A stretch of 64,000 bases of DNA from an uncultured delta proteobacterium (GTDB lineage: Bacteria; Desulfobacterota; Desulfobacteria; Desulfobacterales; JAFDCJ01): the NCBI GenBank assembly GCA_963769935.1, contig CAVYNY010000018.1, positions 96,001-160,000 on the forward strand, written 5' to 3'. The first letter of the stretch is position 1. Each line of letters begins with the position of its first letter. Both the position numbers and the translations under genes were made by a program. The notes under the pieces are model-generated. The model saw only the letters and a program-made list of their open reading frames with translations. It ran no database searches and was not told the DNA's origin. Positions 1 to 64,000 of the stretch are shown one piece after another.

Positions 1-267
1 TTCAATGCTAAGATCACTGCCGTTTTTGCCGGTTTTCTGATTTCCCTGTCCATGGGCGCCGTTTTGGGCTTTAAACTGCCGCTTGAATCGAAACGGATAC
101 AAAGTTCGTCTGTGCGATGTGCTTAATAAGACTACATCACCGCCTTTGCCTCCGTCGCCGCCGTCCGGACCCCCCCGGGGAATAAATTTTTCGCGTCGAA
201 AACTTACGCATCCGCGACCGCCGTTGCCGGACTGAACGGTAATGAACACTTCATCAATGAATTTCAC
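1..267 (-). CDS. obgE: GTPase ObgE/CgtA, N-terminal part (runs off window start)
   Basis: Manual minus-strand translation from GTG at 267 gives [45 protein letters not shown], the Obg N-terminus. GTGA overlap with the rpmA stop; canonical rplU-rpmA-obg order. Confidence 0.95.
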
Positions 268-518
268 GCTGCATAAACGCTCACTTTTTTGCGATCGCGT
301 CCCACTCGTTCATAGGCCACCGTGCCGTCAACCTTGGCAAAAAGAGTATAATCCCTGCCCATACCGACATTGTCACCCGGATGGATTCTAGTGCCCACCT
401 GGCGCACCAGAATATTGCCGGCTTTGACCGTTTGACCGCCAAAACACTTGACGCCCCGTCGTTGAGCATTGCTGTCGCGGCCATTTTTTGAACTGCCGCC
501 TGCTTTTTTATGAGCCAT
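264..518 (-). CDS. rpmA: 50S ribosomal protein L27
   Basis: [24 protein letters not shown] signature. Confidence 0.98.
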
Positions 519-550
519 TGTAGATACCTCAACAAATTAGAATTTAAACA

Positions 551-949
551 TTAATCCGATACCGGCGCAGCATCTGCCTGTTTAATTTCCGGCTCGGACG
601 CTGTATCGGATGGGGCGGCTTCCTGGGCTGTGAGGCCGGCGCCCTTTATGCTGTCGATCTGCACCGCGGTGAATTCCTGACGATGCCCCTGTTTGCGGCG
701 GTAGCGTTTGCGCCTTTTGTACTTGAATACGAGGATTTTTTTGGCCCTGCCCTGCGCCACAATATGGCCTTCAACGGCAATATTGTCCAACATTGGCTGG
801 CCGATGCTGACATTTTCACCGTCGGAAAACATCAATACCCGGTCGAAGCTTACGGGGCTGCCGACATTCCCCGGGATCCTTTCAATTCTTAAAACCTCGC
901 CTTGCTGGACTTTGTATTGTTTACCGCCAGTATTGACTACCGCATACAT
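551..949 (-). CDS. rplU: 50S ribosomal protein L21 with ~30-aa Ala/acidic C-terminal extension
   Basis: MYAVVNTGGKQYKV...KYKRRKRYRRKQGHRQ; start placed at ATG 949 behind an AGGAGG RBS. Confidence 0.97.
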   Translation of the reverse strand: MYAVVNTGGKQYKVQQGEVLRIERIPGNVGSPVSFDRVLMFSDGENVSIGQPMLDNIAVEGHIVAQGRAKKILVFKYKRRKRYRRKQGHRQEFTAVQIDSIKGAGLTAQEAAPSDTASEPEIKQADAAPVSD

Positions 950-1000
950 CGGATCAGCCTCCTGTAAAATATATTTTAATCTTGGATTTAAAATTTGCAA

Positions 1001-1028
1001 ATATTAATCTTTAGAAACAATTTGTCAA
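1001..1028 (-). promoter_or_regulatory. Candidate sigma70 promoter for rplU-rpmA-obgE
   Basis: TTGACA-N16-TAATAT on the minus strand about 50 nt upstream of rplU. Confidence 0.5.
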
Positions 1029-1206
1029 GAAAAATCTGTAATTAACCCGTCCTCGAAAATAGACAAATGGTCATTCGGTCATATATTTTAATTATTTAAT
1101 CCGCCCTGAAAAGCGTCAAATATATTTTTTGGTTTTCGCCGAACCGTTCAACCGGTTCGGAACCTGATATCGATAGTCTCAGGGCGGCGTAAATAAGGAG
1201 GAATTA

Positions 1207-2013
1207 TTGAATACGACCACCCCTCGCCAGATTATTCACTGGGACCGGACATCCAATACAACCAAAGATAAGGATCTTCTGGGCGAAGAACCGCTTTCGA
1301 TTCGCATTCAGGGAAACCCATACTCGGTTATCATGCGCACGCCGGGCGATGAAATCGAGCTTGCGGCCGGATTCTGCCTGACGGAAGGCATCATCGACAC
1401 GCCGGCTGACTTCCAGTCGCTGGCTTTCTGTGACGGTGAAGATACCAATACGGTTGCCGTCACGCTGGTCCCGTCGCGCCGGGCGCTCATATCTGAAATT
1501 TTAGACCGACGGGGTTTTATCAGCCAATCCAGCTGCGGCCTTTGCGGCAAAGTGATCGTGGAAGATCTCTATCAAAAAATCATGCCTCTGGAGGACAATT
1601 CCCCGGTCGACATCAACGGCGCACTTGCCTGTCTTGAAAAAATTTCCCGGCATCAGCCCCTGCGCCGGCAGACGCGGGCCGCGCACGCTGCGGTTTTATA
1701 CAATTCGGACTTTGAATTATTGGCCGCGGCGGAGGATGTCGGCCGGCACAATGCCCTTGATAAAGTCATCGGCAAGACCTTTCTCGATAAAAAACTGGAT
1801 CAGACCGCGCTGCTGACCCTGTCATCCCGCATCAGTTATGAACTTGTTCAAAAAGCAGCCCGGGCCCGCATCCCGATCATTCTGGCCATATCGCGTCCCA
1901 CGGCGCTGGCAGTACAACTGGCAGCCCAATTAAACATCACGCTGGCAACCCTGGCGGATGGACCCGGATTATATATTTTTTCAGGCGCCCGGCGACTGTT
2001 GAACGGAAGGTAA
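1207..2013 (+). CDS. fdhD: Formate dehydrogenase accessory sulfurtransferase FdhD
   Basis: EEPLSI, MRTPG, SSCGLCG, AAEDVGRHNALDK and SSRISYELVQKA motifs; AAGGAGG RBS. Confidence 0.93.
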   Translation: MNTTTPRQIIHWDRTSNTTKDKDLLGEEPLSIRIQGNPYSVIMRTPGDEIELAAGFCLTEGIIDTPADFQSLAFCDGEDTNTVAVTLVPSRRALISEILDRRGFISQSSCGLCGKVIVEDLYQKIMPLEDNSPVDINGALACLEKISRHQPLRRQTRAAHAAVLYNSDFELLAAAEDVGRHNALDKVIGKTFLDKKLDQTALLTLSSRISYELVQKAARARIPIILAISRPTALAVQLAAQLNITLATLADGPGLYIFSGARRLLNGR

Positions 2014-2163
2014 ATAATCCCAGCCCAGAGGGTCAGGCTTTGAGTTCACCCCGGCTTCCGGCTCGCAGAGCCCACAGCTCGGAGAGAGGGGTGGTGTTTA
2101 CCGCCAGAGAACCCATGGAATAATGGATTGGAATAAAATTCGCTACGAAAAGGAGATTCGATC

Positions 2164-3228
2164 ATGCAATATTCGAATTTCGGCAACACCGGACTCATCG
2201 TCTCCCGTTTGGCCTTCGGCGCCATGACATTCGGCCAGGGAACCCTGGTCGGCGAGCTCAAAAATAATATGGATCAGAACGTTGCCGATCAGCTGGTGGG
2301 AATGTGCCTGGATGCCGGTATCAACTTCTTTGACACAGCCGACATGTATACCTCCGGTCAGTCTGAAATTATGCTGGGAAAAGCGCTGAAAGGCAAACGC
2401 GATGATGTTATCATAAGCACCAAATGCGGCTTTCGCAGCGGTGCGGCGGTGATCGCCAGCGGATTGTCCTACCGCTACATTTTAAAAGCCGTGGCGGCTA
2501 GCCTGAAGCGCCTGGCCACCGATTACATCGACCTTTTTCTGGTCCACATTCCGGATCCCATCACGCCCCTGGAAGAAACCGCCCGGGCCCTGGATGACGT
2601 CGTCAAAAAGGGTTGGGTGCGTTATGTCGGCTGCAGCAACTATCCGGCCTGGAAAGCGCAGAAAATGCTCGCTATTCAGCAAAGGGACGGCCGGGTAAAA
2701 TGGATCGGCGCCCAGATGTACTATTCGTTGCTGGGCCGCGATCTGGAAATTGACGTGGTACCGTTTCTGCAAGACAACGGTCTGGGACTGATGGTCTGGA
2801 GCCCCCTGGCCAGCGGATTTTTGACCGGCAAATATACCGGCGAAAACCCGGTGCCGCCGGACAGTCGCCGGGCTGTCTTCGATTTCCCTCCCATAGACAT
2901 CGAAAAAGGCTATGCCGTGGTCGCAGCGCTCAAAGAACTCGGTGCTAAATACGAGGCTTCGGTGGCCCAGATGGCGCTGGCCTGGCTGCTGGCCAAACCG
3001 GTGGTTTCCAGCATAATCATCGGCGCAACCAAAACCCGGCAACTGGAAGAAAACCTCGGGGCCGCACGGCTTAATCTGTCAGCCGAAGATGTGCAGGCGC
3101 TCGATGATTTAACATCCACCCCTGCGCCATATCCGGCCTGGATGCAGCCGCTGGGCTGGGATGAGAAAGTCAAAGAAGCGCTTGGCGCAGAGGGCAGAGA
3201 GCAGAGAGCAGTGGGTTTGGGAGCTTAA
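2164..3228 (+). CDS. Aldo/keto reductase
   Basis: GLIVSRLAFGAMTFG, FFDTADMY, ISTK, WSPLASGFLTGKY and IIGAT motifs; the last ~16 codons run into a repeat. Confidence 0.92.
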   Translation: MQYSNFGNTGLIVSRLAFGAMTFGQGTLVGELKNNMDQNVADQLVGMCLDAGINFFDTADMYTSGQSEIMLGKALKGKRDDVIISTKCGFRSGAAVIASGLSYRYILKAVAASLKRLATDYIDLFLVHIPDPITPLEETARALDDVVKKGWVRYVGCSNYPAWKAQKMLAIQQRDGRVKWIGAQMYYSLLGRDLEIDVVPFLQDNGLGLMVWSPLASGFLTGKYTGENPVPPDSRRAVFDFPPIDIEKGYAVVAALKELGAKYEASVAQMALAWLLAKPVVSSIIIGATKTRQLEENLGAARLNLSAEDVQALDDLTSTPAPYPAWMQPLGWDEKVKEALGAEGREQRAVGLGA

Positions 3229-3255
3229 GGTATTTTACAAAAACCGGAGCGGATC

Positions 3256-3498
3256 AAAATCTCAAATCCCAAATCACAAATTCCAAATAAATTTCAATGA
3301 CCAAAATTCAAAATTCCAAACGGGCCATAGTCTATTTCGCTTAAATCTCTTGTAAATACGGGATCTTTCATCACGGAAGCACGAAAGCTGTAAAACTCGG
3401 AGAACACGTACCTGGATTTTCGTGGTTTTGCCGGTTTCGGTCATTGATTATTGTAATTTGGGATTTATTTGTAATTTGGTGCTTGGAATTTGGAGTTT
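3256..3498. repeat. Inverted-arm element with ~7-nt periodic arms (AAATxxC), copy 1
   Basis: Left arm 3256-3321 (aaatctc-aaatccc-aaatcac-aaattcc...caatgacc) and right arm 3432-3498 are imperfect reverse complements; related copy at 55931-56149. Confidence 0.8.
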
Positions 3499-3586
3499 AT
3501 TCCATTTTTAAAAAATATTCTTCAATCTTCAATCGTCATTCGTCAATCGTCATTTCCCAGGGTCTCCCGGACCCTCAGGAACAGCC

Positions 3587-4750
3587 TCAGGTAGGCCCGC
3601 ATTGCGACGGCGTGAGTGAGCAACCAGAATCGGACGATGCCGGGGCGGATGTTTTGGGCGCGGACGGCCGGGCCGATTTCGGCCGCACTGCCAGAGATCT
3701 TATTTTACGGTATAAAGGTTTAACCGATAGAAACAGTATCAACAGCGCACCTGCCCACTGCACCCAAACCGGCACCAGCTCGGATGCGTGGCCCACCATG
3801 GCTTGCGCTGAAATGCCCATGACGGCATACACATGATCGAGAACCAGGCCGAAAAATACGGCCGAAACCGCTATCGTGCTCAGATAGATAGCGGTGGCCC
3901 GCTTGCCGAGAATTCCCGTCAGAACGGTCAAAGACGCCACATTCGTGGCGGGACCGACCAGTAAAAACACCAGGGCTGCGCCCGGGCTGACGCCTTTTAA
4001 GATCAAGGCCGCAGCAATGGGCGTTGAAGCGGTTGCACAAATATACAATGGAATTCCAATGACCAGCATCAGAAGCATGGCCGACAACCCGGACCCGAGA
4101 TATCTGCTGAAGATATCATCCGGGATTAAAACAGTTATGAACCCCGCCAGCAACACTCCGAAAAGAAACCATTTTGCAATGTCCTCCCAGAGATCGCCAA
4201 AGGCATAGCCTACCCCGGCTTTGACTTTTTCTGAAAAGGTATGGTGACTTCGGTGGGTTTCCGGATCACAATTTTTGCCGTCACAGCAGTTGTCGACCGG
4301 ACAGCTGAGATCCGGTATGATCCTTTTGTTTTCAGCGCTATTGCCGAATAAATTTTCGGCGATGCCGGCGATGGTTGCCGTGATAAAGGCGACCAAAGGT
4401 CTTGCCACCGTCATGATCGGGTCCAGCAGCGCATAGGTGATGGAAATCGAATCCACCCCGGATTCCGGCGTTGATATTAAAAAGGCCGTCGTGGCGCCGT
4501 TGTTGGCGCCCTGTTTACGCAGCGACACGGCTGCGGGCAATACCCCGCAGGATCACAACGGAATGGGAATACCTAGAAAAGCCGCTTTAAAGACCGATGA
4601 AAACCGTCCCCGGCCCAGGTGCCGGATCACTGTGTTCGGATTGAGAAACACCCGCAACAGACCGCTGACCAGCAGACCGAATAAAATATAAACCGAGGCT
4701 TCGAGCAGCAGATGCCACGATTCCTTCAATACATCGAGTATAAAATTCAA
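3587..4750 (-). CDS. SO_0444/DUF318-family metal/metalloid permease, probable selenoprotein (in-frame TGA at 4553-4555)
   Basis: ORFs 4553..4750 and 3587..4540 are in the same frame. Read-through gives ...GIPIPL-U-SCGVLPAAVSLRKQGA...ISTPESGVDS...PLYICATASTP, with TGA at the first Cys of the family PLCSCG motif. Confidence 0.85.
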
Positions 4751-4939
4751 GTCCTCTATCCCCTGCTTTTGTTGATTAAGTTTGTTGTGTTCGTTGAGTG
4801 TATTGAGTTCATTGAGTTCGTTGTGTTGATGCGATTGAATGAATCACCCTCTCACACGAATCAACCCAATCCATATTTGACGATACGCTCTGCTCTCAGC
4901 CCTTCGCGTCTCGTCCTTTCCGCTTATATGAAACTACAT

Positions 4940-5045
4940 CTCACACAAAGCGCTCGGAGATCACATAGGTCTAGGTTTACAGGCGCCTGCGGCGAAAGAA
5001 AAATGTTCTCTGCGGTCTCTGTGAGCTCTAACGAAGTGGGCGTGA
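4940..5045. repeat. Degenerate CAC..CAGAG / CTCTG..GTG inverted-arm element
   Basis: tctcacacaaagcgctcggagatcacatag ... ctctgcggtctctgtgagctct...gtga; resembles the element at 61241-61414. Confidence 0.5.
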
Positions 5046-5180
5046 TATTAAATCCAACTGTGTCCGATTTCCAAAAGTTTCTTTTATGATCAGACCGGCC
5101 GTTGTTTTGGCCGGCGGCGGCGCTGACACCTGAAACCTCAAAACCGCTCTCTGCCCTCTGCTCTATGCGCTTTGCGCTGA

Positions 5181-5555
5181 CTATTCCCTAACGTGTTCCA
5201 GCCCAAGATTTAAAAGCCGGGCGACATGTTCATCATCCAGCGAATAGTACATGACTTGTCCCGCACGCCGTTTTTTGACCAGGGATAGATCTTTCAGACG
5301 GCGCAGCTGATGGGACACGGCCGACTCGCTCAGCCCCGTAAATGCCGCCAGATCGCAGACACACATTTCGACATTTCGCAGGGTCATCACGATTTTGAGG
5401 CGGTTCGGATCACCCAACACCTTGTACGTCAGGGACAGTCGTTCCACTTCGCGGTCCGAAATGGCATCTTCACGCGCCTGCTCAACCCGGTCCAGGTGAA
5501 TCACCCGTATTTGACAGCCGTCTTCCTGGATTAATTTGGCCTTGGCTGATCCCAT
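5181..5555 (-). CDS. ArsR/SmtB (CadC/ZiaR-like) metal-responsive repressor
   Basis: KVLGDPNRLKI...EMCVCDLAAFTGLSESAVSHQLRRLK...YYSLDDEHV...HVRE. Start placed at ATG 5555 because the longer ORF overlaps the operator. Confidence 0.93.
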   Translation of the reverse strand: MGSAKAKLIQEDGCQIRVIHLDRVEQAREDAISDREVERLSLTYKVLGDPNRLKIVMTLRNVEMCVCDLAAFTGLSESAVSHQLRRLKDLSLVKKRRAGQVMYYSLDDEHVARLLNLGLEHVRE

Positions 5556-5572
5556 GCCGCCCCCCCTGCTAA

Positions 5573-5598
5573 AATATCTGAACAGATGTTCATATATT
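5573..5598. promoter_or_regulatory. SmtB/ArsR-type 12-2-12 operator
   Basis: aatatcTGAACAgaTGTTCAtatatt, a near-perfect palindrome directly upstream of the ArsR gene. Confidence 0.85.
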
Positions 5599-5618
5599 AA
5601 ATCAATGTGCGTCAATAA

Positions 5619-7490
5619 TCAAGATTTTTTTTGCGGCAAGGTAATGGTGAATTCACAGCCGGACCCCTTAAGATTTTTGACGGATATATTGCCTCTGTAT
5701 TTTTTTACGATCCCGTAACTCACGGATAATCCCAGCCCCAGGTTGGCGTCATTGCCCTTCTTGGTGGAATAGAATGGCAGGAAAATATTGTCCGGATTTT
5801 CATCTTCGATTCCGATGCCATCGTCTTTGAAAACAATGCAGGCATAGGGCTTGCCGTCCATCTGGACACTCGAAGTGTGAATGCAAATCTCTCCGCCGCC
5901 AACGGAGGCCTCGAAACTGTTTTTCAACAGATTCAATACCACCTGTTTGATCTCATTCATATTGGCATTCAGATGAATGGGATGCTCGGCCGGGGTATAT
6001 TCAATGCGAATCCTTTTATTTTTGGCGTTGAATCGGATAAGATTAATAATGCTGGCAATCAGGCCGTTTAATTCAAACTCCTCGTTGACCAATTTATTGC
6101 TGTCTGAAAACGAAATCAGGTTGCTGACAATCTGCTTAATATCGGTAAGTTCTTCTTCAATGTTGGCAATGGTTTCATACATTTTTTCTTTGTCGATATG
6201 GAATTTCATAAAATTTAAATGATTATAAATGATCTCCAGGGGGTTGTTGATTTCATGCGCCACCCCGGCGGCCAGAATTCCCACCGAAGCCAGTTTCTCG
6301 GAGAGAATCACCTGCTGGCGCAGCTTTTCCTGTTTGGAGACATCTTCGATGATGGTAATATTGCCGATGAGAAAGGCGCCGTCATATATGGGCAGGATTT
6401 TGATGTTCGTGATGGTCTTATTGGCATTTACAACCATTGGCACATTGTAAAATGTCTTCTCTTTTTTTTCTGAAAAGGCGGATTTGATCAGGTCCAGTGC
6501 GTTTTTACTGCCTTCCGAAAATAATCCGTCCAGAAAGAGATTTCGATAGCCTGCTTTTTCGAGATTGAAATAGGCTTTGCCGTGGTCGTTGATCATTTTA
6601 ATCTTATTTTCATTGTCTGAAACAATGAGGTTGATGGGCAGCTTCTGCAAAATGGCCTCATTGTATCGCAGAAGTTGAATGAAATCCTGGTAGCTTTCGA
6701 TGTCGTCACTTCCGGAAATTTGAGTATAGCACAATTTGATCAGGTTGATTTTGTCAATGTTGTTCACCGAATCGGTTAAAATAATCTCGCCGTTTCGCAG
6801 GATGGTGACCTTATCGGCCAAACCGTAGATATCATCGATGCTGTGCGTGATGCAGAGAATGGATGTCCCTGTTTTCTTCAGTGCGCTTAATATATCGAGA
6901 ATTTTTTCCAGATGCGTTGCCGCCAGCTTTTCAAGCACGGCGTCGAGGATCAGAAGATCAGGTTTGCGGTACACGCTTCTCAGAATATGGATGACCATCC
7001 GGTCGGACAACGGTAAATTGTTAATAATGGCTGCGGGATCGATGTCGAAACCGTAGCCGGACAGCAGGGCACTCGCCTCTTCCTGCATCAGTCGTCTCTT
7101 TTTGATGAGGGGAAACGGATGATAGACTTTATCCGGGATGAGAAGATTTTCAGCGACGGAGAAATAATTAATGAGTTGAATCTCCTGGGAAGCCATCTCG
7201 ATGTTCAATTTACGCGCTTTACGCAGTGTGAAGTGAGGATAGCTTTCGTCTTTGAACAAAAGTTCACCGGAGGCGGGCTTGATCGCGCCGCAGAGGATCA
7301 TCCCCAACGTAGACTTGCCGGAACCGTGATCTCCCACGATGGCGTGAAATTCAGACCGGTGAAGTTCCAGGCTGATGTTTTTCAGAACCTGAATATTATC
7401 CCGGTTAAAATTGATATTCTTCAGCCTTAATAGGGTCGGCGGACTGGAAGGCTGGGATCGACTAACCTGTTCCTGTAAGTGATATTCCAT
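5619..7490 (-). CDS. Hybrid sensor: sugar-ABC-type ATPase domain + PAS + histidine kinase (HisKA/HATPase_c)
   Basis: Walker A GDHGSGKST, degenerate Walker B LLILDA and H-loop ITH; PAS-like segment; H-box AAGVAHEINNPL, N-box LNLLKN, DDGIGI, FYSTK, LGLGL; no transmembrane helices evident. Confidence 0.9.
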   Translation of the reverse strand: MEYHLQEQVSRSQPSSPPTLLRLKNINFNRDNIQVLKNISLELHRSEFHAIVGDHGSGKSTLGMILCGAIKPASGELLFKDESYPHFTLRKARKLNIEMASQEIQLINYFSVAENLLIPDKVYHPFPLIKKRRLMQEEASALLSGYGFDIDPAAIINNLPLSDRMVIHILRSVYRKPDLLILDAVLEKLAATHLEKILDILSALKKTGTSILCITHSIDDIYGLADKVTILRNGEIILTDSVNNIDKINLIKLCYTQISGSDDIESYQDFIQLLRYNEAILQKLPINLIVSDNENKIKMINDHGKAYFNLEKAGYRNLFLDGLFSEGSKNALDLIKSAFSEKKEKTFYNVPMVVNANKTITNIKILPIYDGAFLIGNITIIEDVSKQEKLRQQVILSEKLASVGILAAGVAHEINNPLEIIYNHLNFMKFHIDKEKMYETIANIEEELTDIKQIVSNLISFSDSNKLVNEEFELNGLIASIINLIRFNAKNKRIRIEYTPAEHPIHLNANMNEIKQVVLNLLKNSFEASVGGGEICIHTSSVQMDGKPYACIVFKDDGIGIEDENPDNIFLPFYSTKKGNDANLGLGLSVSYGIVKKYRGNISVKNLKGSGCEFTITLPQKKS

Positions 7491-8805
7491 ACTTCTTTAA
7501 CTTGTTATACAAGGTTTTCCTGCTGATATCCAACAATCTTGCGGCCTTGCGCTTATTGTAATCGGATTGCTTCAGCATCTTCAAAATCAGCATTTTTTCG
7601 GTTTCTTCCATGATGTTGTATTCGCTTTGTTCTAGCTTCATATCGATAAACGCCGCCGGCAAATCCTCAATTCGAATGTCGCCCGTCGTTGCCATGGTGG
7701 CCGCGTAATTAATGGTATTTTTAAGCTCTCTGATATTACCGGGCCAGTGATAATGACAAAAACGCTTCAACACGTCTTCGGATACCCGCTTGACCATTTT
7801 TGGGTTGTTGTTTGAAATTTGGCTGAGAAAATAATTTACCAGAACAGGAATATCCTCCATGCGCTCCTTGAGCGGGGGAATGTGCAGGGTCGCCGCATTG
7901 ATGCGATAGTATAGATCTTCTCTAAAACGCCCCGCTTCGATAAAGGCTCTAATATCCTTATTGGTGGAAGCGATAAAGCGCACGTCGATGGTGATGTTCT
8001 TGTTGCCGCCGATTCGTCTGATCTCATTGTTTTGAAGGGTTCGAAGTATTTTGGCCTGGGTCGAAGGCGCCATGTCGCCGATTTCATCCAGGTGCAGGGT
8101 GCCTCCATCGGCCCTTTCAAAAATACCGATAAAGGCTGCATCCGCGCCGGTATAGGCACCCTTCTCATGGCCGAACAGCTCGTTGTCCAGCAGCGACTCG
8201 GGAAATGCCGCACAGTTGATGCTGTTGATCTGATATGCGCTGCGTTTTGAGTTGTTGTGGATGAAATTCGCCAGCAGTTCCTTGCCCGTCCCATTTTCCC
8301 CGATGATGAGAATCGGAATATCGGTTTTGGCCAGCCGTTTTGCTTTATTGCACACATCGTTCATTTTCTGGTTGCGCGTGATGATACGATCCGTTAAAGC
8401 GACGATTCTGTTCTTTAAGCGCTGATTTTCATTTTTAAGATCCGCCATCCGAACGGCGTTCTCCACGATTTTCAATATGTTGTTGAAATTTAACGGCTTC
8501 TGCAAGTAATCAAAGGCACCGAGTTTTACGGATTTGACGGCGGTTTCAATGGAGCCGTACCCGGTAATCATGATGACGGGCAGTTTACTATCCCAGGACA
8601 ACAGCCGCTCAAGGACGCTGACGCCGTCTTCTTTGCCCAGCACAATATCCAAAAGAACCACTCCCACCGGGTGTTGCGATAATATGTCAAAGGCCTTGGT
8701 GCTGTTTTCGGCATAATGGCAACGGTATCCGAGTTGATCAAAATTCTGGGCCAGGCTTTTACAGAGTTTGATGTTGTCATCGATGATCAGAATACCCGCT
8801 GCCAT
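7462..8805 (-). CDS. Sigma54-dependent response regulator (NtrC/AtoC family)
   Basis: REC (IIDD, LLD, K), AAA+ GENGTGKE, ELFGHEKGAYTGA (GAFTGA variant), WPGNIREL and Fis-type HTH. Confidence 0.95.
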   Translation of the reverse strand: MAAGILIIDDNIKLCKSLAQNFDQLGYRCHYAENSTKAFDILSQHPVGVVLLDIVLGKEDGVSVLERLLSWDSKLPVIMITGYGSIETAVKSVKLGAFDYLQKPLNFNNILKIVENAVRMADLKNENQRLKNRIVALTDRIITRNQKMNDVCNKAKRLAKTDIPILIIGENGTGKELLANFIHNNSKRSAYQINSINCAAFPESLLDNELFGHEKGAYTGADAAFIGIFERADGGTLHLDEIGDMAPSTQAKILRTLQNNEIRRIGGNKNITIDVRFIASTNKDIRAFIEAGRFREDLYYRINAATLHIPPLKERMEDIPVLVNYFLSQISNNNPKMVKRVSEDVLKRFCHYHWPGNIRELKNTINYAATMATTGDIRIEDLPAAFIDMKLEQSEYNIMEETEKMLILKMLKQSDYNKRKAARLLDISRKTLYNKLKKYGISLTGTG

Positions 8806-8817
8806 GGTGATCGCTCC

Positions 8818-8861
8818 TTACACGTAGTTACACAATGTGTGTAATATTTACACAATGTGTG
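8818..8861. promoter_or_regulatory. Tandem palindromic sites, probable activator binding sites (UAS) or autoregulatory operator
   Basis: ttacacaatgtgtg twice with a 20-bp period (8828-8841, 8848-8861) plus a half-site ttacac at 8818, about 220 bp upstream of the sigma54 promoter. Confidence 0.65.
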
Positions 8862-9079
8862 CCCCCAAGTCAACATCATAAAAATCATATTCTCAACTTT
8901 GTTTCCGCCGTGAAAAGGATCGTGCCCCATTGCATGCTTATCGAGTTTACTTCATGGTCTTATCTTTGATCGGTAATAAAATCAAACTATTATGGCATCG
9001 CTTACCGGCAGGACGCCATCCGGTCGCCCGCCTGTTGTTTTCAGTCCATTGCTTTCAAAACCCATCGAAACTCTTAATC

Positions 9080-9095
9080 TGGCACATGGATTGCT
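9080..9095 (+). promoter_or_regulatory. Sigma54 (-24/-12) promoter of the sugar cluster
   Basis: TGGCAC-ATGGA-TTGCT matches the TGGCAC-N5-TTGCW consensus. Confidence 0.88.
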
Positions 9096-9254
9096 TTTTG
9101 GATACAATAGCCGCGGTGTTGATATCATTATTTTTAAGAGAGGGCGGAACAAAAACACCCTGTCATGCGTCCATTTTGACCTTAACACCCAAGGCGGAAT
9201 TCCCTATATTTCGCCCCTAAAAAAGCGGGGTCTTCTCACCAAAGGAGGGAGGTT

Positions 9255-9893
9255 ATGAAAGAAGCGTGTCGATGGGGATTGGTCCTCGGCATCCTGATGT
9301 CGGTCATCGTGGCAGGGTCGTCATCTGCCCAAGCGAATGCGGGCGCGCTGAAATGCGTCGGAATCTACTCGGAAACCGCGGCGGGACAGATCAGCTACAG
9401 AATCGGGACCGGCGACTGGGTGGTTATCAAGGTTGGGGATGTCATTCCCGCCGACGCACAGATTCGGGTAAACGTGGCCCAGGATTGGATCGAGCTGACG
9501 CCTTCCAACAATCCAGACGCTGTCTACAAAATCAGCGGAAGCAGCGCGGGAGACATCGTCCGGACGGTAGCGGACATACAGACGAACTCGCCGAAGGGGG
9601 TCAGCTTTCCGCAGCCAAGCGGAGGCACGCCGGATCCGAAATTCGCGAACAAACTGGTCGTCACTCAGTACAATTCGCGGCACGTTTATCGTCAGCCCGG
9701 GCAGCGAGGCAGGGACATTCAGTACGGTGATGTTCTGGAGGCCAACGGCACGGTGAGCATCATCGCTATCAACACGACCATCACCCTCATGAAAGCAGAC
9801 GGAACTACGATCAACGTCATTGGACCGCTGACGTTCAGCGTCCAGAAGGCGATTGCGGGCGAGAAGCTCTACAAGTTCTTGAATGCGCCGTGA
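9255..9893 (+). CDS. Secreted hypothetical protein with two related beta-rich (FecR-N-like) segments
   Basis: Signal peptide ending AQA; GQISYRIGTGDWVVIKVGDVI resembles HVYRQPGQRGRDIQYGDVL; GGAGG RBS. Confidence 0.7.
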   Translation: MKEACRWGLVLGILMSVIVAGSSSAQANAGALKCVGIYSETAAGQISYRIGTGDWVVIKVGDVIPADAQIRVNVAQDWIELTPSNNPDAVYKISGSSAGDIVRTVADIQTNSPKGVSFPQPSGGTPDPKFANKLVVTQYNSRHVYRQPGQRGRDIQYGDVLEANGTVSIIAINTTITLMKADGTTINVIGPLTFSVQKAIAGEKLYKFLNAP

Positions 9894-10057
9894 TACCCAC
9901 GGAAAGGAGGTGATGAAGGTCGGGCAAGAGAGAGCCCGGCAATTGGACCGGGCCCATGAGTATGGCCAACATGGTCTTTCTTCGACCGGCATCGCCGGTG
10001 GGGGAAGAAATCATCCACGGAAGATAAAAAGGGATCTATTTAGTTAGGAGGTTATTC

Positions 10058-11098
10058 ATGAAGCCAACAGCAAAAGTGCTTTTAGGGATCGCAATCGTCA
10101 TGCTCGTCCTGGGTGGGATGATGTTTGCAGGCGGGCTGAAGGAAGGCAGTTACGCATGGGGAGCGTCAATGTCGGAGAGCGGATTTCCGGCCATCACGCA
10201 TCGGCCGATTGTGGTCGGCTTCTCGCAGATCGGTTCTGAGAGTGAATGGCGAACAGCCGATACGGCGTCCGTCCAGCAGTCATTCAAGAACGATCCAGAG
10301 ATGAAACTGATCTACTCCGACGCACAGCAGAAGCAGGAGAATCAGATACAGGCGCTGCGGTCATTCGTCGCACGCAAGGTCGACGTTATCCTGTTCACGG
10401 CGCTGGTTGAGACCGGCTACCGCCCGGTTCTCGAGGAGGCAAAGGCCGCTCGCATTCCCGTCATCATGATCGACCGTGATGTCGCAAAGGAGGATCGTGA
10501 CCTGCGGCTCACAATCATGGGCTCAAATTTCGTGAAGGAGGGCGAGAAGGCCGCCACCTGGCTCGCGAACTACCTGAAGCAGCAGGGCAAAGACGATGGT
10601 ACCAAGACCATCAACATCGTCGAGCTCCAGGGGACCACCGGCTCGGCTCCCGCTATCGATCGGTACAACGGTTTCCGCAACATCATGAAAGATCATCCCA
10701 ACTGGACAATCACCCGTTCCCAGACCGGGAACTTCACGAGCTCAGAGGGCAAGGCGGTCATGGAAGCGTTTTTGAAGGCAGACAAAAACATCGACGTGCT
10801 CTATGCCCACAATGACCAGATGGCGCTCGGCGCGATCCAGGCCATTAAAGAAGCGGGATTGAAGCCCGGCAAAGACATCATCATCGTCTCTATTGACGCC
10901 GTCAAGGGAGCGTTCGAAGCTATGGTGAAGGGCGAGCTGAATGCCTCCATCGAGTGCAACCCGCTCCTCGGACCGCAGGCGCTTCAGGCCGTGCACGATC
11001 TGGCCGACGGGATGAAGCTCCCGGAAAGGATCTGGACGATCGAAGGTGTTTTCGATCAAACCAACGCTGCGGCAGCGCTGCCGACGCGTCAGTACTAG
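10058..11098 (+). CDS. ytfQ: Sugar ABC transporter substrate-binding protein, YtfQ-like (galactofuranose/arabinose)
   Basis: VGFSQIGSESEWR, SDAQQKQENQI, ELQGTTGSAPAIDR, AHNDQMALGAIQA and ECNPLLGP motifs. Confidence 0.85.
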   Translation: MKPTAKVLLGIAIVMLVLGGMMFAGGLKEGSYAWGASMSESGFPAITHRPIVVGFSQIGSESEWRTADTASVQQSFKNDPEMKLIYSDAQQKQENQIQALRSFVARKVDVILFTALVETGYRPVLEEAKAARIPVIMIDRDVAKEDRDLRLTIMGSNFVKEGEKAATWLANYLKQQGKDDGTKTINIVELQGTTGSAPAIDRYNGFRNIMKDHPNWTITRSQTGNFTSSEGKAVMEAFLKADKNIDVLYAHNDQMALGAIQAIKEAGLKPGKDIIIVSIDAVKGAFEAMVKGELNASIECNPLLGPQALQAVHDLADGMKLPERIWTIEGVFDQTNAAAALPTRQY

Positions 11099-11182
11099 CC
11101 GCATATTTGAGCGACACGCAACCTCTCCGGACCGCTTTGATCCTTCGAAGCGGCCCGGATTCAGGTGAGAGGAGGAAGTGAT

Positions 11183-12715
11183 ATGCCGGGCGGCGCCCCA
11201 ATTTTGGAAATGAAGGGCATTCACAAGTCCTTCCCGGGGGTCAAGGCGCTGTCGGGCGTGGATTTCCGCCTCTTCAAGGGCGAAGTGCACGCCGTCATGG
11301 GCCAGAACGGCGCCGGAAAATCCACCCTGGTAAAGGTAATGACCGGCGTGCACCGGCAGGATTCGGGCGAGCTGCTGCTTGAGGGCCGACCGATCAGGCC
11401 CGATTCTCCGTTGGCGGCGCAGCGGTTGGGAATCAGCACGGTCTATCAGGAAATCAACCTCTGCCCCAACCTATCGGTCGCGGAGAACATCTTCATCGGA
11501 AGGCAGCCGATAAAGCTCGGAAGAATCGACTGGAAAAAGATGAACGCACGGGCCCAGGAGCTCTTGCGTAGGCTAAATATCACCGTCAATGTGACGCAAG
11601 TCTTGTCGTCCTATTCAATCGCAATCCAGCAGATGGTCGCCATCGCCCGAGTGTTGGACATCTCATCGAAGATCCTGATTCTGGACGAGCCAACTTCCAG
11701 CTTGGATGAGAACGAGGTCGGGCTTCTTTTCAGCGTCATCCGCTCCTTGCGCGATGGTGGAATGGCGATTCTGTTCATTACCCACTTCCTCGATCAAACC
11801 TACCAGATTTCGGATCGCATTACGATATTGAAAAACGGAACTTTCGTCGGCGAATATGCGACCCAGAGTCTTCCCAAGCTCGATCTCATATCTAAGATGC
11901 TCGGCAAGGAATTGTCCGAGTTCGACTACGCTTCCAATGGCACACGAAAAAAGCGAAATCTCGCATTGGCTGCAGATGATGCTGTGCCGCTGTTGAGCGT
12001 CAAGGAGCTGGGGTTGCGGGGTTCTGTAACTCCGTTCAGTCTCGATCTGCACAAAGGCGAGGTGCTTGGATTCGCGGGACTGCTGGGCTCGGGCCGGACC
12101 GAGACAGCGCGGCTCATCTTCGGCGTCGAACGTGCGAGCCAGGGCGAGGTCTCCGTGCAAAGCAAGAGGATCGGCCTGAGCAGCCCGAGAAGCGCCATGC
12201 TCGCGGGAATGAGCTTCTGCCCCGAAGACCGAAAGAACGAGGGGATCTTTTCCGAGCTTTCCGTTCGAGAGAACATCATCCTGGCGCTGCAGGGAAGCCG
12301 AGGAATCCTCAAGCATCTCTCAGCCCAGAGACAGCTGGAAATTGCCGACGAGCTGATACGGTCCCTTGGGATCATCACACCGAGCGCAAACAGCGTGGCC
12401 GGCCAACTCAGCGGGGGAAACCAGCAGAAGGTGATGCTCGCGCGGTGGCTCGCTACCCGTCCCATCATCCTTATCCTCGACGAGCCGACGCGAGGAATCG
12501 ATGTCGGCGCCAAGCTGGAAGTCATGGCGCTGATTCTCAAGCTTAGCAACGAGGGAATGGGGGTCATCTTCATCTCGGCAGAATTTGAAGAGGTGCTTCG
12601 CTGCAGCGACCGAATCGCGATTCTGAAAGACCGCGCCAAAATCGCTGAGCTCCAGGGCGACGATATGACGGAGGCAAACATTTTGCGTGTCATCGCGGAG
12701 GAAACACAGGAATGA
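11183..12715 (+). CDS. ytfR: Sugar ABC transporter ATP-binding protein with two NBDs, YtfR-like
   Basis: GQNGAGKST, ILILDEPT, GLLGSGRTE, LSGGNQQK and DEPTRGIDVGAK motifs. Confidence 0.88.
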   Translation: MPGGAPILEMKGIHKSFPGVKALSGVDFRLFKGEVHAVMGQNGAGKSTLVKVMTGVHRQDSGELLLEGRPIRPDSPLAAQRLGISTVYQEINLCPNLSVAENIFIGRQPIKLGRIDWKKMNARAQELLRRLNITVNVTQVLSSYSIAIQQMVAIARVLDISSKILILDEPTSSLDENEVGLLFSVIRSLRDGGMAILFITHFLDQTYQISDRITILKNGTFVGEYATQSLPKLDLISKMLGKELSEFDYASNGTRKKRNLALAADDAVPLLSVKELGLRGSVTPFSLDLHKGEVLGFAGLLGSGRTETARLIFGVERASQGEVSVQSKRIGLSSPRSAMLAGMSFCPEDRKNEGIFSELSVRENIILALQGSRGILKHLSAQRQLEIADELIRSLGIITPSANSVAGQLSGGNQQKVMLARWLATRPIILILDEPTRGIDVGAKLEVMALILKLSNEGMGVIFISAEFEEVLRCSDRIAILKDRAKIAELQGDDMTEANILRVIAEETQE

Positions 12716-13761
12716 CATCGTTCCATCCCATACGTTCCGTATTCGCAGCACGGGATGCAAGCAAAAGCATGATCCTATGGTCCCTCGTAGCCCTGGGCTG
12801 CCTCTTCCTGTTCAACCTGTTTTTTACCCCTCACTTCTTCAGCCTCGAGATCAAAGAGGGACACCTATACGGCAACCTTATTGATATTCTAAAGAACGGC
12901 GCGCCGATCATGTTGCTTGCCATCGGGATGACACTTGTCATCGCCACTCGCGGCATCGATATCTCCGTGGGCTCTGTGGTCGCGATTTCCGCAGGTACCG
13001 TTGCAATTTTGCTCGGTGGTGATCTGGCGGGGCATGCAAAGACCCCCCTTGCGATCGCAATGGGCGCTGCTCTATTGATCTCGATTGCCGCCGGAGCGTG
13101 GAATGGGATGCTGGTCTCGCGAATCGGGATGCAGCCCATTATCGCCACGCTGATCTTGTTTGTCGCAGGACGCGGGATCGCAATGGTCTTTACGAATGCA
13201 ATGGTCATCTGGCTCTACGTAAAGCCCTTTGCGCTCCTGGGGCAGGGCTACGTCTTGGGCTTGCCCTTCTCCATCTACATCGTGGGTTTCGTGTTGATCG
13301 TAACGGCGCTCTTTACACGAAGAACAGCGCTCGGCCTCTTCATAGAAGCCGTAGGCATAAACCCTCAGGCTGCCCGCCTTAGCGGCATTAACTCCAAGAA
13401 CATTCTCTTGCTGGTTTACACCTTCAGTGGATTGTGCGCGGGGATATCCGGGTTGATTGTCTGCTCGACCGTCATGAGCGCGGATGGTAACAACGCGGGC
13501 AATCTCTTTGAGCTCGATGCCATTCTCGCCGTTGTGCTGGGCGGCACGTCGCTCAACGGCGGCAAGTTCACGCTCATCGGCAGCATGATCGGCGCTCTCA
13601 TCATCCAGACGCTGACAACCACCATCTATGCATTCAACGTTCCTCCTGAGATTTCCCAGGTGGTCAAGGCGTTAGTTGTCTACGCCGTATGCCTGCTGCA
13701 GTCAGCGGAATTCCGGGGTCGGGTTGCAGGATTGTTCGGCAGAAAGGCGGCTACGGCATGA
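12712..13761 (+). CDS. ytfT: Sugar ABC transporter permease, YtfT-like
   Basis: GMTLVIATRGIDISVGS, QPIIATL, ADGNNAG and ELDAILAVVLGG motifs. Confidence 0.85.
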   Translation: MTSFHPIRSVFAARDASKSMILWSLVALGCLFLFNLFFTPHFFSLEIKEGHLYGNLIDILKNGAPIMLLAIGMTLVIATRGIDISVGSVVAISAGTVAILLGGDLAGHAKTPLAIAMGAALLISIAAGAWNGMLVSRIGMQPIIATLILFVAGRGIAMVFTNAMVIWLYVKPFALLGQGYVLGLPFSIYIVGFVLIVTALFTRRTALGLFIEAVGINPQAARLSGINSKNILLLVYTFSGLCAGISGLIVCSTVMSADGNNAGNLFELDAILAVVLGGTSLNGGKFTLIGSMIGALIIQTLTTTIYAFNVPPEISQVVKALVVYAVCLLQSAEFRGRVAGLFGRKAATA

Positions 13762-14780
13762 AAAGGAAACCTCTTATTGATCCCCGCAACCTACCGGTTC
13801 TCGTAACCTTGGGGCTGTTCATCGTCATGTTCGGGCTCGGGTCGATTGCATTCACGAATTTCTTCTCGATGCAGAACTTCTTCAACCTCTTTATCAACAA
13901 TGCGTACCTGCTCGCTCTTGCGGTCGGCATGACCTTCGTCATCATATCGGGCGGCATCGATCTTTCGGTCGGCTCCATGCTTGCCCTATCAACGATGGTG
14001 TCGGCGAGCCTTGTTGAAAAGTCGCACATGAGTCCCGCCATCGTAATACCGATCGTCCTCTTGATGGGGGTAGTGTTCGGCCTCTTCATGGGCTACCTCA
14101 TCCAGGCCTTCAACATACCGCCCTTCATCGTTACCTTGGCCGGTCTGTACCTGTTCCGTGGGCTGTGTTACGTGGTCAGTATCGACACGATCGCCTTTAA
14201 AAACGATTTCTACCAAACAGTCGCGCGCACCCGCCTGGCAATTATCGGGGAGAACTTTCTTTCGCCGGGCGCAATTGTCGCGCTCGTTGCCGTCCTTGCA
14301 GGTTTGTTCGTTTCCCGCTATACGAAGTTCGGAAGGACCGTCTACGCAATCGGTGGCAACGAGCAGTCCGCAATTCTCATGGGTCTTCCAGTGGTGCGAA
14401 CGAAAATGGCGATTTACGCGGTGAGCGGCTTCTGCTCGGCGCTGGCCGGAATCATCTTCACCTTCTTCACGCTCTCCGGCTACGCGTTGGACGGAAAGGG
14501 GATGGAGCTAGACGCGATTGCGACCGTTGTCATCGGCGGCACCTTGTTGACCGGCGGGGCGGGCAGCATCTTAGGCTCGCTCTTGGGCGTGCTTGTATAT
14601 GGCACAATTCAGGTGCTCATTGTCTTCCAGGGAACGCTCAATTCCTGGTGGACGCGAATCGTGATCGGCTTCCTCTTTTTCGCGGTCTGCTTTATGCAGC
14701 GTATCTTCGAATCGGCGCGAGGCGCCGCCCCGAGAAGGGCGATCCCGAAAGCGTCGGAAAGCGTTTCTGCCGAAAGATAG
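13758..14780 (+). CDS. yjfF: Sugar ABC transporter permease, YjfF-like
   Basis: GMTFVIISGGIDLSVGS, YAIGGNEQSAILMGLPV and LNSWWTRI motifs; ATGA overlap with the upstream permease. Confidence 0.85.
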   Translation: MKRKPLIDPRNLPVLVTLGLFIVMFGLGSIAFTNFFSMQNFFNLFINNAYLLALAVGMTFVIISGGIDLSVGSMLALSTMVSASLVEKSHMSPAIVIPIVLLMGVVFGLFMGYLIQAFNIPPFIVTLAGLYLFRGLCYVVSIDTIAFKNDFYQTVARTRLAIIGENFLSPGAIVALVAVLAGLFVSRYTKFGRTVYAIGGNEQSAILMGLPVVRTKMAIYAVSGFCSALAGIIFTFFTLSGYALDGKGMELDAIATVVIGGTLLTGGAGSILGSLLGVLVYGTIQVLIVFQGTLNSWWTRIVIGFLFFAVCFMQRIFESARGAAPRRAIPKASESVSAER

Positions 14781-14847
14781 CATGGATCTCCCTTCTCCCT
14801 GGGCCGTACCGTCGCAGCGGGACTATTTCCGGATGGACAGTAACTTA

Positions 14848-15006
14848 TACAGAGAAGACCATAATTAAGTAGACATAGAAGATGTCCGGGTCAGCCACCA
14901 TGGTTTTAATAATTTCGAAATGGCATTCGGCGCAGGGTATTCGGTGCACGGTGAAGGTTTGTTTTCGATTTTGAATACATTTATGTCTATTAATTTATGC
15001 TCGGCT
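14848..15006 (+). repeat. ~160-bp dispersed MITE-like repeat A, copy 1
   Basis: Co-linear with 21344-21501; subterminal inverted repeat cataattaagtagacata / tatgtctattaatttatg. Confidence 0.88.
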
Positions 15007-15056
15007 TATTAATCCCCAATTGGGACTAAATTGGGATTACAGAAAGGAGGAGCGCA

Positions 15057-16064
15057 ATGGCAAAACGAACCACTATAATTTTACTGGTACTAATGCTGAT
15101 CGTCGGCGCGGCGCTGACGGACATTGGGGTTGCGAACGCCCAAGCCGCCGGCAAACAGTTTGAAGGCATCCGGATCGTTTTTTTCCCCGGCGGCAGTGAA
15201 GGGGGACCCTTTGCGTCGGTGGTTTACCGCGGCGCCAAAGCCGCTGAGGAAGATCTCGGCTGCATGGTGGATTACGTCTGGTCGGGTTGGCTGCCTGATA
15301 AAATGGTGGCGCAGTTCAAAGATGCGATTGCCAGGAGGCCGGACGGCATCGCCATCATGGGCCACCCGGGAGTTGCCGCTTATGCGCCGCTGGTGGACGA
15401 GGCGGAGTCCAAAGGCATTATTGTGACCAGCCAGAACACCACGCTGCCGGCGATCGAAGACAAATACAAGGCCCGGGGCTTTGGCTATGTCGGGCAGGAA
15501 CTCTATCCTTCCGGCGTCATGCTGGCCAAAGGTGCGGCTCAAAGAGCCGGTCTGAAAAAAGGTGACCGGGCCATGGTCTGGGGGCTGCTGGGGCAGGAAA
15601 CCCGGGGGCTGAGGACCAAAGGCTGTATCGATGCGCTCAAGCAGCTGGGAGTCACGGTCGATTATATCGAAATCTCGGATGCCGTTAACAGTGATGCGTC
15701 GCTGGGCACGCCGGTGGTTGCCAGCTATATCGCCACCCACCCGGATGTAAAACTGCTCATCACGGACCACGGTGCGTTGACCGCCACGCTGGGCACCTAC
15801 CTGAATGGCGCCCGCAAAAAACCGGGTGATATTTACACCGCCGGGTTTGATTTGAGTGCAGCCACCGCCGCGGCCATCACGGAAGGCTGGGTCGGCTGTG
15901 TTCTCGATCAGCAACCGTGGCTTCAAGGGTACCTGCCGATCCTGCAGATCTGCCTGACCAAAAAATACGGCTTTGCCGGTCTGCATATTGATACGGGCGC
16001 TGCCATCATCGATAAGACGAATATCGATTTTGTTGCGCCGCTGGCGGAAAAAGGCATCCGCTAA
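15057..16064 (+). CDS. Sugar/polyol ABC transporter substrate-binding protein
   Basis: Signal peptide; periplasmic-binding class I motifs GYVGQ, AGFD and DQQPWLQGY. Confidence 0.88.
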   Translation: MAKRTTIILLVLMLIVGAALTDIGVANAQAAGKQFEGIRIVFFPGGSEGGPFASVVYRGAKAAEEDLGCMVDYVWSGWLPDKMVAQFKDAIARRPDGIAIMGHPGVAAYAPLVDEAESKGIIVTSQNTTLPAIEDKYKARGFGYVGQELYPSGVMLAKGAAQRAGLKKGDRAMVWGLLGQETRGLRTKGCIDALKQLGVTVDYIEISDAVNSDASLGTPVVASYIATHPDVKLLITDHGALTATLGTYLNGARKKPGDIYTAGFDLSAATAAAITEGWVGCVLDQQPWLQGYLPILQICLTKKYGFAGLHIDTGAAIIDKTNIDFVAPLAEKGIR

Positions 16065-16075
16065 AAGGAGACCAG

Positions 16076-16855
16076 ATGGCCGCCGCGAATTCCGATCTTG
16101 CGTTGCTGTCCATGTCGAACATTTCAAAATCCTTTGGCGAGGTGGATGTGCTCACCAATGTCGATTTCGCGGTCGGCACGAATGAAATCGTCGGCCTGGT
16201 GGGCGACAACGGCGCCGGCAAATCCACCTTGATCAAAATCATCACCGGTGTGCATCCACCCACCGCCGGCGAGATTTACTTCAAAGGCGAGAAAATCACC
16301 CGGCATTCGGTCAAGCGCTCCCGCCGCCTGGGCATCGAAACCGTCTATCAGGAAAGGGCACTGGCCGATCAGCAGGCGCTCTGGCGCAATGTATTTGCCG
16401 GACGGGAGCTGACCTATAAATTCGGCTTTCTTAAAGTCAAACAGCAAAAAGCGGAAACCGACCGGCTGATCCGGGAGCATATGGGGTTTACCTCTAAAGC
16501 CATTGCCACGGATTCCATGGTTTTATCCCTGTCCGGCGGCGAGAAGCAGGGGATTGCTATCGGCCGCGCTCTTTACTTCGAAGCGGATTTAATCATTCTC
16601 GATGAGCCGACCATGGGCCTTTCCCTCTCCGAGACCCGCAAAGTGCTGGATTTTGTCCGCAACATCAAAAGGCAGGGAAAATCGGCCATCTTTATCAGCC
16701 ACAATATTTACTATGTATATCCGGTGGCCGACCGGTTCGTTATTCTGGACCGCGGCAGCGTGGCCGGAGAATTCTTGAAAGAAGACATTTCTCAGGAGGA
16801 TCTTGTTGAAAAGATGGTTCAGCTGGCACGCACGGGGAAATTGAGTCCGTATTGA
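16076..16855 (+). CDS. Sugar ABC transporter ATP-binding protein (single NBD)
   Basis: GDNGAGKST, LSGGEKQ, IILDEPT and ISH motifs. Confidence 0.92.
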   Translation: MAAANSDLALLSMSNISKSFGEVDVLTNVDFAVGTNEIVGLVGDNGAGKSTLIKIITGVHPPTAGEIYFKGEKITRHSVKRSRRLGIETVYQERALADQQALWRNVFAGRELTYKFGFLKVKQQKAETDRLIREHMGFTSKAIATDSMVLSLSGGEKQGIAIGRALYFEADLIILDEPTMGLSLSETRKVLDFVRNIKRQGKSAIFISHNIYYVYPVADRFVILDRGSVAGEFLKEDISQEDLVEKMVQLARTGKLSPY

Positions 16856-17024
16856 ACAGAAAATGCCCCCTGCGGCGAAAATTGCGGAATGGGCAAAAAG
16901 AATCCGCCGGCGGACCGTGTTCTCAGTGCCTTGTGGTGAAAAGATATTACTGCTAATACGTCACCGCAATTATGAATAAGAGCACTAAATGATTGCTTTA
17001 TTTTAAAAATCTGAGGATAGCCGG

Positions 17025-17984
17025 TTGAAAACAGCTACAATGCGACAGGCAAGGCTGGAGCTGAGTATCGCCGCCGTAATGGTGGGTATCTTTTTGCTGT
17101 TTATTGTCGGCAACCCCAGGGTGTTTACGCGATTTGATATCTACTACTCCTTCATGTCGACCATTCCGTTTTTCGGGATTATGGCCCTGGCCATGACGCC
17201 GGTGGTAACCCTGGGTGAGATGGATCTCTCCTTTCCCTCCGTGCTGGCCCTGTCCGCTCTTCTTTTCGGCAAGGTCTTTATGCTGACGGGAAACATCTGG
17301 CTGGCCGTCCTGGTGTGTCTGACAATCGGCCTGCTGGCCGGGGCCGTGAACGCTGTTCTGATCGTTCGGGTGGGAATACCATCACTGGTGGCCACCATCG
17401 GAACCATGTTCTTTTTTCGCGGCATGGTCAACGTCATCGCCCAGGGTAAGGGAATACCGCTCGTCGCAGCGAAAACGACCCTGGTTTACAGTTTGGCGGT
17501 CGGGCGAATCGGCGGCGTTGTCCCGGCCCAGGCGGTATGGATGCTGGTGCTGGGCATTGCCTTCTGGCTATTGATGAATCGTCACCGATTCGGCTCCCAC
17601 ATTCTTTTTGTCGGCGACAACATGGATAGCTCCCGCATGATGGGCATCAACGTTGAACGGGTGAAAACGATCGTCTTTATGCAGATGGGGTTTTTTGCGG
17701 CGTTTGCCGGGATATTATCCACGCTTGAAGTCACCTACTTCTGGCCGAGTCAGGGCCAGGGGTATCTGCTGACCACCCTGGCGGCCGTATTCATCGGGGG
17801 CACCTCCGTCTTCGGCGGAATGGGCACGATTTTCGGAACCTTTGCCGGCGCCGTCATCATCGGTTCACTGGAAGCCGGAATCATTGCCATCGGTCTGACC
17901 GGATTCTGGATTCAGCTGATATACGGTTTGATTATCATGGTCTCGGTGTCGATTTACGCGATCCTGTTGAAGCGCAAAGCATAG
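17025..17984 (+). CDS. Sugar ABC transporter permease (RbsC type)
   Basis: GEMDLS, IPSLVATIG and AAVFIGGTSVFGG motifs; hydrophobic. Confidence 0.9.
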   Translation: MKTATMRQARLELSIAAVMVGIFLLFIVGNPRVFTRFDIYYSFMSTIPFFGIMALAMTPVVTLGEMDLSFPSVLALSALLFGKVFMLTGNIWLAVLVCLTIGLLAGAVNAVLIVRVGIPSLVATIGTMFFFRGMVNVIAQGKGIPLVAAKTTLVYSLAVGRIGGVVPAQAVWMLVLGIAFWLLMNRHRFGSHILFVGDNMDSSRMMGINVERVKTIVFMQMGFFAAFAGILSTLEVTYFWPSQGQGYLLTTLAAVFIGGTSVFGGMGTIFGTFAGAVIIGSLEAGIIAIGLTGFWIQLIYGLIIMVSVSIYAILLKRKA

Positions 17985-18000
17985 TACCGCTTAGAAAATT

Positions 18001-18170
18001 TTGATGAATTTGTAAAAAGTCGAATTCATCATGTCTGTGGTATTTGTGTTTGGTGTTTGGTATCAAGTATTCAGCGGCATATGAGGGTGTCAGGTCACTA
18101 AACACAAAATACAAAACACTAAACACTCTCGTAAAAAGATCATTTTTTTGACTTTTTACGAGACCGTCAA
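18001..18170. mobile_element. MITE-like element with ~21-bp imperfect terminal inverted repeats and internal 7-nt periodic inverted arms
   Basis: TTGATGAATTTGTAAAAAGTC ... GACTTTTTACGAGACCGTCAA; internal gtgtttggtgtttggtat / aacacaaaatacaaaacactaaacac. Confidence 0.7.
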
Positions 18171-18195
18171 TTTCGACGAAGGGAGTTCAACATAT

Positions 18196-19203
18196 ATGAA
18201 AGTCTTACGTTTGCACGCGGTCGGCGATTTACGACTGCATGATGAAAATGATCCGCTTCCCAATGACGATGAGAGTTTGCTGCGTATAACGGCAGTCGGG
18301 ATTTGCGGGTCCGATTTACATTGGTATGAGGAGGCCGGCATTGGCGATGCGCATTTAAAAAGACCGCTTGTTCTCGGCCACGAGTTTGCGGGAATCATTG
18401 ATTCCGGAGATCAGCAGGGCCGGATAGCAGCGGTTGATCCGGCCATTGCCTGCCGGCAATGCCGCTATTGTGAGGAGGGCAACCCCAACCTGTGTGACAA
18501 TGTGCGCTTTGCCGGCCACGATGCGGTGGATGGCGCCCTGCGTGAAAAAATTTGCTGGCCGAAATCCCTGGTGCACGTGTTGCCGGATGAATTTACCGCT
18601 GCCGACGGGGCGATGTTGGAACCGCTGGGAGTTGCCCTGCATGCGTTGTCTTTGGGGCATGTGCTGCCGGGAATGTCGGTCGGCATATTCGGGTGCGGGC
18701 CGATTGGTCTTTTGCTGGTTCAACTTGCGCGGGCGGCCGGCGCGGCTAAAATCATCGCCACCGACCGTTTAGCCAACCGTCTAGATGCGGCCAGGGCATT
18801 TGGTGCTTCCAGCATCATATTGGCGGCCGGCGGCCGGGAAAACGCGGAGGTGGAAGCCGCCGCCCCGGGCGACGGCGTCGATATCGCCTTTGAAGCCGCC
18901 GGCGACAACGAGGCCGTCGCAACAGCGATTCGGGCAACCCGGCCGGGCAGACAGGTTATTCTGATCGGGATTCCGGATGACGATCGAACGGCATTTCCAG
19001 CTTCGATTGCCCGGCGCAAAGGATTGACGCTAAAGCTGGTGCGAAGGATGAAACACACCTACCCGCTCGCCATTCGGATGGTGCAAAGCGGCGTTGTGGA
19101 CGTCCGGTCCATAGTAACACACCGCTTTCCATTATCCGAATACAAAACGGCCTTTGAAACTGCCAAAAAAAGAGAAGGCCTAAAGATTGTTATCGAACCA
19201 TAA
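18196..19203 (+). CDS. Zinc-binding polyol dehydrogenase (L-iditol/xylitol/arabitol-type MDR)
   Basis: GICGSDLH, LGHEF, CRQCRYCEEGNPNLC, MLEPL and GCGPIG motifs. Confidence 0.9.
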   Translation: MKVLRLHAVGDLRLHDENDPLPNDDESLLRITAVGICGSDLHWYEEAGIGDAHLKRPLVLGHEFAGIIDSGDQQGRIAAVDPAIACRQCRYCEEGNPNLCDNVRFAGHDAVDGALREKICWPKSLVHVLPDEFTAADGAMLEPLGVALHALSLGHVLPGMSVGIFGCGPIGLLLVQLARAAGAAKIIATDRLANRLDAARAFGASSIILAAGGRENAEVEAAAPGDGVDIAFEAAGDNEAVATAIRATRPGRQVILIGIPDDDRTAFPASIARRKGLTLKLVRRMKHTYPLAIRMVQSGVVDVRSIVTHRFPLSEYKTAFETAKKREGLKIVIEP

Positions 19204-19443
19204 TGCCGGAAGCAGATCTTCAAAAAACGAATGTCGAATGTCGATCGTCAAATGGAGGTATTCTGACTATTTTTAGGAATGACCGAGCGCAGTGAAACCA
19301 GCTTTCGAGATGCTGGGATTCGTCATTATGCTGTTCTAAGGTTTGCTGTTCAAACTTGGTGATGTTTCACATGAGCTCGGCCTCTGGCCGCGAGCGTTCA
19401 GTCTGATCAGAAAAAAAACTTTATAATTGGAGAGAAAAAGACG

Positions 19444-19595
19444 AATGGATTCTCATTTTAAAGAAAATAATTGGACAGGATCAACAGGATCGTTAGGATA
19501 ATGCGGCCTTCGGCCGAAAGGCCCCTCGCCGCAGGCGAAAAAATTCCTGATAATCCTGTTAATCCTGTCTAAATAAAATATAAGCCGAATCCATT
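19444..19595. repeat. Inverted-arm element with ~9-nt periodic arms and central GC hairpins
   Basis: aatggattc...gacaggatcaacaggatcgttaggat ... atcctgttaatcctgtc...gaatccatt; central ggccttcggccgaaaggcc. Confidence 0.75.
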
Positions 19596-19662
19596 CCACA
19601 TACCTTCATTGAAGTTTCACATGAGATCTCCGGGTTTTGGAAGCGGTCAGAAGGAGTAAATC

Positions 19663-21342
19663 ATGAGCACAAACAAATATGCCCTTGGCATCGATTTCGG
19701 CACCGAATCGGGACGCGCGGTTTTGGTGGAAACCAAGACCGGCCGGGAAATTGCCGCAGCCGTTTATTCCTATGAAAACGGCGTCATTGATGAAAAACTG
19801 CCGGTGGATGGTGCGCCGGTCCGGCTCGAACCCGAATGGGCGCTGCAGGACCCGCAAGACTATATTCGAACCTTCCGGCAGACGGTACCGGCGGTACTGT
19901 CCCAAGCCGGGGTTCATCCGGAGGATGTCATCGGCATCGGCATCGACTTTACCGCCTGCACCATGATGCCGGTCAAAAGCGACGGTACGCCCCTGTGCGA
20001 CCTGCCCGAATATCGACGCCACCCGCATGCCTGGGTCAAACTTTGGAAACACCACGCCGCCCAGCCGGAAGCGGATAAAATCAACGCCGCCGCTCGCCGC
20101 CTGGGCGAAGCCTGGCTTGACCGCTATGGCGGGAAAATTTCATCGGAATGGTTTTTTTCCAAAGCGCTGCAGATCCTGGACGAGGCGCCTGAAATCTATG
20201 CCGCCGCCGATCGTCTGATCGAAGCCGCCGACTGGGTGGTCTGGCAATTGACCGGCGTCGAAAAGCGCAATTCATGCACCGCCGGCTACAAAGCCATGTG
20301 GTCCAAACGGGAAGGGTACCCGCCGAACGCCTTTTTCAGGGAGCTGGACCCGCGCCTGGAAAAGATCGTCGACGAAAAAATGGCGCGCACGATTTACCCC
20401 ATCGGCGCCAGGGCCGGGGAACTCACCGCCCGGGCCGCCGCCTGGACCGGCCTCAAGGAGGGCACGGCGGTGGCCGTCGCCAATGTCGACGCCCATGTTT
20501 CGGTGCCGGCCGCCACGGTGACCGAACCCGGACGGATGGTGATGATTATGGGCACCAGTATCTGCCACATGTTGCTGGGCGAGGAAGAGCGGCGGGTGGA
20601 AGGGATGTGCGGGGTGGTCGAAGACGGTATCATTCCGGGGTTGTTCGGATATGAGGCCGGCCAATCCGGGGTCGGCGATATTTTTGCCTGGTTTGTAAAT
20701 AACGGCATTCCCGCCGCCTATCAGCGCGAGGCCCGCGAACGGGCCATGGATATTCATCAGCTGCTGGAAGAAAAGGCGGCCTTGCAAAAACCCGGTCAGC
20801 ACGGACTGTTGGCGCTGGATTGGTGGAACGGCAACCGCTCGGTGCTGGTGGACGTGGAACTCTCGGGCCTTTTAATCGGAGCGACCCTGGCCACCAAAGC
20901 CGAAGACATTTACCGGTCGCTGATTGAAGCGACGGCCTACGGAACCCGGGTCATCATCGAAGCCTTTGAAAAAAACGGTGTGCGGGTGGAAGAGCTCGTC
21001 GCCTGCGGCGGACTGCCGGAAAAAAACAAGCTGTTGATGCAAATATATGCCGATGTCAGTGGGCGTAATTTTAAAATTTCAGCCGCTAAACAAACGCCCG
21101 CCCTGGGGTCGGCGATGTTCGGGGCGGTGGCGGCCGGCCGCCGGGCCGGCGGGTATGACACCATTATTGAAGCCGCCCGCCGCATGGCCAGGTTAAAGGA
21201 TGAAGTGTACCGGCCGATCCCTGCCAATCGGAAAATTTATGATCGGCTGTTTGCCGATTACGTGCGCCTGCACGATTACTTCGGTCGCGGGGAAAACAAT
21301 GTGATGAAGACCCTCAAGCGGATACGGAACGAGGTGAGCTAA
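19663..21342 (+). CDS. araB: L-ribulokinase
   Basis: [48 protein letters not shown] and [13 protein letters not shown] motifs. Confidence 0.95.
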
Positions 21343-21343
21343 T

Positions 21344-21501
21344 TACAGAGAAGGCCATAATTAAGTAAACATAAAAGATGTCTCTGTCAGCCACCATGTT
21401 TTATTAATTTAGAAATGGCATTCGGCGCAGGGCTTTAGGCACAAGGTAAAGGTTTTTTTCGATTTTAAATACATCTTATGTCTAATAATTTATGCTCGGC
21501 T
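21344..21501 (+). repeat. ~160-bp dispersed MITE-like repeat A, copy 2
   Basis: Direct copy of 14848-15006 with scattered substitutions. Confidence 0.88.
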
Positions 21502-21574
21502 CAGTAAGCCCGCCCTGAAAAACAGCACATTGATGTAAGCCATTGGCCGTATTGATAGATTGAAAGTTATCCAC

Positions 21575-22639
21575 ATGTGCGAATTCCCTCACCGCCGCTT
21601 TAACCCGTTAACCGGTGAATGGATTCTGGTGTCGCCCCATCGCACCCAACGACCCTGGCAGGGGCAGCAGGAATCATCCGGCCGGCCGGATCTTCCGGAC
21701 TATGACCCGGACTGCTACTTGTGTCCGGGCAATTCACGGACGGGCGGCAGTCGCAACCCGGACTACCGGGATATATTCGTATTCGACAACGACTTTCCGG
21801 CGCTGCTGCCCGACCTCCCGGCCCGAAAAATGAATGCCGCCGGCTTGCTGAAAGCAACGCCAGAAAAGGGCCTTTGCCGGGTCATGTGTTTTTCGCCGCG
21901 CCACGATCTTTCCCTGCCGCAGATGGCGCCTGCCATGATTCAAAAAGTCATCGCCGAATGGGCCCGTCAATACCTTGAACTTGGCAAACTTGCGTGGATC
22001 AATCATATTCAGATCTTTGAAAACAAAGGCGCTATGATGGGCGCCAGCAACCCGCATCCCCATTGCCAGATTTGGGCCGGCCAAAGCATACCGGCCGAAC
22101 CGGCCAAAGAGCTGACGGCCTGCAGCCGCTATATGCAGGCCGAATCAGCGTGTTTGTTGTGTGATTATCTTGGGTTGGAACTTCAACGGGATGAACGGCT
22201 TGTTATGGAAAACGGCAGTTTTGTGGTTGTGGTTCCTTTTTGGGCGATCTGGCCGTATGAAACCCTGCTCATCTCACGTCGCCATGTCGCCGACCTGGCA
22301 GAATTGACGCCGGATGAACAGCGGGACCTGGCCGACATTTTGAAACGGTTGACCATACGCTATGACAACCTTTTTCAAACTTCTTTCCCGTATTCCATGG
22401 GCTGGCATCAATGTCCCACCGACGGGCGACCGTATCCGCAGCTGCACCTGCATGCGCACTTCTACCCGCCGCTGCTCAGATCGGCGACCGTGCGCAAATT
22501 TATGGTGGGCTTTGAAATGCTGGGGGAACCGCAGCGCGACATTACCGCGGAGACCGCCGCCCTGCAATTAAGACAGCTGCCGGAAGAGCATTTCCGCGCC
22601 GCATCGGCAAATGGGCCTCCGGCCGGCCGGCTCTCCTGA
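21575..22639 (+). CDS. galT: Galactose-1-phosphate uridylyltransferase
   Basis: [33 protein letters not shown] and [18 protein letters not shown] motifs. Confidence 0.96.
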
Positions 22640-22647
22640 AAGATTTT

Positions 22648-23796
22648 ATGCCACTGATTTCACAGACGGTCGCGTCCCATCGCACCCACTTTGACCGGCC
22701 CGCGACGCCCCGTATTTTCCAGGCGCCCGGCCGGGTCAATCTGGTCGGCGACCACACGGATTACAACGATGGATTTGTGCTGCCGGCCGCCATCGATCGG
22801 CAAATTGTGGTTGCGGCCACTCCCAGGCGGGACTCCCGGGTCAATGTGTATGCCCTGGATTTTGATCAATGGGATCATTTTGATTTGCAAAATGAAATTG
22901 CGCGGCTCGGCGAAAATTCCTGGGGCAACTATATCCGGGGCATGGCGTGGTCGCTGCTGCGGGAAGGCTGTCGATTAAGGGGCATGGATGCCGCCGTGTC
23001 CGGAAATATTCCCATCGGCGCCGGCCTGAGCTCATCGGCGGCAATTGAAGTGGCCGCCGGCTATGCCATGCTGCAACTGTCGGAACAAGAGTGCGATCGA
23101 ACGTGCCTGGCCCTGGCCGCCCAAAAAGCCGAAAACGACTTTGTGGGGATGCGCTGCGGTATTATGGATCAGTATATTTCATGTTTGGGGCGGCAAAATC
23201 ATGCGCTGCTCATCGACTGCCGCGACCTGAGGTATCGGGCCCTGCCGTTGCCGTCCGGGGCCCGGATCGTCATTGTCGACAGCGGCGTCCACCGTGGCCT
23301 GGTGGATATGGCGTACAACGCACGCCGCCTGGAATGTGAAGCCGCCGCCGCCCATTTCGGTGTCTGCGCGCTGCGGGACGTCAGCCTGCAGGCATTTAAG
23401 GCCCGGGCCCATGAATTGGACCCGACCGCACGCCGTCGAGCCCGGCATGTGATCACCGAAAACGATCGCACCGCAGCGGCGGCCGAAGCCTTAACGGCCG
23501 AAGATCTCAAGACCGTCGGCAGCTTGATGGTTGCTTCCCATGCCAGTTTGCGGGATGACTTTGAAGTCAGCTGCCCTGAACTCGATCTATTGGTGGAGAT
23601 TGCCCTGGAAGTGCAAGGCGTATACGGCGCCCGTCTGACCGGCGCCGGATTCGGGGGATCCATGGTGGCCCTGGTGCAGCCGGAAGCGGCGGCGGATTTA
23701 GCCGCCGCCGTCGCAGCGCGTTATGGAACCGTATCGGATCGCCGGGCAACCGTCTATGTCTGCAGGGCATCTGAGGGAGTGTCGGAAATTACATAA
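22648..23796 (+). CDS. galK: Galactokinase
   Basis: APGRVNLVGDHTDYNDG, PIGAGLSSSAA, CGIMDQ and GARLTGAGFGG motifs. Confidence 0.95.
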   Translation: MPLISQTVASHRTHFDRPATPRIFQAPGRVNLVGDHTDYNDGFVLPAAIDRQIVVAATPRRDSRVNVYALDFDQWDHFDLQNEIARLGENSWGNYIRGMAWSLLREGCRLRGMDAAVSGNIPIGAGLSSSAAIEVAAGYAMLQLSEQECDRTCLALAAQKAENDFVGMRCGIMDQYISCLGRQNHALLIDCRDLRYRALPLPSGARIVIVDSGVHRGLVDMAYNARRLECEAAAAHFGVCALRDVSLQAFKARAHELDPTARRRARHVITENDRTAAAAEALTAEDLKTVGSLMVASHASLRDDFEVSCPELDLLVEIALEVQGVYGARLTGAGFGGSMVALVQPEAAADLAAAVAARYGTVSDRRATVYVCRASEGVSEIT

Positions 23797-23852
23797 TTTG
23801 TGGTTTTTTTAACCAGCTAAAATGTTACCAAAATTAGAGAAAGGGACAAGCG

Positions 23853-25364
23853 ATGCAGGATTTAAAAAAATATGAAGTCTGGTTTTTGACCGGCAGTCAG
23901 CACCTTTACGGTGACGAAACCCTCCGGCAGGTTGCCGAACACGCCCGCACAATAGCCGCTGCCCTTTCTTCCTCCAAGGCGATCCCTGTCCGGGTGGTTT
24001 GCAAGCCGGTCCTGACCACGGCGGAAGCCATTTCGAAGCTCTGTCTTGAAGCCGCCGCCGAATCGGCCTGCGTCGGTCTGATCGCCTGGATGCACACATT
24101 TTCGCCGGCCAAGATGTGGATCGCGGGTTTAAAGGCGCTGCAAAAGCCCTTTCTGCATCTTCATACTCAGTACAACCGCGATATTCCCTGGTCGCAGATT
24201 GACATGGATTTCATGAACTTAAATCAGTCGGCCCACGGCGGCCGGGAGTTCGGGTACATCTGCACCCGCCTGGGCAAACAAAGAAAGGTGGTCGTCGGCC
24301 ACTGGCAGGACCCGACGGTCCAGGAAAAGCTGAATACCTGGATGCGGGCGGCCTGTGCGTGGCATGATGCGCAGCAAGGCAAAATCGCCCGCTTCGGGGA
24401 CAATATGCGGGATGTGGCCGTTACCGAAGGCGATAAGGTCGAAGCTCAACTGCGGCTTGGCTATGCGGTGAACGGCTACGGCGTCGGTGACTTGGCCGCC
24501 TACGTCAAAGCAATAGAGGATTCGGCCGTCGACCGGCTGATCGGCGAATATGCCGAGTTGTATGATATTGCTGGATCCGCCGCCAGGGGCGGCAGCCGTC
24601 ATCATGCGCTGCGGGAATCCGCCCGCATCGAACTGGGTATGCGGGCGTTTTTAAAAGAGGGCAACTTTAATGGGTTTACAACGACGTTCGAAGATTTGCA
24701 CGGGTTGGAACAATTGCCCGGTTTGGCAGTCCAAAGACTCATGGCCGACGGCTATGGCTTCGGCGCTGAAGGCGACTGGAAAACAGCCGCCTTGGTCAGA
24801 GCCCTGAAAGTGATGTCGATCGGTCTTGGGGGAGGGACATCTTTCATGGAAGACTACACCTATCACCTGGATCCGTCCGGGATGAAAGTGCTGGGCGCCC
24901 ATATGCTTGAAGTCTGCGCCAGCATCGCACAGGGCCGTGCCGCAATCGCCGTCCATCCGCTTTCAATCGGAGGCAAAGCCGATCCGGCGCGTCTGGTGTT
25001 TAACGTTGCCGTGGGTGATGCCCTGAATGCATCCATCATCGATTTGGGCGACCGTTTCCGCATGATTGTCAATGAGGTTGCGGTGGTTGCACCGGATGAA
25101 CCGCTGCCCAAATTACCGGTCGCGCGGGTCATGTGGGTGCCGAAACCCGATTTGGCAACTGCGGCCGGGGCCTGGATCTTGGCCGGCGGGGCTCATCACA
25201 CCGCCTTCAGTCAATCCGTAACAAGCGATCATCTGGAAGATTTTGCCGAAATGGCCCGGATTGAATTTTTGCTGATCAATGCGGAAACGAGATTATCCGA
25301 CTTTAAAAAGGAACTGCGTTGGAATGAGGCTTACTACCTTAATAGAGTCAAAGGACTCTATTAA
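23853..25364 (+). CDS. araA: L-arabinose isomerase
   Basis: [40 protein letters not shown] and SFMEDYTY motifs. Confidence 0.97.
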
Positions 25365-25371
25365 GGTGTCG

Positions 25372-25516
25372 GTTGTGGGTTGTAAGTTGTGTGTTGCATG
25401 TTGTGTGTTGCTTCATAGGATGACTTCAAATTTATATTCGCTGGGATCGTGAAATATAGAATTCAAATTGATATCATCCGAATCTCCAACAAACAACATC
25501 CAACTTACAACATGCA
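25372..25516. repeat. 7-nt periodic (GTTGxxx) inverted-arm element
   Basis: gttgtgg-gttgtaa-gttgtgt-gttgcat-gttgtgt-gttg ... caacaaa-caacatc-caactta-caacatg. Confidence 0.7.
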
Positions 25517-25586
25517 TTGAGCGGTACGACTCAATTTGAGTGCTATAAATTAAAGCATATGTGTTGCTAAAGAGGAGCCACAACGC

Positions 25587-26291
25587 ATGGATTTAAAGCA
25601 ATTGAAAGAATCGGTTTATCAGGCCAATATGGCGCTCAGCGCCAGCGGCCTGGTACTGTTTACCTTCGGCAATGTTTCCGGCGTTGATCGGGAGCGCCGC
25701 TTGCTGGTGATCAAGCCCAGCGGGGTGCCCTATGAGTCGCTGTCGCCCGATAACATGGTGTGCGTTTCACTTGAAAGCGGTGCTGTGATCGACGGCGATC
25801 TCAACCCCTCTTCGGACACCGCCACGCACTTGGCGCTTTACCGGGCGTTTACGGCTTGCGGCGGGATCGTCCATACGCATTCGGAATATGCCACGGCCTG
25901 CGCCCAGGCCCGCATTCCGATCCGCTGCATGGGAACCACCCAAGCCGACTACTTTTTCGGCGACATCCCGGTGACGCGCGCGATGACCCGGGCTGAAACC
26001 ATTGAAAACTATGAGAAAAACACCGGCCTGGTGATTACCGAGACTTTTAAAAAGTTGGACCCGCAGCAAATTCCGGCCGTGCTCGTTGCCAACCACGGTC
26101 CGTTTGTCTGGGGACCCAATCCGCAGGATGCGGTTCATCACGCCGTGGTCCTTGAATTTCTGGCGAAAATGGAACTGCACATCCGGCAGTTGAATCCGGA
26201 CGCTCCCCGACCCGCCCGGCACCTTATCGAAAAGCATTATCTGCGCAAGCATGGTGCCGCTGCCTACTATGGACAGCGTTCCCAAAAGTAA
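25587..26291 (+). CDS. araD: L-ribulose-5-phosphate 4-epimerase
   Basis: FTFGNVSG, IKPSGVPY, PSSDTATH, VHTHS and HYLRKHG...YYGQ motifs. Confidence 0.95.
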   Translation: MDLKQLKESVYQANMALSASGLVLFTFGNVSGVDRERRLLVIKPSGVPYESLSPDNMVCVSLESGAVIDGDLNPSSDTATHLALYRAFTACGGIVHTHSEYATACAQARIPIRCMGTTQADYFFGDIPVTRAMTRAETIENYEKNTGLVITETFKKLDPQQIPAVLVANHGPFVWGPNPQDAVHHAVVLEFLAKMELHIRQLNPDAPRPARHLIEKHYLRKHGAAAYYGQRSQK

Positions 26292-26320
26292 ATTTTTTCA
26301 AGAAATAGGGGAGAACAAAT

Positions 26321-27379
26321 ATGGGCCCCCAAAAGCTGACTTTTGGACAGACTCCTGATGGGAAGCGGGTTGATCTTTACACCTTGGCCAACGCCGGCGG
26401 CATGGAAGTAAAAATCACAACCTATGGTGCGGCGATCGTTTCGCTGGTGGTGCCGGATCGCAACGGCAAACCGGCAGATGTGGTTTTAGGTTATGACTCG
26501 CTGGAAGACTACATCGCAGGGGGATATTACTTCGGCTGCATTGCCGGACGCTATGCCAATCGAATCGCCGGCGGCAAGTTTACATTATACGGTACGGAAT
26601 ACCGGCTGGCCGCCAATGACGGCGACAACCATTTGCACGGCGGCCTGCGCGGCTTCGACAAAATGGTGTGGCAGGCCCACGAATTTGAAGACAACGCCGA
26701 CATGGGCTTAAAGTTTTCTTATTTGAGCCCGGGCGGCGAGGAAGGCTACCCCGGAAACCTGGCGTGCACCGTAAGTTATACCCTCGGCGCAGCCAACGAG
26801 CTCAAAATCGATTACCATGCCACCGCCGATGCACCGACGATCGTAAATTTGACCCAGCATACCTATTTCAATCTGGCCGGCGCCGGGTCCGGTGATATTT
26901 TAAATCATGAGCTGATGATCAATGCCGATCGGTTTACACCGGTTGACAACCGTCTGATACCAACCGGCGAATTAAGAAGCGTCCAGCATACCCCGTTTGA
27001 CTTTACCCGGCCCACAGCCATCGGCGCCCGCATCGATCATGACGACCAGCAGCTGCTTTTTGGAAACGGCTACGACCACAACTGGGTCTTAAACAAAGAT
27101 GGGGACGGCCCGTGTCTGGCGGCCAGGGCCTTGGAACGAAATTCCGGGCGCACGCTGGAAGTGTACACGACCCATCCCGGCCTTCAGTTTTATTCCGGCA
27201 ACTTTCCGGATAACCGGATTGCCGCCAAAGCCGGTCAAATATACCCGCATCGCGGCGGCTTTTGCCTGGAAACCCAGCATTTTCCGGACTCGCCGCACCG
27301 GCCGGATTTTCCGTCCACGGTACTTGACCCCGGAGCGGAATATGAACACACAACCATCTATAAGTTTACAGCCGGATGA
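26321..27379 (+). CDS. galM: Aldose 1-epimerase (galactose mutarotase)
   Basis: GRYANRI, NHLHGG, GYPGNL, HTYFNL, GYDHN and CLETQHFPD motifs. Confidence 0.95.
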   Translation: MGPQKLTFGQTPDGKRVDLYTLANAGGMEVKITTYGAAIVSLVVPDRNGKPADVVLGYDSLEDYIAGGYYFGCIAGRYANRIAGGKFTLYGTEYRLAANDGDNHLHGGLRGFDKMVWQAHEFEDNADMGLKFSYLSPGGEEGYPGNLACTVSYTLGAANELKIDYHATADAPTIVNLTQHTYFNLAGAGSGDILNHELMINADRFTPVDNRLIPTGELRSVQHTPFDFTRPTAIGARIDHDDQQLLFGNGYDHNWVLNKDGDGPCLAARALERNSGRTLEVYTTHPGLQFYSGNFPDNRIAAKAGQIYPHRGGFCLETQHFPDSPHRPDFPSTVLDPGAEYEHTTIYKFTAG

Positions 27380-27594
27380 ATGCTGCCGGGTTGCCACACA
27401 ATTTTCCGGCATCTGCCGGTGGAATTTTGGCTAAGAGCACTAAGCCTGGTTACCGTATTTTCGCACATACCATTACCACCAAATCCATCCCTTTAAACTT
27501 GCGGATAAGTGGTTTTTGTTTTCATTTACCTTATTACATGGTATGAGACGCCTGTCTCAAGGGAATTTAAATCGTCCGCAATTTCAAAAGAAAA

Positions 27595-28821
27595 ATGATC
27601 TCTGAATTTTCTCTTCTTATCTTAGGCTATATTTTTGGGTTTTACATGGCCTGGAACATCGGCGCCAATGACGTGGCCAATTCAATGGCGTCGGCTGTCG
27701 GCGCCAAAGCCATTACCATCCGCCAGGCAATTTTCATTGCCGGAATCCTGAATATAGTCGGAGCGACTTTCATCGGCAGCCATGTTACCAACACCATCCG
27801 CAAGGGCATTGTCTCAACCGACATCCTGGCGGACCCGAACCTGGCTCTCATTGGAGCCCTCGCCGCCCTTCTATCAGCTGCTTTATGGGTATCCTTTGCG
27901 ACCTGGAAATCACTGCCCGTATCGACGACCCATTCCATCGTCGGCGCCATGATCGGCTTCGGCATCATGGCGGGTGGATTTGCCACGATCAACTGGGGCA
28001 AGCTGGGAGCCGTGGTCCTGAGCTGGATTATCTCCCCGGTCTTCAGCATGGTAATCGGCTACGGCATGTTTAAAATAATCGTTAGGACCATTTTGGGAAA
28101 AAAAGACACGTACGACCGGGCGTTGAGATTGTCCCCTTATTTTATCGGAATCGCCATATTTGTCGTTATCCTTTCTTTTCTATTTAAAACACCGCTCGGC
28201 GAAGAGTTGTCCATCGGGACGCCCGCGGCATTGATCGTTGCGGGTATACTGGCCTGCCTTCTGGGCTATGCCGGAATGCGTGCGCTGCGCCGCTTCGTTA
28301 AAAATCCTGGAACTTCCGGCGAGGAAGCCATCTTTCGTAAAATTCAGATCGGGACCTCATGCTATGTTGCCCTGGCGCAGGGCGCAAACGACGTTGCCAA
28401 TGCCATCGGACCGCTGGCCGTGATTTATTTCATCGTCAAAACCGGCAGCGTGGGTGCCAAGGTTCCGGTGCCGTTGTTTCTGCTGTTTTTCGGCGGCATC
28501 GGAATTGCCTGCGGTATCGCAATGGCCGGCAATCGCGTGATGGAAACCATCGGCCGCCGGATCACAACCCTCAACAATACCCGCGGTTTTTCGGTTGATT
28601 TTGCCGCCGCCACCACCGTGCTGGCAGCCTCAAAATTGGGGCTGCCGGTTTCCACCACCCATGCGGCCGTCGGCGGTGTGATGGGCGTGGGTCTGGCCCG
28701 CGGAATCGAGGCCGTGAATTTCAAGATCATCTATCAAATCATGATTTACTGGATACTGACCGTACCGGCTTCGGCGATAACAAGCATGGTCATATTTAAA
28801 ATCCTTCAACTCATTGTTTAA
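27595..28821 (+). CDS. pit: Inorganic phosphate transporter (PiT family)
   Basis: GANDVAN twice and PVSTTH twice. Confidence 0.95.
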   Translation: MISEFSLLILGYIFGFYMAWNIGANDVANSMASAVGAKAITIRQAIFIAGILNIVGATFIGSHVTNTIRKGIVSTDILADPNLALIGALAALLSAALWVSFATWKSLPVSTTHSIVGAMIGFGIMAGGFATINWGKLGAVVLSWIISPVFSMVIGYGMFKIIVRTILGKKDTYDRALRLSPYFIGIAIFVVILSFLFKTPLGEELSIGTPAALIVAGILACLLGYAGMRALRRFVKNPGTSGEEAIFRKIQIGTSCYVALAQGANDVANAIGPLAVIYFIVKTGSVGAKVPVPLFLLFFGGIGIACGIAMAGNRVMETIGRRITTLNNTRGFSVDFAAATTVLAASKLGLPVSTTHAAVGGVMGVGLARGIEAVNFKIIYQIMIYWILTVPASAITSMVIFKILQLIV

Positions 28822-28832
28822 AGGAGATAGAT

Positions 28833-29501
28833 ATGCGAATTCCCTTTCTTTCAATGTTTGTAACTTCACCATTCGAGGGCTTGCTGGAACACGCCGAAAA
28901 GGTAAACGAGTGCGCCCTGGTTTTCCAGCAGGCGATGGAGTGTTATATGTCTGAAGGATGTGAGCGCTTTGAAGATTTCCGGCAGGAAATTCATCGCATA
29001 GAAGATGAGGCCGATGCGATCAAACGCCGGATTCGGGGTCATCTGCCCAAAGGCACCCTGCTGCAGTATGATAAATTTGAGCTTTTCAGGTACCTGGGGG
29101 AGCAGGATAAAGTCCTGGACGCCATGCAGGACAGCTTGGACTGGATCTCCATCAGAAGAGAACTCGGAATCCCGCAAAGTCTTGCAACCGACATAAAAGT
29201 ATTCGTGGATGCGGTCACAAATGCCGTAGCAGAGTTGAGCAAAATGGCGGCTGAGGCGCACAAGTATTTTAAAAGCTATGCCAATGACCAGCGGATTCAT
29301 GTCAAGGAAATGATACGAAGCCTGCGCCGGCAGGAACACGAAGCCGACAAATTAGAGGATGGCTTTAAACAGAAGGTCTTTGATTCGATCAGCGATCCGG
29401 TGACGGTGTTTCATCTGGTCAGAATGGCGGAGATAATCGGTTCAATCGCGGACCATGCCGAGAATGCAGGTGATATGATGCGGGCCATGATCGCTGTATA
29501 G
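28833..29501 (+). CDS. DUF47/TIGR00153 PhoU-like phosphate transport regulator
   Basis: EDEADAIK, EHEADKLE and IADHAENAGD motifs; adjacent to pit. Confidence 0.9.
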   Translation: MRIPFLSMFVTSPFEGLLEHAEKVNECALVFQQAMECYMSEGCERFEDFRQEIHRIEDEADAIKRRIRGHLPKGTLLQYDKFELFRYLGEQDKVLDAMQDSLDWISIRRELGIPQSLATDIKVFVDAVTNAVAELSKMAAEAHKYFKSYANDQRIHVKEMIRSLRRQEHEADKLEDGFKQKVFDSISDPVTVFHLVRMAEIIGSIADHAENAGDMMRAMIAV

Positions 29502-29591
29502 TAAAGAATCCTGCTCGATAGAAAGGTGCTGGGCAGCCGAGTGAGCCTTTTTGACGAGCTCGCTCGATTAGGGCAAAAAAAGGGGGGACCT

Positions 29592-30488
29592 ATGAAAGAG
29601 TTCACGAATCGGGTAGCGGTTGTCACCGGAGCCGCCAGCGGTATCGGCCGCGCCATGTCAAAGAGTTTCCTGGATGCCGGAATGAAGGTAGTTCTGGCCG
29701 ACATTGATGAAGAAAGGTTGGAAAGCACCCTGCATTCATTCGCGGACTTCGGCGCCAATCTGCTTGGGGTGCCAACCGACGTCTCGCAGGCCAAGCAGGT
29801 TGAGGAGCTGGCCCACAGAACGCTTGAGAGGTTCGGTGCCGTGCATATGTTATGCAACAATGCCGGCGTCGGTTACGGGGGGCGCAGCAGCTGGGAAACG
29901 CCGCTGGAGGGCTGGAAATGGGTACTCGACGTCAATCTCATGGGCGTTGTCAATGGCATTTACACCTTCATGCCGATTATGTTGGAACAAAACACCGAAG
30001 CCCACGTGGTGAATACGGCATCGATAGCGGGCCTCATCCGAAATGTATTTTCCATCACCTACGGCGTCAGCAAACACGCGGTTGTTGCCTTATCAGAGTC
30101 CATGCATCTCGAACTGCTAAGCCGCAATTCCAAAATAAAGGTCAGTGTCCTGTGCCCCGGACCGGTCAGCACGGACATCTTTAATTCGTCGGAACGAAAT
30201 CGACCTGCAAACGTTCCGCCGCCCCCGGAATTAACCCCCGGGGAAGCTTTTTTCTTGAGGGTCTATCAAACATATATTGAGCGCGGCCTTGATCCCGCTG
30301 AAGTTGCCCACCTGGTACTCGAAGCGATCCGCGAAGAACGCTTTTACGTGATTACCCATGATTATAAAAGCTATATCGAAGCCCGCCTGAAGAATGTGCT
30401 GGCCGGGGAAAATCCGGAAATTCTGCCACCGCCGCAGGACTATTTGAAGATCTACCAGGAACTGATGAGTCAATCGGAAGGGCACTAG
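29592..30488 (+). CDS. Short-chain dehydrogenase/reductase
   Basis: TGAASGIG, NNAGV, NTAS and YGVSK motifs. Confidence 0.92.
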   Translation: MKEFTNRVAVVTGAASGIGRAMSKSFLDAGMKVVLADIDEERLESTLHSFADFGANLLGVPTDVSQAKQVEELAHRTLERFGAVHMLCNNAGVGYGGRSSWETPLEGWKWVLDVNLMGVVNGIYTFMPIMLEQNTEAHVVNTASIAGLIRNVFSITYGVSKHAVVALSESMHLELLSRNSKIKVSVLCPGPVSTDIFNSSERNRPANVPPPPELTPGEAFFLRVYQTYIERGLDPAEVAHLVLEAIREERFYVITHDYKSYIEARLKNVLAGENPEILPPPQDYLKIYQELMSQSEGH

Positions 30489-30490
30489 CG

Positions 30491-30872
30491 ATGCAGGTTA
30501 AGGACAAAGTTGTAGTTGTCACCGGCGGCGCCAGTGGTATCGGAGCGGCCTTGTGCCGCCGTTTTCGCCGGGAAGGAGCGCGCGCCGTCATTGTAGCGGA
30601 TTTGGACGGCGACGGCGCACGGCAGGTGGCGGAGGATATCGGCGGTTTAGGATTACAGGCCGATGCTGGGAGATTTCACCGCCGGCGGTCCGCAGGGCGT
30701 CGACGGTGTATTAACAGCGGAGCAGGTGGCTGAAAGCGTCATCGACGGTCTGGCCGCCGCAACCTTTCTGATTCTGCCCCACGAGAAGGTGCGTCTTTAC
30801 CTGCAGCGCAAAACCTCGGACTATGACCGCTGGCTGAACGGCATGCGCCGTCTGAGGCGCTCGTTCGCCTAA
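30491..30872 (+). pseudogene. SDR oxidoreductase with a large internal deletion and frameshift
   Basis: The N-terminus (VVTGGASGIG...GLQAD) joins an SDR C-terminus (MLG...FLILPH...YDRWL) in another frame at about 30660; NNAG and YxxxK core missing. Confidence 0.8.
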
Positions 30873-30881
30873 GGCACCATC

Positions 30882-31853
30882 CTATATCATGTTGATAACA
30901 ATCAGCAGCACCGGTAATACCACCACCAGCAGGGCAGTGGTGAAGAACCAGCAGGAATTGGCCAGATCCAGATCCAGATTGTAAATGGAGGGCGGTATCA
31001 GGGCATTGAAGGCAACCGGCATGGAAGAAAGAACTATGACAACCTTCAACGGCAGACCGTTCTGGATGTGACCGTATCCCAAAAAGTACGCCGGCAGGGA
31101 CACCAGCACCGGGACCAGAACAAATTTGATGAGCGAAATCGACACGCATTCCCGAAGGTAGGCCCCTATTTTACGAAATTCCATGGCCATCCCGATGGAT
31201 AGCAGCAATAACAAAGTCAAAAGCGGCACAAAAACGGATATGATAATTTTGTAAAACTCCGGTCTTTGAACACCGCTGATGTTGAGCAGCCCGCCGATGG
31301 CTAGAGCGGACACGGCCACGATCAGGTAGGGGTCGCGCGCCAGGTGCTTCAGGAGCCCCCGGGCGGGAGCGTCGTGCCGGCTGCTGCCTAAATATTTTGC
31401 GACGGGAAATCCGATGCCGTAATAGGCTATCTCTTGAAACAATTTAAATATGGCCACCAGGGCAAAACCAGCCTCCCCCAGAAAAATATAACAGACCAGG
31501 GTGCCGATGGCGCCGATATTGGTGAAAAAGCCGCAGCCGAACAGCGCCCCGGTTTTTCTGCCCTCCAGATCCAGCAACCTGGAAGCGCCGACCGCCAAGG
31601 CCCCTCCGAGCAAATAGGTAGACAGTCCGAAAAAAGGCAGAGCGAAAAGCGCGGCATTTTTTAAGTTCACAATCCAGACCGCACCCACGATGGCGACCGG
31701 ATTGAAAAAAAGAAGCGCCACTTTCTGCAGCAGTATCCTTAAATCATCAAGGGGAATGCCAAACGAAACCTGTTTGCGCCGGACGATGATTTGAGTCACA
31801 TAGCCCAGCAGCAGCCCCACGAAAATAATCGCAAACGAATAGATAAACTTCAA
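30882..31853 (-). CDS. AEC-family (auxin efflux carrier-like) membrane transporter
   Basis: About 10 hydrophobic segments; FTNIG, LIKFVLVP and SSMPVAFN motifs. Confidence 0.8.
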   Translation of the reverse strand: MKFIYSFAIIFVGLLLGYVTQIIVRRKQVSFGIPLDDLRILLQKVALLFFNPVAIVGAVWIVNLKNAALFALPFFGLSTYLLGGALAVGASRLLDLEGRKTGALFGCGFFTNIGAIGTLVCYIFLGEAGFALVAIFKLFQEIAYYGIGFPVAKYLGSSRHDAPARGLLKHLARDPYLIVAVSALAIGGLLNISGVQRPEFYKIIISVFVPLLTLLLLLSIGMAMEFRKIGAYLRECVSISLIKFVLVPVLVSLPAYFLGYGHIQNGLPLKVVIVLSSMPVAFNALIPPSIYNLDLDLANSCWFFTTALLVVVLPVLLIVINMI

Positions 31854-32390
31854 AATCTGAAACCTTCAACTTGATATTCGGCAACTGTCGGACAATTCTC
31901 CCGGCCTTCCGACCGCGCATCATTCACCACCTAACCGGTAAAACAGCTAAAATATAAGACAGGATTCGCGCGAGACAATTTTCGGCAAAGTCAATCCCCC
32001 ATCGTTGGCTGTCTTGCTTTCTTAATTGACACCGGCCCCCCAACTCACTATTCTATACCATTTAGCAACACCCTGTTCCTGCCGGTGGGCCGGCTGCGCC
32101 CATCTTTTATTTCTCGCTATTTTATGTAGTTATATAATTATAAGCATCCAAGTACCGTCATGGTGTTTTCAAACTACAATCACTCACACGCTAAGGCCGT
32201 TGCGGATTCCGGTAAGACGCTGGGGGAAGTCCATGTCGGGGCCTCCCTGGACTTCATCGAGCAGGATATACATCGGGAACGCCTGTCGATCCTTTGGATG
32301 ACGGTGCCGAATCCAAAGCACCGCTCTCGTTTTAAGCATTGACCCGTCGAATGCTGAAGGAAGTCGATTAATATCGTGAATCTATCCTAA

Positions 32391-32546
32391 GGGTTCACGA
32401 AAAAATTAATTCACAGTTTTAGGTGTTGAGGCGCTCTTCCGGCAAGGCGCGAAAACGCAGGAATATCTGGATATTCCGAGCTTTCGCAACGCAGCCGTAA
32501 GAGATGCATCGGCGTATAAAATGTGAAGTTATTTTTGAGTGAGCCC
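32391..32546 (+). mobile_element. ~155-bp MITE family B, copy 1 (TAA target duplication)
   Basis: taa|GGGTTCA...TGAGCCC|taa; near-identical to 33967-34121; central hairpin gcgaaaacgcaggaatatctggatattccgagctttcgc. Confidence 0.9.
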
Positions 32547-33022
32547 TAAGGATTCAATTTTTTCAGCATGGTCCCGGCAGCAGGTTTGGGCCGCAGCAGG
32601 AATGAAACCAGAAATGCCGCGCAAGCGGCCAGCAGAAAACGGGCGCTGATCAAAACCCACCAGTTGGCCCCCAGAGCAATAAAAATCAGGGTGTCTTCGA
32701 TGACACTATGGCAGATCCCCAGGAAGACGAGCACCAGCGTTAAATCTCTTTTTGTCAGGCTGCCTTCCCTGGCAAAGGCAATGATAACCCCCGAGCCGAT
32801 GACGATCCCCAGAAAAAAACCCGCCAGCAGTGGAAAGGCGGCCCGGTTGGAAAGTTTAAGCCGCTTCATGAGCGGCTGCAGAAGTCCGGCGGCCCGGTCC
32901 AACAGATGGGCGTCCCGCAATAACGCCAAACCAACCATCACAGGTATAATGACGGCGGCCAGCAACAGCGTGATCCGGACACTGCTGGTGAGTATTTCAC
33001 GGATGATGAGCGGCCAGTCCAG
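32546..33022 (-). CDS. Nucleoside-recognition (Gate) domain membrane protein, SpmB-like; probable CTG start
   Basis: PLLAGFFLGIVIGSGVI and FLGICHSVIEDT motifs; frame extends upstream of TTG 32965 to CTG 33022 behind AAGGTGGTG. Confidence 0.75.
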   Translation of the reverse strand: MDWPLIIREILTSSVRITLLLAAVIIPVMVGLALLRDAHLLDRAAGLLQPLMKRLKLSNRAAFPLLAGFFLGIVIGSGVIIAFAREGSLTKRDLTLVLVFLGICHSVIEDTLIFIALGANWWVLISARFLLAACAAFLVSFLLRPKPAAGTMLKKLNP

Positions 33023-33354
33023 TTTTCACCACCTTTCAGCAATTTAGACCCAAAATTTGTTTCGCTGGGAATCTGCTGTTTGGGCATTAAAGGTGTCAGG
33101 TTTCGGGTGTCAGTGGATTGGAGTCAAGAGGGCGTCAGTAATCTTATTGCTGGACTTGCAATCCCTACCTCCGCTGGATTCAAAACACCCGGTTTGTAAC
33201 GCATGAATCGAAAAAATCTGACCTGAAATCTGCGATTTTTCCTGATCGGCATTTTCACTTTTGGTTTCTGAGTTCTCGAGTTGTACCCTGACACCCGAGA
33301 CCTGCATTTTAACCAATAAATTTGACAATATAAATCGGCCGGGGCCGAATCGCA

Positions 33355-33795
33355 TCAACCCAATTGTGGCATCAGGCTGCCGACCAGCTTCATCAAAGCG
33401 CCGGCCGAAAAAGCCGTAACCAGTCGAATACCCAAAATAGGCCAGGCTGAAATGCCGGTTTTCTTGATAACGGCTGATTCCAGCACAAGTTCGTGGCAAC
33501 AGCACAGCATGACGGCCACAATCGTAATCTGCCAGGCCGATAAACTCAGCGCAATAATGATTGCAAGGGCGGCGTAGAAATTAAAGAGCATTCCCGTCAC
33601 CACTGCCAGGGCGGCCTCGCCGGGCAGCCCCACAAATCGCATCAACGGATCGCCTGCCAGTGAAATCCATTTGATAACCGGTGTGTGCTCCAGCACCTTA
33701 ACGGCAGCAAAAACAGGGATAATGACCTTGAGCAAGGTAAAAAAGGTTTTTAGGCCGTCGGCCATTCCATTTTTCCAGGTGTCTTTTGTGATCAA
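33355..33795 (-). CDS. Nucleoside-recognition (Gate) domain membrane protein, partner of the downstream gene
   Basis: PLMRFVGLPGEAAL, NFYAA and CCHELVLES motifs. Confidence 0.8.
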   Translation of the reverse strand: MITKDTWKNGMADGLKTFFTLLKVIIPVFAAVKVLEHTPVIKWISLAGDPLMRFVGLPGEAALAVVTGMLFNFYAALAIIIALSLSAWQITIVAVMLCCCHELVLESAVIKKTGISAWPILGIRLVTAFSAGALMKLVGSLMPQLG

Positions 33796-33966
33796 TTTTT
33801 CCTTCCGGGCGCAGCGATAAAATTCACTTCCGACAGAAACTGACTAAGTCCGGATAACAATCACACCCGGGCATATTTTGCAACACCAATTTACCTCGTC
33901 GAGAAGTTGAACTGTCCTTTAAAGGTTTTTGCAAAAATGCCAATATAGTCTACTGAAGGTCTCTTA

Positions 33967-34121
33967 GGGCTCAAGAAAATATTAATTCACAGTTTTAGCG
34001 TTGAGGCGCCCGACTGACAAGGCGCGAAAACGCAGGAATATCTGGATATTCCGAGCTTTCGCAACGCCGCCAGCCGGGATGCATCGGCGTATAAAATGTG
34101 AAGTTATTTTTGAGTGAGCCC
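33967..34121 (+). mobile_element. ~155-bp MITE family B, copy 2 (TTA target duplication)
   Basis: tta|GGGCTCA...TGAGCCC|tta. Confidence 0.9.
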
Positions 34122-34223
34122 TTAGACAAGGATGTCTCCGGGGAGCAAAAAATGGCTATATAACCGCTTTAATCGGTTTGCCATTGATAACATGCACTGC
34201 AGATCTAATAAAATGGGTATGGT

Positions 34224-35621
34224 ATGGCCAGGATTTTGATTATCGATGATGAGCCCATCCTTTGCGAATATTTGCGCGATTTATTTAGTGATGCGAATCA
34301 TGAGGTTCTTTTCGTTCATACATTGAAAGACGGTATCAATTTCTTGTCTCAGGACAGTTTTGATGCTGTGTTTCTTGATGTTATGCTTCCCGACGGCAAC
34401 GGTCTCAGCGGCCTAAGGCAGATGCGGGACGCGCCGTCGTCCCCGGAAATTATTATCATTACCGGGGCGGCGAATCGATCTGAGGCCGAGATAGCGATCA
34501 AAAACGGGGCCTGGGATTATATTCAAAAACCGTTTACAATGTCACAGATCAAAGATTGCCTGAGCAGCGTGTTGCAATACCAACGGGAAAGAGCCAGCCG
34601 GCCGTCACCAGGACGAGTGGTCCACAAGAACATTATCGGTGCCAGCTCCCAAATGAAGCGTTGCCTCGCCCAACTTGCGCCGGCCGCTTTTAGTGATGCC
34701 AGTGTCCTTATTACCGGCGAAACCGGTACTGGAAAAGAGCTGTTTGCCAGGGCGATCCATGACAACAGTCTCCGGAAAATCAATAATTTTGTCATCGTAG
34801 ATTGTGCGGCCCTGCCGGAGCCTCTGGTGGAAAGCACCCTGTTCGGACATGAAAAAGGCGCTTTCACCAGTGCCGATCAAAGCCAGGAAGGCCTTATCAA
34901 ACAGGCCCATAATGGAACGCTTTTCCTCGATGAAGTTGGAGAACTCCCGCTCTCAGTTCAGCGATCCTTTTTGCGCGTGCTCCAGGAACATCGTTTTCGG
35001 CCGGTTGGCAGCAAGCATGAAATAGAAAGTAATTTCAAGCTGGTTGCGGCAACCAATCAGGACCTTGATCAAATGGTCCAGAAGGGAACTTTTCGCCGGG
35101 ATCTTTTATTCAGGCTCCGATCGATTGCAATTGATTTGCCGCCGTTGCGCGAGAGAACCGGCGATATAAAGATAATGACCGCTCATTTCCTGAAGAAACT
35201 CTCCAATCGATACCAAATTAAAGAAAAAAAGATTTCCCCTGATTTTATGGATATCCTGGCAAACTACCATTGGCCGGGAAACATAAGGGAGCTGATCAAT
35301 GCTCTCGAAAAATCAATTTCAACGGCTCAAGGCTGTCCGACATTGTTCTCGATGCATCTTCCTACCAACATCAGAATTCATGTCGTGCAATCATCGGTTG
35401 ACCCGGCGGAAGAATATCTGAACCCCCAACGATTTCAGACGGATGATACCAAACCAATTCCGAATTTGAAAAAGTTGCTGGCCTCGGCCGAAAAGAAATA
35501 TCTTCAGAAGTTAGTTTCCCATACCAGCGGCAATGTCAACAAAATCTGTTGGATATCCGGCCTGTCCCGCTCTCGCGTTTATGAACGACTGAAGAAATAT
35601 GATATATCCCTCCGCGCTTAG
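34224..35621 (+). CDS. Sigma54-dependent response regulator (NtrC family)
   Basis: REC, GETGTGKE, LFGHEKGAFTSA, WPGNIREL and C-terminal HTH. Confidence 0.94.
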   Translation: MARILIIDDEPILCEYLRDLFSDANHEVLFVHTLKDGINFLSQDSFDAVFLDVMLPDGNGLSGLRQMRDAPSSPEIIIITGAANRSEAEIAIKNGAWDYIQKPFTMSQIKDCLSSVLQYQRERASRPSPGRVVHKNIIGASSQMKRCLAQLAPAAFSDASVLITGETGTGKELFARAIHDNSLRKINNFVIVDCAALPEPLVESTLFGHEKGAFTSADQSQEGLIKQAHNGTLFLDEVGELPLSVQRSFLRVLQEHRFRPVGSKHEIESNFKLVAATNQDLDQMVQKGTFRRDLLFRLRSIAIDLPPLRERTGDIKIMTAHFLKKLSNRYQIKEKKISPDFMDILANYHWPGNIRELINALEKSISTAQGCPTLFSMHLPTNIRIHVVQSSVDPAEEYLNPQRFQTDDTKPIPNLKKLLASAEKKYLQKLVSHTSGNVNKICWISGLSRSRVYERLKKYDISLRA

Positions 35622-35648
35622 TCCCTGTTCCCGCACTACCTGTTTTCT

Positions 35649-35695
35649 CCCGATTTTGGGATTGAAAATTCAGCCAAGCGTCCCAATTTCAGGAC
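35649..35695. promoter_or_regulatory. Paired imperfect palindromes, candidate UAS
   Basis: tcccgattttggga and tcccaatttcagga, 100-140 bp upstream of the sigma54 site, followed by an AT-rich tract. Confidence 0.5.
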
Positions 35696-35791
35696 AATTC
35701 CATCATCGTTCTCTTTTTCCGCTTGAACAGAAGATATTCCATCTATCTAAAAATATTAGATAAAATATAAAAATAGACTGATAAATTTTAT

Positions 35792-35807
35792 TGGCACATC
35801 TCTTGCT
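35792..35807 (+). promoter_or_regulatory. Sigma54 (-24/-12) promoter of the chemosensory operon
   Basis: TGGCAC-ATCTC-TTGCT. Confidence 0.85.
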
Positions 35808-35874
35808 GAAAAACCCTGTGCGCAATGCCTCAGTAAGCGCATTTGATTTTAAAGCACACCATTTAGGGGGGGAT

Positions 35875-36264
35875 GTGCGCGTATTATTCTACGCTTCAAT
35901 TAAAACAGCAGGCGCCAATCGCTTGGTTGAATTGGTCAAGATCCTTATACCCGGAAAAAGTCTCGAGATATTTGATTCGATCGATAGCATTTCCGTACGG
36001 CTGCGTTATCCCCGAATAGAGCCGATAATCACGGTTATTCAAGTTGCCAGCCGGCAGGAGCTTACCAACATACTCGGTATGAGTGAGTTGGTGGAGGATA
36101 CGAGCCTTTTTCTTGTTTTGCCCGACCGCAGACCCGATACTGTTTCTCAAGGGTATCGGCTCCGACCGCGGTACATCACTTACCGTGATGCCGACCTTGC
36201 GGCGGGAGCCGCTGTTTTGAAAAAAATGTTTGATAAGATCAATCATTGGTCTGTGAGAGCTTGA
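35875..36264 (+). CDS. Hypothetical protein, possibly a degenerate receiver-like fold
   Basis: Alpha/beta pattern with LVLPD...LRPRYI; GTG 35875 chosen because the longer ORF starts inside the sigma54 promoter. Confidence 0.6.
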   Translation: MRVLFYASIKTAGANRLVELVKILIPGKSLEIFDSIDSISVRLRYPRIEPIITVIQVASRQELTNILGMSELVEDTSLFLVLPDRRPDTVSQGYRLRPRYITYRDADLAAGAAVLKKMFDKINHWSVRA

Positions 36265-36394
36265 GCAGGCGAAATACAGTGGTGGAAGGTTTCGGGCGGC
36301 TGAGCAATATTGGCCCAAGCCATGGAAGCAACTTCTGCATCGGCGCAGATTCAATGCAGGCCGTCAAATTAAATCGATTTGGTGATCATCAAAA

Positions 36395-38122
36395 ATGAAT
36401 GAAGATTCAATACCAAAATCTGTATTGATTGTGGATGATGACAGGGATTTTCTTTTTTGTGTAGAAAATTTCCTCAAAGTCTACACGGACCAAATCGAAG
36501 TATTAATTGCCTCGAACGGCCTGCAAGCCTTGCAAATATTGGAGACCAGAAGAGTGGATCTTCTGGTAACCGATATTAAGATGCCCGAGATGGATGGAAT
36601 AGAATTACTGTCCCGCCTGAGCCTGAAAAATCTGGACATCCATGTCATCGTAACCACCGCCTTTGCCACGAGGGAAAATATAGAGCGGTTGAACAAAGTC
36701 GGTCAATTTTATTACCTGGCGAAGCCATTTAGTCTGGAGAACTTTGGCAAGAAGATTTTAAGTGTTTTAAGAGAAAAATCGGAAGCATCCGCCGGCCAGT
36801 TTACCTTGGCAAATTTACTGCAGTTGCTCCATATGGAACAAAAAACCTGCACACTCCTGGTGAAATCAAACGGGAAAGTCGGCTACCTTTACCTCAGAAA
36901 TGGGGAGTTGATAAATGCGGAGACGAATGGAATCGAGGGCCCGGAGGCAGCAAAAATAATTATTTCCTGGGGGAATGCCCAAACGGAGATTCAGGGAACC
37001 TGTCAAAAAGAAAGAAAAATTCATACGACTATCATGTCCATCCTGCTGGAGGCGACCCGATTTGCCGATGAAAATCGTGCCTCCCTTTTTTACACCGATT
37101 TGCTGGAAAAGGCGATTGAGTTGGCTGAAGGCCGACATTTTAAAGAAGCGAAAGGGATATTATCTCAGCTATTAAAGCACGATAATCGGAATGCTAAAGC
37201 GTGGCTGTGGCTTTCCAGAGTCGCCGAAAGCATAAAGACCATCAAAGTATCATTAACCAACGCGGCCAAGATTGCACCGGAAGATCCTAAAATTGCAGCG
37301 GAGGTCGTAAATTTCAATCGAATCACAAACCAGTTGAAAGAAGGACAGTTTCATCGATGCCCGTTTTGCTGGTTCCCCTTCAAGAAGGGCAGCTACCAGT
37401 GTCCAAATTGTGGGGGCCATTTGACAGTTTATGATCGACTGTTAAAGTCCGCACCGGTTGGAGATAAAAGAATCTTTATAGAAACCGTTGATAGGTTCAG
37501 CAGGGCAATCTGTCGCGAAAAAAACGCTAAGGTGCACTATTATTTGGGCCTGGCGCATCTCAATCTGGCGAACTGGGAGGATGCACTTACCCACCTGGAT
37601 AAATCCGTAAAGCTTGCGCCGACGAATAAATCTTATGCCTATCAATTGCAGACTTTGCTGAACCATATGGCTTCTGCCAAAGCGATCCCGGCCAAAGAGT
37701 TGCGATTTCAACAGAAAGAATCGGATCAACCGCGGGTGCTTCACGAAAGCCCGGTCGAAAGAAAAAAGATCCTGGTCGTCGAAGACAGCTCGACGATACG
37801 CAAAGTCATATCGGTCACCCTAGGTCAAACCGGATATGAGATCATCGAGGCCGGAGACGGACTTGAGGCTCTGAGCAAACTGAATGAATCCAGCCCCGAT
37901 TTAATCCTGCTGGATATAATCTTGCCCAAGATGGACGGTTATAAAATTCTTTCCATCATAAAAGAGAATCCTGATTTTTGCGACATTCCGGTAATCATGC
38001 TGACGAGCAAAGATGGTATTCTCAATAAAGTAAAAGGTAAAATGGCCGGGTCGGCAGCCTATCTGACCAAGCCGTTTGATCCGGCTCAACTTGTTGAGAC
38101 GATTGAGCGGCATCTCAAATAG
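36395..38122 (+). CDS. Multidomain response regulator REC-DUF4388(PatA-N)-TPR-zinc ribbon-TPR-REC (PilG/PatA-like)
   Basis: Two REC domains; LANLLQLLHMEQKTCTL...GYLYLRNGELINA; CPFC..CPNC; TPR-like helices; AYLTKPF. Confidence 0.85.
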   Translation: MNEDSIPKSVLIVDDDRDFLFCVENFLKVYTDQIEVLIASNGLQALQILETRRVDLLVTDIKMPEMDGIELLSRLSLKNLDIHVIVTTAFATRENIERLNKVGQFYYLAKPFSLENFGKKILSVLREKSEASAGQFTLANLLQLLHMEQKTCTLLVKSNGKVGYLYLRNGELINAETNGIEGPEAAKIIISWGNAQTEIQGTCQKERKIHTTIMSILLEATRFADENRASLFYTDLLEKAIELAEGRHFKEAKGILSQLLKHDNRNAKAWLWLSRVAESIKTIKVSLTNAAKIAPEDPKIAAEVVNFNRITNQLKEGQFHRCPFCWFPFKKGSYQCPNCGGHLTVYDRLLKSAPVGDKRIFIETVDRFSRAICREKNAKVHYYLGLAHLNLANWEDALTHLDKSVKLAPTNKSYAYQLQTLLNHMASAKAIPAKELRFQQKESDQPRVLHESPVERKKILVVEDSSTIRKVISVTLGQTGYEIIEAGDGLEALSKLNESSPDLILLDIILPKMDGYKILSIIKENPDFCDIPVIMLTSKDGILNKVKGKMAGSAAYLTKPFDPAQLVETIERHLK

Positions 38123-38141
38123 AACAAAAGGAGATTCATGT

Positions 38142-38507
38142 ATGCGTAAATTGAAAGTTTTGGTTGTCGATGACAGCCCTACCGACTTGAAACTGATGAG
38201 TGAACCGTTCATATCGCAGGGGTATGATTTAATTACGGCGAAAGACGGTGAGGAAGCCCTCGAAAGAGCGACGCTCGAGCGACCCGATCTGATTGTGCTC
38301 GACGTCATCATGCCCAAGCTCAATGGGTTCAAAGTCTGTCGCCAGATAAAAAGTTCAGGCAAACTCAAAGACATAAAAATTATCCTGTTAACCAGCAAAA
38401 ACCAGGAAAGTGATAAATTCTGGGGAAAAAAACAGGGAGCCGATGCTTATATGACAAAACCATTCAGCGGTGAGCACTTGCTGGCCATCGCTGAAAAGCT
38501 CTTTTAA
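38142..38507 (+). CDS. Single-domain response regulator, PilH/CheY-like
   Basis: VVDDSPT, LDVIMPKLNGF and LTSKNQESDKFWGKKQGADAYMTKPF motifs. Confidence 0.92.
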   Translation: MRKLKVLVVDDSPTDLKLMSEPFISQGYDLITAKDGEEALERATLERPDLIVLDVIMPKLNGFKVCRQIKSSGKLKDIKIILLTSKNQESDKFWGKKQGADAYMTKPFSGEHLLAIAEKLF

Positions 38508-38599
38508 GTAAAAATGCGCCGCTGGCAGATAAACGCTTTTGTAAGCTGAAATGACCGTCAACCTGTATCTGCCACAGCCAACAGCGAGGCTAATCAGTT

Positions 38600-39229
38600 A
38601 TGGATATTAGGAACGATTCTGAAGAAAGCATCCGCCGCTGGATTCAAACAGAGCCGGATAACCCCCGGCTGCCGTTAAATAGTTTGATTGCGAAAATTGA
38701 TCGCGAAACCGGAGAAACGGTTTCGCCCGAATCGCTGAATGAAGCCGGTTCGCACAAATCGGAAAGGGCGGGCGACCGCCTGCAACACCAGTTTATTCTT
38801 TTTGCCATGGAGCGTACTCTTTTTGCCCTGCCGCTTTCCAGCGCCCTGGAAATCGGACACCGGCCCGATATTACCCCCCTGCCCAATCTGCCGCATTGGG
38901 TAATGGGTATCAGTAACATCCGGGGGGAGATCATCTCCTTTGTAAATCTGAAAGCTTTTCTGGGAATCCCTTTCACTGGAAAAAAGGGGAACGACCGTTT
39001 CATCATCATCCATAATAAGCGCCTGAAGACCGGAATAATAGTGGACGGCATCCGGGGAATTGTTGTGCTGAACCGAATAGACCATGATATTCAAAACAGC
39101 CCGTACCGACAAGGAGATATCGCCAGGTATATTTTGGGAGTTGCCGTCTCGGGCGAAAACCTGATGAATATTCTGGATATTGACCGGCTGTTATCTTCTC
39201 AGCGAATGAACAGCTTCAAAGCCGATTAG
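38600..39229 (+). CDS. CheW/PilI-like adaptor
   Basis: ITPLPNLPHWVMGISNIRGEIISFVNL and GIIVD motifs. Confidence 0.9.
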   Translation: MDIRNDSEESIRRWIQTEPDNPRLPLNSLIAKIDRETGETVSPESLNEAGSHKSERAGDRLQHQFILFAMERTLFALPLSSALEIGHRPDITPLPNLPHWVMGISNIRGEIISFVNLKAFLGIPFTGKKGNDRFIIIHNKRLKTGIIVDGIRGIVVLNRIDHDIQNSPYRQGDIARYILGVAVSGENLMNILDIDRLLSSQRMNSFKAD

Positions 39230-39299
39230 AGAATGCCGCCGGGGATGAAAAAACGAATTAAAACCAATTAACCTTGCCGACTGCATAAGGAGACAGTTT

Positions 39300-42200
39300 A
39301 TGCCCAAGCCGCCCAAAGCTGAGATGATAAGTGGGTTTATCGAAGAAGTGAAGAGCTATATTCCTTCTTTGATCGATGGATTGGACGCTCTCAGCAAATC
39401 TCCGGACAAAAGCGAGATGCTTGAGGAGACCCATCGCTTGGTACATACCATTAAAGGGGCGGCCTCAATGGTAGGGCTTTCCGGTCTGAGCAACATCGCT
39501 TTTCAGATGGAAGACTACTTGGACGATGTTATTGCGGGAAAGCAGGTCGTTAGCGACCTATCTCTCGCGACCATGCATAAAACCACTGAAAAATTTCAGG
39601 AATATTGCCGCTGTTATCTCAACGGCGGGGTGGCCTCGCGCACCATGTTCAAAGAAACGGTCACTGATTTCGCACGCACCCGTGGCTTGTCATTGGAAGA
39701 AGAAGCAAAGATTCTCAGTGAGCTAACGGAGTCTGTTCCCGAAATTGAAGCACTTGCAACCGAAGGAGAAAATGCACCTGAAACAAGCATTGCGCGCGAC
39801 CCCGCACGGATCAATAGAATCACTTCCGATTCCGGCGATGAGCAGGGTTCCGATACGGACTTCGCATGTGGTGACCGCTTTGCTGAATATCCGATTGAGG
39901 TCGATGAAGTTGTCGGGAAAAACGTTCAACCCGAACCCCACCGGATTGAACTTCCGCCTGAGCTGATGGAAAGCTTTTATGAAGAAGCCGAGGAACACCT
40001 GGAGGATCTGGCGCGTTCGTTGAATATTATGGAATCACAGGCCAAAGAGCCCATTTCCATTTCCGACTCCCTGCGGGAAGAAATTCGCAGGATAAGGCGA
40101 TCGGTCCACACTTTGAAAGGCGCAGCGGCCGTGATGCGGTTTCAGGAATTTGCCGACCGGGCCCATGCGCTTGAGGACCTTCTGGACTGGCTGTACGAAG
40201 AGGCCCGGGAAATCTCACCAGAAATAGTATCGGTGCTGACGGAATCCTCGGATCTGCTGGCAGAGCTGGTAGCAAAGCCATCCATGGCACATTCATCCAA
40301 GGCGAAATCACTCCAAAAAGAATACCAAAAGATTATGGGCCAGGGCCGCGGAGCCGTGGCAACAGACCCCGCTTCGCTTGAGGCTGAGGGCGAACTTGAG
40401 CTCGAAAACGACTTGAACGAAATACTCCAAGCCGAAGCTTATGCCGAAGATGCCGAAGCGCCGATCCCCTCCGTGGACGCTTCCCAATTGGATGAATCCG
40501 CGGACCCGCACCCGCGATTCAACAGGACACTCAGAGTCGATATGGCCCGAATCGACGATCTGGTCAACCTGGCGGGTGAGCTGATCATTGCCGTAAGCGC
40601 CTTCGACCAAAAAATGGAGATCTTCGCCGATTCCACCCATGACCTTGAATTATCCTGCGATCGGCTCAAAAACGTGGCCCGTGATTTAGAAGTCAATTAT
40701 GAAGTCAAGGCGCTTGACCAGCTAAAGACCGTATCTGATTTCTCGACGGATGTCCGGGGAGCGTCGTTGCCCGCCGGCGGGTTTGATGACTTTGATACCC
40801 TCGAGCTGGATCGGTATTCCGAACTCAATCTGATTATTCGAATGATGAATGAAACCGCCGTCGATTTAGGCGCCCTGAACTCTCAATTGACGAATCTCTA
40901 TCGGGAATTTGACGGTCACCTTCTCCGGCAACGCGTCGTACTCAGTGAGCTTCAGGAAAAAATGATGCTGGTTCGCATGACGCCGATGTCGATCATCACC
41001 AGTAAATTGCGCCGGACGGTGCGTGAGGTCGCCGGTAATCTTGGCAAAAGGGTCGCGTTTAGCATCACGGGCGAAAACATTGAACTTGACAGGATGATTT
41101 GGGAAAAACTTACCGACCCCCTTATGCATTTGCTCAGAAATGCCGTCGATCATGGTATTGAACCGCCTGCCGGGAGGGAGTCTTTGCAGAAGTCACCCGT
41201 TGCAACCGTGAAACTAGATGCATTCCGGGAAGGAAACCAGGTTGTCATTCGCATCGCGGACGATGGTGCCGGTCTGAACTTCCAGGCTATCCGGGCGACA
41301 GCCCGCCGGATGCAACTCGCCGATCACCTCGAGGATATTTCCGAGGATGATTTGTCGCGCTTTATCTTCTTCCCCGGTTTCAGCACCCGCGGCCAAATCA
41401 GCTCCATCTCGGGACGCGGGGTCGGAATGGATGTGGTCAAGGAAAATATACAGGATCTGAAAGGCGTCATCCGGGTTGCTTCTGAAAAAGGAAAAGGAAC
41501 CCAATTTACCATTCGCATACCGCTGACGCTGGCGGTGGTGCGAGCCCTGCTGTTCACCGCGGGCGGGCAGAAATTTGCCATTGCTTTAAACGAGATCAGC
41601 GAAATCATCCGGCTGAATCCGGAACATGTCTTAGGGCCCCATCAGGATGCCGTAAGGCTGAAAGACGAAGTCCTGCCGCTTTTTCAAATGGTCGATCTGC
41701 TGAATGGCGGTAAAAGAAAGGCCGAAGCGGTTATGGCTCCGGAATATCCGATTACCTTGGTGATTGAAAGCGGCGGCCGACGGGCGGCCCTGGTTGTTGA
41801 TACCTTGGTCGGTCAACGGGAAATCGTGATCAAAGGCCTGGGGTCGCATCTTCGCTACGTAAAGGGCATATCCGGGGTAACCATTATGGGTGACGGCAGT
41901 GTGGTTCCGATTCTGAACCTGGAAGAATTCTTGTGGTCCCAGACCTCAAATATTGCGGATACTTACCCTGATGCAGCGCTGGATATTAAAAGGCCCCTGA
42001 AAATAATGGTGGTGGATGATTCCATCAGTATCCGGCAGGTCATATCCCGGCTTGTGGCAGATCAGGGGTGGGAGGCCCAAACAGCCAAAGACGGCATCGA
42101 TGCTTTGGAAAAGCTTAGAGAAGGCCGGCCGGATCTGATCGTGCTTGATATCGAAATGCCACGAATGAACGGCTTTGAATTCCTGGGAGCCGTCAAAACC

Positions 42201-42425
42201 GAGTCCGGCTACGAGGACATCCCTGTGGTTATGTTGACCAGCAGGACAAGTGCCAAGCATCGGCAAAAGGCCAAGAGTCTTGGAGCCAGAGGGTTTATCG
42301 TCAAACCATACAAAGATGACGAATTTGTCCGGTTGATCCAAAAATTGACCGGCCGGCCGACGGGAAAAGATAATTCGCAACCGCAAAACGGGTTCGATAA
42401 TTCCAGCGGCCGGAACCAGGCCTAA
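39300..42425 (+). CDS. cheA: Hybrid CheA/ChpA-like kinase (2 Hpt, dimerisation, HATPase, CheW, REC)
   Basis: HTIKG and HTLKG, LRVD..LVNLAGEL, HLLRNAVDHGIE, GFST..SGRGVGMDVV and C-terminal REC. Confidence 0.95.
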   Translation: MPKPPKAEMISGFIEEVKSYIPSLIDGLDALSKSPDKSEMLEETHRLVHTIKGAASMVGLSGLSNIAFQMEDYLDDVIAGKQVVSDLSLATMHKTTEKFQEYCRCYLNGGVASRTMFKETVTDFARTRGLSLEEEAKILSELTESVPEIEALATEGENAPETSIARDPARINRITSDSGDEQGSDTDFACGDRFAEYPIEVDEVVGKNVQPEPHRIELPPELMESFYEEAEEHLEDLARSLNIMESQAKEPISISDSLREEIRRIRRSVHTLKGAAAVMRFQEFADRAHALEDLLDWLYEEAREISPEIVSVLTESSDLLAELVAKPSMAHSSKAKSLQKEYQKIMGQGRGAVATDPASLEAEGELELENDLNEILQAEAYAEDAEAPIPSVDASQLDESADPHPRFNRTLRVDMARIDDLVNLAGELIIAVSAFDQKMEIFADSTHDLELSCDRLKNVARDLEVNYEVKALDQLKTVSDFSTDVRGASLPAGGFDDFDTLELDRYSELNLIIRMMNETAVDLGALNSQLTNLYREFDGHLLRQRVVLSELQEKMMLVRMTPMSIITSKLRRTVREVAGNLGKRVAFSITGENIELDRMIWEKLTDPLMHLLRNAVDHGIEPPAGRESLQKSPVATVKLDAFREGNQVVIRIADDGAGLNFQAIRATARRMQLADHLEDISEDDLSRFIFFPGFSTRGQISSISGRGVGMDVVKENIQDLKGVIRVASEKGKGTQFTIRIPLTLAVVRALLFTAGGQKFAIALNEISEIIRLNPEHVLGPHQDAVRLKDEVLPLFQMVDLLNGGKRKAEAVMAPEYPITLVIESGGRRAALVVDTLVGQREIVIKGLGSHLRYVKGISGVTIMGDGSVVPILNLEEFLWSQTSNIADTYPDAALDIKRPLKIMVVDDSISIRQVISRLVADQGWEAQTAKDGIDALEKLREGRPDLIVLDIEMPRMNGFEFLGAVKTESGYEDIPVVMLTSRTSAKHRQKAKSLGARGFIVKPYKDDEFVRLIQKLTGRPTGKDNSQPQNGFDNSSGRNQA

Positions 42426-42561
42426 CGCCAGCAATCATTATGCATACATACCGGCGTTCGGCCTATTTGACCTTATACGGTAGTTTAAAATTCAACCCGG
42501 CAAAAACGCATACTGAGTTCTTTACGACGCTGGGTATAACTTGATGTAAAAGGGTATCGAA

Positions 42562-43653
42562 ATGACGGAGATACTGCTTTTCCGGGTGGGTGCCATGCAG
42601 TTCGGCATCGATTTGCCGCTCATCAGCAACATCCATAGCGCCAAGTCTTCGATCGTCCTGCAGAAAGAAGGCGGTGCCCGGCTGTTGCGGACAGAATCGG
42701 GTGAGGAAATGCCGGTTTATGATCTTGCATATCTTTTGAAAGGAGATGGCTTTTCCAATGATTCCGAAGACAAAAAGATAATAATGCTCCAAGTGGATAA
42801 AAATCCGATTGGACTGATCGTCGACCGCGTTGACCAGGTTGTGGCTGTCGACAATGCCGGGTTTGAACCGCTTTCTCCCATTTTTAAGGGTCCTGCGCAG
42901 GCCTGTTTTCCCAGAGTCTTGAAACAAGGGGATTCGCTGGTATTACTCCTGGCCCCGGAGGGAATTGTGAAAACAGCCCAGGCGACAATTGACACGCTTG
43001 AGTCCGGGGACGCGCCGGCAGCAGAGAGCGGCTCAAATGAAATCGAGCAGAACCACCGACGCGCCGACGAACCGGCGGACCGTTCAGCCCACGCATTTAC
43101 GCCGCCGGACGACGGCCGCAGACCGGAAGCCTTTTATTGCGAAGCCGCTCACGGCGCGCCCGAATCGGACATCCCGCCGCCCCCCGCTGAAGCAGTCGAA
43201 CCGGACGAGGATGCCGAGCCATACGGGAAAGCCGCCGTTGAAGGGTATTTGAAAGTTGATGCCCCTTCAATACCCGGAAAAGAAGAACGGATCGAAGAAG
43301 AAGCGACAACTCCAATGAAACAGGCTGAATCCAGCGCTGCCTTTCCCCCGGAGCCGGCCGCTGAGCCGGCCGAGGCGCTCGTGGAAGATAACACCGGTTG
43401 TCCCCACGCGGAAATTTTTCACGAGCGATTCGCCGGCAACCGTCACATAGAAAGCGCTGTAGCTGCCGTGTTGCCGGAAGAACAACTGGCTTCAATAGTG
43501 GAGAGGATTACCCATAAAATCATTCTACAAGCCAAGCCGGCTGAATTGGTCCGCAAAATATTCGCGCAGGCTTTGGAAGGTCTTTTACAGCAAAGTGATG
43601 GCAAACAAGGAAATAATTCAGGGCGGACGGGTGCCCAACCGCCTCTGGAATGA
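42562..43653 (+). CDS. CheW-domain protein with long acidic/Pro-rich C-terminal extension
   Basis: LLFRVGAMQFGIDL...MPVYDL...IGLIVDRVDQV, followed by an E/P/A-rich region. Confidence 0.75.
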   Translation: MTEILLFRVGAMQFGIDLPLISNIHSAKSSIVLQKEGGARLLRTESGEEMPVYDLAYLLKGDGFSNDSEDKKIIMLQVDKNPIGLIVDRVDQVVAVDNAGFEPLSPIFKGPAQACFPRVLKQGDSLVLLLAPEGIVKTAQATIDTLESGDAPAAESGSNEIEQNHRRADEPADRSAHAFTPPDDGRRPEAFYCEAAHGAPESDIPPPPAEAVEPDEDAEPYGKAAVEGYLKVDAPSIPGKEERIEEEATTPMKQAESSAAFPPEPAAEPAEALVEDNTGCPHAEIFHERFAGNRHIESAVAAVLPEEQLASIVERITHKIILQAKPAELVRKIFAQALEGLLQQSDGKQGNNSGRTGAQPPLE

Positions 43654-43674
43654 GTATTCACCTGAAAGGCCGAT

Positions 43675-44169
43675 GTGATGCAGAACAATGCAGACTTTAC
43701 AATGTCACCCGGAAGGGTGCTCATTTTCCCCGCGCAGGTTCCGAGGGTTTCGGACCGCGAGGTTAGCTTTTTATTCAGCCTGCGCCAAATGGAGGATATC
43801 CTGATGGATGCAGCGGTGCGCCCGGTCCCCTTCTCCCCGCCATACGTCGAGGGCATCGCCCAATGGCGCAACCGGGTGCTGCCGGTGGTTTCGCTGGAGA
43901 AGTGTTTGGGGATGGCATCACTGGCCGCGCGCCAGCATCAACGGCTGATGGTAGTCCGGGCGCCAAATAATGATTCCGCGCAGGCAGGTGCGAATCGAAT
44001 CATGCTGCGGGTGGTACCCCCAATCCGAATGCTGACACTTCCGATTGACTGCTCGCCTGCCTCCGACGCCTGGATTTCCCAACCAAATCTGACAAGAGGC
44101 GTCTATGAGTGGCAGAACGGATTTCTCGTGGTGGCCCACCTGGAACATATCATCCAGGGGGAAAATTGA
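43675..44169 (+). CDS. CheW-like protein
   Basis: PVPFSPPYVEGIAQWRNRVLPVVSL motif. Confidence 0.8.
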   Translation: MMQNNADFTMSPGRVLIFPAQVPRVSDREVSFLFSLRQMEDILMDAAVRPVPFSPPYVEGIAQWRNRVLPVVSLEKCLGMASLAARQHQRLMVVRAPNNDSAQAGANRIMLRVVPPIRMLTLPIDCSPASDAWISQPNLTRGVYEWQNGFLVVAHLEHIIQGEN

Positions 44170-44187
44170 ACCGGTGATGGAAAGAAC

Positions 44188-45474
44188 ATGAATCAAAAGT
44201 CAACCTTGGAAAACGGTATAAGAGTGGTTACGGAATCCATGGCGGGGCATCGCTCCATTTCAATGGGCATCCTGATTGACGCCGGCCCCCGTGATGAAGC
44301 GCCGGACCAATGCGGGCTGGCCCATCTGGTTGAGCACGTAATGTTTTGCGGCACCAGCAGCCGCAATGCAAGTCAGATCGCCCGTTTCATGGACGAAGCC
44401 GGGGGCCATATGGGTGCTTTCACTGCCAGAGATTATACCTGCTACTCCGCCTCGGTGTTGGATGAATATTTCACCTACGCGCTCGACCTTCTGGGTGACA
44501 TTCTTCTGAACTCCATATTTCCTCCCGACAACCTCGCGCGGGAAAAAAGCGCCATTTTGCGGGAGATGGAATGCGCCGGCGATGTGCCTTCCCAGCAGGC
44601 GCACGATTTTTTAAAGGCATTTGCCTGGCCTGATCACTACCTGGGCCGTCCCATCGCCGGCCGGACGGAAACGATCAATTCCTTGACCAGGGAAGATGTG
44701 ATCTATTTTGTGTATGAACACTATTTACCGGACCGGTTGATCGTGGCGGCCGCAGGCAATGTCGATCACCACGATTTTGTAGCCCAGGTGCGCGACGCCT
44801 TCTGGCGCATGATCGGCAAAAGCCTGCCGGCAGCCGCCGCATTGCCGGCCCACCGGGCAGGCGTGATGCTGGTACACAGGCCGGTCTCGCTGGTCTACTT
44901 TTCCCTGGGTATCCGGGCCTGTGCATACGCCCATCCGGATCGTTATAAATTACATATGCTCAATAACATTCTAGGCGGAGGTATTAGTTCACGGCTGCAC
45001 CGCCGTCTAAGGGAAAAGCGGGGACTCGTTTATCACATCGGCTCTGAATATCATGCCTATCGCGATGACGGGATGCTGGTTATTGAAGGCAGCACGGTGC
45101 CGGAAAATGTCCAGCCGGTCATAAGCCTGGTTGTTGATGAAATTCGGAAACTGATATCTGCAGATGAGCCGGTGGCCGAAGAAGAACTCTGGAAAGCGAA
45201 AATGCAAATCCGCGGACAGCATCTCATCTCCGGTGAAAATACCAATACCCGTATGAGCCGGTTGGCGGTTCAGGAGCTCTATTTCGGAAGGCAGTTGCCG
45301 GAGGACGAAATCCTGGCTGAAATAGACGCCATTCAGGTCGAAAAGCTGCAATCACTGGCCGACGAGGTTTTAAGGGCTGCGCTCAATCGCGCGACGATCG
45401 CAGTTGTCGGACCGGAGGCGCCGGATCACTATCAGAAATCAGCCATTGAAGGACTGTTGGGTGATCCGCATTAA
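44188..45474 (+). CDS. M16 (pitrilysin/insulinase) family Zn peptidase
   Basis: LENGIRVV, GLAHLVEHVMFCGT (HxxEH), AFTARDYTCY and LGGGISSRL...LREKRGLVY motifs. Confidence 0.93.
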   Translation: MNQKSTLENGIRVVTESMAGHRSISMGILIDAGPRDEAPDQCGLAHLVEHVMFCGTSSRNASQIARFMDEAGGHMGAFTARDYTCYSASVLDEYFTYALDLLGDILLNSIFPPDNLAREKSAILREMECAGDVPSQQAHDFLKAFAWPDHYLGRPIAGRTETINSLTREDVIYFVYEHYLPDRLIVAAAGNVDHHDFVAQVRDAFWRMIGKSLPAAAALPAHRAGVMLVHRPVSLVYFSLGIRACAYAHPDRYKLHMLNNILGGGISSRLHRRLREKRGLVYHIGSEYHAYRDDGMLVIEGSTVPENVQPVISLVVDEIRKLISADEPVAEEELWKAKMQIRGQHLISGENTNTRMSRLAVQELYFGRQLPEDEILAEIDAIQVEKLQSLADEVLRAALNRATIAVVGPEAPDHYQKSAIEGLLGDPH

Positions 45475-45500
45475 AGCGATACAAGAAAGGAGGTGATTCA

Positions 45501-45656
45501 ATGGGCCTTAATCCTGTCGTTAAAAAGAACTGGATCGATATCCAGAAGCAGCACGATGTACCGGTCAATGCCATTGGGGTCAAAATTGGTGCCAAGGACG
45601 AAAAGACCATGAAAGTATGGAAAGAGGAGGGGATTGATCAATTTATAAAACGCTGA
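45501..45656 (+). CDS. Small 51-aa protein of unknown function (below the ORF-track cutoff)
   Basis: AAAGGAGGTGA RBS; MGLNPVVKKNWIDIQKQHDVPVNAIGVKIGAKDEKTMKVWKEEGIDQFIKR*; co-directional within the operon. Confidence 0.8.
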   Translation: MGLNPVVKKNWIDIQKQHDVPVNAIGVKIGAKDEKTMKVWKEEGIDQFIKR

Positions 45657-45834
45657 CTTTTGCAATCAAACCTGGAGGGCCGGCGTGACGACGCGCATAC
45701 CCGGCCCTTCCGTCGCCCGGGGGCTGCGGCAAGCAGTTAATTGGTGGCAGCTGCTTTCCGGTCGGAAATATCTTCATCATTGGGACGGAAGACTTTTCCG
45801 AGCTGAAAGCAGCACTAACAGAAGGAGAGAAACA

Positions 45835-46203
45835 ATGACCGACGCAAAAATTCTGGTGGTTGAAGACAGCCCGACATATCTGCGCCAAATATCAAATTTA
45901 CTGCAAGACAACGGGTTCCAAACCATCACCGCTAAGGATGGAGAAGAAGCGCTGGAAAAAGCTGTCCGGGAAAACCCGAGTGTGATCGTCCTGGACATCA
46001 TCTTGCCCAAAAAAAACGGATTCCAGGTTTGTCGTCAGCTGAAAACTTCACCCGCCACCCAAGAAATTAAAATCCTGATGTTGACCAGCAAATCTCAGGA
46101 CAGCGATCGCTTCTGGGGTCTGAAACAGGGTGCAGACGATTATATGACCAAACCGTTTAAAGATGAAGAACTGCTGCATAACATTGCTAAACTTATTTCA
46201 TGA
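45835..46203 (+). CDS. Second PilH/CheY-like response regulator
   Basis: VVEDSPT, LDIILPKKNGF and LTSKSQDSDRFWGLKQGADDYMTKPF motifs; AAGGAG RBS. Confidence 0.92.
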   Translation: MTDAKILVVEDSPTYLRQISNLLQDNGFQTITAKDGEEALEKAVRENPSVIVLDIILPKKNGFQVCRQLKTSPATQEIKILMLTSKSQDSDRFWGLKQGADDYMTKPFKDEELLHNIAKLIS

Positions 46204-46315
46204 GCTTTCGGAACCGAACATGATGGAATCATCGTGTTTTCCGGTCGACAACTCATCCGGTAGCCGGCAGGGATGCACGAACCAAAGAGGGGAAATCGAT
46301 ATAGGGAGGTAAAAA

Positions 46316-48706
46316 ATGATTATCAAGCGAAGGCAGGCCAAAAATCCAAAAACCGCCGAGAAGACCAAGCGTCTGAAAAGATTGTTTAATTTCAATTTGC
46401 CAAACCTGCGGGTGGGCACCAAGCTGCAGGGCGCTATTATCCTGACCGTGGCTTTGGTCCTGGGAATAATCAGCGTAATAATAATAGGATCGTACCAGAG
46501 TTCGATCATCCGCGATAGAAAAAATGTCATGCAATCAAGACTGGATACGATCGCCACGAAAACTGAGATGGAAAACGAACAGGTGGGGTCGATCGTGATG
46601 AACCTGGCGCTGTCCCAGACCAACAGCCATTTTGGTCAAAGAATCAAAGCACTGGAATATTCCAAGGCCCTCCTTCAGAGATTTCCCAATCTTATGAGCG
46701 CCTACATCAACTACGAGCCGAATGCCGATAGCCAGGATGCAAATTACGCCGATCGGGCCCTGTATACCTTGGACGGCAGGTTCTGCCCCTACTGGTACTG
46801 GCAGAACCCGCTGATCAAAGAAGTGCTTCTGCTGATGCCGGCCGAAGAATTGGATACCAGTGAACAGTATAAGGGCGCCAAGGATAAGTGGCAAAAACTG
46901 GTCGGAACCAATGCCGACCCAAAAGAATACCTCTATTTTACCGAACCGTTTGTTAACCAGGAAATTCCGATGATATCGGTCTCATATCCGATTGTTGTCA
47001 ACCGCAAATTCATGGGCGTCGTCGGTGCCGACCGCTCCCTGACGATGTTGACCGAATCGTTGAACTCCTTCAAGCCGTTCTTGAGTGCAGACGTTTTTCT
47101 CTTGAGCCGCAAAGGTGATTTTGTCGCGGCAACCGGAGAATACGTCAAAGCGGGATTGGTCGGGAAAAACCTGAAAGCTGTTCCGGAATTGAAGTCCATT
47201 ATGGAAAAGCACTTCGTTTCAAGAAGCAGGGGCATCATCGAAGTTGCGAAATCTCAAGGCAAGGAAGCCCGCTATGTTGTATTTTCGCCGGTCGGTGTCG
47301 GGGGCTGGATGCTCGCCATGACGGTGGACAAAAGTGAAATCGTGGCACCGGTAAACAGGGTCGTACTCTTAATCGGGGTCATTGCTGCCGTATCGTTTGC
47401 GGTTCTCGCCGGTGTTATCTGGGGTATTTCCCGATTTATCATTGTTCGGCCGATCCGCAGCATTATGAATCTTTTCAGCGAGATCGGGATGGGTAATTTT
47501 GAAGCCCGGGCCGCCGTTGTTACGCAGGATGAGATCGGAGAAATGGCCACCAGTCTCAATGCCATGCTCGACAACACCCTGGTCCTGATTCAAAGCCGGG
47601 AAGAGCGTGATGCCATTCAAGATTCAATCATGAAACTATTAGATGAAATTAGCGGACTGGCGGAAGGTGACCTGACCAGACGGGCGGTTGTGACGGCTGA
47701 AGTAACCGGCGCCATTGCCGACTCCTTTAATACCATGGCGGAACAGCTTAGCGGGGTCGTAAAAAATGTTAAAAAAGCTACTTTAGAAGTTACTTCTGTT
47801 TCACGGGACGCCAACGCCTCAAGCGCACAGCTGGCTAAAGCGAGCGAAGTTCAGGCCAAACAGGTAGCAAAAACGATCGAAGCCATTAACGATATGGCCG
47901 CCTCCATTCGGCAGGTGGCTGACAATGCCGTGCAGTCGGCGACCGTATCCGAACAATCTACCGCCAATGCGAGAGAAGGTTCCGTGGCTGTGCAAAATAC
48001 CAACAAAGCCATGGAGGAAATTCGTAAGAATGTCCAGGAGACGGCACGCTCCATTAAGCGCCTGGGGGAGAGCTCTAAAGAGATCGGAAATATTGTCCAG
48101 CTGATTAACGATATTGCCGATCGGACCTCGATTCTGGCACTAAACGCTTCCATTCAGGCTGCAATGGCGGGTGACGCCGGACGCGGATTCGCGGTAGTTG
48201 CCGAGGAGGTTCAGCGTCTGGCCGAGCGTTCAACCAACGCTACGAAGCAGATCGATACCCTGATAAAAAACATCCAGGGAGAAATCAATGAGGCCGGATC
48301 CAGCATGGAAGAAAGTATCCGGCGGGTTGTGGAAGGCTCCACTCTGGCAAGCAATGCCCATACTAAACTTCAAGAAATCGAATCGGTTTCCAATCAACTG
48401 GCTCAGATAACCCAATCCATTTCCCTGGCAGCAACCCAGCAGGCCAAGTTTTCGGAAAAAATCACGCTGACCATGCAGGAGATGGGCAAGGTCAGCTCCA
48501 AAAACCTTTCCGCAAGCCGGCAGACTACCCAGGCTATCAACCAGCTGACCAAAACTTCAGATGAACTGGCAGCATCGGTCGGCGCCTTCAGGTTGGAGGA
48601 AGAAATAAAATCCCGGAAACCAAAAGAGGCTAAACTGGAAAAAATTAAGCCTGTTACGCCGCATCACCGGGCGGCACCCCAAGGGCAGGCGGAAATTGCC
48701 GTTTAG
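46316..48706 (+). CDS. Methyl-accepting chemotaxis protein, PilJ-like, with Cache-type periplasmic domain
   Basis: Two TM segments, YFTEPF..ISVSYPI..GVVGAD, HAMP, and LALNASIQAAMAGDAGRGFAVVAEEVQRLA. Confidence 0.95.
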   Translation: MIIKRRQAKNPKTAEKTKRLKRLFNFNLPNLRVGTKLQGAIILTVALVLGIISVIIIGSYQSSIIRDRKNVMQSRLDTIATKTEMENEQVGSIVMNLALSQTNSHFGQRIKALEYSKALLQRFPNLMSAYINYEPNADSQDANYADRALYTLDGRFCPYWYWQNPLIKEVLLLMPAEELDTSEQYKGAKDKWQKLVGTNADPKEYLYFTEPFVNQEIPMISVSYPIVVNRKFMGVVGADRSLTMLTESLNSFKPFLSADVFLLSRKGDFVAATGEYVKAGLVGKNLKAVPELKSIMEKHFVSRSRGIIEVAKSQGKEARYVVFSPVGVGGWMLAMTVDKSEIVAPVNRVVLLIGVIAAVSFAVLAGVIWGISRFIIVRPIRSIMNLFSEIGMGNFEARAAVVTQDEIGEMATSLNAMLDNTLVLIQSREERDAIQDSIMKLLDEISGLAEGDLTRRAVVTAEVTGAIADSFNTMAEQLSGVVKNVKKATLEVTSVSRDANASSAQLAKASEVQAKQVAKTIEAINDMAASIRQVADNAVQSATVSEQSTANAREGSVAVQNTNKAMEEIRKNVQETARSIKRLGESSKEIGNIVQLINDIADRTSILALNASIQAAMAGDAGRGFAVVAEEVQRLAERSTNATKQIDTLIKNIQGEINEAGSSMEESIRRVVEGSTLASNAHTKLQEIESVSNQLAQITQSISLAATQQAKFSEKITLTMQEMGKVSSKNLSASRQTTQAINQLTKTSDELAASVGAFRLEEEIKSRKPKEAKLEKIKPVTPHHRAAPQGQAEIAV

Positions 48707-48757
48707 GAGCCGATCCAATAAACTAGAAAATCCAGTCTCAATCGAGGAGAATTTGAC

Positions 48758-49705
48758 ATGAAAAAATTCATTGCACTGACAATATGCCTATTTGTGGCCA
48801 TGACCTTCGCTTCAAATGCTATTTCAAAAAGCTACAGCGGCAAGAAGGTTCTTTATATCGACTCTTACCACCAGGGATATGCCTGGAGCGACGGAATTGT
48901 GAAGGGTATTCAAAACAAGCTTAAGGATACCGGTGTTCAGTTGAAAACGATTTACCTTGACACCAAAAGAAATACAGGTGAGGATTTTAAAAAGACGGCC
49001 GCCATAAAAGCGCAGGCCGTGATCAACAATTTCAATCCGGATGTCGTCATCGCAGCCGATGACAATGCCTCAAAATATCTGATTAAACCGTATTATAAAG
49101 ATGCCGATCTGCCGTTTGTTTTCTGTGGGGTCAACTGGGATGCCAAGGTCTATGGCTATCCTTATAAGAATGTGACCGGAATGGTTGAGGTTACCCCGAT
49201 TCCAATCCTGATTGAACAGCTGGAGCTTTATGCGAAAGGAAACCGGATCGGATTTATCGGTCCTGATATTCTGACGGCCAGAAAGGAAGCTGAAAATTAT
49301 CGCAAGGTCTTCGGACTTGACCCCATCGAGTATTTTGCCAAAGACTACGAGGACTGGAAAAAGGGCTTCCTGAAGCTTCAAAAAGATGCCGACATGTTAA
49401 TCGTTGATAGTGACGGCGGCCTTTATGATGATCATAAGGCCGATTATGAAGATTTTGTGCTAAAAAATTCCCGAATTCCTTCGGGCACTTGCTACGATTT
49501 CATGGCCCCCGTGTCACTCATCGGCGTCGTGAAAGTGGCCGAGGAGCAGGGGTTTTGGGCCGCTGACGCGGCACTGCAGATCCTGGATGGGACTTCTCCG
49601 GCCAAAATACCGATCACCACGAATAAACGCGCGAAACTTTTTATTAACAAGAAGATCGGAGACGCAATGGGAATCGATCTGGCTCTATTTCCACGCATCC
49701 GGTAA
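48758..49705 (+). CDS. Orphan ABC-type substrate-binding protein
   Basis: Signal peptide; VLYIDSYHQGYAWS, ADDNA, FVFCGVN and EQG motifs; no permease adjacent. Confidence 0.8.
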   Translation: MKKFIALTICLFVAMTFASNAISKSYSGKKVLYIDSYHQGYAWSDGIVKGIQNKLKDTGVQLKTIYLDTKRNTGEDFKKTAAIKAQAVINNFNPDVVIAADDNASKYLIKPYYKDADLPFVFCGVNWDAKVYGYPYKNVTGMVEVTPIPILIEQLELYAKGNRIGFIGPDILTARKEAENYRKVFGLDPIEYFAKDYEDWKKGFLKLQKDADMLIVDSDGGLYDDHKADYEDFVLKNSRIPSGTCYDFMAPVSLIGVVKVAEEQGFWAADAALQILDGTSPAKIPITTNKRAKLFINKKIGDAMGIDLALFPRIR

Positions 49706-49925
49706 ACAGTTCCGGAGAAATTCAAACAGCGCGGCAGAGTAAAGAATCCTGGCCCAGAGGGGTGGTGATTGCTGCCAGAGAACCAATGGAATACTGGAAA
49801 AATGGAATATTGAAACTAGCGGATCAAAAGCGGATGGTAGTCTAATTTTATATAATGTTGGTACAAACCAGGGGCATCCACCTGAAGGTGCAATGCCCCT
49901 TTTTTTATTGACTGGACAATTGTCG

Positions 49926-51083
49926 TCAACCACCGACTTCTTCTTTGACACCCACTGCAATTTTAAACAAAGCGGTCAAAACAAAGAAGCCCAGCGCCCA
50001 GACCCCCAGCGCGATCATAATTTCCGGCGCGGTGGGAATGTAATCGGTGACTTCCTCCAGCGGCGACGGGGTAAACCCCCCGGCGATCATTCCAAAACCC
50101 TTGTCGATCCAGGTTCCCAAAAATATGACCACACAGGCCACCGCCAGGACGCCCTCATTTTTGCGGGTAAGCGGATTTACCGTCAGAATGATGCCCAGAA
50201 CCATCAAGGCCATGGATGACCACATCCAGGGAACATACGCCGTGTGGCCCTGCAAGCCGACAAACAGGTATTTAAGGTGGTCCATGTGCTCGGGGATATT
50301 GCTGTAAAAGGCGACAAACACTTCACACAGAAAGAAAAACACGTTGATGCAAATCGCATAGGCCACGATTTTGGCCAGCGATTGAATTTGTTCCCGCCCC
50401 GGATCAAAACTGCTCACCCGGCGGATAATCAGGCACAGCAAAATCAGCAGGGCCGGGCCGGCTGCAAAAGCAGAGGCCAGAAAGCGCGGCGCCAGAATCG
50501 CGGTCATCCAGAAGCCCCTGCCCGGCAGGCCGCAGTACAGATATGCCGTGACGGTGTGGATGCTGACGGCCCAGGGAATCGATATATAAATCAAAGGCTT
50601 CAGCCAGGCTTGATAGTGGACGCCGTTGCGTTCGGCTTCCAGCACGTTCCAACCGATGACGATGTTTAAAAACAAATAGCCGTTTAAGACGATGGTGTCC
50701 CAGAAAAGCACGGAGTGCAGGGTCGGATAAAGCCAGACATTTAAAATGCGCCTCGGCTGCCCGAGATCGACGACAACAAACGTCAGGCACATGAGAACCG
50801 AGGCAATGGCCAAAAATTCCCCTAAAATCGTTACCTTGCCGAAGGCTTTGTAGTCATGCAGGTAGTAAGGCAATACGACCATAACGCCTCCGGCGGCCAC
50901 CCCGACCAGAAAAGTAAAATTGGCAATATAAAATCCCCAGGAAGTGTTCCGGCTCATGCCGGTGATGCCCAGACCGAAATCGAGCTGCTTGAGGTAGAGG
51001 AGAAAGCCGACGCCGACAATGACCAATAAAAAGGCCATCCACCCATAGTATTTTTTGGTTCCTTTAATCGCTAATTCAAGCAT
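49926..51083 (-). CDS. dsrP: DsrP (NrfD/PsrC-family membrane subunit)
   Basis: GITGMSRNTSWGFYIANFTFLVGVAAG, VDLGQP and SIHTVTA motifs; operon context. Confidence 0.93.
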   Translation of the reverse strand: MLELAIKGTKKYYGWMAFLLVIVGVGFLLYLKQLDFGLGITGMSRNTSWGFYIANFTFLVGVAAGGVMVVLPYYLHDYKAFGKVTILGEFLAIASVLMCLTFVVVDLGQPRRILNVWLYPTLHSVLFWDTIVLNGYLFLNIVIGWNVLEAERNGVHYQAWLKPLIYISIPWAVSIHTVTAYLYCGLPGRGFWMTAILAPRFLASAFAAGPALLILLCLIIRRVSSFDPGREQIQSLAKIVAYAICINVFFFLCEVFVAFYSNIPEHMDHLKYLFVGLQGHTAYVPWMWSSMALMVLGIILTVNPLTRKNEGVLAVACVVIFLGTWIDKGFGMIAGGFTPSPLEEVTDYIPTAPEIMIALGVWALGFFVLTALFKIAVGVKEEVGG

Positions 51084-51090
51084 AATTACC

Positions 51091-51885
51091 TCACACGATA
51101 TAGTATACGGACGGCTCAGTGCCCAGATTCTGTTTACGCCGAATGGTGTAATTGGTTCGGATGAGTTCCCGCACCTTCGATTCCGGATCGTAAAGATCGC
51201 CGAAAGCGAGCTTTCCCTGCGAAGCTTCTACACAGGCCGGTAATTGACCGACCGCCAGTCGTTCGGCACAGAAATTACATTTTTCGACCACACCTTTGGT
51301 GCGGGTCGGAAATTTGGGATTGATTTCTTTGATAAACGGCCGCGGATCCCGGAAATTAAAGCTGCGGGCCCCGAACGGACAGGCGGCCATGCAAAACCGG
51401 CAGCCGATGCAGCGGTGAAAATCCATCATGACGATCCCGTCGGATTCCCGCTTGAAGGTCGCCTGGGTCGGACAGGCCCGCACACAGGGCGGATTTTCGC
51501 AGTGGTTGCACAGCACCAGAAACGGCTTTTGTTCGACGTCTTCACTTAAGAATTGGCCGCCTGCGCCCGGAAACGCATTGTGGTAATGGGTGCTCCAGAT
51601 CCACTTGATTTCATGGCGTTTGTCTTCAAAGTGAGGAACATTGTGCGTTTTATGGCAGGCTTCAATCAGTGGTTCCAGATCTTCTTCGGTCTCAAATTCC
51701 CGTGTATCTAGGACCATGGCCCATTGCTTGGCCGTTAGGGCGTCCGGGCCTCTCTCGATGATTGCTGCGGTTTTTTCGGCTTGCGCTTCTTCTTTGGCAA
51801 ACGCATTGTAAACGGGCTTGACCGTCAGAGCCAGAGACGAAAGTCCAAGCAACTGCAAAACGCGTCGTCTGCTGATATCCATCAC
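51091..51885 (-). CDS. dsrO: DsrO periplasmic Fe-S subunit
   Basis: Tat signal SRRR; CNHCENPPCVRACP, CIGCRFCMAACP and KCNFC motifs. Confidence 0.93.
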   Translation of the reverse strand: MMDISRRRVLQLLGLSSLALTVKPVYNAFAKEEAQAEKTAAIIERGPDALTAKQWAMVLDTREFETEEDLEPLIEACHKTHNVPHFEDKRHEIKWIWSTHYHNAFPGAGGQFLSEDVEQKPFLVLCNHCENPPCVRACPTQATFKRESDGIVMMDFHRCIGCRFCMAACPFGARSFNFRDPRPFIKEINPKFPTRTKGVVEKCNFCAERLAVGQLPACVEASQGKLAFGDLYDPESKVRELIRTNYTIRRKQNLGTEPSVYYIV

Positions 51886-52271
51886 GATTTCTCCTTCGGG
51901 TTTTCATTATGACAATCCCAGCAATAGGGCCGCACCGAGGCATAATTATGACACCGGTCGCAAAACTCGGCCTTGTTGGAGTGGCAATCCAAACAGGTGT
52001 TGGTCAGACTCATGGTGTATTTCCGGCCGCTGGGACTTACATAAATCCTGTCGCCTTGCCTTACCACCGCTTCCCGCCACAAATCCAGCAGCTGCATATG
52101 CTCGGCTTTCATGTACTCGGTAGAGCGCACGCATACCTTGGCAGCTTTTGCTTTTTCCGTCAGCTGCGGCACCGGTGCGGGAGCGGCTTTTCCCCGGTTG
52201 TACCAGAAGGGGAAGGTCGCGACAACGATGAAAATAATCACTCCGGCAACGATAAGTTTTTTATCCTTCAT
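51882..52271 (-). CDS. dsrJ: DsrJ triheme cytochrome c
   Basis: CLDCH, CDRCH, CWDCH and HMQLLDLWR motifs. Confidence 0.95.
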   Translation of the reverse strand: MKDKKLIVAGVIIFIVVATFPFWYNRGKAAPAPVPQLTEKAKAAKVCVRSTEYMKAEHMQLLDLWREAVVRQGDRIYVSPSGRKYTMSLTNTCLDCHSNKAEFCDRCHNYASVRPYCWDCHNENPKEKS

Positions 52272-53907
52272 CAGTTTCTTCCTCCGAATCACCCTCTAAT
52301 CCCGGAATATCTTCGCCACGCAGGTCGGTGGTTCTGTCATTTTGCCCGGTCAGATTCAGGGCATTGGCCACCAGCTCATGCACGCCGGTGACATTCACTT
52401 CGGGCACCCAGTATTCCATCAAGGACGGCAGTGCCGCGCGGTCAATGGCGCAGATGGTCGCCAGCATGTTCACGCCATGTTTTTCGTGTACATATTTGAC
52501 GGCATTGGCCCTGGGCAGTCCGCCGGTCAATCTCAGCTCTATGTCTTCGCCGGCATTCAATCCCGCTCCGCTGCCGCAGCAAAATGTCTGCTCGCGGATG
52601 GTGTTGGCCGGCATTTCATAAAAGTGTTTGCACACATTTTGGATCACATAGCGCGGTTCATCGAACAACCCCATGCCCCGGGCCGGATTGCAGGAGTCAT
52701 GGAAGGTTACTTTGAGATGATCGTTGCGGCTGGGATCCAGATCGAGTTTGCCGTGCTTGATCAAATCAGCGGTAAACTCGGCAATATGCACCATTTTGGT
52801 TGATTTGGCATTTTCGAATTTGGTGCCTGTTATGGGGCTTACCGGCTCTTCCATAAAGTCGGCCGGGCCGTTCATGGTATCCATATACTGGTTGATGACC
52901 CGCCACATGTGGCCGCACTCGCCTCCCAGAATCCACTTGACGCCCAGCCGTTTGGCCTCGGCATACATTTTGGAATTGAGCCGCTTCATGGTTTCGTGGG
53001 AGGTAAAAAATCCGAAGTTTCCGCCTTCGGATGCATACGTACTCCAGGTGATGTCAAAGCCGTATTTTTCCTGCAAAAAATGGAAAAGCATCATATAACC
53101 CATACAGGTGTAAGTGCCGGGATCGGCAAACACGTCCCCGGAAGGGGTAATGAATAAAATATCGGCACCCTTTTTGTTGAATTGCGGTTCCACCCGCACG
53201 CCGGTGATCTCTTCGATGTCATCGACGAAAAAGTCGAGCATGTCTTTAAAGGCATGCGGCTGGATACCCAGATGGTTGCCGGTGCGGTAGCAGTTGGCCA
53301 CCGGCGTCGCAATCCAGTCGATATTCAGACCGAGCAGATTCAACAACTCCCGGCCCATGATGGTAATCTCGGCCGTGTCGATCCCGTAGGGACAGAATAC
53401 CGAGCAGCGCCGGCACTCCGAACACTGGAACAGGTAGTACCACCACTCTTTGAGCACATCCAGCGTCATCGGCCGGGCGCCGTTGATTTTGCCCAGAATC
53501 TTGCCGACCCGGGTAAAATCATTGCGATAAACCGAGCGCAGCAGCTCGGCCCTGACCACCGGCATGTTTTTGGGATCACCGGTCCCGATAAAATAGTGGC
53601 ATTTGTCGGCACAGGCGCCGCAGCGCACACAAATATCCATGAAAACCTTAAACGATCGAAATCGTTCCAGCCGCTCTCTGAAACCGTTGTGGATGATCTC
53701 CTGCCAGTTTTCGGGCAGCTTCCAGTCGTCTTCGACCGGATTCCAGGCTCTGGCATTGGGAAGCCCGACATATTCAACGCTTTTCGGATTCGATGCGTAG
53801 CAGTACATCCCTTTGCGGATGTTGACCGGCGTTTGCATCCAGTCCGTGTTCGGCGGTCGGTGGTCGATCTGGATAAGTTCTTCGGGTTTGGGTATTACGT
53901 CTGCCAT
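52261..53907 (-). CDS. dsrK: DsrK (HdrD-like catalytic subunit)
   Basis: CVRCGACADKC, CSECRRCSVFCP, GECGH, HDSC and CCG motifs. Confidence 0.96.
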   Translation of the reverse strand: MADVIPKPEELIQIDHRPPNTDWMQTPVNIRKGMYCYASNPKSVEYVGLPNARAWNPVEDDWKLPENWQEIIHNGFRERLERFRSFKVFMDICVRCGACADKCHYFIGTGDPKNMPVVRAELLRSVYRNDFTRVGKILGKINGARPMTLDVLKEWWYYLFQCSECRRCSVFCPYGIDTAEITIMGRELLNLLGLNIDWIATPVANCYRTGNHLGIQPHAFKDMLDFFVDDIEEITGVRVEPQFNKKGADILFITPSGDVFADPGTYTCMGYMMLFHFLQEKYGFDITWSTYASEGGNFGFFTSHETMKRLNSKMYAEAKRLGVKWILGGECGHMWRVINQYMDTMNGPADFMEEPVSPITGTKFENAKSTKMVHIAEFTADLIKHGKLDLDPSRNDHLKVTFHDSCNPARGMGLFDEPRYVIQNVCKHFYEMPANTIREQTFCCGSGAGLNAGEDIELRLTGGLPRANAVKYVHEKHGVNMLATICAIDRAALPSLMEYWVPEVNVTGVHELVANALNLTGQNDRTTDLRGEDIPGLEGDSEEETDEG

Positions 53908-53917
53908 AATTTGCTCC

Positions 53918-54994
53918 TTATTCTTCCGCCGGCGTTTCTTCTTCCGCCGGATCTGCAGCAGGGACTTCCTCGGGCATCTTTACAACAGGCAGCCCGGCCT
54001 CTATCATTTTATCTCTGAATTCATCTTCATATTCTTCGTAAGTGTGGACCGGGACCGGATAATTCCAGGGATTCACGTGCCGGTTGGCCCGGGTGTCCGT
54101 CGTCAGGTTGCGGGTCGGACTCAAAAAGATGCCCCCCAGGTGCATCAATTTGCTGAAGGGGAAGTATGCCAGCAAAGTGCTCACGAATAAAAGATGGATA
54201 TAAAAAACAGCCCCGACCCCTGCGGGAATGGTGGGATGAAAAGTAACCAGCCCCATGGTGAGTTCCTTGGCGGCGGTGACATCGATTTTAGCCACGTAGC
54301 GCATGAGAATGCCGGTCAGCGCAATGCCGAATATCAAAAACAGCGGGAAATAATCGCTGGCCAGGGAGATATATCTGACCTGGCGGATAAAAAGCCGTCT
54401 TGAAAACAGATACGCGGCGGCAGCCAGCAGCACGAAACCGGATAAATAGACCTCCGGCAGGCCGAACTGGATGCTGGGATACAGGATTTCAAATCGGAAA
54501 AAACTGTCCACATTTTCAACCAGGGTGACGAAAAAAGGCACCGGATCCGTAAAAAGCCGCAGGTGGCGTATCAGAACCGTCAGGAAGGCGTAATGGAAGG
54601 CCAATGCCCCCACCCACAAAAAAATCTCCAGCTGATAGGACAATTTCGAGCCTTCCTTTAATCGCATGCGCGTATTGCGAAACAGGGACCGGAAGGTCAA
54701 TATTTCCAGAGCCATGCGTGCAACCACCTGCCATCTGGTGGCGGGGCAGTCCAGCCGGGAATGTTTAATCCAGGGCAGCGATTTCTGCTGGCCGCCGGTG
54801 GTGGGAATTTGAAAAGGGACTGCCGAACGCGACCAACCGACGACTTTGTAGGCAAAACCCACCAGGAATGTGAGCAATGCCAGGTAAGGAATGATAATTC
54901 CGAAAACAACCTGCAGTCCTATCGCCGTACCCGCCCACGCAATTAAAAAAAGCACGATAACCGCAATGAGTGAAAACATGTACCTTGCATTCAT
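53918..54994 (-). CDS. dsrM: DsrM (NarI-like cytochrome b)
   Basis: PFQIPTTGGQQKSLPWI, FRSLFRN, AFH, RH and YFPFSKLMHLGG motifs. Confidence 0.95.
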   Translation of the reverse strand: MNARYMFSLIAVIVLFLIAWAGTAIGLQVVFGIIIPYLALLTFLVGFAYKVVGWSRSAVPFQIPTTGGQQKSLPWIKHSRLDCPATRWQVVARMALEILTFRSLFRNTRMRLKEGSKLSYQLEIFLWVGALAFHYAFLTVLIRHLRLFTDPVPFFVTLVENVDSFFRFEILYPSIQFGLPEVYLSGFVLLAAAAYLFSRRLFIRQVRYISLASDYFPLFLIFGIALTGILMRYVAKIDVTAAKELTMGLVTFHPTIPAGVGAVFYIHLLFVSTLLAYFPFSKLMHLGGIFLSPTRNLTTDTRANRHVNPWNYPVPVHTYEEYEDEFRDKMIEAGLPVVKMPEEVPAADPAEEETPAEE

Positions 54995-55273
54995 TGGCCA
55001 GAACCTCACGTGAAGACTTCCGATAATCAAATCCGATCTATCCTGGAAGCCTCAATCTATAAATTAAGTCCACGAATATGCCGCCGTAAATCTTCGCTGC
55101 GTTCCGGCGGCCTGCGAACGGCTGCGAAAAAATGAAGAAAATCGGTAGATTTTAAATATTTTCAAATGCAAATTGTCGTGATTAAGGAATCTAGCTAATC
55201 CTTGAGATTCAATATAGCGGAGCAAAGCGACCTCCACAAATCGTCAATTTTCAATCGTTGCAATATTCATTCC

Positions 55274-55792
55274 TTAGGGTCCTTCTGCTGTCTCCGAAAT
55301 CAAACCGGCTCGCTCAAAGGCTCTAAGTGTCCGATTTTTTGTCTCGTTGGCACTGATTTGAAATATCTTTTCCCTGCATTGCATATATATATCAAACGCC
55401 ATCAAACAAAGCTGGTCGATTTTAGACTCGACAATGACCAATTCGGAGGCAATTCGACTGTCACGAAGCTCTTTTGCCAGATTCTCTCGCAGAATCTTTT
55501 TTAAAGAAAGGATGAATGCGGTGGCTTGCGAAGGGGTGAAATTTTGTACGGCCCGAATCCGGATGATCGGATCCAGATGGGAGGTGATGGTTTCAGGATC
55601 CATGCCGTGTATAAGTTGATCCAGCAGTACCCTGAGACCGGTCAGCATGGCGCCGCCAACCGGGTTGGCAAACGGATCGGTTTTGCGTTGGAGAAATTCG
55701 GCGGTATCCGGGGCATAGGTCTGGGCGGTTAATTCAAACCATTTTTTTTCCAGCACCGATTGCTTCCGTTCCAATATTTTGTTCAAACTCAT
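55274..55792 (-). CDS. dsrT: DsrT (RsbRD N-terminal-like protein)
   Basis: DPFANPVG, IIRIRAVQNFTPSQA and AFDIYMQCRE motifs; directly upstream of dsrM. Confidence 0.88.
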   Translation of the reverse strand: MSLNKILERKQSVLEKKWFELTAQTYAPDTAEFLQRKTDPFANPVGGAMLTGLRVLLDQLIHGMDPETITSHLDPIIRIRAVQNFTPSQATAFILSLKKILRENLAKELRDSRIASELVIVESKIDQLCLMAFDIYMQCREKIFQISANETKNRTLRAFERAGLISETAEGP

Positions 55793-55884
55793 TACTCATA
55801 AAAACTCCCGCCAGACCTGATCGTTGATACGATACCGCCGCGCGTTACCCTGCTAAGGGTTTGTTGATCAGGCCGAAAGGCATA

Positions 55885-55913
55885 CGTATAGACGACTTGA
55901 TTTTATCTGTCAA
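55885..55913 (-). promoter_or_regulatory. Candidate sigma70 promoter of dsrT-dsrMKJOP
   Basis: TTGACA-N17-TATACG; CTTGA-N9-TCAAG palindrome overlaps the -35 box. Confidence 0.55.
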
Positions 55914-55930
55914 GGGTAAATGGGGAGAAT

Positions 55931-56149
55931 AAAATCCCAAATTTCAAATGCCAAATCACAAATAATTCCCAAATTACAATATCCAATGACCGAAACCTTG
56001 CCCTCCGACATAACGCTTCCCAAAACCCGATCCTCCGATGTTGACAATACCGGGAATAAATGCCGACCGATCATTGATCATTTGTTTTGGATTTTGAATT
56101 TAGGTCATTGGGATTTGTTTGAGATTTGACATTTGGTGTTTGGAATTTT
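55931..56149. repeat. Inverted-arm 7-nt periodic element, copy 2 (opposite orientation to 3256-3498)
   Basis: cccaaattacaatatccaatgaccgaaacc is close to the reverse complement of the copy-1 right arm; ttttgaatttaggtcattg matches the reverse complement of the copy-1 left arm. Confidence 0.8.
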
Positions 56150-56239
56150 GATTATTCCATCAGGCGGGCAATTTTGGATATAACGACATAAAAAACCGAG
56201 AATTTTGCGCATAGAAGAACACAGCGCCGGCTCGACCTT

Positions 56240-57391
56240 TTAGGCGACGATACCCAGCAAGAGCGCCTGATCATCATCAGCGGGGTGCCCGCCGGCAAAC
56301 TTTTTGAGATCCGCCATAATCGCGGCGATAACTTCCCGGGGCTCCGCGGCACCCGCGATGGCAAGCGGCTGGAGCAGACGCTCCTCACCGTAAGATTCGC
56401 CGTCTGCATTGAATCGTTCGGTAAGTCCGTCGGTATATATGAGAAAACGGTCTCCGGGCTCGAGTTTGGTTTCCACCACTGGAATCTCGATATCAAAGGG
56501 TTCAATTCCCAATGGATAAACACCGGAACAGTCTAATTCGAACGCCTTTTTCTCCGCTGAACGGTAGATCATCGGCAACGGCTGACCGGCCCGGGCAATC
56601 CGCATTGTCTGAAGTTTGGCATCGTAAACCGCATAGAGGGCCGTCATAAAACTGGGATCGGCAACCTTGCACAGATGCTGGTTGAGATAAAGCAATACGG
56701 CAGCCGGATCGTCGGGAATATCCGGATAGGCTCTGAAAAGCGCACATGTCATGGCCATCAGGACCGCTGCCGGAGCACTGTGACCCTCGGCGTCGGCAAT
56801 TAAAAAACCCCAGCGATTTTCAGATATTTCGACGATGTCATAATAATCCCCGCCGGCATAACGGCTGGTTTCGTAGTGAGCGGCCAGTTTGAATCCGGCA
56901 ATGACCGGCAGCTGTTTTGGCAGGAGCTTACGCTGAACATCGGAAACCACTTCCAGTTCATGCTCGAGCTGATCTTTTTTGATCTCGACCTCACGTTTAA
57001 GCCGATGAATGGTCAGGTGGGTATTGACCCGGGCGATCACCTCGTCGGGCTGAAAGGGTTTTGTAATATAGTCGACGGCGCCCAGATGAAATCCTTTTAC
57101 TTTGTCTTCGGTATCACCAAGGGCGGAGAGAAAAATCACCGGGATGTCCGCCGTGGCATGATTCGATTTTAATTTGCGGCAAACCTCATATCCATCAATA
57201 TCGGGCATCATGATATCAAGCAAGATCAGATCGGGCAGTGCCTTGCCGGCAATGGAGAGCGCGCCTTGTCCGTTTTTGGCAATCAGGAGCTTGCATCCGG
57301 CGCCCTCAAGGGTCTGAAAAAGAATCTGCAGGTTCGTCGGATTGTCGTCAACCAGCAATATGGATTCGGTAGCTGAGTTATTGTTTCCCAT
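56240..57391 (-). CDS. Response regulator + PP2C/SpoIIE phosphatase (RsbU/RsbP-like)
   Basis: REC; GGDYYD, IADAEGH, YTDGLTE and DDQA motifs. Confidence 0.93.
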   Translation of the reverse strand: MGNNNSATESILLVDDNPTNLQILFQTLEGAGCKLLIAKNGQGALSIAGKALPDLILLDIMMPDIDGYEVCRKLKSNHATADIPVIFLSALGDTEDKVKGFHLGAVDYITKPFQPDEVIARVNTHLTIHRLKREVEIKKDQLEHELEVVSDVQRKLLPKQLPVIAGFKLAAHYETSRYAGGDYYDIVEISENRWGFLIADAEGHSAPAAVLMAMTCALFRAYPDIPDDPAAVLLYLNQHLCKVADPSFMTALYAVYDAKLQTMRIARAGQPLPMIYRSAEKKAFELDCSGVYPLGIEPFDIEIPVVETKLEPGDRFLIYTDGLTERFNADGESYGEERLLQPLAIAGAAEPREVIAAIMADLKKFAGGHPADDDQALLLGIVA

Positions 57392-57465
57392 CCCGTAGAC
57401 CCTCGCTGCAACGCGCCCGACCTCCCTGGGTAAACCGGCCCGGCACGAAATGACGCCGTTTAATG

Positions 57466-57801
57466 TTATGAAAGAACCTTTAATCCTGCTTCAACGGATT
57501 CAGCAATCGGAATCAGAGACTGGAAACCACTGACTTCAAAAATTTCCCTTACAAATTCATTCAGGGAGCAGAGAACAATTTTACCATCCCGGCGTCTCAT
57601 TTCTTTGGTAGCACTCAGCAGAACTCTGAGCCCGGCACTGCTGAGATATTCCAAGGCGGCTAAATTAAACAATACACGGTTGCATGACCCCGCAAGGGCT
57701 TCCTTGACTACCTTTTCGGCTTCTGGAGCAGAATCTGCGTCCAATCGTCCTTTGATAGAAATAGAGACAACCCCGTTTTCCTCTTTCTGCGTAATTTCCA
57801 T
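57466..57801 (-). CDS. STAS-domain anti-sigma factor antagonist (RsbV-like)
   Basis: GRLD, YLSSAGLRVLL and EIFEVSGF motifs. Confidence 0.93.
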   Translation of the reverse strand: MEITQKEENGVVSISIKGRLDADSAPEAEKVVKEALAGSCNRVLFNLAALEYLSSAGLRVLLSATKEMRRRDGKIVLCSLNEFVREIFEVSGFQSLIPIAESVEAGLKVLS

Positions 57802-58039
57802 AGCCCGATCCTTTGTTGAACGAATAGTTAGTTTCTTGCTTTTTTCTTGATTAAATTTAGTATTAATAAATCATTTGTCACCTTAAATCAATATTGATTT
57901 TTTGACATGCGGATTCGAGAGATAATCTGCAAGCCGAGACAATTCCGACAATCTACAACCCTGAAAGCGCTATTTTTCAGGGCGGATTCATGCAGATGAA
58001 TTAAATTGCAAATCGGCCGCTTAAAGAGTAAACTTGACC

Positions 58040-58354
58040 ATGTTCTTTTTTATTGGCGGAATAACACCGAAAACTCGGAAATTAGACGAAAACCCTCGCC
58101 GGTGTCCCGACTGCGGCCTTTTCCAGGCCTATCAGATGCGGGTCGATCATTATCTTAATTTATTTTTCATCCCCGTTCTGAGAGTAAAAAAAGGCGAACC
58201 GTTCATCATGTGTGAACGCTGCCATAAGGTCACCAATGAATTCACCCGGGACTTTTCGCCGTATCGGGAAGAAACCGGGCTTTTGTGTAAATATTGCGGC
58301 AACCCGATACACAAAGGGTTTTTCTACTGTCCCTACTGCGGTAAAAAGCTATAA
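58040..58354 (+). CDS. Zinc-ribbon domain protein
   Basis: CPDC, LFFIP, CERC, CKYC and CPYC motifs. Confidence 0.8.
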   Translation: MFFFIGGITPKTRKLDENPRRCPDCGLFQAYQMRVDHYLNLFFIPVLRVKKGEPFIMCERCHKVTNEFTRDFSPYREETGLLCKYCGNPIHKGFFYCPYCGKKL

Positions 58355-58517
58355 GGCCGGTTGAAAGGTTCAGGGTTGAAATAATCTTACAAGGTTATAG
58401 CATGGTTTATCCTAAATTTATGAAGCTGTTTCGTCCAAAAGGAGTTTGTGGGGTATTGCGGGTCTTGATCGATTTGAAAAACGGGGCCCTCAGTTTTAGC
58501 CTTTGGCCCCTGAACCG

Positions 58518-59051
58518 ATGAGTTTATTTTCGTCAAAATTGAGCAAAAGCCTGCCTCATAACAATAGCCGACAAACTGAGCGCCATGTTGTTCTGGTGGC
58601 CCCGGAAATCCACTGGAATACCGGAAATATCGGTCGAACCTGCCTGGCAACCGACACCTTCCTGCACCTGATCAAACCCCTGGGTTTTTCACTTGACAGC
58701 CGCGAGCTGAAAAGGGCCGGTCTGGATTACTGGGAAAAAGTCAAACTGGCGGTTTGGGATGATTTTGAGATCTTCCTGGCCGGAATGGAGCCTCAAGAGG
58801 GCGAGGTCGCGGTGTTTTCAAAAAGAGGCGCCCGGGCTTTCTGGTCCATGGTCTGCCCGCGGCGGATGTTTCTGGTCTTCGGATCCGAAACCCGCGGTCT
58901 TCCCGCCAACATCCTGCAACGATATGCCGCTGCAACCTATCACATACCCATCACATCACAAATCCGATCGTTAAATCTTTCCACAGCCGCCGGTATTGCC
59001 CTGTATGAGAGTCTGCGCGCGGCAAATCCTTTTCATGCTTGGTCCGGGTAG
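58518..59051 (+). CDS. trmL: tRNA (cytidine/uridine(34)-2'-O)-methyltransferase
   Basis: PEIHWNTGNIGRTC, LKRAGLDYW, FGSETRGLP and RSLNLS motifs; start position uncertain. Confidence 0.9.
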   Translation: MSLFSSKLSKSLPHNNSRQTERHVVLVAPEIHWNTGNIGRTCLATDTFLHLIKPLGFSLDSRELKRAGLDYWEKVKLAVWDDFEIFLAGMEPQEGEVAVFSKRGARAFWSMVCPRRMFLVFGSETRGLPANILQRYAAATYHIPITSQIRSLNLSTAAGIALYESLRAANPFHAWSG

Positions 59052-59143
59052 CGGCTAAGCCTCGACCGAGACTTAGTTCGGTAGAAGCGGCCAGTTTAAT
59101 CGAAGACGAAACTTTTTGGAACCAGATGATAGTTTAAGAAACT

Positions 59144-59248
59144 CGTGGGAGCGGTTTTCCCTCCGGGGCGTAAGCCCCACGGGCTGGAGGCAACCGCGAT
59201 TAACTCGGTCGGGCCAAGGTCTGTAATCGTGGTTAAAAGCCACTCCCC
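59144..59248. repeat. REP/REPIN-like doublet interrupted by a short hairpin insert
   Basis: gtgggagcggtttt[ccctccggggcgtaagccccacgggctggaggc]aaccgcgat ... atcgtggttaaaagccactccc. Confidence 0.55.
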
Positions 59249-59341
59249 CCCGGCATTAACCATAGTACATAGTTTGATAAATACGGATGGCCTGCTTTGG
59301 AGTCTCGATCCGCATCTAATCTAATCCGCACAGGGCGTCAA

Positions 59342-60574
59342 TCAGTGCGCAGCAGCGGCAGCCCTTTCCTTAAGCTCCGCTGTGACATTCCCATTGCCGT
59401 CCAATTCCGAGAGTACGGCATCCAACCCGGCCGCCAGATCCGTCTTAAACCCCTGTAAGGCCAGAGCCCGGCTGATGGCGGGAATAAAAAAGAGAACGTT
59501 GTCGGCTGAAGAAGAATATCCCATCAACCCAACGCGCCATACTTTCCCTTTGAGGCGCCCGAATCCACCGCCGATATCCAGCTTGAATTTTTCCAGCAGG
59601 TAGCGCCTTAGTTTAATATCGTCCACACCTTCGGGAATCAAAACCGTATTCAGGGTCGGCAGTCGATATTGCGGACTCACCAGCATCTTGAGTCCCAGGG
59701 CTTCGACGCCTGCCACCAGGGCTTTATGATTCTTGAGATGGCGGGCAAACCGGTTTGCCAGTCCTTCTTCGTGGATCAGAAGCAGCGCCTCCAGCAGGGC
59801 ATAATTCAACGTGCTTGAACTCGTGTGATGGTAAACCCGTTCGGTGCCCCAGTATTTTTCAATCAGCGATATATCCAGGTACCAGCTTCGTACGGGATTT
59901 TTGCGCTTTTTTACGGCTTCAAGGCCGCGTTCGCTGATGGTTATCGGGGATAGACCGGCCGGACACCCAATACATTTTTGTGAGCAGCTGAAGCAGCCGT
60001 CGATGCCCCATTCATCCACCTTGACTTCGACACCGCCTAGGGAGGAAACCGTGTCCAGCATCAACAAGGTATCGGTTTCCCGGGCCAGCCGGGCGATGTC
60101 CTCGATGGGCTGCAGAACGCCGGTGGATGTTTCGGCATGCACCAGGGCCACCAGTTTGTAATCGGTCTGCTTTAGCGCGGCCGCCACGCGCTCCGGATCG
60201 ACGGGCCGGCCCCATTCTTCCTCGATAATGGTGATCTCAGCCTCCTGGCGCTCCGCCATTTGCCGGATGCGATCGCCGAAAAAGCCGTTTACACAAATCA
60301 AAACCCGGTCCCCCGGCTCGATCAGATTGGCGACGCAGGCCTCCATGCCGGACGAACCGGTTCCCGGCATTGCGTTGGTGAGCCTGTTGCGGGTGCCGAA
60401 AACCGGCGGCAGCAGTTCGCCGATTCGGTCTAAAACCTTGAGATATACCGGATCCAAATATCCGATGACCGGCGAGGACATCGCCTTGTATACCCGGGGG
60501 TGGACATCCAGCGGTCCCGGCCCCATCAATCTGCGCAATGGTGCTTCCTGTCGTTGTAAGTTCAACGTTTCCAT
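59342..60574 (-). CDS. Alanine/serine-glyoxylate aminotransferase family (class V PLP)
   Basis: LMGPGP, GTGSSGME, VHAETSTGV, DTVSSLGG, SQKC and WRVGLMG motifs; TTGACA-N17-TATAAG promoter candidate at 60735-60763. Confidence 0.92.
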   Translation of the reverse strand: METLNLQRQEAPLRRLMGPGPLDVHPRVYKAMSSPVIGYLDPVYLKVLDRIGELLPPVFGTRNRLTNAMPGTGSSGMEACVANLIEPGDRVLICVNGFFGDRIRQMAERQEAEITIIEEEWGRPVDPERVAAALKQTDYKLVALVHAETSTGVLQPIEDIARLARETDTLLMLDTVSSLGGVEVKVDEWGIDGCFSCSQKCIGCPAGLSPITISERGLEAVKKRKNPVRSWYLDISLIEKYWGTERVYHHTSSSTLNYALLEALLLIHEEGLANRFARHLKNHKALVAGVEALGLKMLVSPQYRLPTLNTVLIPEGVDDIKLRRYLLEKFKLDIGGGFGRLKGKVWRVGLMGYSSSADNVLFFIPAISRALALQGFKTDLAAGLDAVLSELDGNGNVTAELKERAAAAAH

Positions 60575-60885
60575 GTTCAAATTTCCTTCTCTATGATAAT
60601 TTCGGCTCAAACCCGTCGATCGCCCCCCCACTCGCAGACTCGAAGGTTCAGCCGGTTTATTAATTCCGACATAAAAATTTTCATATCGGCCGCTCGGGGC
60701 AGCCAAACTGAAAAACTGCAGCTGTAAGCCGACGCTTATAGTGGAATCCGGTCGATGTGTCAAGGAGATGAAACAGGGGGTCGAAAGGTTTTCGAATCGT
60801 TAATCCGACTTGATTTATATCCTTTTATAGCCCATAGTGCACCCGTCCATGGTTATCTGAATTTATTCACAAAGGGCATGCCGAA

Positions 60886-61215
60886 TTGCGGAATTTAATA
60901 TCGATCATATCTTTTTTCATGGCTGTTTTCGGCAGCCTGGCGGTCATGTTTATCAGGGATCGCGAAAAACAAAAAATGGCCTCGATGGTGGCTCTGGTTT
61001 TTCTGCTGGCCTTTTTTATCAATATCGGCGGAACCCAAAATCTGTTTTTAAAAATTGCCTGCCTGATTGCGTTTGCAATTTCAATCCTGGGGGGGATTAT
61101 CACCATTTTCAGCAATGTTGAGTACACTCGCATCGGCGCCATGGTCGTCGGCGTGGTTGCTCTCGGCGTCTCCCTTCTGATTCTTTTTACCTCTATCGAA
61201 TTTCCGCTCTTTTGA
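60886..61215 (+). CDS. Small four-TM membrane protein, hypothetical
   Basis: Four hydrophobic segments filling the intergenic space. Confidence 0.6.
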   Translation: MRNLISIISFFMAVFGSLAVMFIRDREKQKMASMVALVFLLAFFINIGGTQNLFLKIACLIAFAISILGGIITIFSNVEYTRIGAMVVGVVALGVSLLILFTSIEFPLF

Positions 61216-61240
61216 TTTCATATCAGCCATGAAATATTTT

Positions 61241-61414
61241 TTCACCGCAGAGCGCGCAGAGAAAAATTTTCACAAGTAATTAAAAAATTTTGATTCAAGA
61301 CTTGAAAATTCGAAGATCGGTTTTTGTAAAGCAGATTATTCTTTATGTTTGCTGCCCCCTCAACGGCAAACATAAAATAAATATCCTCTGCGCACTTTGC
61401 GGCTCTGCGGTGAA
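61241..61414. mobile_element. MITE-like element with TTCACCGCAGAG terminal inverted repeats
   Basis: ttcaccgcagagcgcgcagag ... ctctgcgcactttgcggctctgcggtgaa; internal hairpin tttatgtttgctg..cggcaaacataaa. Confidence 0.75.
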
Positions 61415-61470
61415 TATTAAATCATAATAATGAATGTCTAAATCACTATTTCCACATCAGCCGTATCCCA

Positions 61471-62505
61471 TCAGGCGGCGGCGGTGGATTTTTGGCGGGA
61501 TTCGAAATCTCTTTTGACGTGGTTGAAAAGCAGAGCGGCGCTGTCTTGGACCGGCTGGTGCCAGAATTTTACGATACGCATGGCAATCCGGACAATGTTT
61601 TCGGACGCCAAGCTGCTGTGATAATTGGGTAAGAAGGGATGGCGATTTCTAATGGACGCTAAAACGGACCTGTCTTTGAACACAAAACCGAAGTAATCGG
61701 CTTCGATGGAAAGAATCTCCCCCATGGTCCGACTGATATTAAATGCCATTCTGGAGTCAGCCGGATTTTCTCCCATGTTGATGACGATACGGGGCCGATA
61801 CTGCTGATAATTAGAGCTCACGGCCTCGCCGGCTTCAGGATCTTCAGCCATAATTTTTTGGTGCACATCTTTAATCGATAGGGCTTGTTCTTCCATCGGA
61901 CGTTTGAATAAATCCTGCAGAATTTCCCACGCAGCATGATGGCGAACCATTTCTCTTTCAATTGAACGCAGCAGAAAATTCTTTAAAAATCCAAGCATCC
62001 CCATCACCGCCGTCGGCTCCGGCGTCGTGACCAGCAAACCATTTTCAGAGAGGCGAAAAAAATCCAGGGTATTATAGGAGGAACCGGCGCCAAGATCCAG
62101 CAGGATGTAATCGGCCGGCAGCCTGCGGAGGCGGGTCATGAGTTTGATTTTTTGCGCATAGGCCAGGTTGGCCATAAACGGCGTTTTGCCGGCGCCGGGC
62201 AGGAAAAAGAGATTGGGAGTCCCGGCGGGCACCAGCAGTTCTTCCAGTTCGGCACAGCGGGCTTTGAGAAAATCGCCGATACCGGGGTTCCGGTTGGAAA
62301 GACCCAAAAAGGAATGCAAGTTGGCGCCGCCGAAATCCAGATCGGCCACAATCACCCGGTGTCCCGCTTCGGCCAGGGCCATCGCCAGGTTGGCCGCAAT
62401 AAAAGTTTTGCCGACACCGCCTTTGCCGGAGGCAACCGGAATGATGACGGCGCCCGAATTTGCATCCTGGTAATTGTTTTGCTTCAAAATTCGGAGTGAA
62501 TCCAT
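61471..62505 (-). CDS. MinD/FlhG(FleN)-like P-loop ATPase
   Basis: Deviant Walker A SGKGGVGKT; DLDFGGANL, LDLGAG and VTTPEPTA motifs. Confidence 0.88.
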   Translation of the reverse strand: MDSLRILKQNNYQDANSGAVIIPVASGKGGVGKTFIAANLAMALAEAGHRVIVADLDFGGANLHSFLGLSNRNPGIGDFLKARCAELEELLVPAGTPNLFFLPGAGKTPFMANLAYAQKIKLMTRLRRLPADYILLDLGAGSSYNTLDFFRLSENGLLVTTPEPTAVMGMLGFLKNFLLRSIEREMVRHHAAWEILQDLFKRPMEEQALSIKDVHQKIMAEDPEAGEAVSSNYQQYRPRIVINMGENPADSRMAFNISRTMGEILSIEADYFGFVFKDRSVLASIRNRHPFLPNYHSSLASENIVRIAMRIVKFWHQPVQDSAALLFNHVKRDFESRQKSTAAA

Positions 62506-62933
62506 GTCAACAACTTGACGCCACGAAACTATTGAAAATTGAAGATTGAAGATTGAATAATTAAGGAATTCTGCCGATTTTAATACTCACGGCCCGAATG
62601 AAAAGCCCTTATCAAGAAACGATATTCTGTATCCAAGATCAGGCAACACTTTACCAGAATTCCAAAACCTTGCACCGTATGCCTTGAGCCGAATGCCGTT
62701 AACGCTATACCTTACACCTTAAACCGTGCGCCATATATCCGTCTATTTCCAACAGACCAGCATCAAGCAACCGGAATCCAGCATCCAGCATTCCAGTAAC
62801 CAGTATTCCGCAGCCTGCATCCCGCAACTCGCAACGTCCTGTTTGACAGAACAAAGAATGTGGTTATATTTTCAATGCAATTTTCAGACCAACAAACTAT
62901 TTATGGCAGGCATTTTTTATCGGGGGAGACGAT

Positions 62934-64000
62934 ATGCGCTTTGACAAATTTACCATAAAATCTCAGGAACTGATTCAAAATTCCCAGACGCTCGCATCCC
63001 AGCGCGGCCATCAGCAAATTGAGCCCGAGCATCTGCTGGCAGCGATGCTGCAGGAGCGCGAGGGTATTGCCGGCGCTATGCTGCGCAAACTGGGTGTGTC
63101 ACCGGCTGATATCAACCGCCAGGTCATGGCCGCATTGGAAAAATTACCGCAAATCAGCGGCGGCAGTCGGCGAAGCCTACCTGTCGCCCAGGGCCAAAGC
63201 GGTCCTGGAAGGAGCGTTTACCGAAGCCGGCAAAATGAAAGATGAATACGTCAGCATTGAACACATTTTTCTGGCCATTGCCGAAGAGAAAAAGGGCGAT
63301 GCCGCCGGAATTCTTGCCCGCGTCCGGTGTCACCCGGGATTCGATCCTGAAAGTACTGCTGGAAATTCGCGGCACCCAGCGCATTACCGACCCGAATCCG
63401 GAAGAAAAATACCAGGCGCTGGAACGTTTCAGCCGGGATCTCACCGATTTGGCCCGCCGCGGCAAACTCGATCCGGTCATCGGCAGGGATGAAGAAATCC
63501 GCCGCGTCGTGCAGGTCCTTTCCAGAAGAACCAAAAACAATCCGGTGCTGATCGGTGAGCCGGGGGTCGGCAAGACGGCTATCATAGAAGGGCTGGCAGG
63601 GCGCATTGTGGCCGGTGATGTCTCCGAGACCCTGAAAAACCGGCGGCTGGTGGCCCTTGACATGGGTGCGCTGATTGCCGGAGCCAAATACCGGGGAGAA
63701 TTTGAAGACCGCCTCAAAGCGGTTCTAAAAGAAGTGGAAAGTGCCGAGGGTGAGATCATTCTTTTCATTGATGAGCTTCACACCGTGGTGGGGGCCGGTG
63801 CCGCCGAAGGTGCCGTGGATGCCTCCAACATGCTTAAACCGGCCCTTGCCAGGGGCACCCTGCGGTGCGTGGGGGCGACGACCATCAACGAATATCGCAA
63901 GTATATCGAAAAAGATGCCGCGCTGGAAAGACGGTTCCAACCGGTCCTGGTTAAAGAACCCTCCGTGGAGGATACCATCTCGATTCTGCGGGGGCTGAAG
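62934..64000 (+). CDS. clpB: Chaperone ClpB, N-terminal part, interrupted by two +1 frameshifts (runs off window end)
   Basis: [12 protein letters not shown]... in frame A, GEAYLSPR...DEYVSIEH in frame B, GVTRD...[15 protein letters not shown]...GEPGVGKT...LFIDELH...ALERRFQ in frame C. Confidence 0.9.

Follow-up and report, generated by a model that had tools for sequence, protein, structure and literature searches.

A soluble histidine kinase with an NBD1-like ABC ATPase domain, linked to CUT2 sugar importers, as a candidate reader of permease state

The window, a stretch of 64,000 nucleotides from an uncultured delta proteobacterium of the Desulfobacterales, carries on its minus strand a gene (5619..7490) for a 623-aa fusion protein, the one full-length copy in the genome. 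The protein consists of an ABC ATPase domain (NBD) resembling the first NBD (NBD1) of CUT2 ATPases (6717..7436, minus strand; residues 19-258), a linker helix (265-282, conserved F..LL.YNEAIL) with a PAS fold (283-383; together 6342..6698, minus strand), and a HisKA and HATPase_c kinase of AtoS/NtrB type (5634..6338, minus strand). Pfam assigned ABC_tran to residues 36-183 (E 1e-18), HisKA to 406-463 (30.7 bits, cut-off 26.9) and HATPase_c to 513-621 (68 bits, cut-off 26.4). Residues 20-254 best matched the first half of YtfR in NCBIfam (model 1-233 of 492), in agreement with the original prediction of a sugar-transporter NBD at the N-terminus. The single ABC_tran stretch sets the chain apart from CUT2 tandem ATPases, which have two NBDs, the second with LSGGNQQ.

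The predicted PAS domain and NtrB-type kinase behind the NBD were also found. The PAS region scored under the Pfam cut-off (PAS_10, E 0.02); an AlphaFold model of residues 261-401 had a pLDDT of 88.5, and all Foldseek matches listed for it were PAS/LOV structures (TM up to 0.72). The kinase has the H-box His and the N, G1, F and G2 boxes of a class I (HisKA) histidine kinase of NtrB/AtoS type. H412, N524, D556, G558, G560, G585 and G587 were invariant across 150 aligned rows, and His412 was present in 121/121 family representatives. AtoS was the best NCBIfam match for residues 270-622 at 198 bits, under the cut-off of 646, so the protein is not an AtoS equivalog. No extracytoplasmic sensor or TM helix was detected by Pfam and Kyte-Doolittle analysis, the highest 19-residue mean being 1.49. 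Both junctions of the fusion were bridged by contigs from run X2, from a study other than that of the best holder X1: NBD/PAS over 6450-6959 with 0 differences, PAS/DHp over 6186-6473 with 1. These contigs and the wide family rule out an assembly artefact. No solved structure spanning both halves of the fusion was found. A search for longer fused forms gave one unrelated match among 1469 candidates, which is weak as evidence of absence, and an atlas search with only the NBD returned plain ABC ATPases.

The kinase start is overlapped by 29 nt by a gene for a 447-aa NtrC-type activator (7462..8805, minus strand), as originally described. The activator comprises REC, a sigma54 AAA+ domain and a Fis HTH (Pfam Response_reg, Sigma54_activat and HTH_8), the composition of a sigma54 enhancer-binding protein. 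Its GAFTGA-type loop reads GAYTGA, the commonest form among family activators (35/83). Contigs from related strains in RNA runs X18 and X19 covered kinase and activator, which is not proof of transcription. A motif that we take to be the RpoN box was found in this genome.

Divergent from these genes lies a perfect sigma54 -24/-12 consensus (9080..9095, plus strand). Within the window alone, matches with at most one mismatch were within chance (3 against 2.5 expected); across the family, the strict pattern pointed away from the activator in 37/75 loci and towards it in none, and the predicted promoter is conserved. A sigma70 scan listed no minus-strand promoter. The tandem sites reported between the genes exist as 17-nt direct repeats (8825-8841 and 8845-8861), but the family-conserved element is their junction, a palindrome of the form GTGT-(A/T-rich)-ACAC (8837..8853) that is the predicted activator site. 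The junction motif had a mean score of 11.6 in 47 regions, compared to 6.5 ± 0.25 in 20 shuffles. The direct repeats themselves stood out less across the family (mean 9.2 vs about 6.3) and were rejected as the operator. The element at 8837-8853 was the top motif match in the genome, with a matrix that includes this site itself.

Beyond the promoter, on the plus strand, a 212-aa protein with a signal-peptide-like N-terminus and no Pfam match (9255..9893) precedes two importers. The only homologue of this protein among the loci, at L011/L115, is 55% identical. The first importer (10058..14780), the predicted kinase partner, is YtfQ/YtfR/YtfT/YjfF (GafABCD)-like and consists of a binding protein (10058-11098; YtfQ 331 bits, under the 510 cut-off), a tandem ATPase (11165-12715) and two permeases (12712-13761 and 13758-14780); the Ytf names of ATPase and permeases derive from a relative's cluster representatives and a tree. 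The second (15057..17984), which is not a conserved neighbour, has a binding protein (15057-16064), a single-NBD ATPase (16076-16855) and a permease (17025-17984). The permeases carry BPD_transp_2, and both transporters are CUT2 by Pfam, as expected from the original prediction. Further downstream (18148..27379, plus strand) are genes for a Zn-dehydrogenase, an FGGY kinase (AraB-like), GalT, GalK, AraA, a class II aldolase (AraD-like) and an aldose epimerase. Judged by sequence, these would serve L-arabinose and galactose catabolism, the AraB and AraD labels coming from family and context, and L-arabinose or galactose are the likely inducers.

The kinase is 92% identical to that of locus L058, whereas the permeases are 53% and 48% identical to their L058 counterparts. 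The permeases at this locus have thus been replaced while the kinase was kept, which argues against tight kinase-permease pairing; the 212-aa protein arrived with the swapped cassette. The single-NBD ATPase had been proposed to pair with the kinase NBD. It is not conserved beside the kinase: a close homologue (96%) turned up only in L058 and L089, the others among the matches listed reaching at most 42%, and the proposed pairing is not supported.

The fusion belongs to a large family, with 143 and 908 matches for two subfamily queries, in Spirochaetota, Moduliflexota, Desulfobacterota, Planctomycetota and other phyla. Databases label its members AtoS or 'ATP-binding protein'. Other ABC_tran-kinase architectures exist in databases; no description of the NBD-PAS-kinase architecture was found in the literature searched, and the main text of the ANTAR paper PMC3369931 does not contain 'ABC'. 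In a quick unrooted tree with long-branch warnings, all 48/48 kinase NBD rows fell on one side of a branch, and the kinase NBD family has one origin. This single clade, together with an identity to cognate NBD1 no higher than to others (0.272 vs 0.270, p 0.23), rules out that the NBD was acquired several times from the adjacent ATPase. Per-column convergence with cognate NBD1 was at chance level (the highest z in some 240 columns was 2.9).

Linkage to regulator and transporter is conserved. An NtrC-type gene precedes the kinase in 80/81 loci. In 62/63 loci a gene for a CUT2 ATPase or permease is found no more than 8 kb from the kinase, against a background of 4/98 for kinases of this genome, so the proposed co-occurrence with CUT2 sugar genes extends across the family. 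Such conserved linkage is what defines a transporter-coupled (co-sensor) two-component system at the level of gene order; a sigma54 site was found in 36/62 loci with a divergent transporter. In genomes with 3, 4 and 5 paralogues, all 12 copies adjoin a CUT2 cluster, so the signal would have to be cognate, not global. The linkage to both pump and sigma54 activator suggests that the kinase likely plugs into the membrane part of the pump.

All motifs first described for the NBD were seen: Walker A GDHGSGKST (53-61), Q102 in QE, LPLSD, LLILDA (D183-A184) and H216 in ITH. Their reading changes when relatives are considered. The Walker B Glu is replaced in this copy (A184), but not as a family trait, since it is kept in 106/121 family representatives; Glu-to-Ala as a family hallmark was ruled out, and the change is lineage-specific, shared with Pseudodesulfovibrio indicus (P0031), a named carrier that could serve as a test host. 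Nor does the degenerate signature mark impairment after fusion: ordinary CUT2 ATPases lack Gly-Gly in NBD1 and have LSGGNQQ in NBD2 only (45/45), in line with the non-canonical NBD1 signature described in PMC11466899. The family-wide changes are a Walker A Asn-to-His substitution (Asn in 45/45 CUT2 NBD1) and a replaced D-loop. The Walker A Asn and the D-loop Pro and Thr were kept in 0/60 kinases, and this copy, with GDHGSGKST, DAVL and a VLEKL D-loop, departs from the NBD1 motifs GxNGAGKST and DEPT. Around the Q-loop, conservation was near that of NBD1 (fractions of 60: G68 0.90, G96 0.78, I97 0.83, Q102 0.90, L106 0.77, E114 0.80, N115 0.87), and the C-terminal helix 247-258 is family-specific.

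Catalytic Glu, A-loop aromatic and switch His are present in most relatives. In the second subfamily (n=112), the A-loop Tyr was found in 111, Walker A Lys in 111, Walker B Glu in 112 and switch His in 111. This copy keeps H216 but has A184 and R30; lacking A-loop aromatic and catalytic Glu, its NBD is likely incapable of ATP turnover. Members with a ruined P-loop still keep the whole NBD, and two of them (the second copy at L040 and the first at L087) still adjoin activator and CUT2 genes.

Docking of the NBD on a permease, also part of the original prediction, received weak and indirect support. In a relative, complex prediction for the cognate pair (P0056 NBD with the L015 permease dimer) scored 0.52, the best of 3 controls scoring 0.00; contacts agreed between runs to 83% or more, the partner had a pLDDT of 79 or above, and the verdict was 'weak support'. 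The score mark was reached by 116/157 solved and 2/215 mismatched pairs; of these, only 18 solved pairs but both mismatches lay at or below 0.60. The score may reflect general NBD-TMD likeness. A sequence search of the PDB gave no CUT2 permease structure.

Partial Mantel tests over 53 loci related kinase NBD to permease distances (r = 0.22, 0/500 permutations); there was no permease signal for PAS, kinase core or activator, and none for NBD against binding protein. Mantel tests overstate association among kin. Without YtfT-type loci, whole-NBD r fell to 0.03 (p 0.37, BLOSUM distances, 46 loci) or 0.14 (p 0.065, identity distances, 43 loci), and without the closest half of pairs to 0.06 (p 0.28). 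A 28-column groove set, based on a MalK map and chosen once per-column scores were already known, held up better than the whole NBD (r = 0.26; 0.16 without YtfT loci, p 0.028). The same test failed on true NBD1 (r = 0.008), and columns picked from true NBD1 data gave r = 0.23 in the kinase, a value that 6.6% of random sets reach. A sliding scan did not localise the signal to the coupling helix. After the cassette swap, groove changes in the kinase (3/28 vs 22/577 at other positions) were too few to count. The NBD-permease co-divergence is modest and fragile, and the lack of raised identity to cognate NBD1 noted above likewise counts against docking.

Taken together, we give a probability of roughly one half to the reading that the soluble kinase docks through its NBD1-like domain on the neighbouring sugar permease, membrane part and binding protein acting as receptor. 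Besides the linkage, this reading is favoured by the missing TM helix and extracytoplasmic sensor, by the paralogues that each adjoin a CUT2 cluster, by a Q-loop segment preserved where the D-loop is not, and by members that retain the domain despite a ruined P-loop. The kinase dimer would offer two NBDs, the number of coupling helices in a permease dimer, and on some permeases these NBDs would stand in for the tandem ATPase. When a binding protein loaded with sugar (here likely L-arabinose or galactose furanose) arrives, the NBDs would shift, their movement would be relayed by the conserved helices 247-258 and 265-282 through the PAS domain to His412, and the activator, once phosphorylated, would occupy 8837-8853 and cause the sigma54 promoter at 9080 to open. 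In most members the NBD is likely tuned by ATP binding; hydrolysis can likely be dispensed with, and this copy is predicted to have lost it, so that transporter state, not ATP flux, would be what is signalled. The flux sensing first proposed is not upheld: the data do not separate flux from conformation or occupancy, and turnover by this copy is improbable. A more specific version is tentative, with odds somewhat against it: both coupling helices would be occupied by kinase NBDs, a binding protein-permease-kinase complex would signal without transport, and ABC NBDs would form a general plug-in input. The near-invariance of Glu (112/112) and His (111/112) in the second subfamily is unexplained by a homodimer lacking signature motifs and counts against the model.

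The best-surviving alternative, to which we give about half the weight of docking, is a free cytoplasmic sensor: imported sugar or a sugar phosphate would be bound by the PAS domain or the remodelled NBD, or the NBD would sense ATP/ADP, and the transporter would do no more than supply ligand. A PAS fold is present and resembles, among others, ligand-binding PAS domains; the kinase outlived a transporter swap within one substrate class, as ligand sensing predicts; and any sugar regulator would be expected to show gene linkage. However, PAS distances tracked neither binding protein (partial r = 0.005, a low-power test) nor permease, and Ytf-, Rbs-, ChvE- and rhizopine-like systems all share a single NBD family. 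A general ATP signal would also leave unexplained up to five paralogues, each beside a pump, and the dead P-loop members.

True flux sensing would return if the kinase NBD replaced NBD1 on one permease and worked with NBD2 of the tandem ATPase, the composite site hydrolysing ATP in most members and this copy being a non-hydrolysing derivative. This is unlikely. The family does keep exactly the cis half of the sole active CUT2 site (111-112/112 in the second subfamily), and, from the asymmetry of NBD1 and NBD2, the D-loop that was lost would lie at the degenerate site. Yet residues specific to NBD1 are missing beyond the D-loop and at the C-terminus (E193 0.08, F198 0.05, M254 0 and R257 0 of 60), co-divergence of kinase NBD with NBD2 was absent (r = 0.09, p 0.14), and a tethered NBD1 would presumably outcompete the kinase NBD for NBD2. 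That the NBD is a remnant for folding or dimerisation, with input through another protein or the activator controlled otherwise, would fit the catalytic motifs decayed in several members and the long kinase NBD branches, but is very improbable given that the full domain is kept down to 27% identity with invariant family-specific positions.

If docking is correct, the NBD docking site would provide a further transporter-to-kinase route without membrane sensor or adaptor, a direct phosphorylation read-out of CUT2 permease conformation and possibly a modular sugar biosensor. Transporter state is passed to a regulator in PstSCAB-PhoU-PhoR, MalK-MalT, DctA-DcuS and CbrA. The NBD of Pst and Mal is part of a working pump, and in CbrA the transporter part joined to the kinase is a membrane symporter domain instead of an NBD. 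Kinases of the LytS, VirA, TorS and LuxQ type meet their binding protein outside the cytoplasm via their own membrane-anchored sensor; the fusion lacks such a sensor, and the permease would have to serve as its conduit. According to a table in PMC8050422, a transporter-type binding protein detects the ligand in LytS-XylFII, VirA-ChvE, TorS-TorT and LuxQ-LuxP, and the same source has LytS-XylFII controlling a xylose ABC operon. The fusion shares its PAS-HisKA-HATPase core and REC-AAA+-HTH activator with AtoS-AtoC, NtrB-NtrC and ZraS-ZraR, but NCBIfam scores are far under cut-offs (198 vs 646; 417 vs 714) and its input is an ABC NBD. With NBD1 of RbsA, YtfR, AraG and XylG it shares fold, Walker A Lys, Q-loop, Walker B Asp, His switch and the non-canonical signature (PMC11466899), whereas it has one NBD followed by PAS and kinase, a Walker A His, an altered D-loop and a separate clade. 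According to PMC4513084 and bioRxiv 10.1101/2020.02.28.969956, the membrane kinase BceS, whose ATPase is a separate protein, is activated via a HAMP-like domain through piston-like displacement in the membrane. Unlike this flux-sensing BceRS-BceAB system, with its TM-helix kinase and BceAB-type transporter, the fusion kinase is soluble, without a TM helix, carries its own NBD, and is linked to a CUT2 sugar importer with BPD_transp_2 permeases and to a sigma54 activator.

The fusion gene (window 5619-7490, minus strand) encodes 623 aa, with ABC_tran (residues 36-183), HisKA (406-463) and HATPase_c (513-621) domains. The N-terminal 250 residues resembled the first half of the YtfR, AraG, AlsA and RbsA models, whereas the AtoS match covered residues 270-622; all of these scores fell below the curated cut-offs. 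An AlphaFold model of the full kinase, built from a 150-row alignment (pLDDT 87.4, pTM 0.56), started with an ABC nucleotide-binding domain (NBD), which a helix at 265-282 and a PAS-like domain separated from the kinase core; the middle domain modelled alone (pLDDT 88.5) resembled PAS structures. Neither Foldseek nor sequence comparison found a structure spanning both halves; ABC ATPases and PAS kinases were matched separately. Hydropathy peaked at 1.49 (19-residue mean), with no evident TM helix, and the kinase start overlapped the activator gene by 29 nt. The original prediction had described the fusion. Contigs from another sequencing run, X2, cross both domain junctions, and the fusion is therefore not an artefact.

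GC content was 0.44 in the kinase gene and 0.47 in the activator gene (window 5619-8805), below that of the genome (0.51) and the facing operon (0.53-0.61). An ArsR-family regulator gene (5181-5615) shares the strand of the kinase gene and begins 4 bases past its stop, with an ArsP-type permease gene next (window 3587-5615 in all); this pair was not found in the related loci compared. In one relative, P0233 (651 aa), the kinase core was 58% identical and the N-terminus unrelated: a hydrophobic segment precedes a HAMP-like stretch (judged by eye), a conventional input on the same core.

Kinase residues 150-400 used as a query retrieved 143 proteins, and ABC_tran and HisKA were both found in 112 of the best 120 of the 143. 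Family rows were 120 chosen from the best 150 representatives (50% clustering), aligned over almost the full length at 27% identity or more. A query from a second subfamily, with Walker A GEHRAGKS, had 908 matches, the best 120 being listed. Named carriers were Spirochaetota, Moduliflexota/KSB3, Desulfobacterota, Planctomycetota, Verrucomicrobiota and Poribacteria. Distribution was patchy: the fusion occurred in 13 of 301 Spirochaetota genomes and, with 4-6 candidates scored per genome, in 2 of 201 genomes of its own order (its own genome counted) and in 0 of 4 other genomes of its genus. In the ESM Atlas the architecture formed an unnamed cluster of 62 members; two further kinds were leads at 0.83, namely ABC_tran plus HisKA clusters in Actinomycetota, one with GAF (166 members), and a shorter Spirochaetota form (515 aa, 136 members). 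In an unrooted, long-branched tree of 149 NBDs made by a quick method, the 48 kinase NBDs formed one side of one branch (SH-aLRT 100), separate from the first and second NBDs (NBD1, NBD2) of neighbouring tandem ATPases. A single ancient fusion would be the simplest reading. Among the papers listed by full-text literature searches, mostly outside subscription journals, none described an NBD-kinase fusion in its title or the opening of its abstract; the conserved family is apparently undescribed.

Gene neighbourhoods were compared across 107 fusion ORFs including that of the window, collapsed to 86 at 90% identity. The NtrC-type activator gene (window 7462-8805, minus strand) lay immediately upstream of the fusion in 80 of the 81 loci with sufficient flank. 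The anticipated linkage to CUT2 sugar ABC operons held: a CUT2 tandem ATPase or permease was found within 8 kb in 62 of the 63 loci with at least 5 kb of upstream flank (divergent in 53), and in 75 of all 86 with cut-off contigs counted, compared to 4 of 98 kinase-core ORFs in the own genome, the fusion kinase among the four. Partner binding proteins varied (YtfQ-, ChvE-, RbsB- and rhizopine-like). Three genomes carried 3, 4 and 5 copies (G001, G003 and G004), and all 12 lay by a CUT2 cluster, two sharing one. At L063, L087 and L109 one transporter was flanked by two kinase/activator pairs; at the last two, the P-loop or Walker B had decayed in one kinase, possibly giving an intact/dead pair.

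A strict sigma54 pattern was found in 37 of 75 loci on the strand heading away from the activator and in none on the opposite strand. The palindrome GTGT-(A/T)9-ACAC was enriched upstream of the regulators: its mean score over 47 regions was 11.6, against 6.5 ± 0.25 in 20 shuffles, and its top-scoring match genome-wide was at window 8837-8853. GTCAA followed it by 12-18 nt in 12 of the 47 regions and may be a -35 box from which the regulators themselves are transcribed, although a promoter scan of the window did not list one. A second perfect sigma54 consensus (35792-35807) lies just 3' of another NtrC-type gene (34224-35621), precedes chemotaxis-like genes (36395-42425) and lacks a strong match to the family operator beside it.

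Among 45 neighbouring tandem ATPases, every NBD1 had GxNGAGK and lacked the Gly-Gly signature, and every NBD2 had LSGGNQQK and lacked the Walker A Lys, an asymmetry also described for RbsA and NupO (PMC11466899); the degenerate signature of the kinase is thus inherited. The Walker B Glu-to-Ala change is a mark of its own lineage, since Ala occupied position 184 in 26 of 113 close rows (Glu in 81) vs 2 of 121 family rows (Glu in 106). Elsewhere in the 121 rows, K59 was conserved in 116, D183 in 117, Q102 in 92 and H216 in 84; 112 second-subfamily rows kept the A-loop Tyr (111), Walker A Lys (111), Glu (112) and His (111). The family-wide changes were replacement of Walker A Asn by His (88 of 121 and 111 of 112 rows, respectively) and a D-loop without Pro-Thr (found in 0 of 60 kinases vs 0.95 of NBD1), and helices 247-258 and 265-282 were new and conserved. 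P0199, P0204, P0211, P0218, P0235 and P0241 have a ruined P-loop but retain the domain. The window kinase lacks the A-loop aromatic (R30) and the catalytic Glu; the aromatic was missing in 7 of 7 YtfT-linked kinases, most of them kin, vs 10 of 53 others.

We give roughly even odds to docking of the kinase on the permease through its NBD, a proposed mechanism in which the two NBDs of a kinase dimer would engage the two coupling helices. Docking is favoured because a cognate signal is needed by a soluble kinase that has as many as five paralogues, each beside a pump, because the NBD retains the face near the Q-loop while its dimer face is remodelled, and because some members can dispense with ATP chemistry. 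Contact between NBD and permease was examined by three indirect tests. Identity of the kinase NBD to cognate vs other NBD1 showed no overall excess in 60 pairs (p 0.23). A 28-column groove set, mapped from MalK contacts, gave 0.304 vs 0.285 (p 0.0013; BLOSUM p 0.043), the set having been picked post hoc with column scores already seen. In partial Mantel tests on 53 loci, NBD tracked permease (r 0.22, 0/500), with no signal for PAS, kinase core or activator, nor for NBD against binding protein. BLOSUM distances gave r 0.19 (p 0.010); once the closest half of pairs was removed, this dropped to 0.06, whereas the groove remained at 0.19 (p 0.022); with YtfT-type loci left out, the whole NBD gave 0.03 or 0.14 (p 0.065) and the groove 0.16 (p 0.028). 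Applied to true NBD1, the same test failed to pick out the groove (r 0.008), which leaves the groove test unvalidated. Complex prediction for a relative's cognate NBD and permease, picked because that permease is a homodimer, scored 0.52 vs 0.00 for the best control (contacts agreeing in 83% or more, partner pLDDT 79 or higher). The result was graded as weak support: of 157 solved complexes, 18 fall in this range, as do both of the mismatched pairs, out of 215, that passed. The prediction may reflect mere likeness to NBD-TMD complexes.

The kinase, activator and second CUT2 transporter (15057-17984) were 90-96% identical to those of two close relatives, L058 and L089, vs 62, 54, 53 and 48% for the four Ytf-like proteins. 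The nearest relatives of these four were at a Spirochaetota locus, L011 (81, 67, 78 and 74%), the only other locus compared that shares a 212-aa gene (window 9255-9893; L011 7397-8047). This gene comes first behind the promoter at both loci; its product matches no Pfam family and begins with a signal-peptide-like stretch. Promoter DNA aligned with L058/L059 until just beyond the sigma54 site and diverged after; one X2 contig spans window 8600-10848. Together, the kept regulators, diverged Ytf-like proteins and alignment break suggest that 9255-14780 is likely a xenologous replacement behind a kept regulator, its breakpoint lying immediately past the sigma54 promoter. Tight kinase-permease pairing is not required. 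Free sensing of ligand or nucleotide by the kinase, which we consider somewhat improbable, would tolerate a swap equally well if ligand were sensed; coupling-helix regions are still similar, so the swap is also compatible with docking.

Pairing of the kinase NBD with NBD2 in place of NBD1 would account better for the conserved catalytic residues; the kinase NBD showed no co-divergence with NBD1 or NBD2 of the ATPase (r 0.09 each), and we judge such pairing unlikely. That the NBD is a remnant seems very unlikely.

Genes downstream encode AraA, GalK, GalT, an FGGY kinase, a class II aldolase and an aldose epimerase. GafA/YtfQ proteins are described as binding arabinose and galactose in their furanose forms (PMC10191376), and these would be the likely inducers here.

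The fusion is real and conserved, and the system, by its proposed mechanism, would represent a variant of transporter-coupled sensing. The kinase would operate like BceS-BceAB, yet it is not a member of that group as described (PMC4513084; bioRxiv 2020.02.28.969956).

Follow-up and report, generated by a model that had tools for sequence, protein, structure and literature searches.

This locus raises the question of whether a sulfate reducer can live directly on plant sugars. A first-pass annotation of the window, i.e. the whole 64,000-nt stretch of DNA that was analysed, had described an L-arabinose and galactose gene cluster on the same contig as dsrTMKJOP and had proposed a sugar-using sulfate reducer. 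We consider it reasonably probable, from gene content, that a native and intact cluster in a Desulfobacterales sulfate reducer would allow the import of free L-arabinose, and probably also of galactose and pentitol, for oxidation with sulfate.

Layout of the cluster and its host

All of the ara and gal genes that had been named, the polyol dehydrogenase gene and the two sugar (CUT2) ABC systems were found on the plus strand with 0 internal stops (Table 1). The ara and gal genes are interleaved as described, with galT-galK between araB and araA, and the distance to the dsr operon, given as ∼23 kb, is 22.5 kb when measured from galM. Among the 50–51 window ORFs scanned, galE and the AraC and LacI regulator families were absent, in agreement with the earlier description. 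Position 9255, taken as the start of the unit, corresponds to the gene of a 212-aa protein, and the regulator genes at 5619–8805 also belong to the unit. The cluster is interrupted by gaps of 170–460 bp with repeats, and sigma-70 promoter and terminator scans gave results near chance level.

Table 1. Features of the sugar cluster and its surroundings (positions counted from the first letter of the window; G018 is a related genome)
Feature	Position	Strand	Remark
Soluble histidine kinase: N-terminal sugar-ABC (CUT2) ATPase-like domain, PAS-like domain, HisKA, HATPase_c	5619..7490	-	
Sigma-54 response regulator (REC, AAA+ with GAYTGA, Fis-type HTH)	7462..8805	-	
Two overlapping inverted repeats (TTACACA / TGTGTAA), candidate activator site	8828..8854	.	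conserved in G018; putative function
Sigma-54 -24/-12 promoter consensus	9080..9094	+	identical in G018
212-aa protein, hydrophobic N-terminus, no Pfam family	9255..9893	+	look-alike clusters mostly Spirochaetota
GafA/YtfQ-like furanose-sugar binding protein	10058..11098	+	solved relatives
GafB/YtfR-like two-domain ABC ATPase	11165..12715	+	
GafC/YtfT-like permease	12712..13761	+	closest named relative a Spirochaetia protein, 88% identical
GafD/YjfF permease	13773..14780	+	over equivalog cut-off
Second sugar-binding protein (Peripla_BP_4)	15057..16064	+	87–89% identical in six relatives
Single-domain sugar ABC ATPase	16076..16855	+	
Second-system permease	17025..17984	+	
Zn-dependent polyol dehydrogenase (sorbitol/L-iditol/L-arabinitol dehydrogenase family)	18196..19203	+	
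Dispersed intergenic repeat	19360..19630	.	genome has 16 further copies, spread over 12 contigs; many in relatives
araB, L-ribulokinase	19663..21342	+	profile match
galT, galactose-1-phosphate uridylyltransferase	21575..22639	+	profile match
galK, galactokinase	22648..23796	+	profile match
araA, L-arabinose isomerase	23853..25364	+	profile match
araD, L-ribulose-5-phosphate 4-epimerase	25587..26291	+	profile match
galM, aldose 1-epimerase	26321..27379	+	profile match
dsrT-M-K-J-O-P (context, outside the sugar unit)	49926..55792	-	profile matches

The enzymes themselves are textbook. AraB (TIGR01234, 777.5 vs. 583), GalT (TIGR00209, 486 vs. 102), GalK (TIGR00131, 379.5 vs. 227) and AraA (NF002795, 825.8 vs. 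622) exceed their NCBIfam cut-offs, while AraD and GalM exceed one cut-off each (NF006047, 337 vs. 257; NF008277, 328 vs. 240) and stay below another (TIGR00760, 325 vs. 389; TIGR02636, 343 vs. 398). The alignment of AraA with L-arabinose isomerases of solved structure covers its full length (best 4r1o, E 5e-215). The complete AraA-AraB-AraD pathway of E. coli and Bacillus/Geobacillus is thus represented by enzymes that are over family cut-offs. The cluster differs from those systems in its dsrABD/dsrT sulfate-reducing host, in the lack of AraC/AraR, in the position of galT-galK and in the replacement of AraA by a FucI-like protein in some relatives. The polyol dehydrogenase likely converts a pentitol to L-ribulose, a substrate suggested by its adjacency to araB in two other genomes and one further locus (G018, G025 and L050).

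In the dsr block, dsrP, dsrO, dsrJ, dsrK and dsrM are each over cut-off and are accompanied by an RsbRD_N/DsrT-type gene (49926–55792). The search for dsrAB and dsrD beyond the window that had been advised located DsrA, DsrB and DsrD on the same contig, and AprA and AcsB/CdhC are over cut-offs elsewhere in the genome. The ORFs flanking aprA are of fitting size and look for Sat, AprB and QmoABC, to which we assign them tentatively. Gene content (dsrABD and dsrTMKJOP on the contig, aprA and acsB elsewhere) marks the organism as a genuine sulfate reducer, as first supposed. The sequence clusters of DsrB and DsrP have members named Desulfobacterales, and the 90% cluster of the kinase includes a protein whose name refers to the Olavius Delta 1 symbiont. 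The usual models assign to Desulfobacterales the terminal oxidation of fermentation products.

Some observations would fit foreign DNA. The genome has a contamination of 5.42%, the GC content of the cluster is 55.5% (vs. 51.3 ± 2.6), and its tetranucleotide distance lies at the 90th percentile of 422 windows. The closest outside relatives are Spirochaetia for the gaf genes, Chloroflexota for AraB and, among the matches listed, Ignavibacteria/Planctomycetes/Bacteroidota for AraA. No Desulfobacterota-titled record was found among the best 80 AraA matches listed, so the AraA scan gives no donor. Nonetheless, a chimeric join, or a contaminant from a sugar-fermenting organism, is very improbable and was largely rejected. 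Clusters of araB and araD with the same second ABC system were found in 6/22 same-genus genomes, with orthologues that are 73–92% identical, so the cluster is common to several relatives and is not peculiar to one contig. Repeats inside it recur on 4–12 contigs of the same genome, and the separate assembly of a run that may be the source sample yielded a 3188-nt contig that joins araD-galM to a pit gene in genus-typical DNA. The linkage to dsr, for which a chimera check had been recommended, is made likely by these observations; among short-read contigs, none spans the sugar cluster to dsr.

The trait is rare (5/401 order genomes drawn). Among the six same-genus carriers, four have dsrA, and no dsrA match was obtained in G007 and G009 (82% and 92% complete). 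Four genomes of other families also contain araB; dsrA is present in 4/4, and one of them is a single-contig genome. The nine Desulfobacterales AraB sequences form one clade (SH-aLRT 93) in a quick, midpoint-rooted tree with long branches, whose 39 rows come only from loci gathered in this analysis. The galK gene follows araB in G399 and in four genomes of the genus; G025, from another family, has the same ADH-araB-galT-galK order. These arrangements led us to drop the idea, derived from G010 and G018, that galT-galK is an insertion unique to the present genome (G000).

Sugar import and catabolism

The first ABC system is GafABCD-like, as judged from its relatives, and shares the four-gene layout of GafABCD (YtfQRT-YjfF) in E. 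coli, Mycobacterium smegmatis and Shewanella ANA-3. Its YjfF subunit reaches the equivalog cut-off (429.5 vs. 363), whereas the other three score below the E. coli-based cut-offs (YtfQ 330.7 vs. 510, YtfR 674.7 vs. 850, YtfT 302.5 vs. 535). The best solved relatives of the first binding protein are Gaf proteins (6hb0/6hbd/6hyh, 5ocp, 2vk2), which, according to sections of PMC10191376, bind L-Araf and D-Galf. The mixing of ara and gal genes may be explained by the binding of both L-arabinofuranose and D-galactofuranose in this family. In Shewanella, a bulky Phe at F40 excludes galactofuranose (same sections of PMC10191376); if our numbering matches that of the paper, the GafA-like protein has Asp at the aligned site. 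The frequent linkage of GafABCD systems to arabinose catabolic genes noted there also holds here. Unlike known systems, the importer is preceded by the spirochaete-type 212-aa gene and faces a sigma-54 kinase-activator pair instead of GalR/GalS/AraC. The second binding protein has no solved relative at the thresholds used.

In the proposed route, GafABCD would import both furanoses, GalM would interconvert anomers, and AraA, AraB and AraD would convert L-arabinose to D-xylulose-5-phosphate, which transketolase and transaldolase would pass to glycolysis. The latter two enzymes, which the first-pass annotation had left to be sought elsewhere, are both present along with further pentose-phosphate genes: an intact two-subunit transketolase on contig C22 (284 + 315 aa), a second, split one on C35, two transaldolase-family (TAL_FSA) genes, rpe, rpiA and rpiB. 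Glycolysis is represented by pgi, a pfk homologue, fbaB, tpi, gap, pgk and gpmA. The assembly breaks up the genes of enolase, pyruvate kinase and one transketolase as well as an E. coli-type pgm; the split enolase suggests an assembly error. The pgm is in pieces on C13, and an intact 461-aa CpsG-like gene lies on C4 (27% identical). The xylA and xylB genes and ∼14 further CUT2 permease loci show a broad predicted sugar repertoire. GH43, GH51, GH42, GH36, GH4 and LacZ had no matches in the genome; the absence of the five glycosidase families makes the organism a likely monomer scavenger, as had been suggested, possibly of sugars from arabinogalactan or pectin.

The Leloir pathway (GalM-GalK-GalT-GalE) is borne out in part: galM, galK and galT are intact, but canonical galE, which was to be looked for elsewhere, is absent from the whole assembly (best score 175 vs. 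the TIGR01179 cut-off of 262), which makes galactose catabolism uncertain. Galactose would have to pass through GalK, GalT and then a non-canonical epimerase. In the genus, galE is over cut-off in 11/23 genomes, and the flanks of the galE site of G020 align in G000, where the gene is missing. The best substitute, C6:2096-3151, has a second epimerase/dehydratase gene as its neighbour and is similar both to UDP-GlcNAc-type epimerases and to Thermotoga-type GalE. It is possible, if unlikely, that the galactose genes serve only salvage, with GalK and GalT providing UDP-galactose for surface glycans after loss of canonical galE, and that arabinose is the only fuel. The missing galE and the neighbourhood and UDP-GlcNAc-type likeness of the C6 gene fit such salvage, as does the retention of galK in G001, G004, G007 and G009, in which no galT over cut-off was found. 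Against it, the fourth-best solved relative of the C6 protein is a UDP-glucose 4-epimerase (4zrm, E 2.7e-63), the same cluster in relatives includes an alpha-galactosidase (PRK15076 over cut-off), the gene order recurs in G025, and galE could sit in unassembled DNA.

For the arabinose carbon, pyruvate would be converted to acetyl-CoA and oxidised by the Wood-Ljungdahl route, with electrons passing to Apr/Qmo and DsrAB/DsrMKJOP. The sugars might instead be fermented or built into biomass as pentose and hexose phosphates, with H2 or acetate driving sulfate reduction. Electron flow is not assignable from gene content, Delta1 symbionts of the Sva0081 clade have been described as H2 and CO oxidisers (PMC7163020), and Desulfoconcordia is reported to express carbohydrate transporters, although the main text names neither arabinose nor galactose (PMC13548325). 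We nevertheless regard this alternative as quite unlikely, as the respiratory gene set appears to be complete and a biomass supplement would not need two importers, an inducible-type promoter, all three steps of the arabinose route and a xylose route in parallel.

Sugar oxidation coupled to sulfate has precedents. According to parts of PMC10564751, growth on xylose, fructose and glucose is known for some sulfate reducers, and in an acidobacterium the use of pectin is coupled to sulfate reduction; sugar oxidation and Dsr genes occur together as they do here. Our case differs from those described there in the Desulfobacterales host, in the predicted L-arabinose and galactose substrates and in the restriction to monomers suggested by the lack of a glycosidase match (five families and LacZ). 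The pairing of host and pathway, and the kinase, were not found in print, e.g. in the excerpts of PMC11129491, PMC10443332 and PMC6365825. The proposed metatranscriptome check gave a partial answer. Contigs across the cluster were recovered from two sediment metatranscriptomes (30/30 and 29/30 bins), but these derive from related strains (identity ∼88–97% in the long pieces), come from one study and are uncontrolled for DNA carry-over. No ranking of genes was based on contig depth. Of ten runs with a small share, the eight DNA runs (marsh, marine sediment, sediment) were left out of the habitat evidence.

Regulation by an importer-derived kinase

The kinase model has no membrane segment, and His412 in its His box is conserved in 114/114 family sequences. 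The N-terminal domain keeps the Walker A motif and Q-loop, with the His switch in 105/114. It fails as an active ABC ATPase, since LSGGQ is missing, the D-loop is replaced and the Walker-B glutamate is Ala in this genome (Glu in 86 and Ala in 23 of the 114 aligned sequences). The kinase His box, the REC-AAA+-HTH activator and the -24/-12 promoter together make up a sigma-54 two-component system. TGGCAC-N5-TTGC is exact at 9080–9094 (2 exact matches in the whole window vs. 0.19 expected by chance), and this conserved promoter faces the activator and kinase genes. CUT2 sugar ABC genes adjoin 15/21 kinase-family loci, in line with the conserved genomic kinase-transporter link of Bce-like systems, vs. 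1/78 control loci that are unmatched for taxon or length (from a metagenome scan with the kinase alignment, which detected the generic kinase motif and 1 full-length family member in 79). Six of the 21 loci have no CUT2 permease or binding-protein match, and an outward sigma-54 box is present in 13/18 loci (0.32 expected).

A sensor kinase that incorporates part of a sugar pump probably switches the cluster on. The ABC-ATPase-like domains of this kinase would take the position of the true ATPase on the Gaf permeases and read the sugar-loaded binding protein; the kinase would then phosphorylate the sigma-54 activator, which would fire the promoter at 9080. The sigma-54 control that had been assigned to the cluster is well borne out for at least the first genes, on the basis of the promoter box, its conservation and the boxes of the family, but only putative for the ara/gal enzymes, in view of the LacI-type gene in relatives. 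The pair could control only the imported hyp-gafABCD module, with the ara/gal enzymes under separate promoters and the ATPase-like domain sensing ATP/ADP or a partner protein in the cytoplasm with no permease contact, a credible but less probable arrangement. One contig of G018 has the pair facing gafABCD, and the second ABC system lies on another behind a LacI-type gene; such a gene also precedes this system in G007, G009 and G010. The repeat-bearing gaps likewise break up the cluster, and the conserved Walker A, Q-loop and His switch make nucleotide binding plausible. However, G000 has no further regulator gene within the cluster, and in one spirochaete locus, identified by sequence inspection, the pair directly precedes lacI-araB-araD-araA. 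The association of the kinase family with CUT2 permeases also persists across phyla, and conservation within the family extends to the Q-loop surroundings, the part of an ABC importer ATPase that is turned towards the permease.

Transporter-coupled two-component systems include PstSCAB-PhoU-PhoR and the SLC5-fused CbrA/CrbS, in which, as here, a kinase without its own sensor is found beside a transporter. BceAB-BceS, as described in published excerpts, likewise has a sensorless kinase adjoining the transporter for the likely signal. The present kinase differs from these in being soluble, in using a copy of the first ATPase domain of the importer as input, in its sigma-54 activator output and in that its contact with the transporter is putative. 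A more far-reaching and doubtful reading is that vegetated sediments harbour an uncultured Desulfobacterales lineage, probably within or next to the Sva0081 clade, that uses sulfate to oxidise plant pentoses completely to CO2 and so skips the fermenters of the textbook anaerobic food chain, and that the soluble kinase plugs into the importer membrane subunits, making the transporter the receptor. As the arabinose route is recurrent and apparently expressed in the order, some Desulfobacterales would compete directly with fermenters for plant sugars, which would change the routing of carbon to sulfide in sediments, and L-arabinose could serve as a selective substrate for enriching this uncultured lineage. 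Through this locus, the ATPase-domain kinase family is also linked to a binding-protein family with known ligands, so docking can be tested with arabinose or galactose. In six relatives, four from the genus and two from other families, AraA's place is taken by the FucI-like protein (PF02952), which has no solved relative at the thresholds used; this swap nominates an uncharacterised isomerase as a candidate second L-arabinose isomerase.

Gene content and genomic setting of the sugar cluster

The cluster of arabinose, galactose and sugar importer genes is real, native to its genome (G000) and common to a minority of relatives; its enzymes are textbook ones, its host is unexpected and its regulator is unstudied. 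Two family scans, together with the ORF list, bear out the co-directional, intact set of genes described in the first-pass annotation. These genes share the + strand, have no internal stops and run in this order: the gene of a 212-aa protein that fits no family, the four genes of a YtfQRT-YjfF-like ABC importer, the three of another sugar ABC importer, a gene for a Zn polyol dehydrogenase, araB, galT, galK, araA, araD and galM. AraB, GalT, GalK and AraA reach equivalog cut-offs; the scores of AraD and GalM are above subfamily cut-offs and below those of the stricter TIGR models. The 212-aa protein, conserved, first in the operon and hydrophobic at its N-terminus, has no assigned function; its look-alikes are mainly found in spirochaete clusters (scores 0.98 and 0.96). 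The polyol dehydrogenase belongs to the sorbitol/L-arabinitol dehydrogenase family, and its gene precedes araB in G018 (same genus) and G025 (another family) and lies near araB in an Anaerolineaceae locus. Given this family and the place beside araB, it likely converts a pentitol to L-ribulose.

The G000 assembly comprises 8.0 Mb in 41 contigs (96.68% complete, 5.42% contaminated), and the window is positions 96001–160000 of contig C18. In addition to dsrTMKJOP, found by family scans, dsrA and dsrB pass their cut-offs at ∼286–288 kb of the contig that carries the sugar cluster (C18) and are followed by dsrD, genes for which the first-pass annotation had advised looking beyond the window. aprA and acsB/cdhC pass their cut-offs on other contigs, and putative aprB, qmoABC and sat genes flank aprA. 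dsrA is present in 18 of 22 same-genus genomes. The 90% clusters of DsrB and DsrP have members named Desulfobacterales bacterium, and one DsrB-cluster member is labelled Hyphomicrobiales. In the 90% cluster of the sensor kinase encoded next to the sugar genes, one protein carries the name of the Olavius Delta 1 symbiont, which belongs to the Sva0081 clade (PMC7163020), and by this one gene G000 would be placed near that clade.

A chimeric join between the sugar cluster and the dsr region, the case that had been named as refuting, is probably not the explanation, in view of related clusters in relatives, genome-wide repeats inside the cluster and a bridging contig; the span from the cluster to the dsr genes is covered by no short-read contig. 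When the 23 genomes of the genus were searched at the DNA level and their ORFs compared, araB + araD clusters turned up in 6/22 relatives (G001, G004, G007, G009, G010 and G018), some split over contigs, and the second ABC system of these carriers shows 84–95% protein identity. Sequence on the right-hand side of the cluster has matches in 19 of the 22 relatives. Repeats that recur in G000, with as many as 16 copies spread over 12 contigs, occupy five of nine tested intergenic gaps and are possibly small mobile elements. A 3188-nt contig of sequencing run X1, which may be the source sample, bridges 25524–28711 with two differences.

dsrA accompanies the cluster in four of the six same-genus carriers (no match in G007 and G009) and in all four carriers from other families. 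One of the latter, G399, has dsrA and an araB-galK-araD-isomerase-galM cluster on a single contig; the order in G025 is ADH-araB-galT-galK-isomerase-galM, and G301 has araA-araB-gafABCD with an AraB of a different kind. Among 401 genomes of the order, a draw in which the genus has 12 members and the six carriers are not represented, five match the ribulokinase model at E ≤ 1e-100 and four, G000 included, pass the cut-off; in a phylum-level draw 3/351 match and only G000 passes. AraA occurs in only 2/22 same-genus relatives, and the other four carriers have a FucI-like protein (PF02952) between galK and araD. This 493-aa protein, also found in G025 and G399, occupies the AraA position of G000, G010 and G018, matches no NCBIfam family at 1e-25 and no solved relative at 1e-5, and is a candidate second type of L-arabinose isomerase. 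In G001, G004, G007 and G009 (loci L182, L184, L185 and L187) galK occurs without a galT over the cut-off. In some relatives the stretch from the ABC genes to araB holds two or three genes of the UroD/methyltransferase family, which suggests use of methylated sugars.

The cluster is a mosaic, GC-rich and mildly atypical in composition. The nearest named relative of the importer permease YtfT is from Spirochaetia (88%), the 212-aa protein is spirochaete-like, and same-genus gaf genes are only 48–62% identical to those of G000, which suggests a recent replacement of the gaf module. A quick tree of 39 rows places nine Desulfobacterales AraB proteins in a single clade (support 93), inside a group that includes three Chloroflexota proteins (support 100). 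Among the matches listed, the best outside matches of AraA are 58–74% identical and come from many phyla.

Coordinates of features in the window (plain numbers), on other contigs of G000 (C) and in loci of other genomes (L)
Feature	Position	Remark
dsrTMKJOP	49926-55792
Dispersed short intergenic repeats	14845-15015, 16880-16990, 18000-18165, 19220-19630, 21343-21510	1-16 other G000 copies; several frequent in relatives
212-aa protein gene	9255-9893
Inverted repeat	8828-8854
Second sigma-54 activator	34224-35621
Second exact -24/-12 box	35792-35806	only other one in window
REC/CheW/CheA/MCP chemosensory cluster	36395-48706	reaches dsrP
ORFs without Pfam family over cut-off	30882-31853, 32568-33047, 4712-5089, 35791-36264, 63154-63768	first: weak Mem_trans match
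Split enolase	C11:618240-619507
Split pyruvate kinase	C10:682451-683884
Split second transketolase	C35:119378-121430
Split E. coli-type pgm	C13:263244-264033	middle part also missing
Site of canonical galE in G020, G017	C11:627268-627850	between sat-like gene and sigma-54 activator
Best galE stand-in	C6:2096-3151
xylA, two sugar ABC sets, inosose-dehydratase/oxidoreductase-like pair	C30:77185-90854
xylB	C20:178336-179895
FucI-like protein gene	L182:10482-11963	G001
UroD/methyltransferase-family genes	L182:3851-7183, L185:5965-8211, L186:8537-10783, L276:14286-16242
Activator-kinase pair, directly followed by lacI-araB-araD-araA-like genes	L222:7161-15629	G558, spirochaete-centred draw; sequence inspection

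Predicted sugar uptake and catabolism, and hints of expression

Among solved proteins, those closest to the first binding protein are Gaf proteins, from M. smegmatis, Shewanella and E. coli. According to PMC10191376, D-galactofuranose and L-arabinofuranose are both ligands of the proteins from E. coli and M. smegmatis, and a bulky Phe may limit the Shewanella protein to arabinose. The G000 protein has Asp at the site aligned with this Phe; with such a binding protein, one importer would deliver both sugars, which would explain why ara and gal genes share a cluster. Models for GH43, GH51, GH42 and GH36, as well as queries with LacZ and GH4, gave no match in G000, which would thus take up free monomers. 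In G001, G007, G010 and G018 an extra GH4 gene follows galM or araD, and the G001 protein is over the alpha-galactosidase cut-off. xylA, xylB and xylose-type ABC genes, together with CUT2 permease matches in 16 ten-kb bins, show that the sugar repertoire of G000 is wide; xylA and xylB probably form a xylose route.

Transketolase and transaldolase, which the first-pass annotation had proposed to seek elsewhere, were both found: G000 has an intact two-subunit transketolase, two transaldolase-family genes, rpe, rpiA and rpiB, as well as pgi, three zwf, a pfk homologue, fbaB, tpi, gap, pgk and gpmA. Four further genes are split, and the split enolase suggests indel errors of assembly; pgm may be a true pseudogene. 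The absence of galE noted for the window extends to the assembly, in which none is over the cut-off (best score 175 versus 262); 11/23 genus genomes pass it. At the galE site of G020, the flanks align with G000 at 77% and the gene is absent. The close solved relatives of the best stand-in include UDP-glucose 4-epimerases, and galactose catabolism is thus no more than possible. L-arabinose use by G000 is likely, and we infer its coupling to sulfate reduction.

In two sediment metatranscriptomes of one study, contigs at ≥88% identity lie over 30/30 and 29/30 bins of 9500–29400, including long pieces over gafA-C, galT, galK and araA. These are contigs of related strains rather than reads, come without a control for DNA carry-over, and hint that the cluster is expressed.

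Sugar use with sulfate is of an already known kind, since PMC10564751 reports growth of some sulfate reducers on xylose, fructose and glucose, and an acidobacterium that degrades pectin and reduces sulfate. Desulfoconcordia is reported to express carbohydrate transporters, and arabinose and galactose do not occur in the main text of that report (PMC13548325). We found no description of an arabinose pathway in Desulfobacterales, or of a kinase with an ABC-ATPase domain, in the literature covered, which excludes most subscription papers.

Promoter, activator and kinase

An exact -24/-12 box lies at 9080 (two in the window versus 0.19 expected); this box and an inverted repeat are identical in G018. 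The genes that face it encode a REC-AAA+-HTH activator and a kinase of 623 aa. The sigma-54 control proposed in the first-pass annotation is well supported for at least the first genes; it may or may not extend to the second importer and beyond, since in relatives a LacI-type gene, named by its N-terminal motif and shared best hit, precedes that importer.

The N-terminal domain of the kinase resembles the front half of a CUT2 ATPase, at 28% identity to the neighboring YtfR; a PAS-like domain, HisKA and HATPase_c come after it. No membrane segment appears in its model (mean pLDDT 79), and each solved match is either an ABC ATPase or a kinase and spans just one of the two parts. Of 7996 candidates searched for the family, 642 matched; ABC_tran and both kinase domains are present in 119 of the top 120, with names including Pseudodesulfovibrio, Desulfomarina, KSB3 and Spirochaetales. 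Across 114 aligned kinases, Walker A and the Q-loop are conserved, and the signature and D-loop are not; the Walker-B Glu site is Glu in 86 and Ala in 23, including the G000 kinase. The family is rare in the order (3/401) and occurs in 11/251 genomes of a spirochaete-centred draw.

We compared 21 kinase loci: 15 from the 17 places in the spirochaete-centred draw, of which two matched just the ATPase part, three from a KSB3 genome and three others. A CUT2 permease or binding protein is near the kinase in 15/21 loci versus 1/78 plain-kinase loci, controls chosen without matching taxon or length. Of the 18 loci from the draw and the KSB3 genome, 13 have an outward-facing sigma-54 box no more than 700 bases from the activator-kinase pair, versus 0.32 expected. 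In the simplest mechanism, a kinase dimer would dock on the permease pair through both of its ATPase-like domains and sense the loaded binding protein.

On a contig of G022 (C125; loci L098/L179), a relative in which araA was not found, a 96% identical kinase lies at the contig end, and the downstream genes are unlike those of G000. Within the window, a second sigma-54 activator gene is followed by the other exact box, which precedes the chemosensory cluster.
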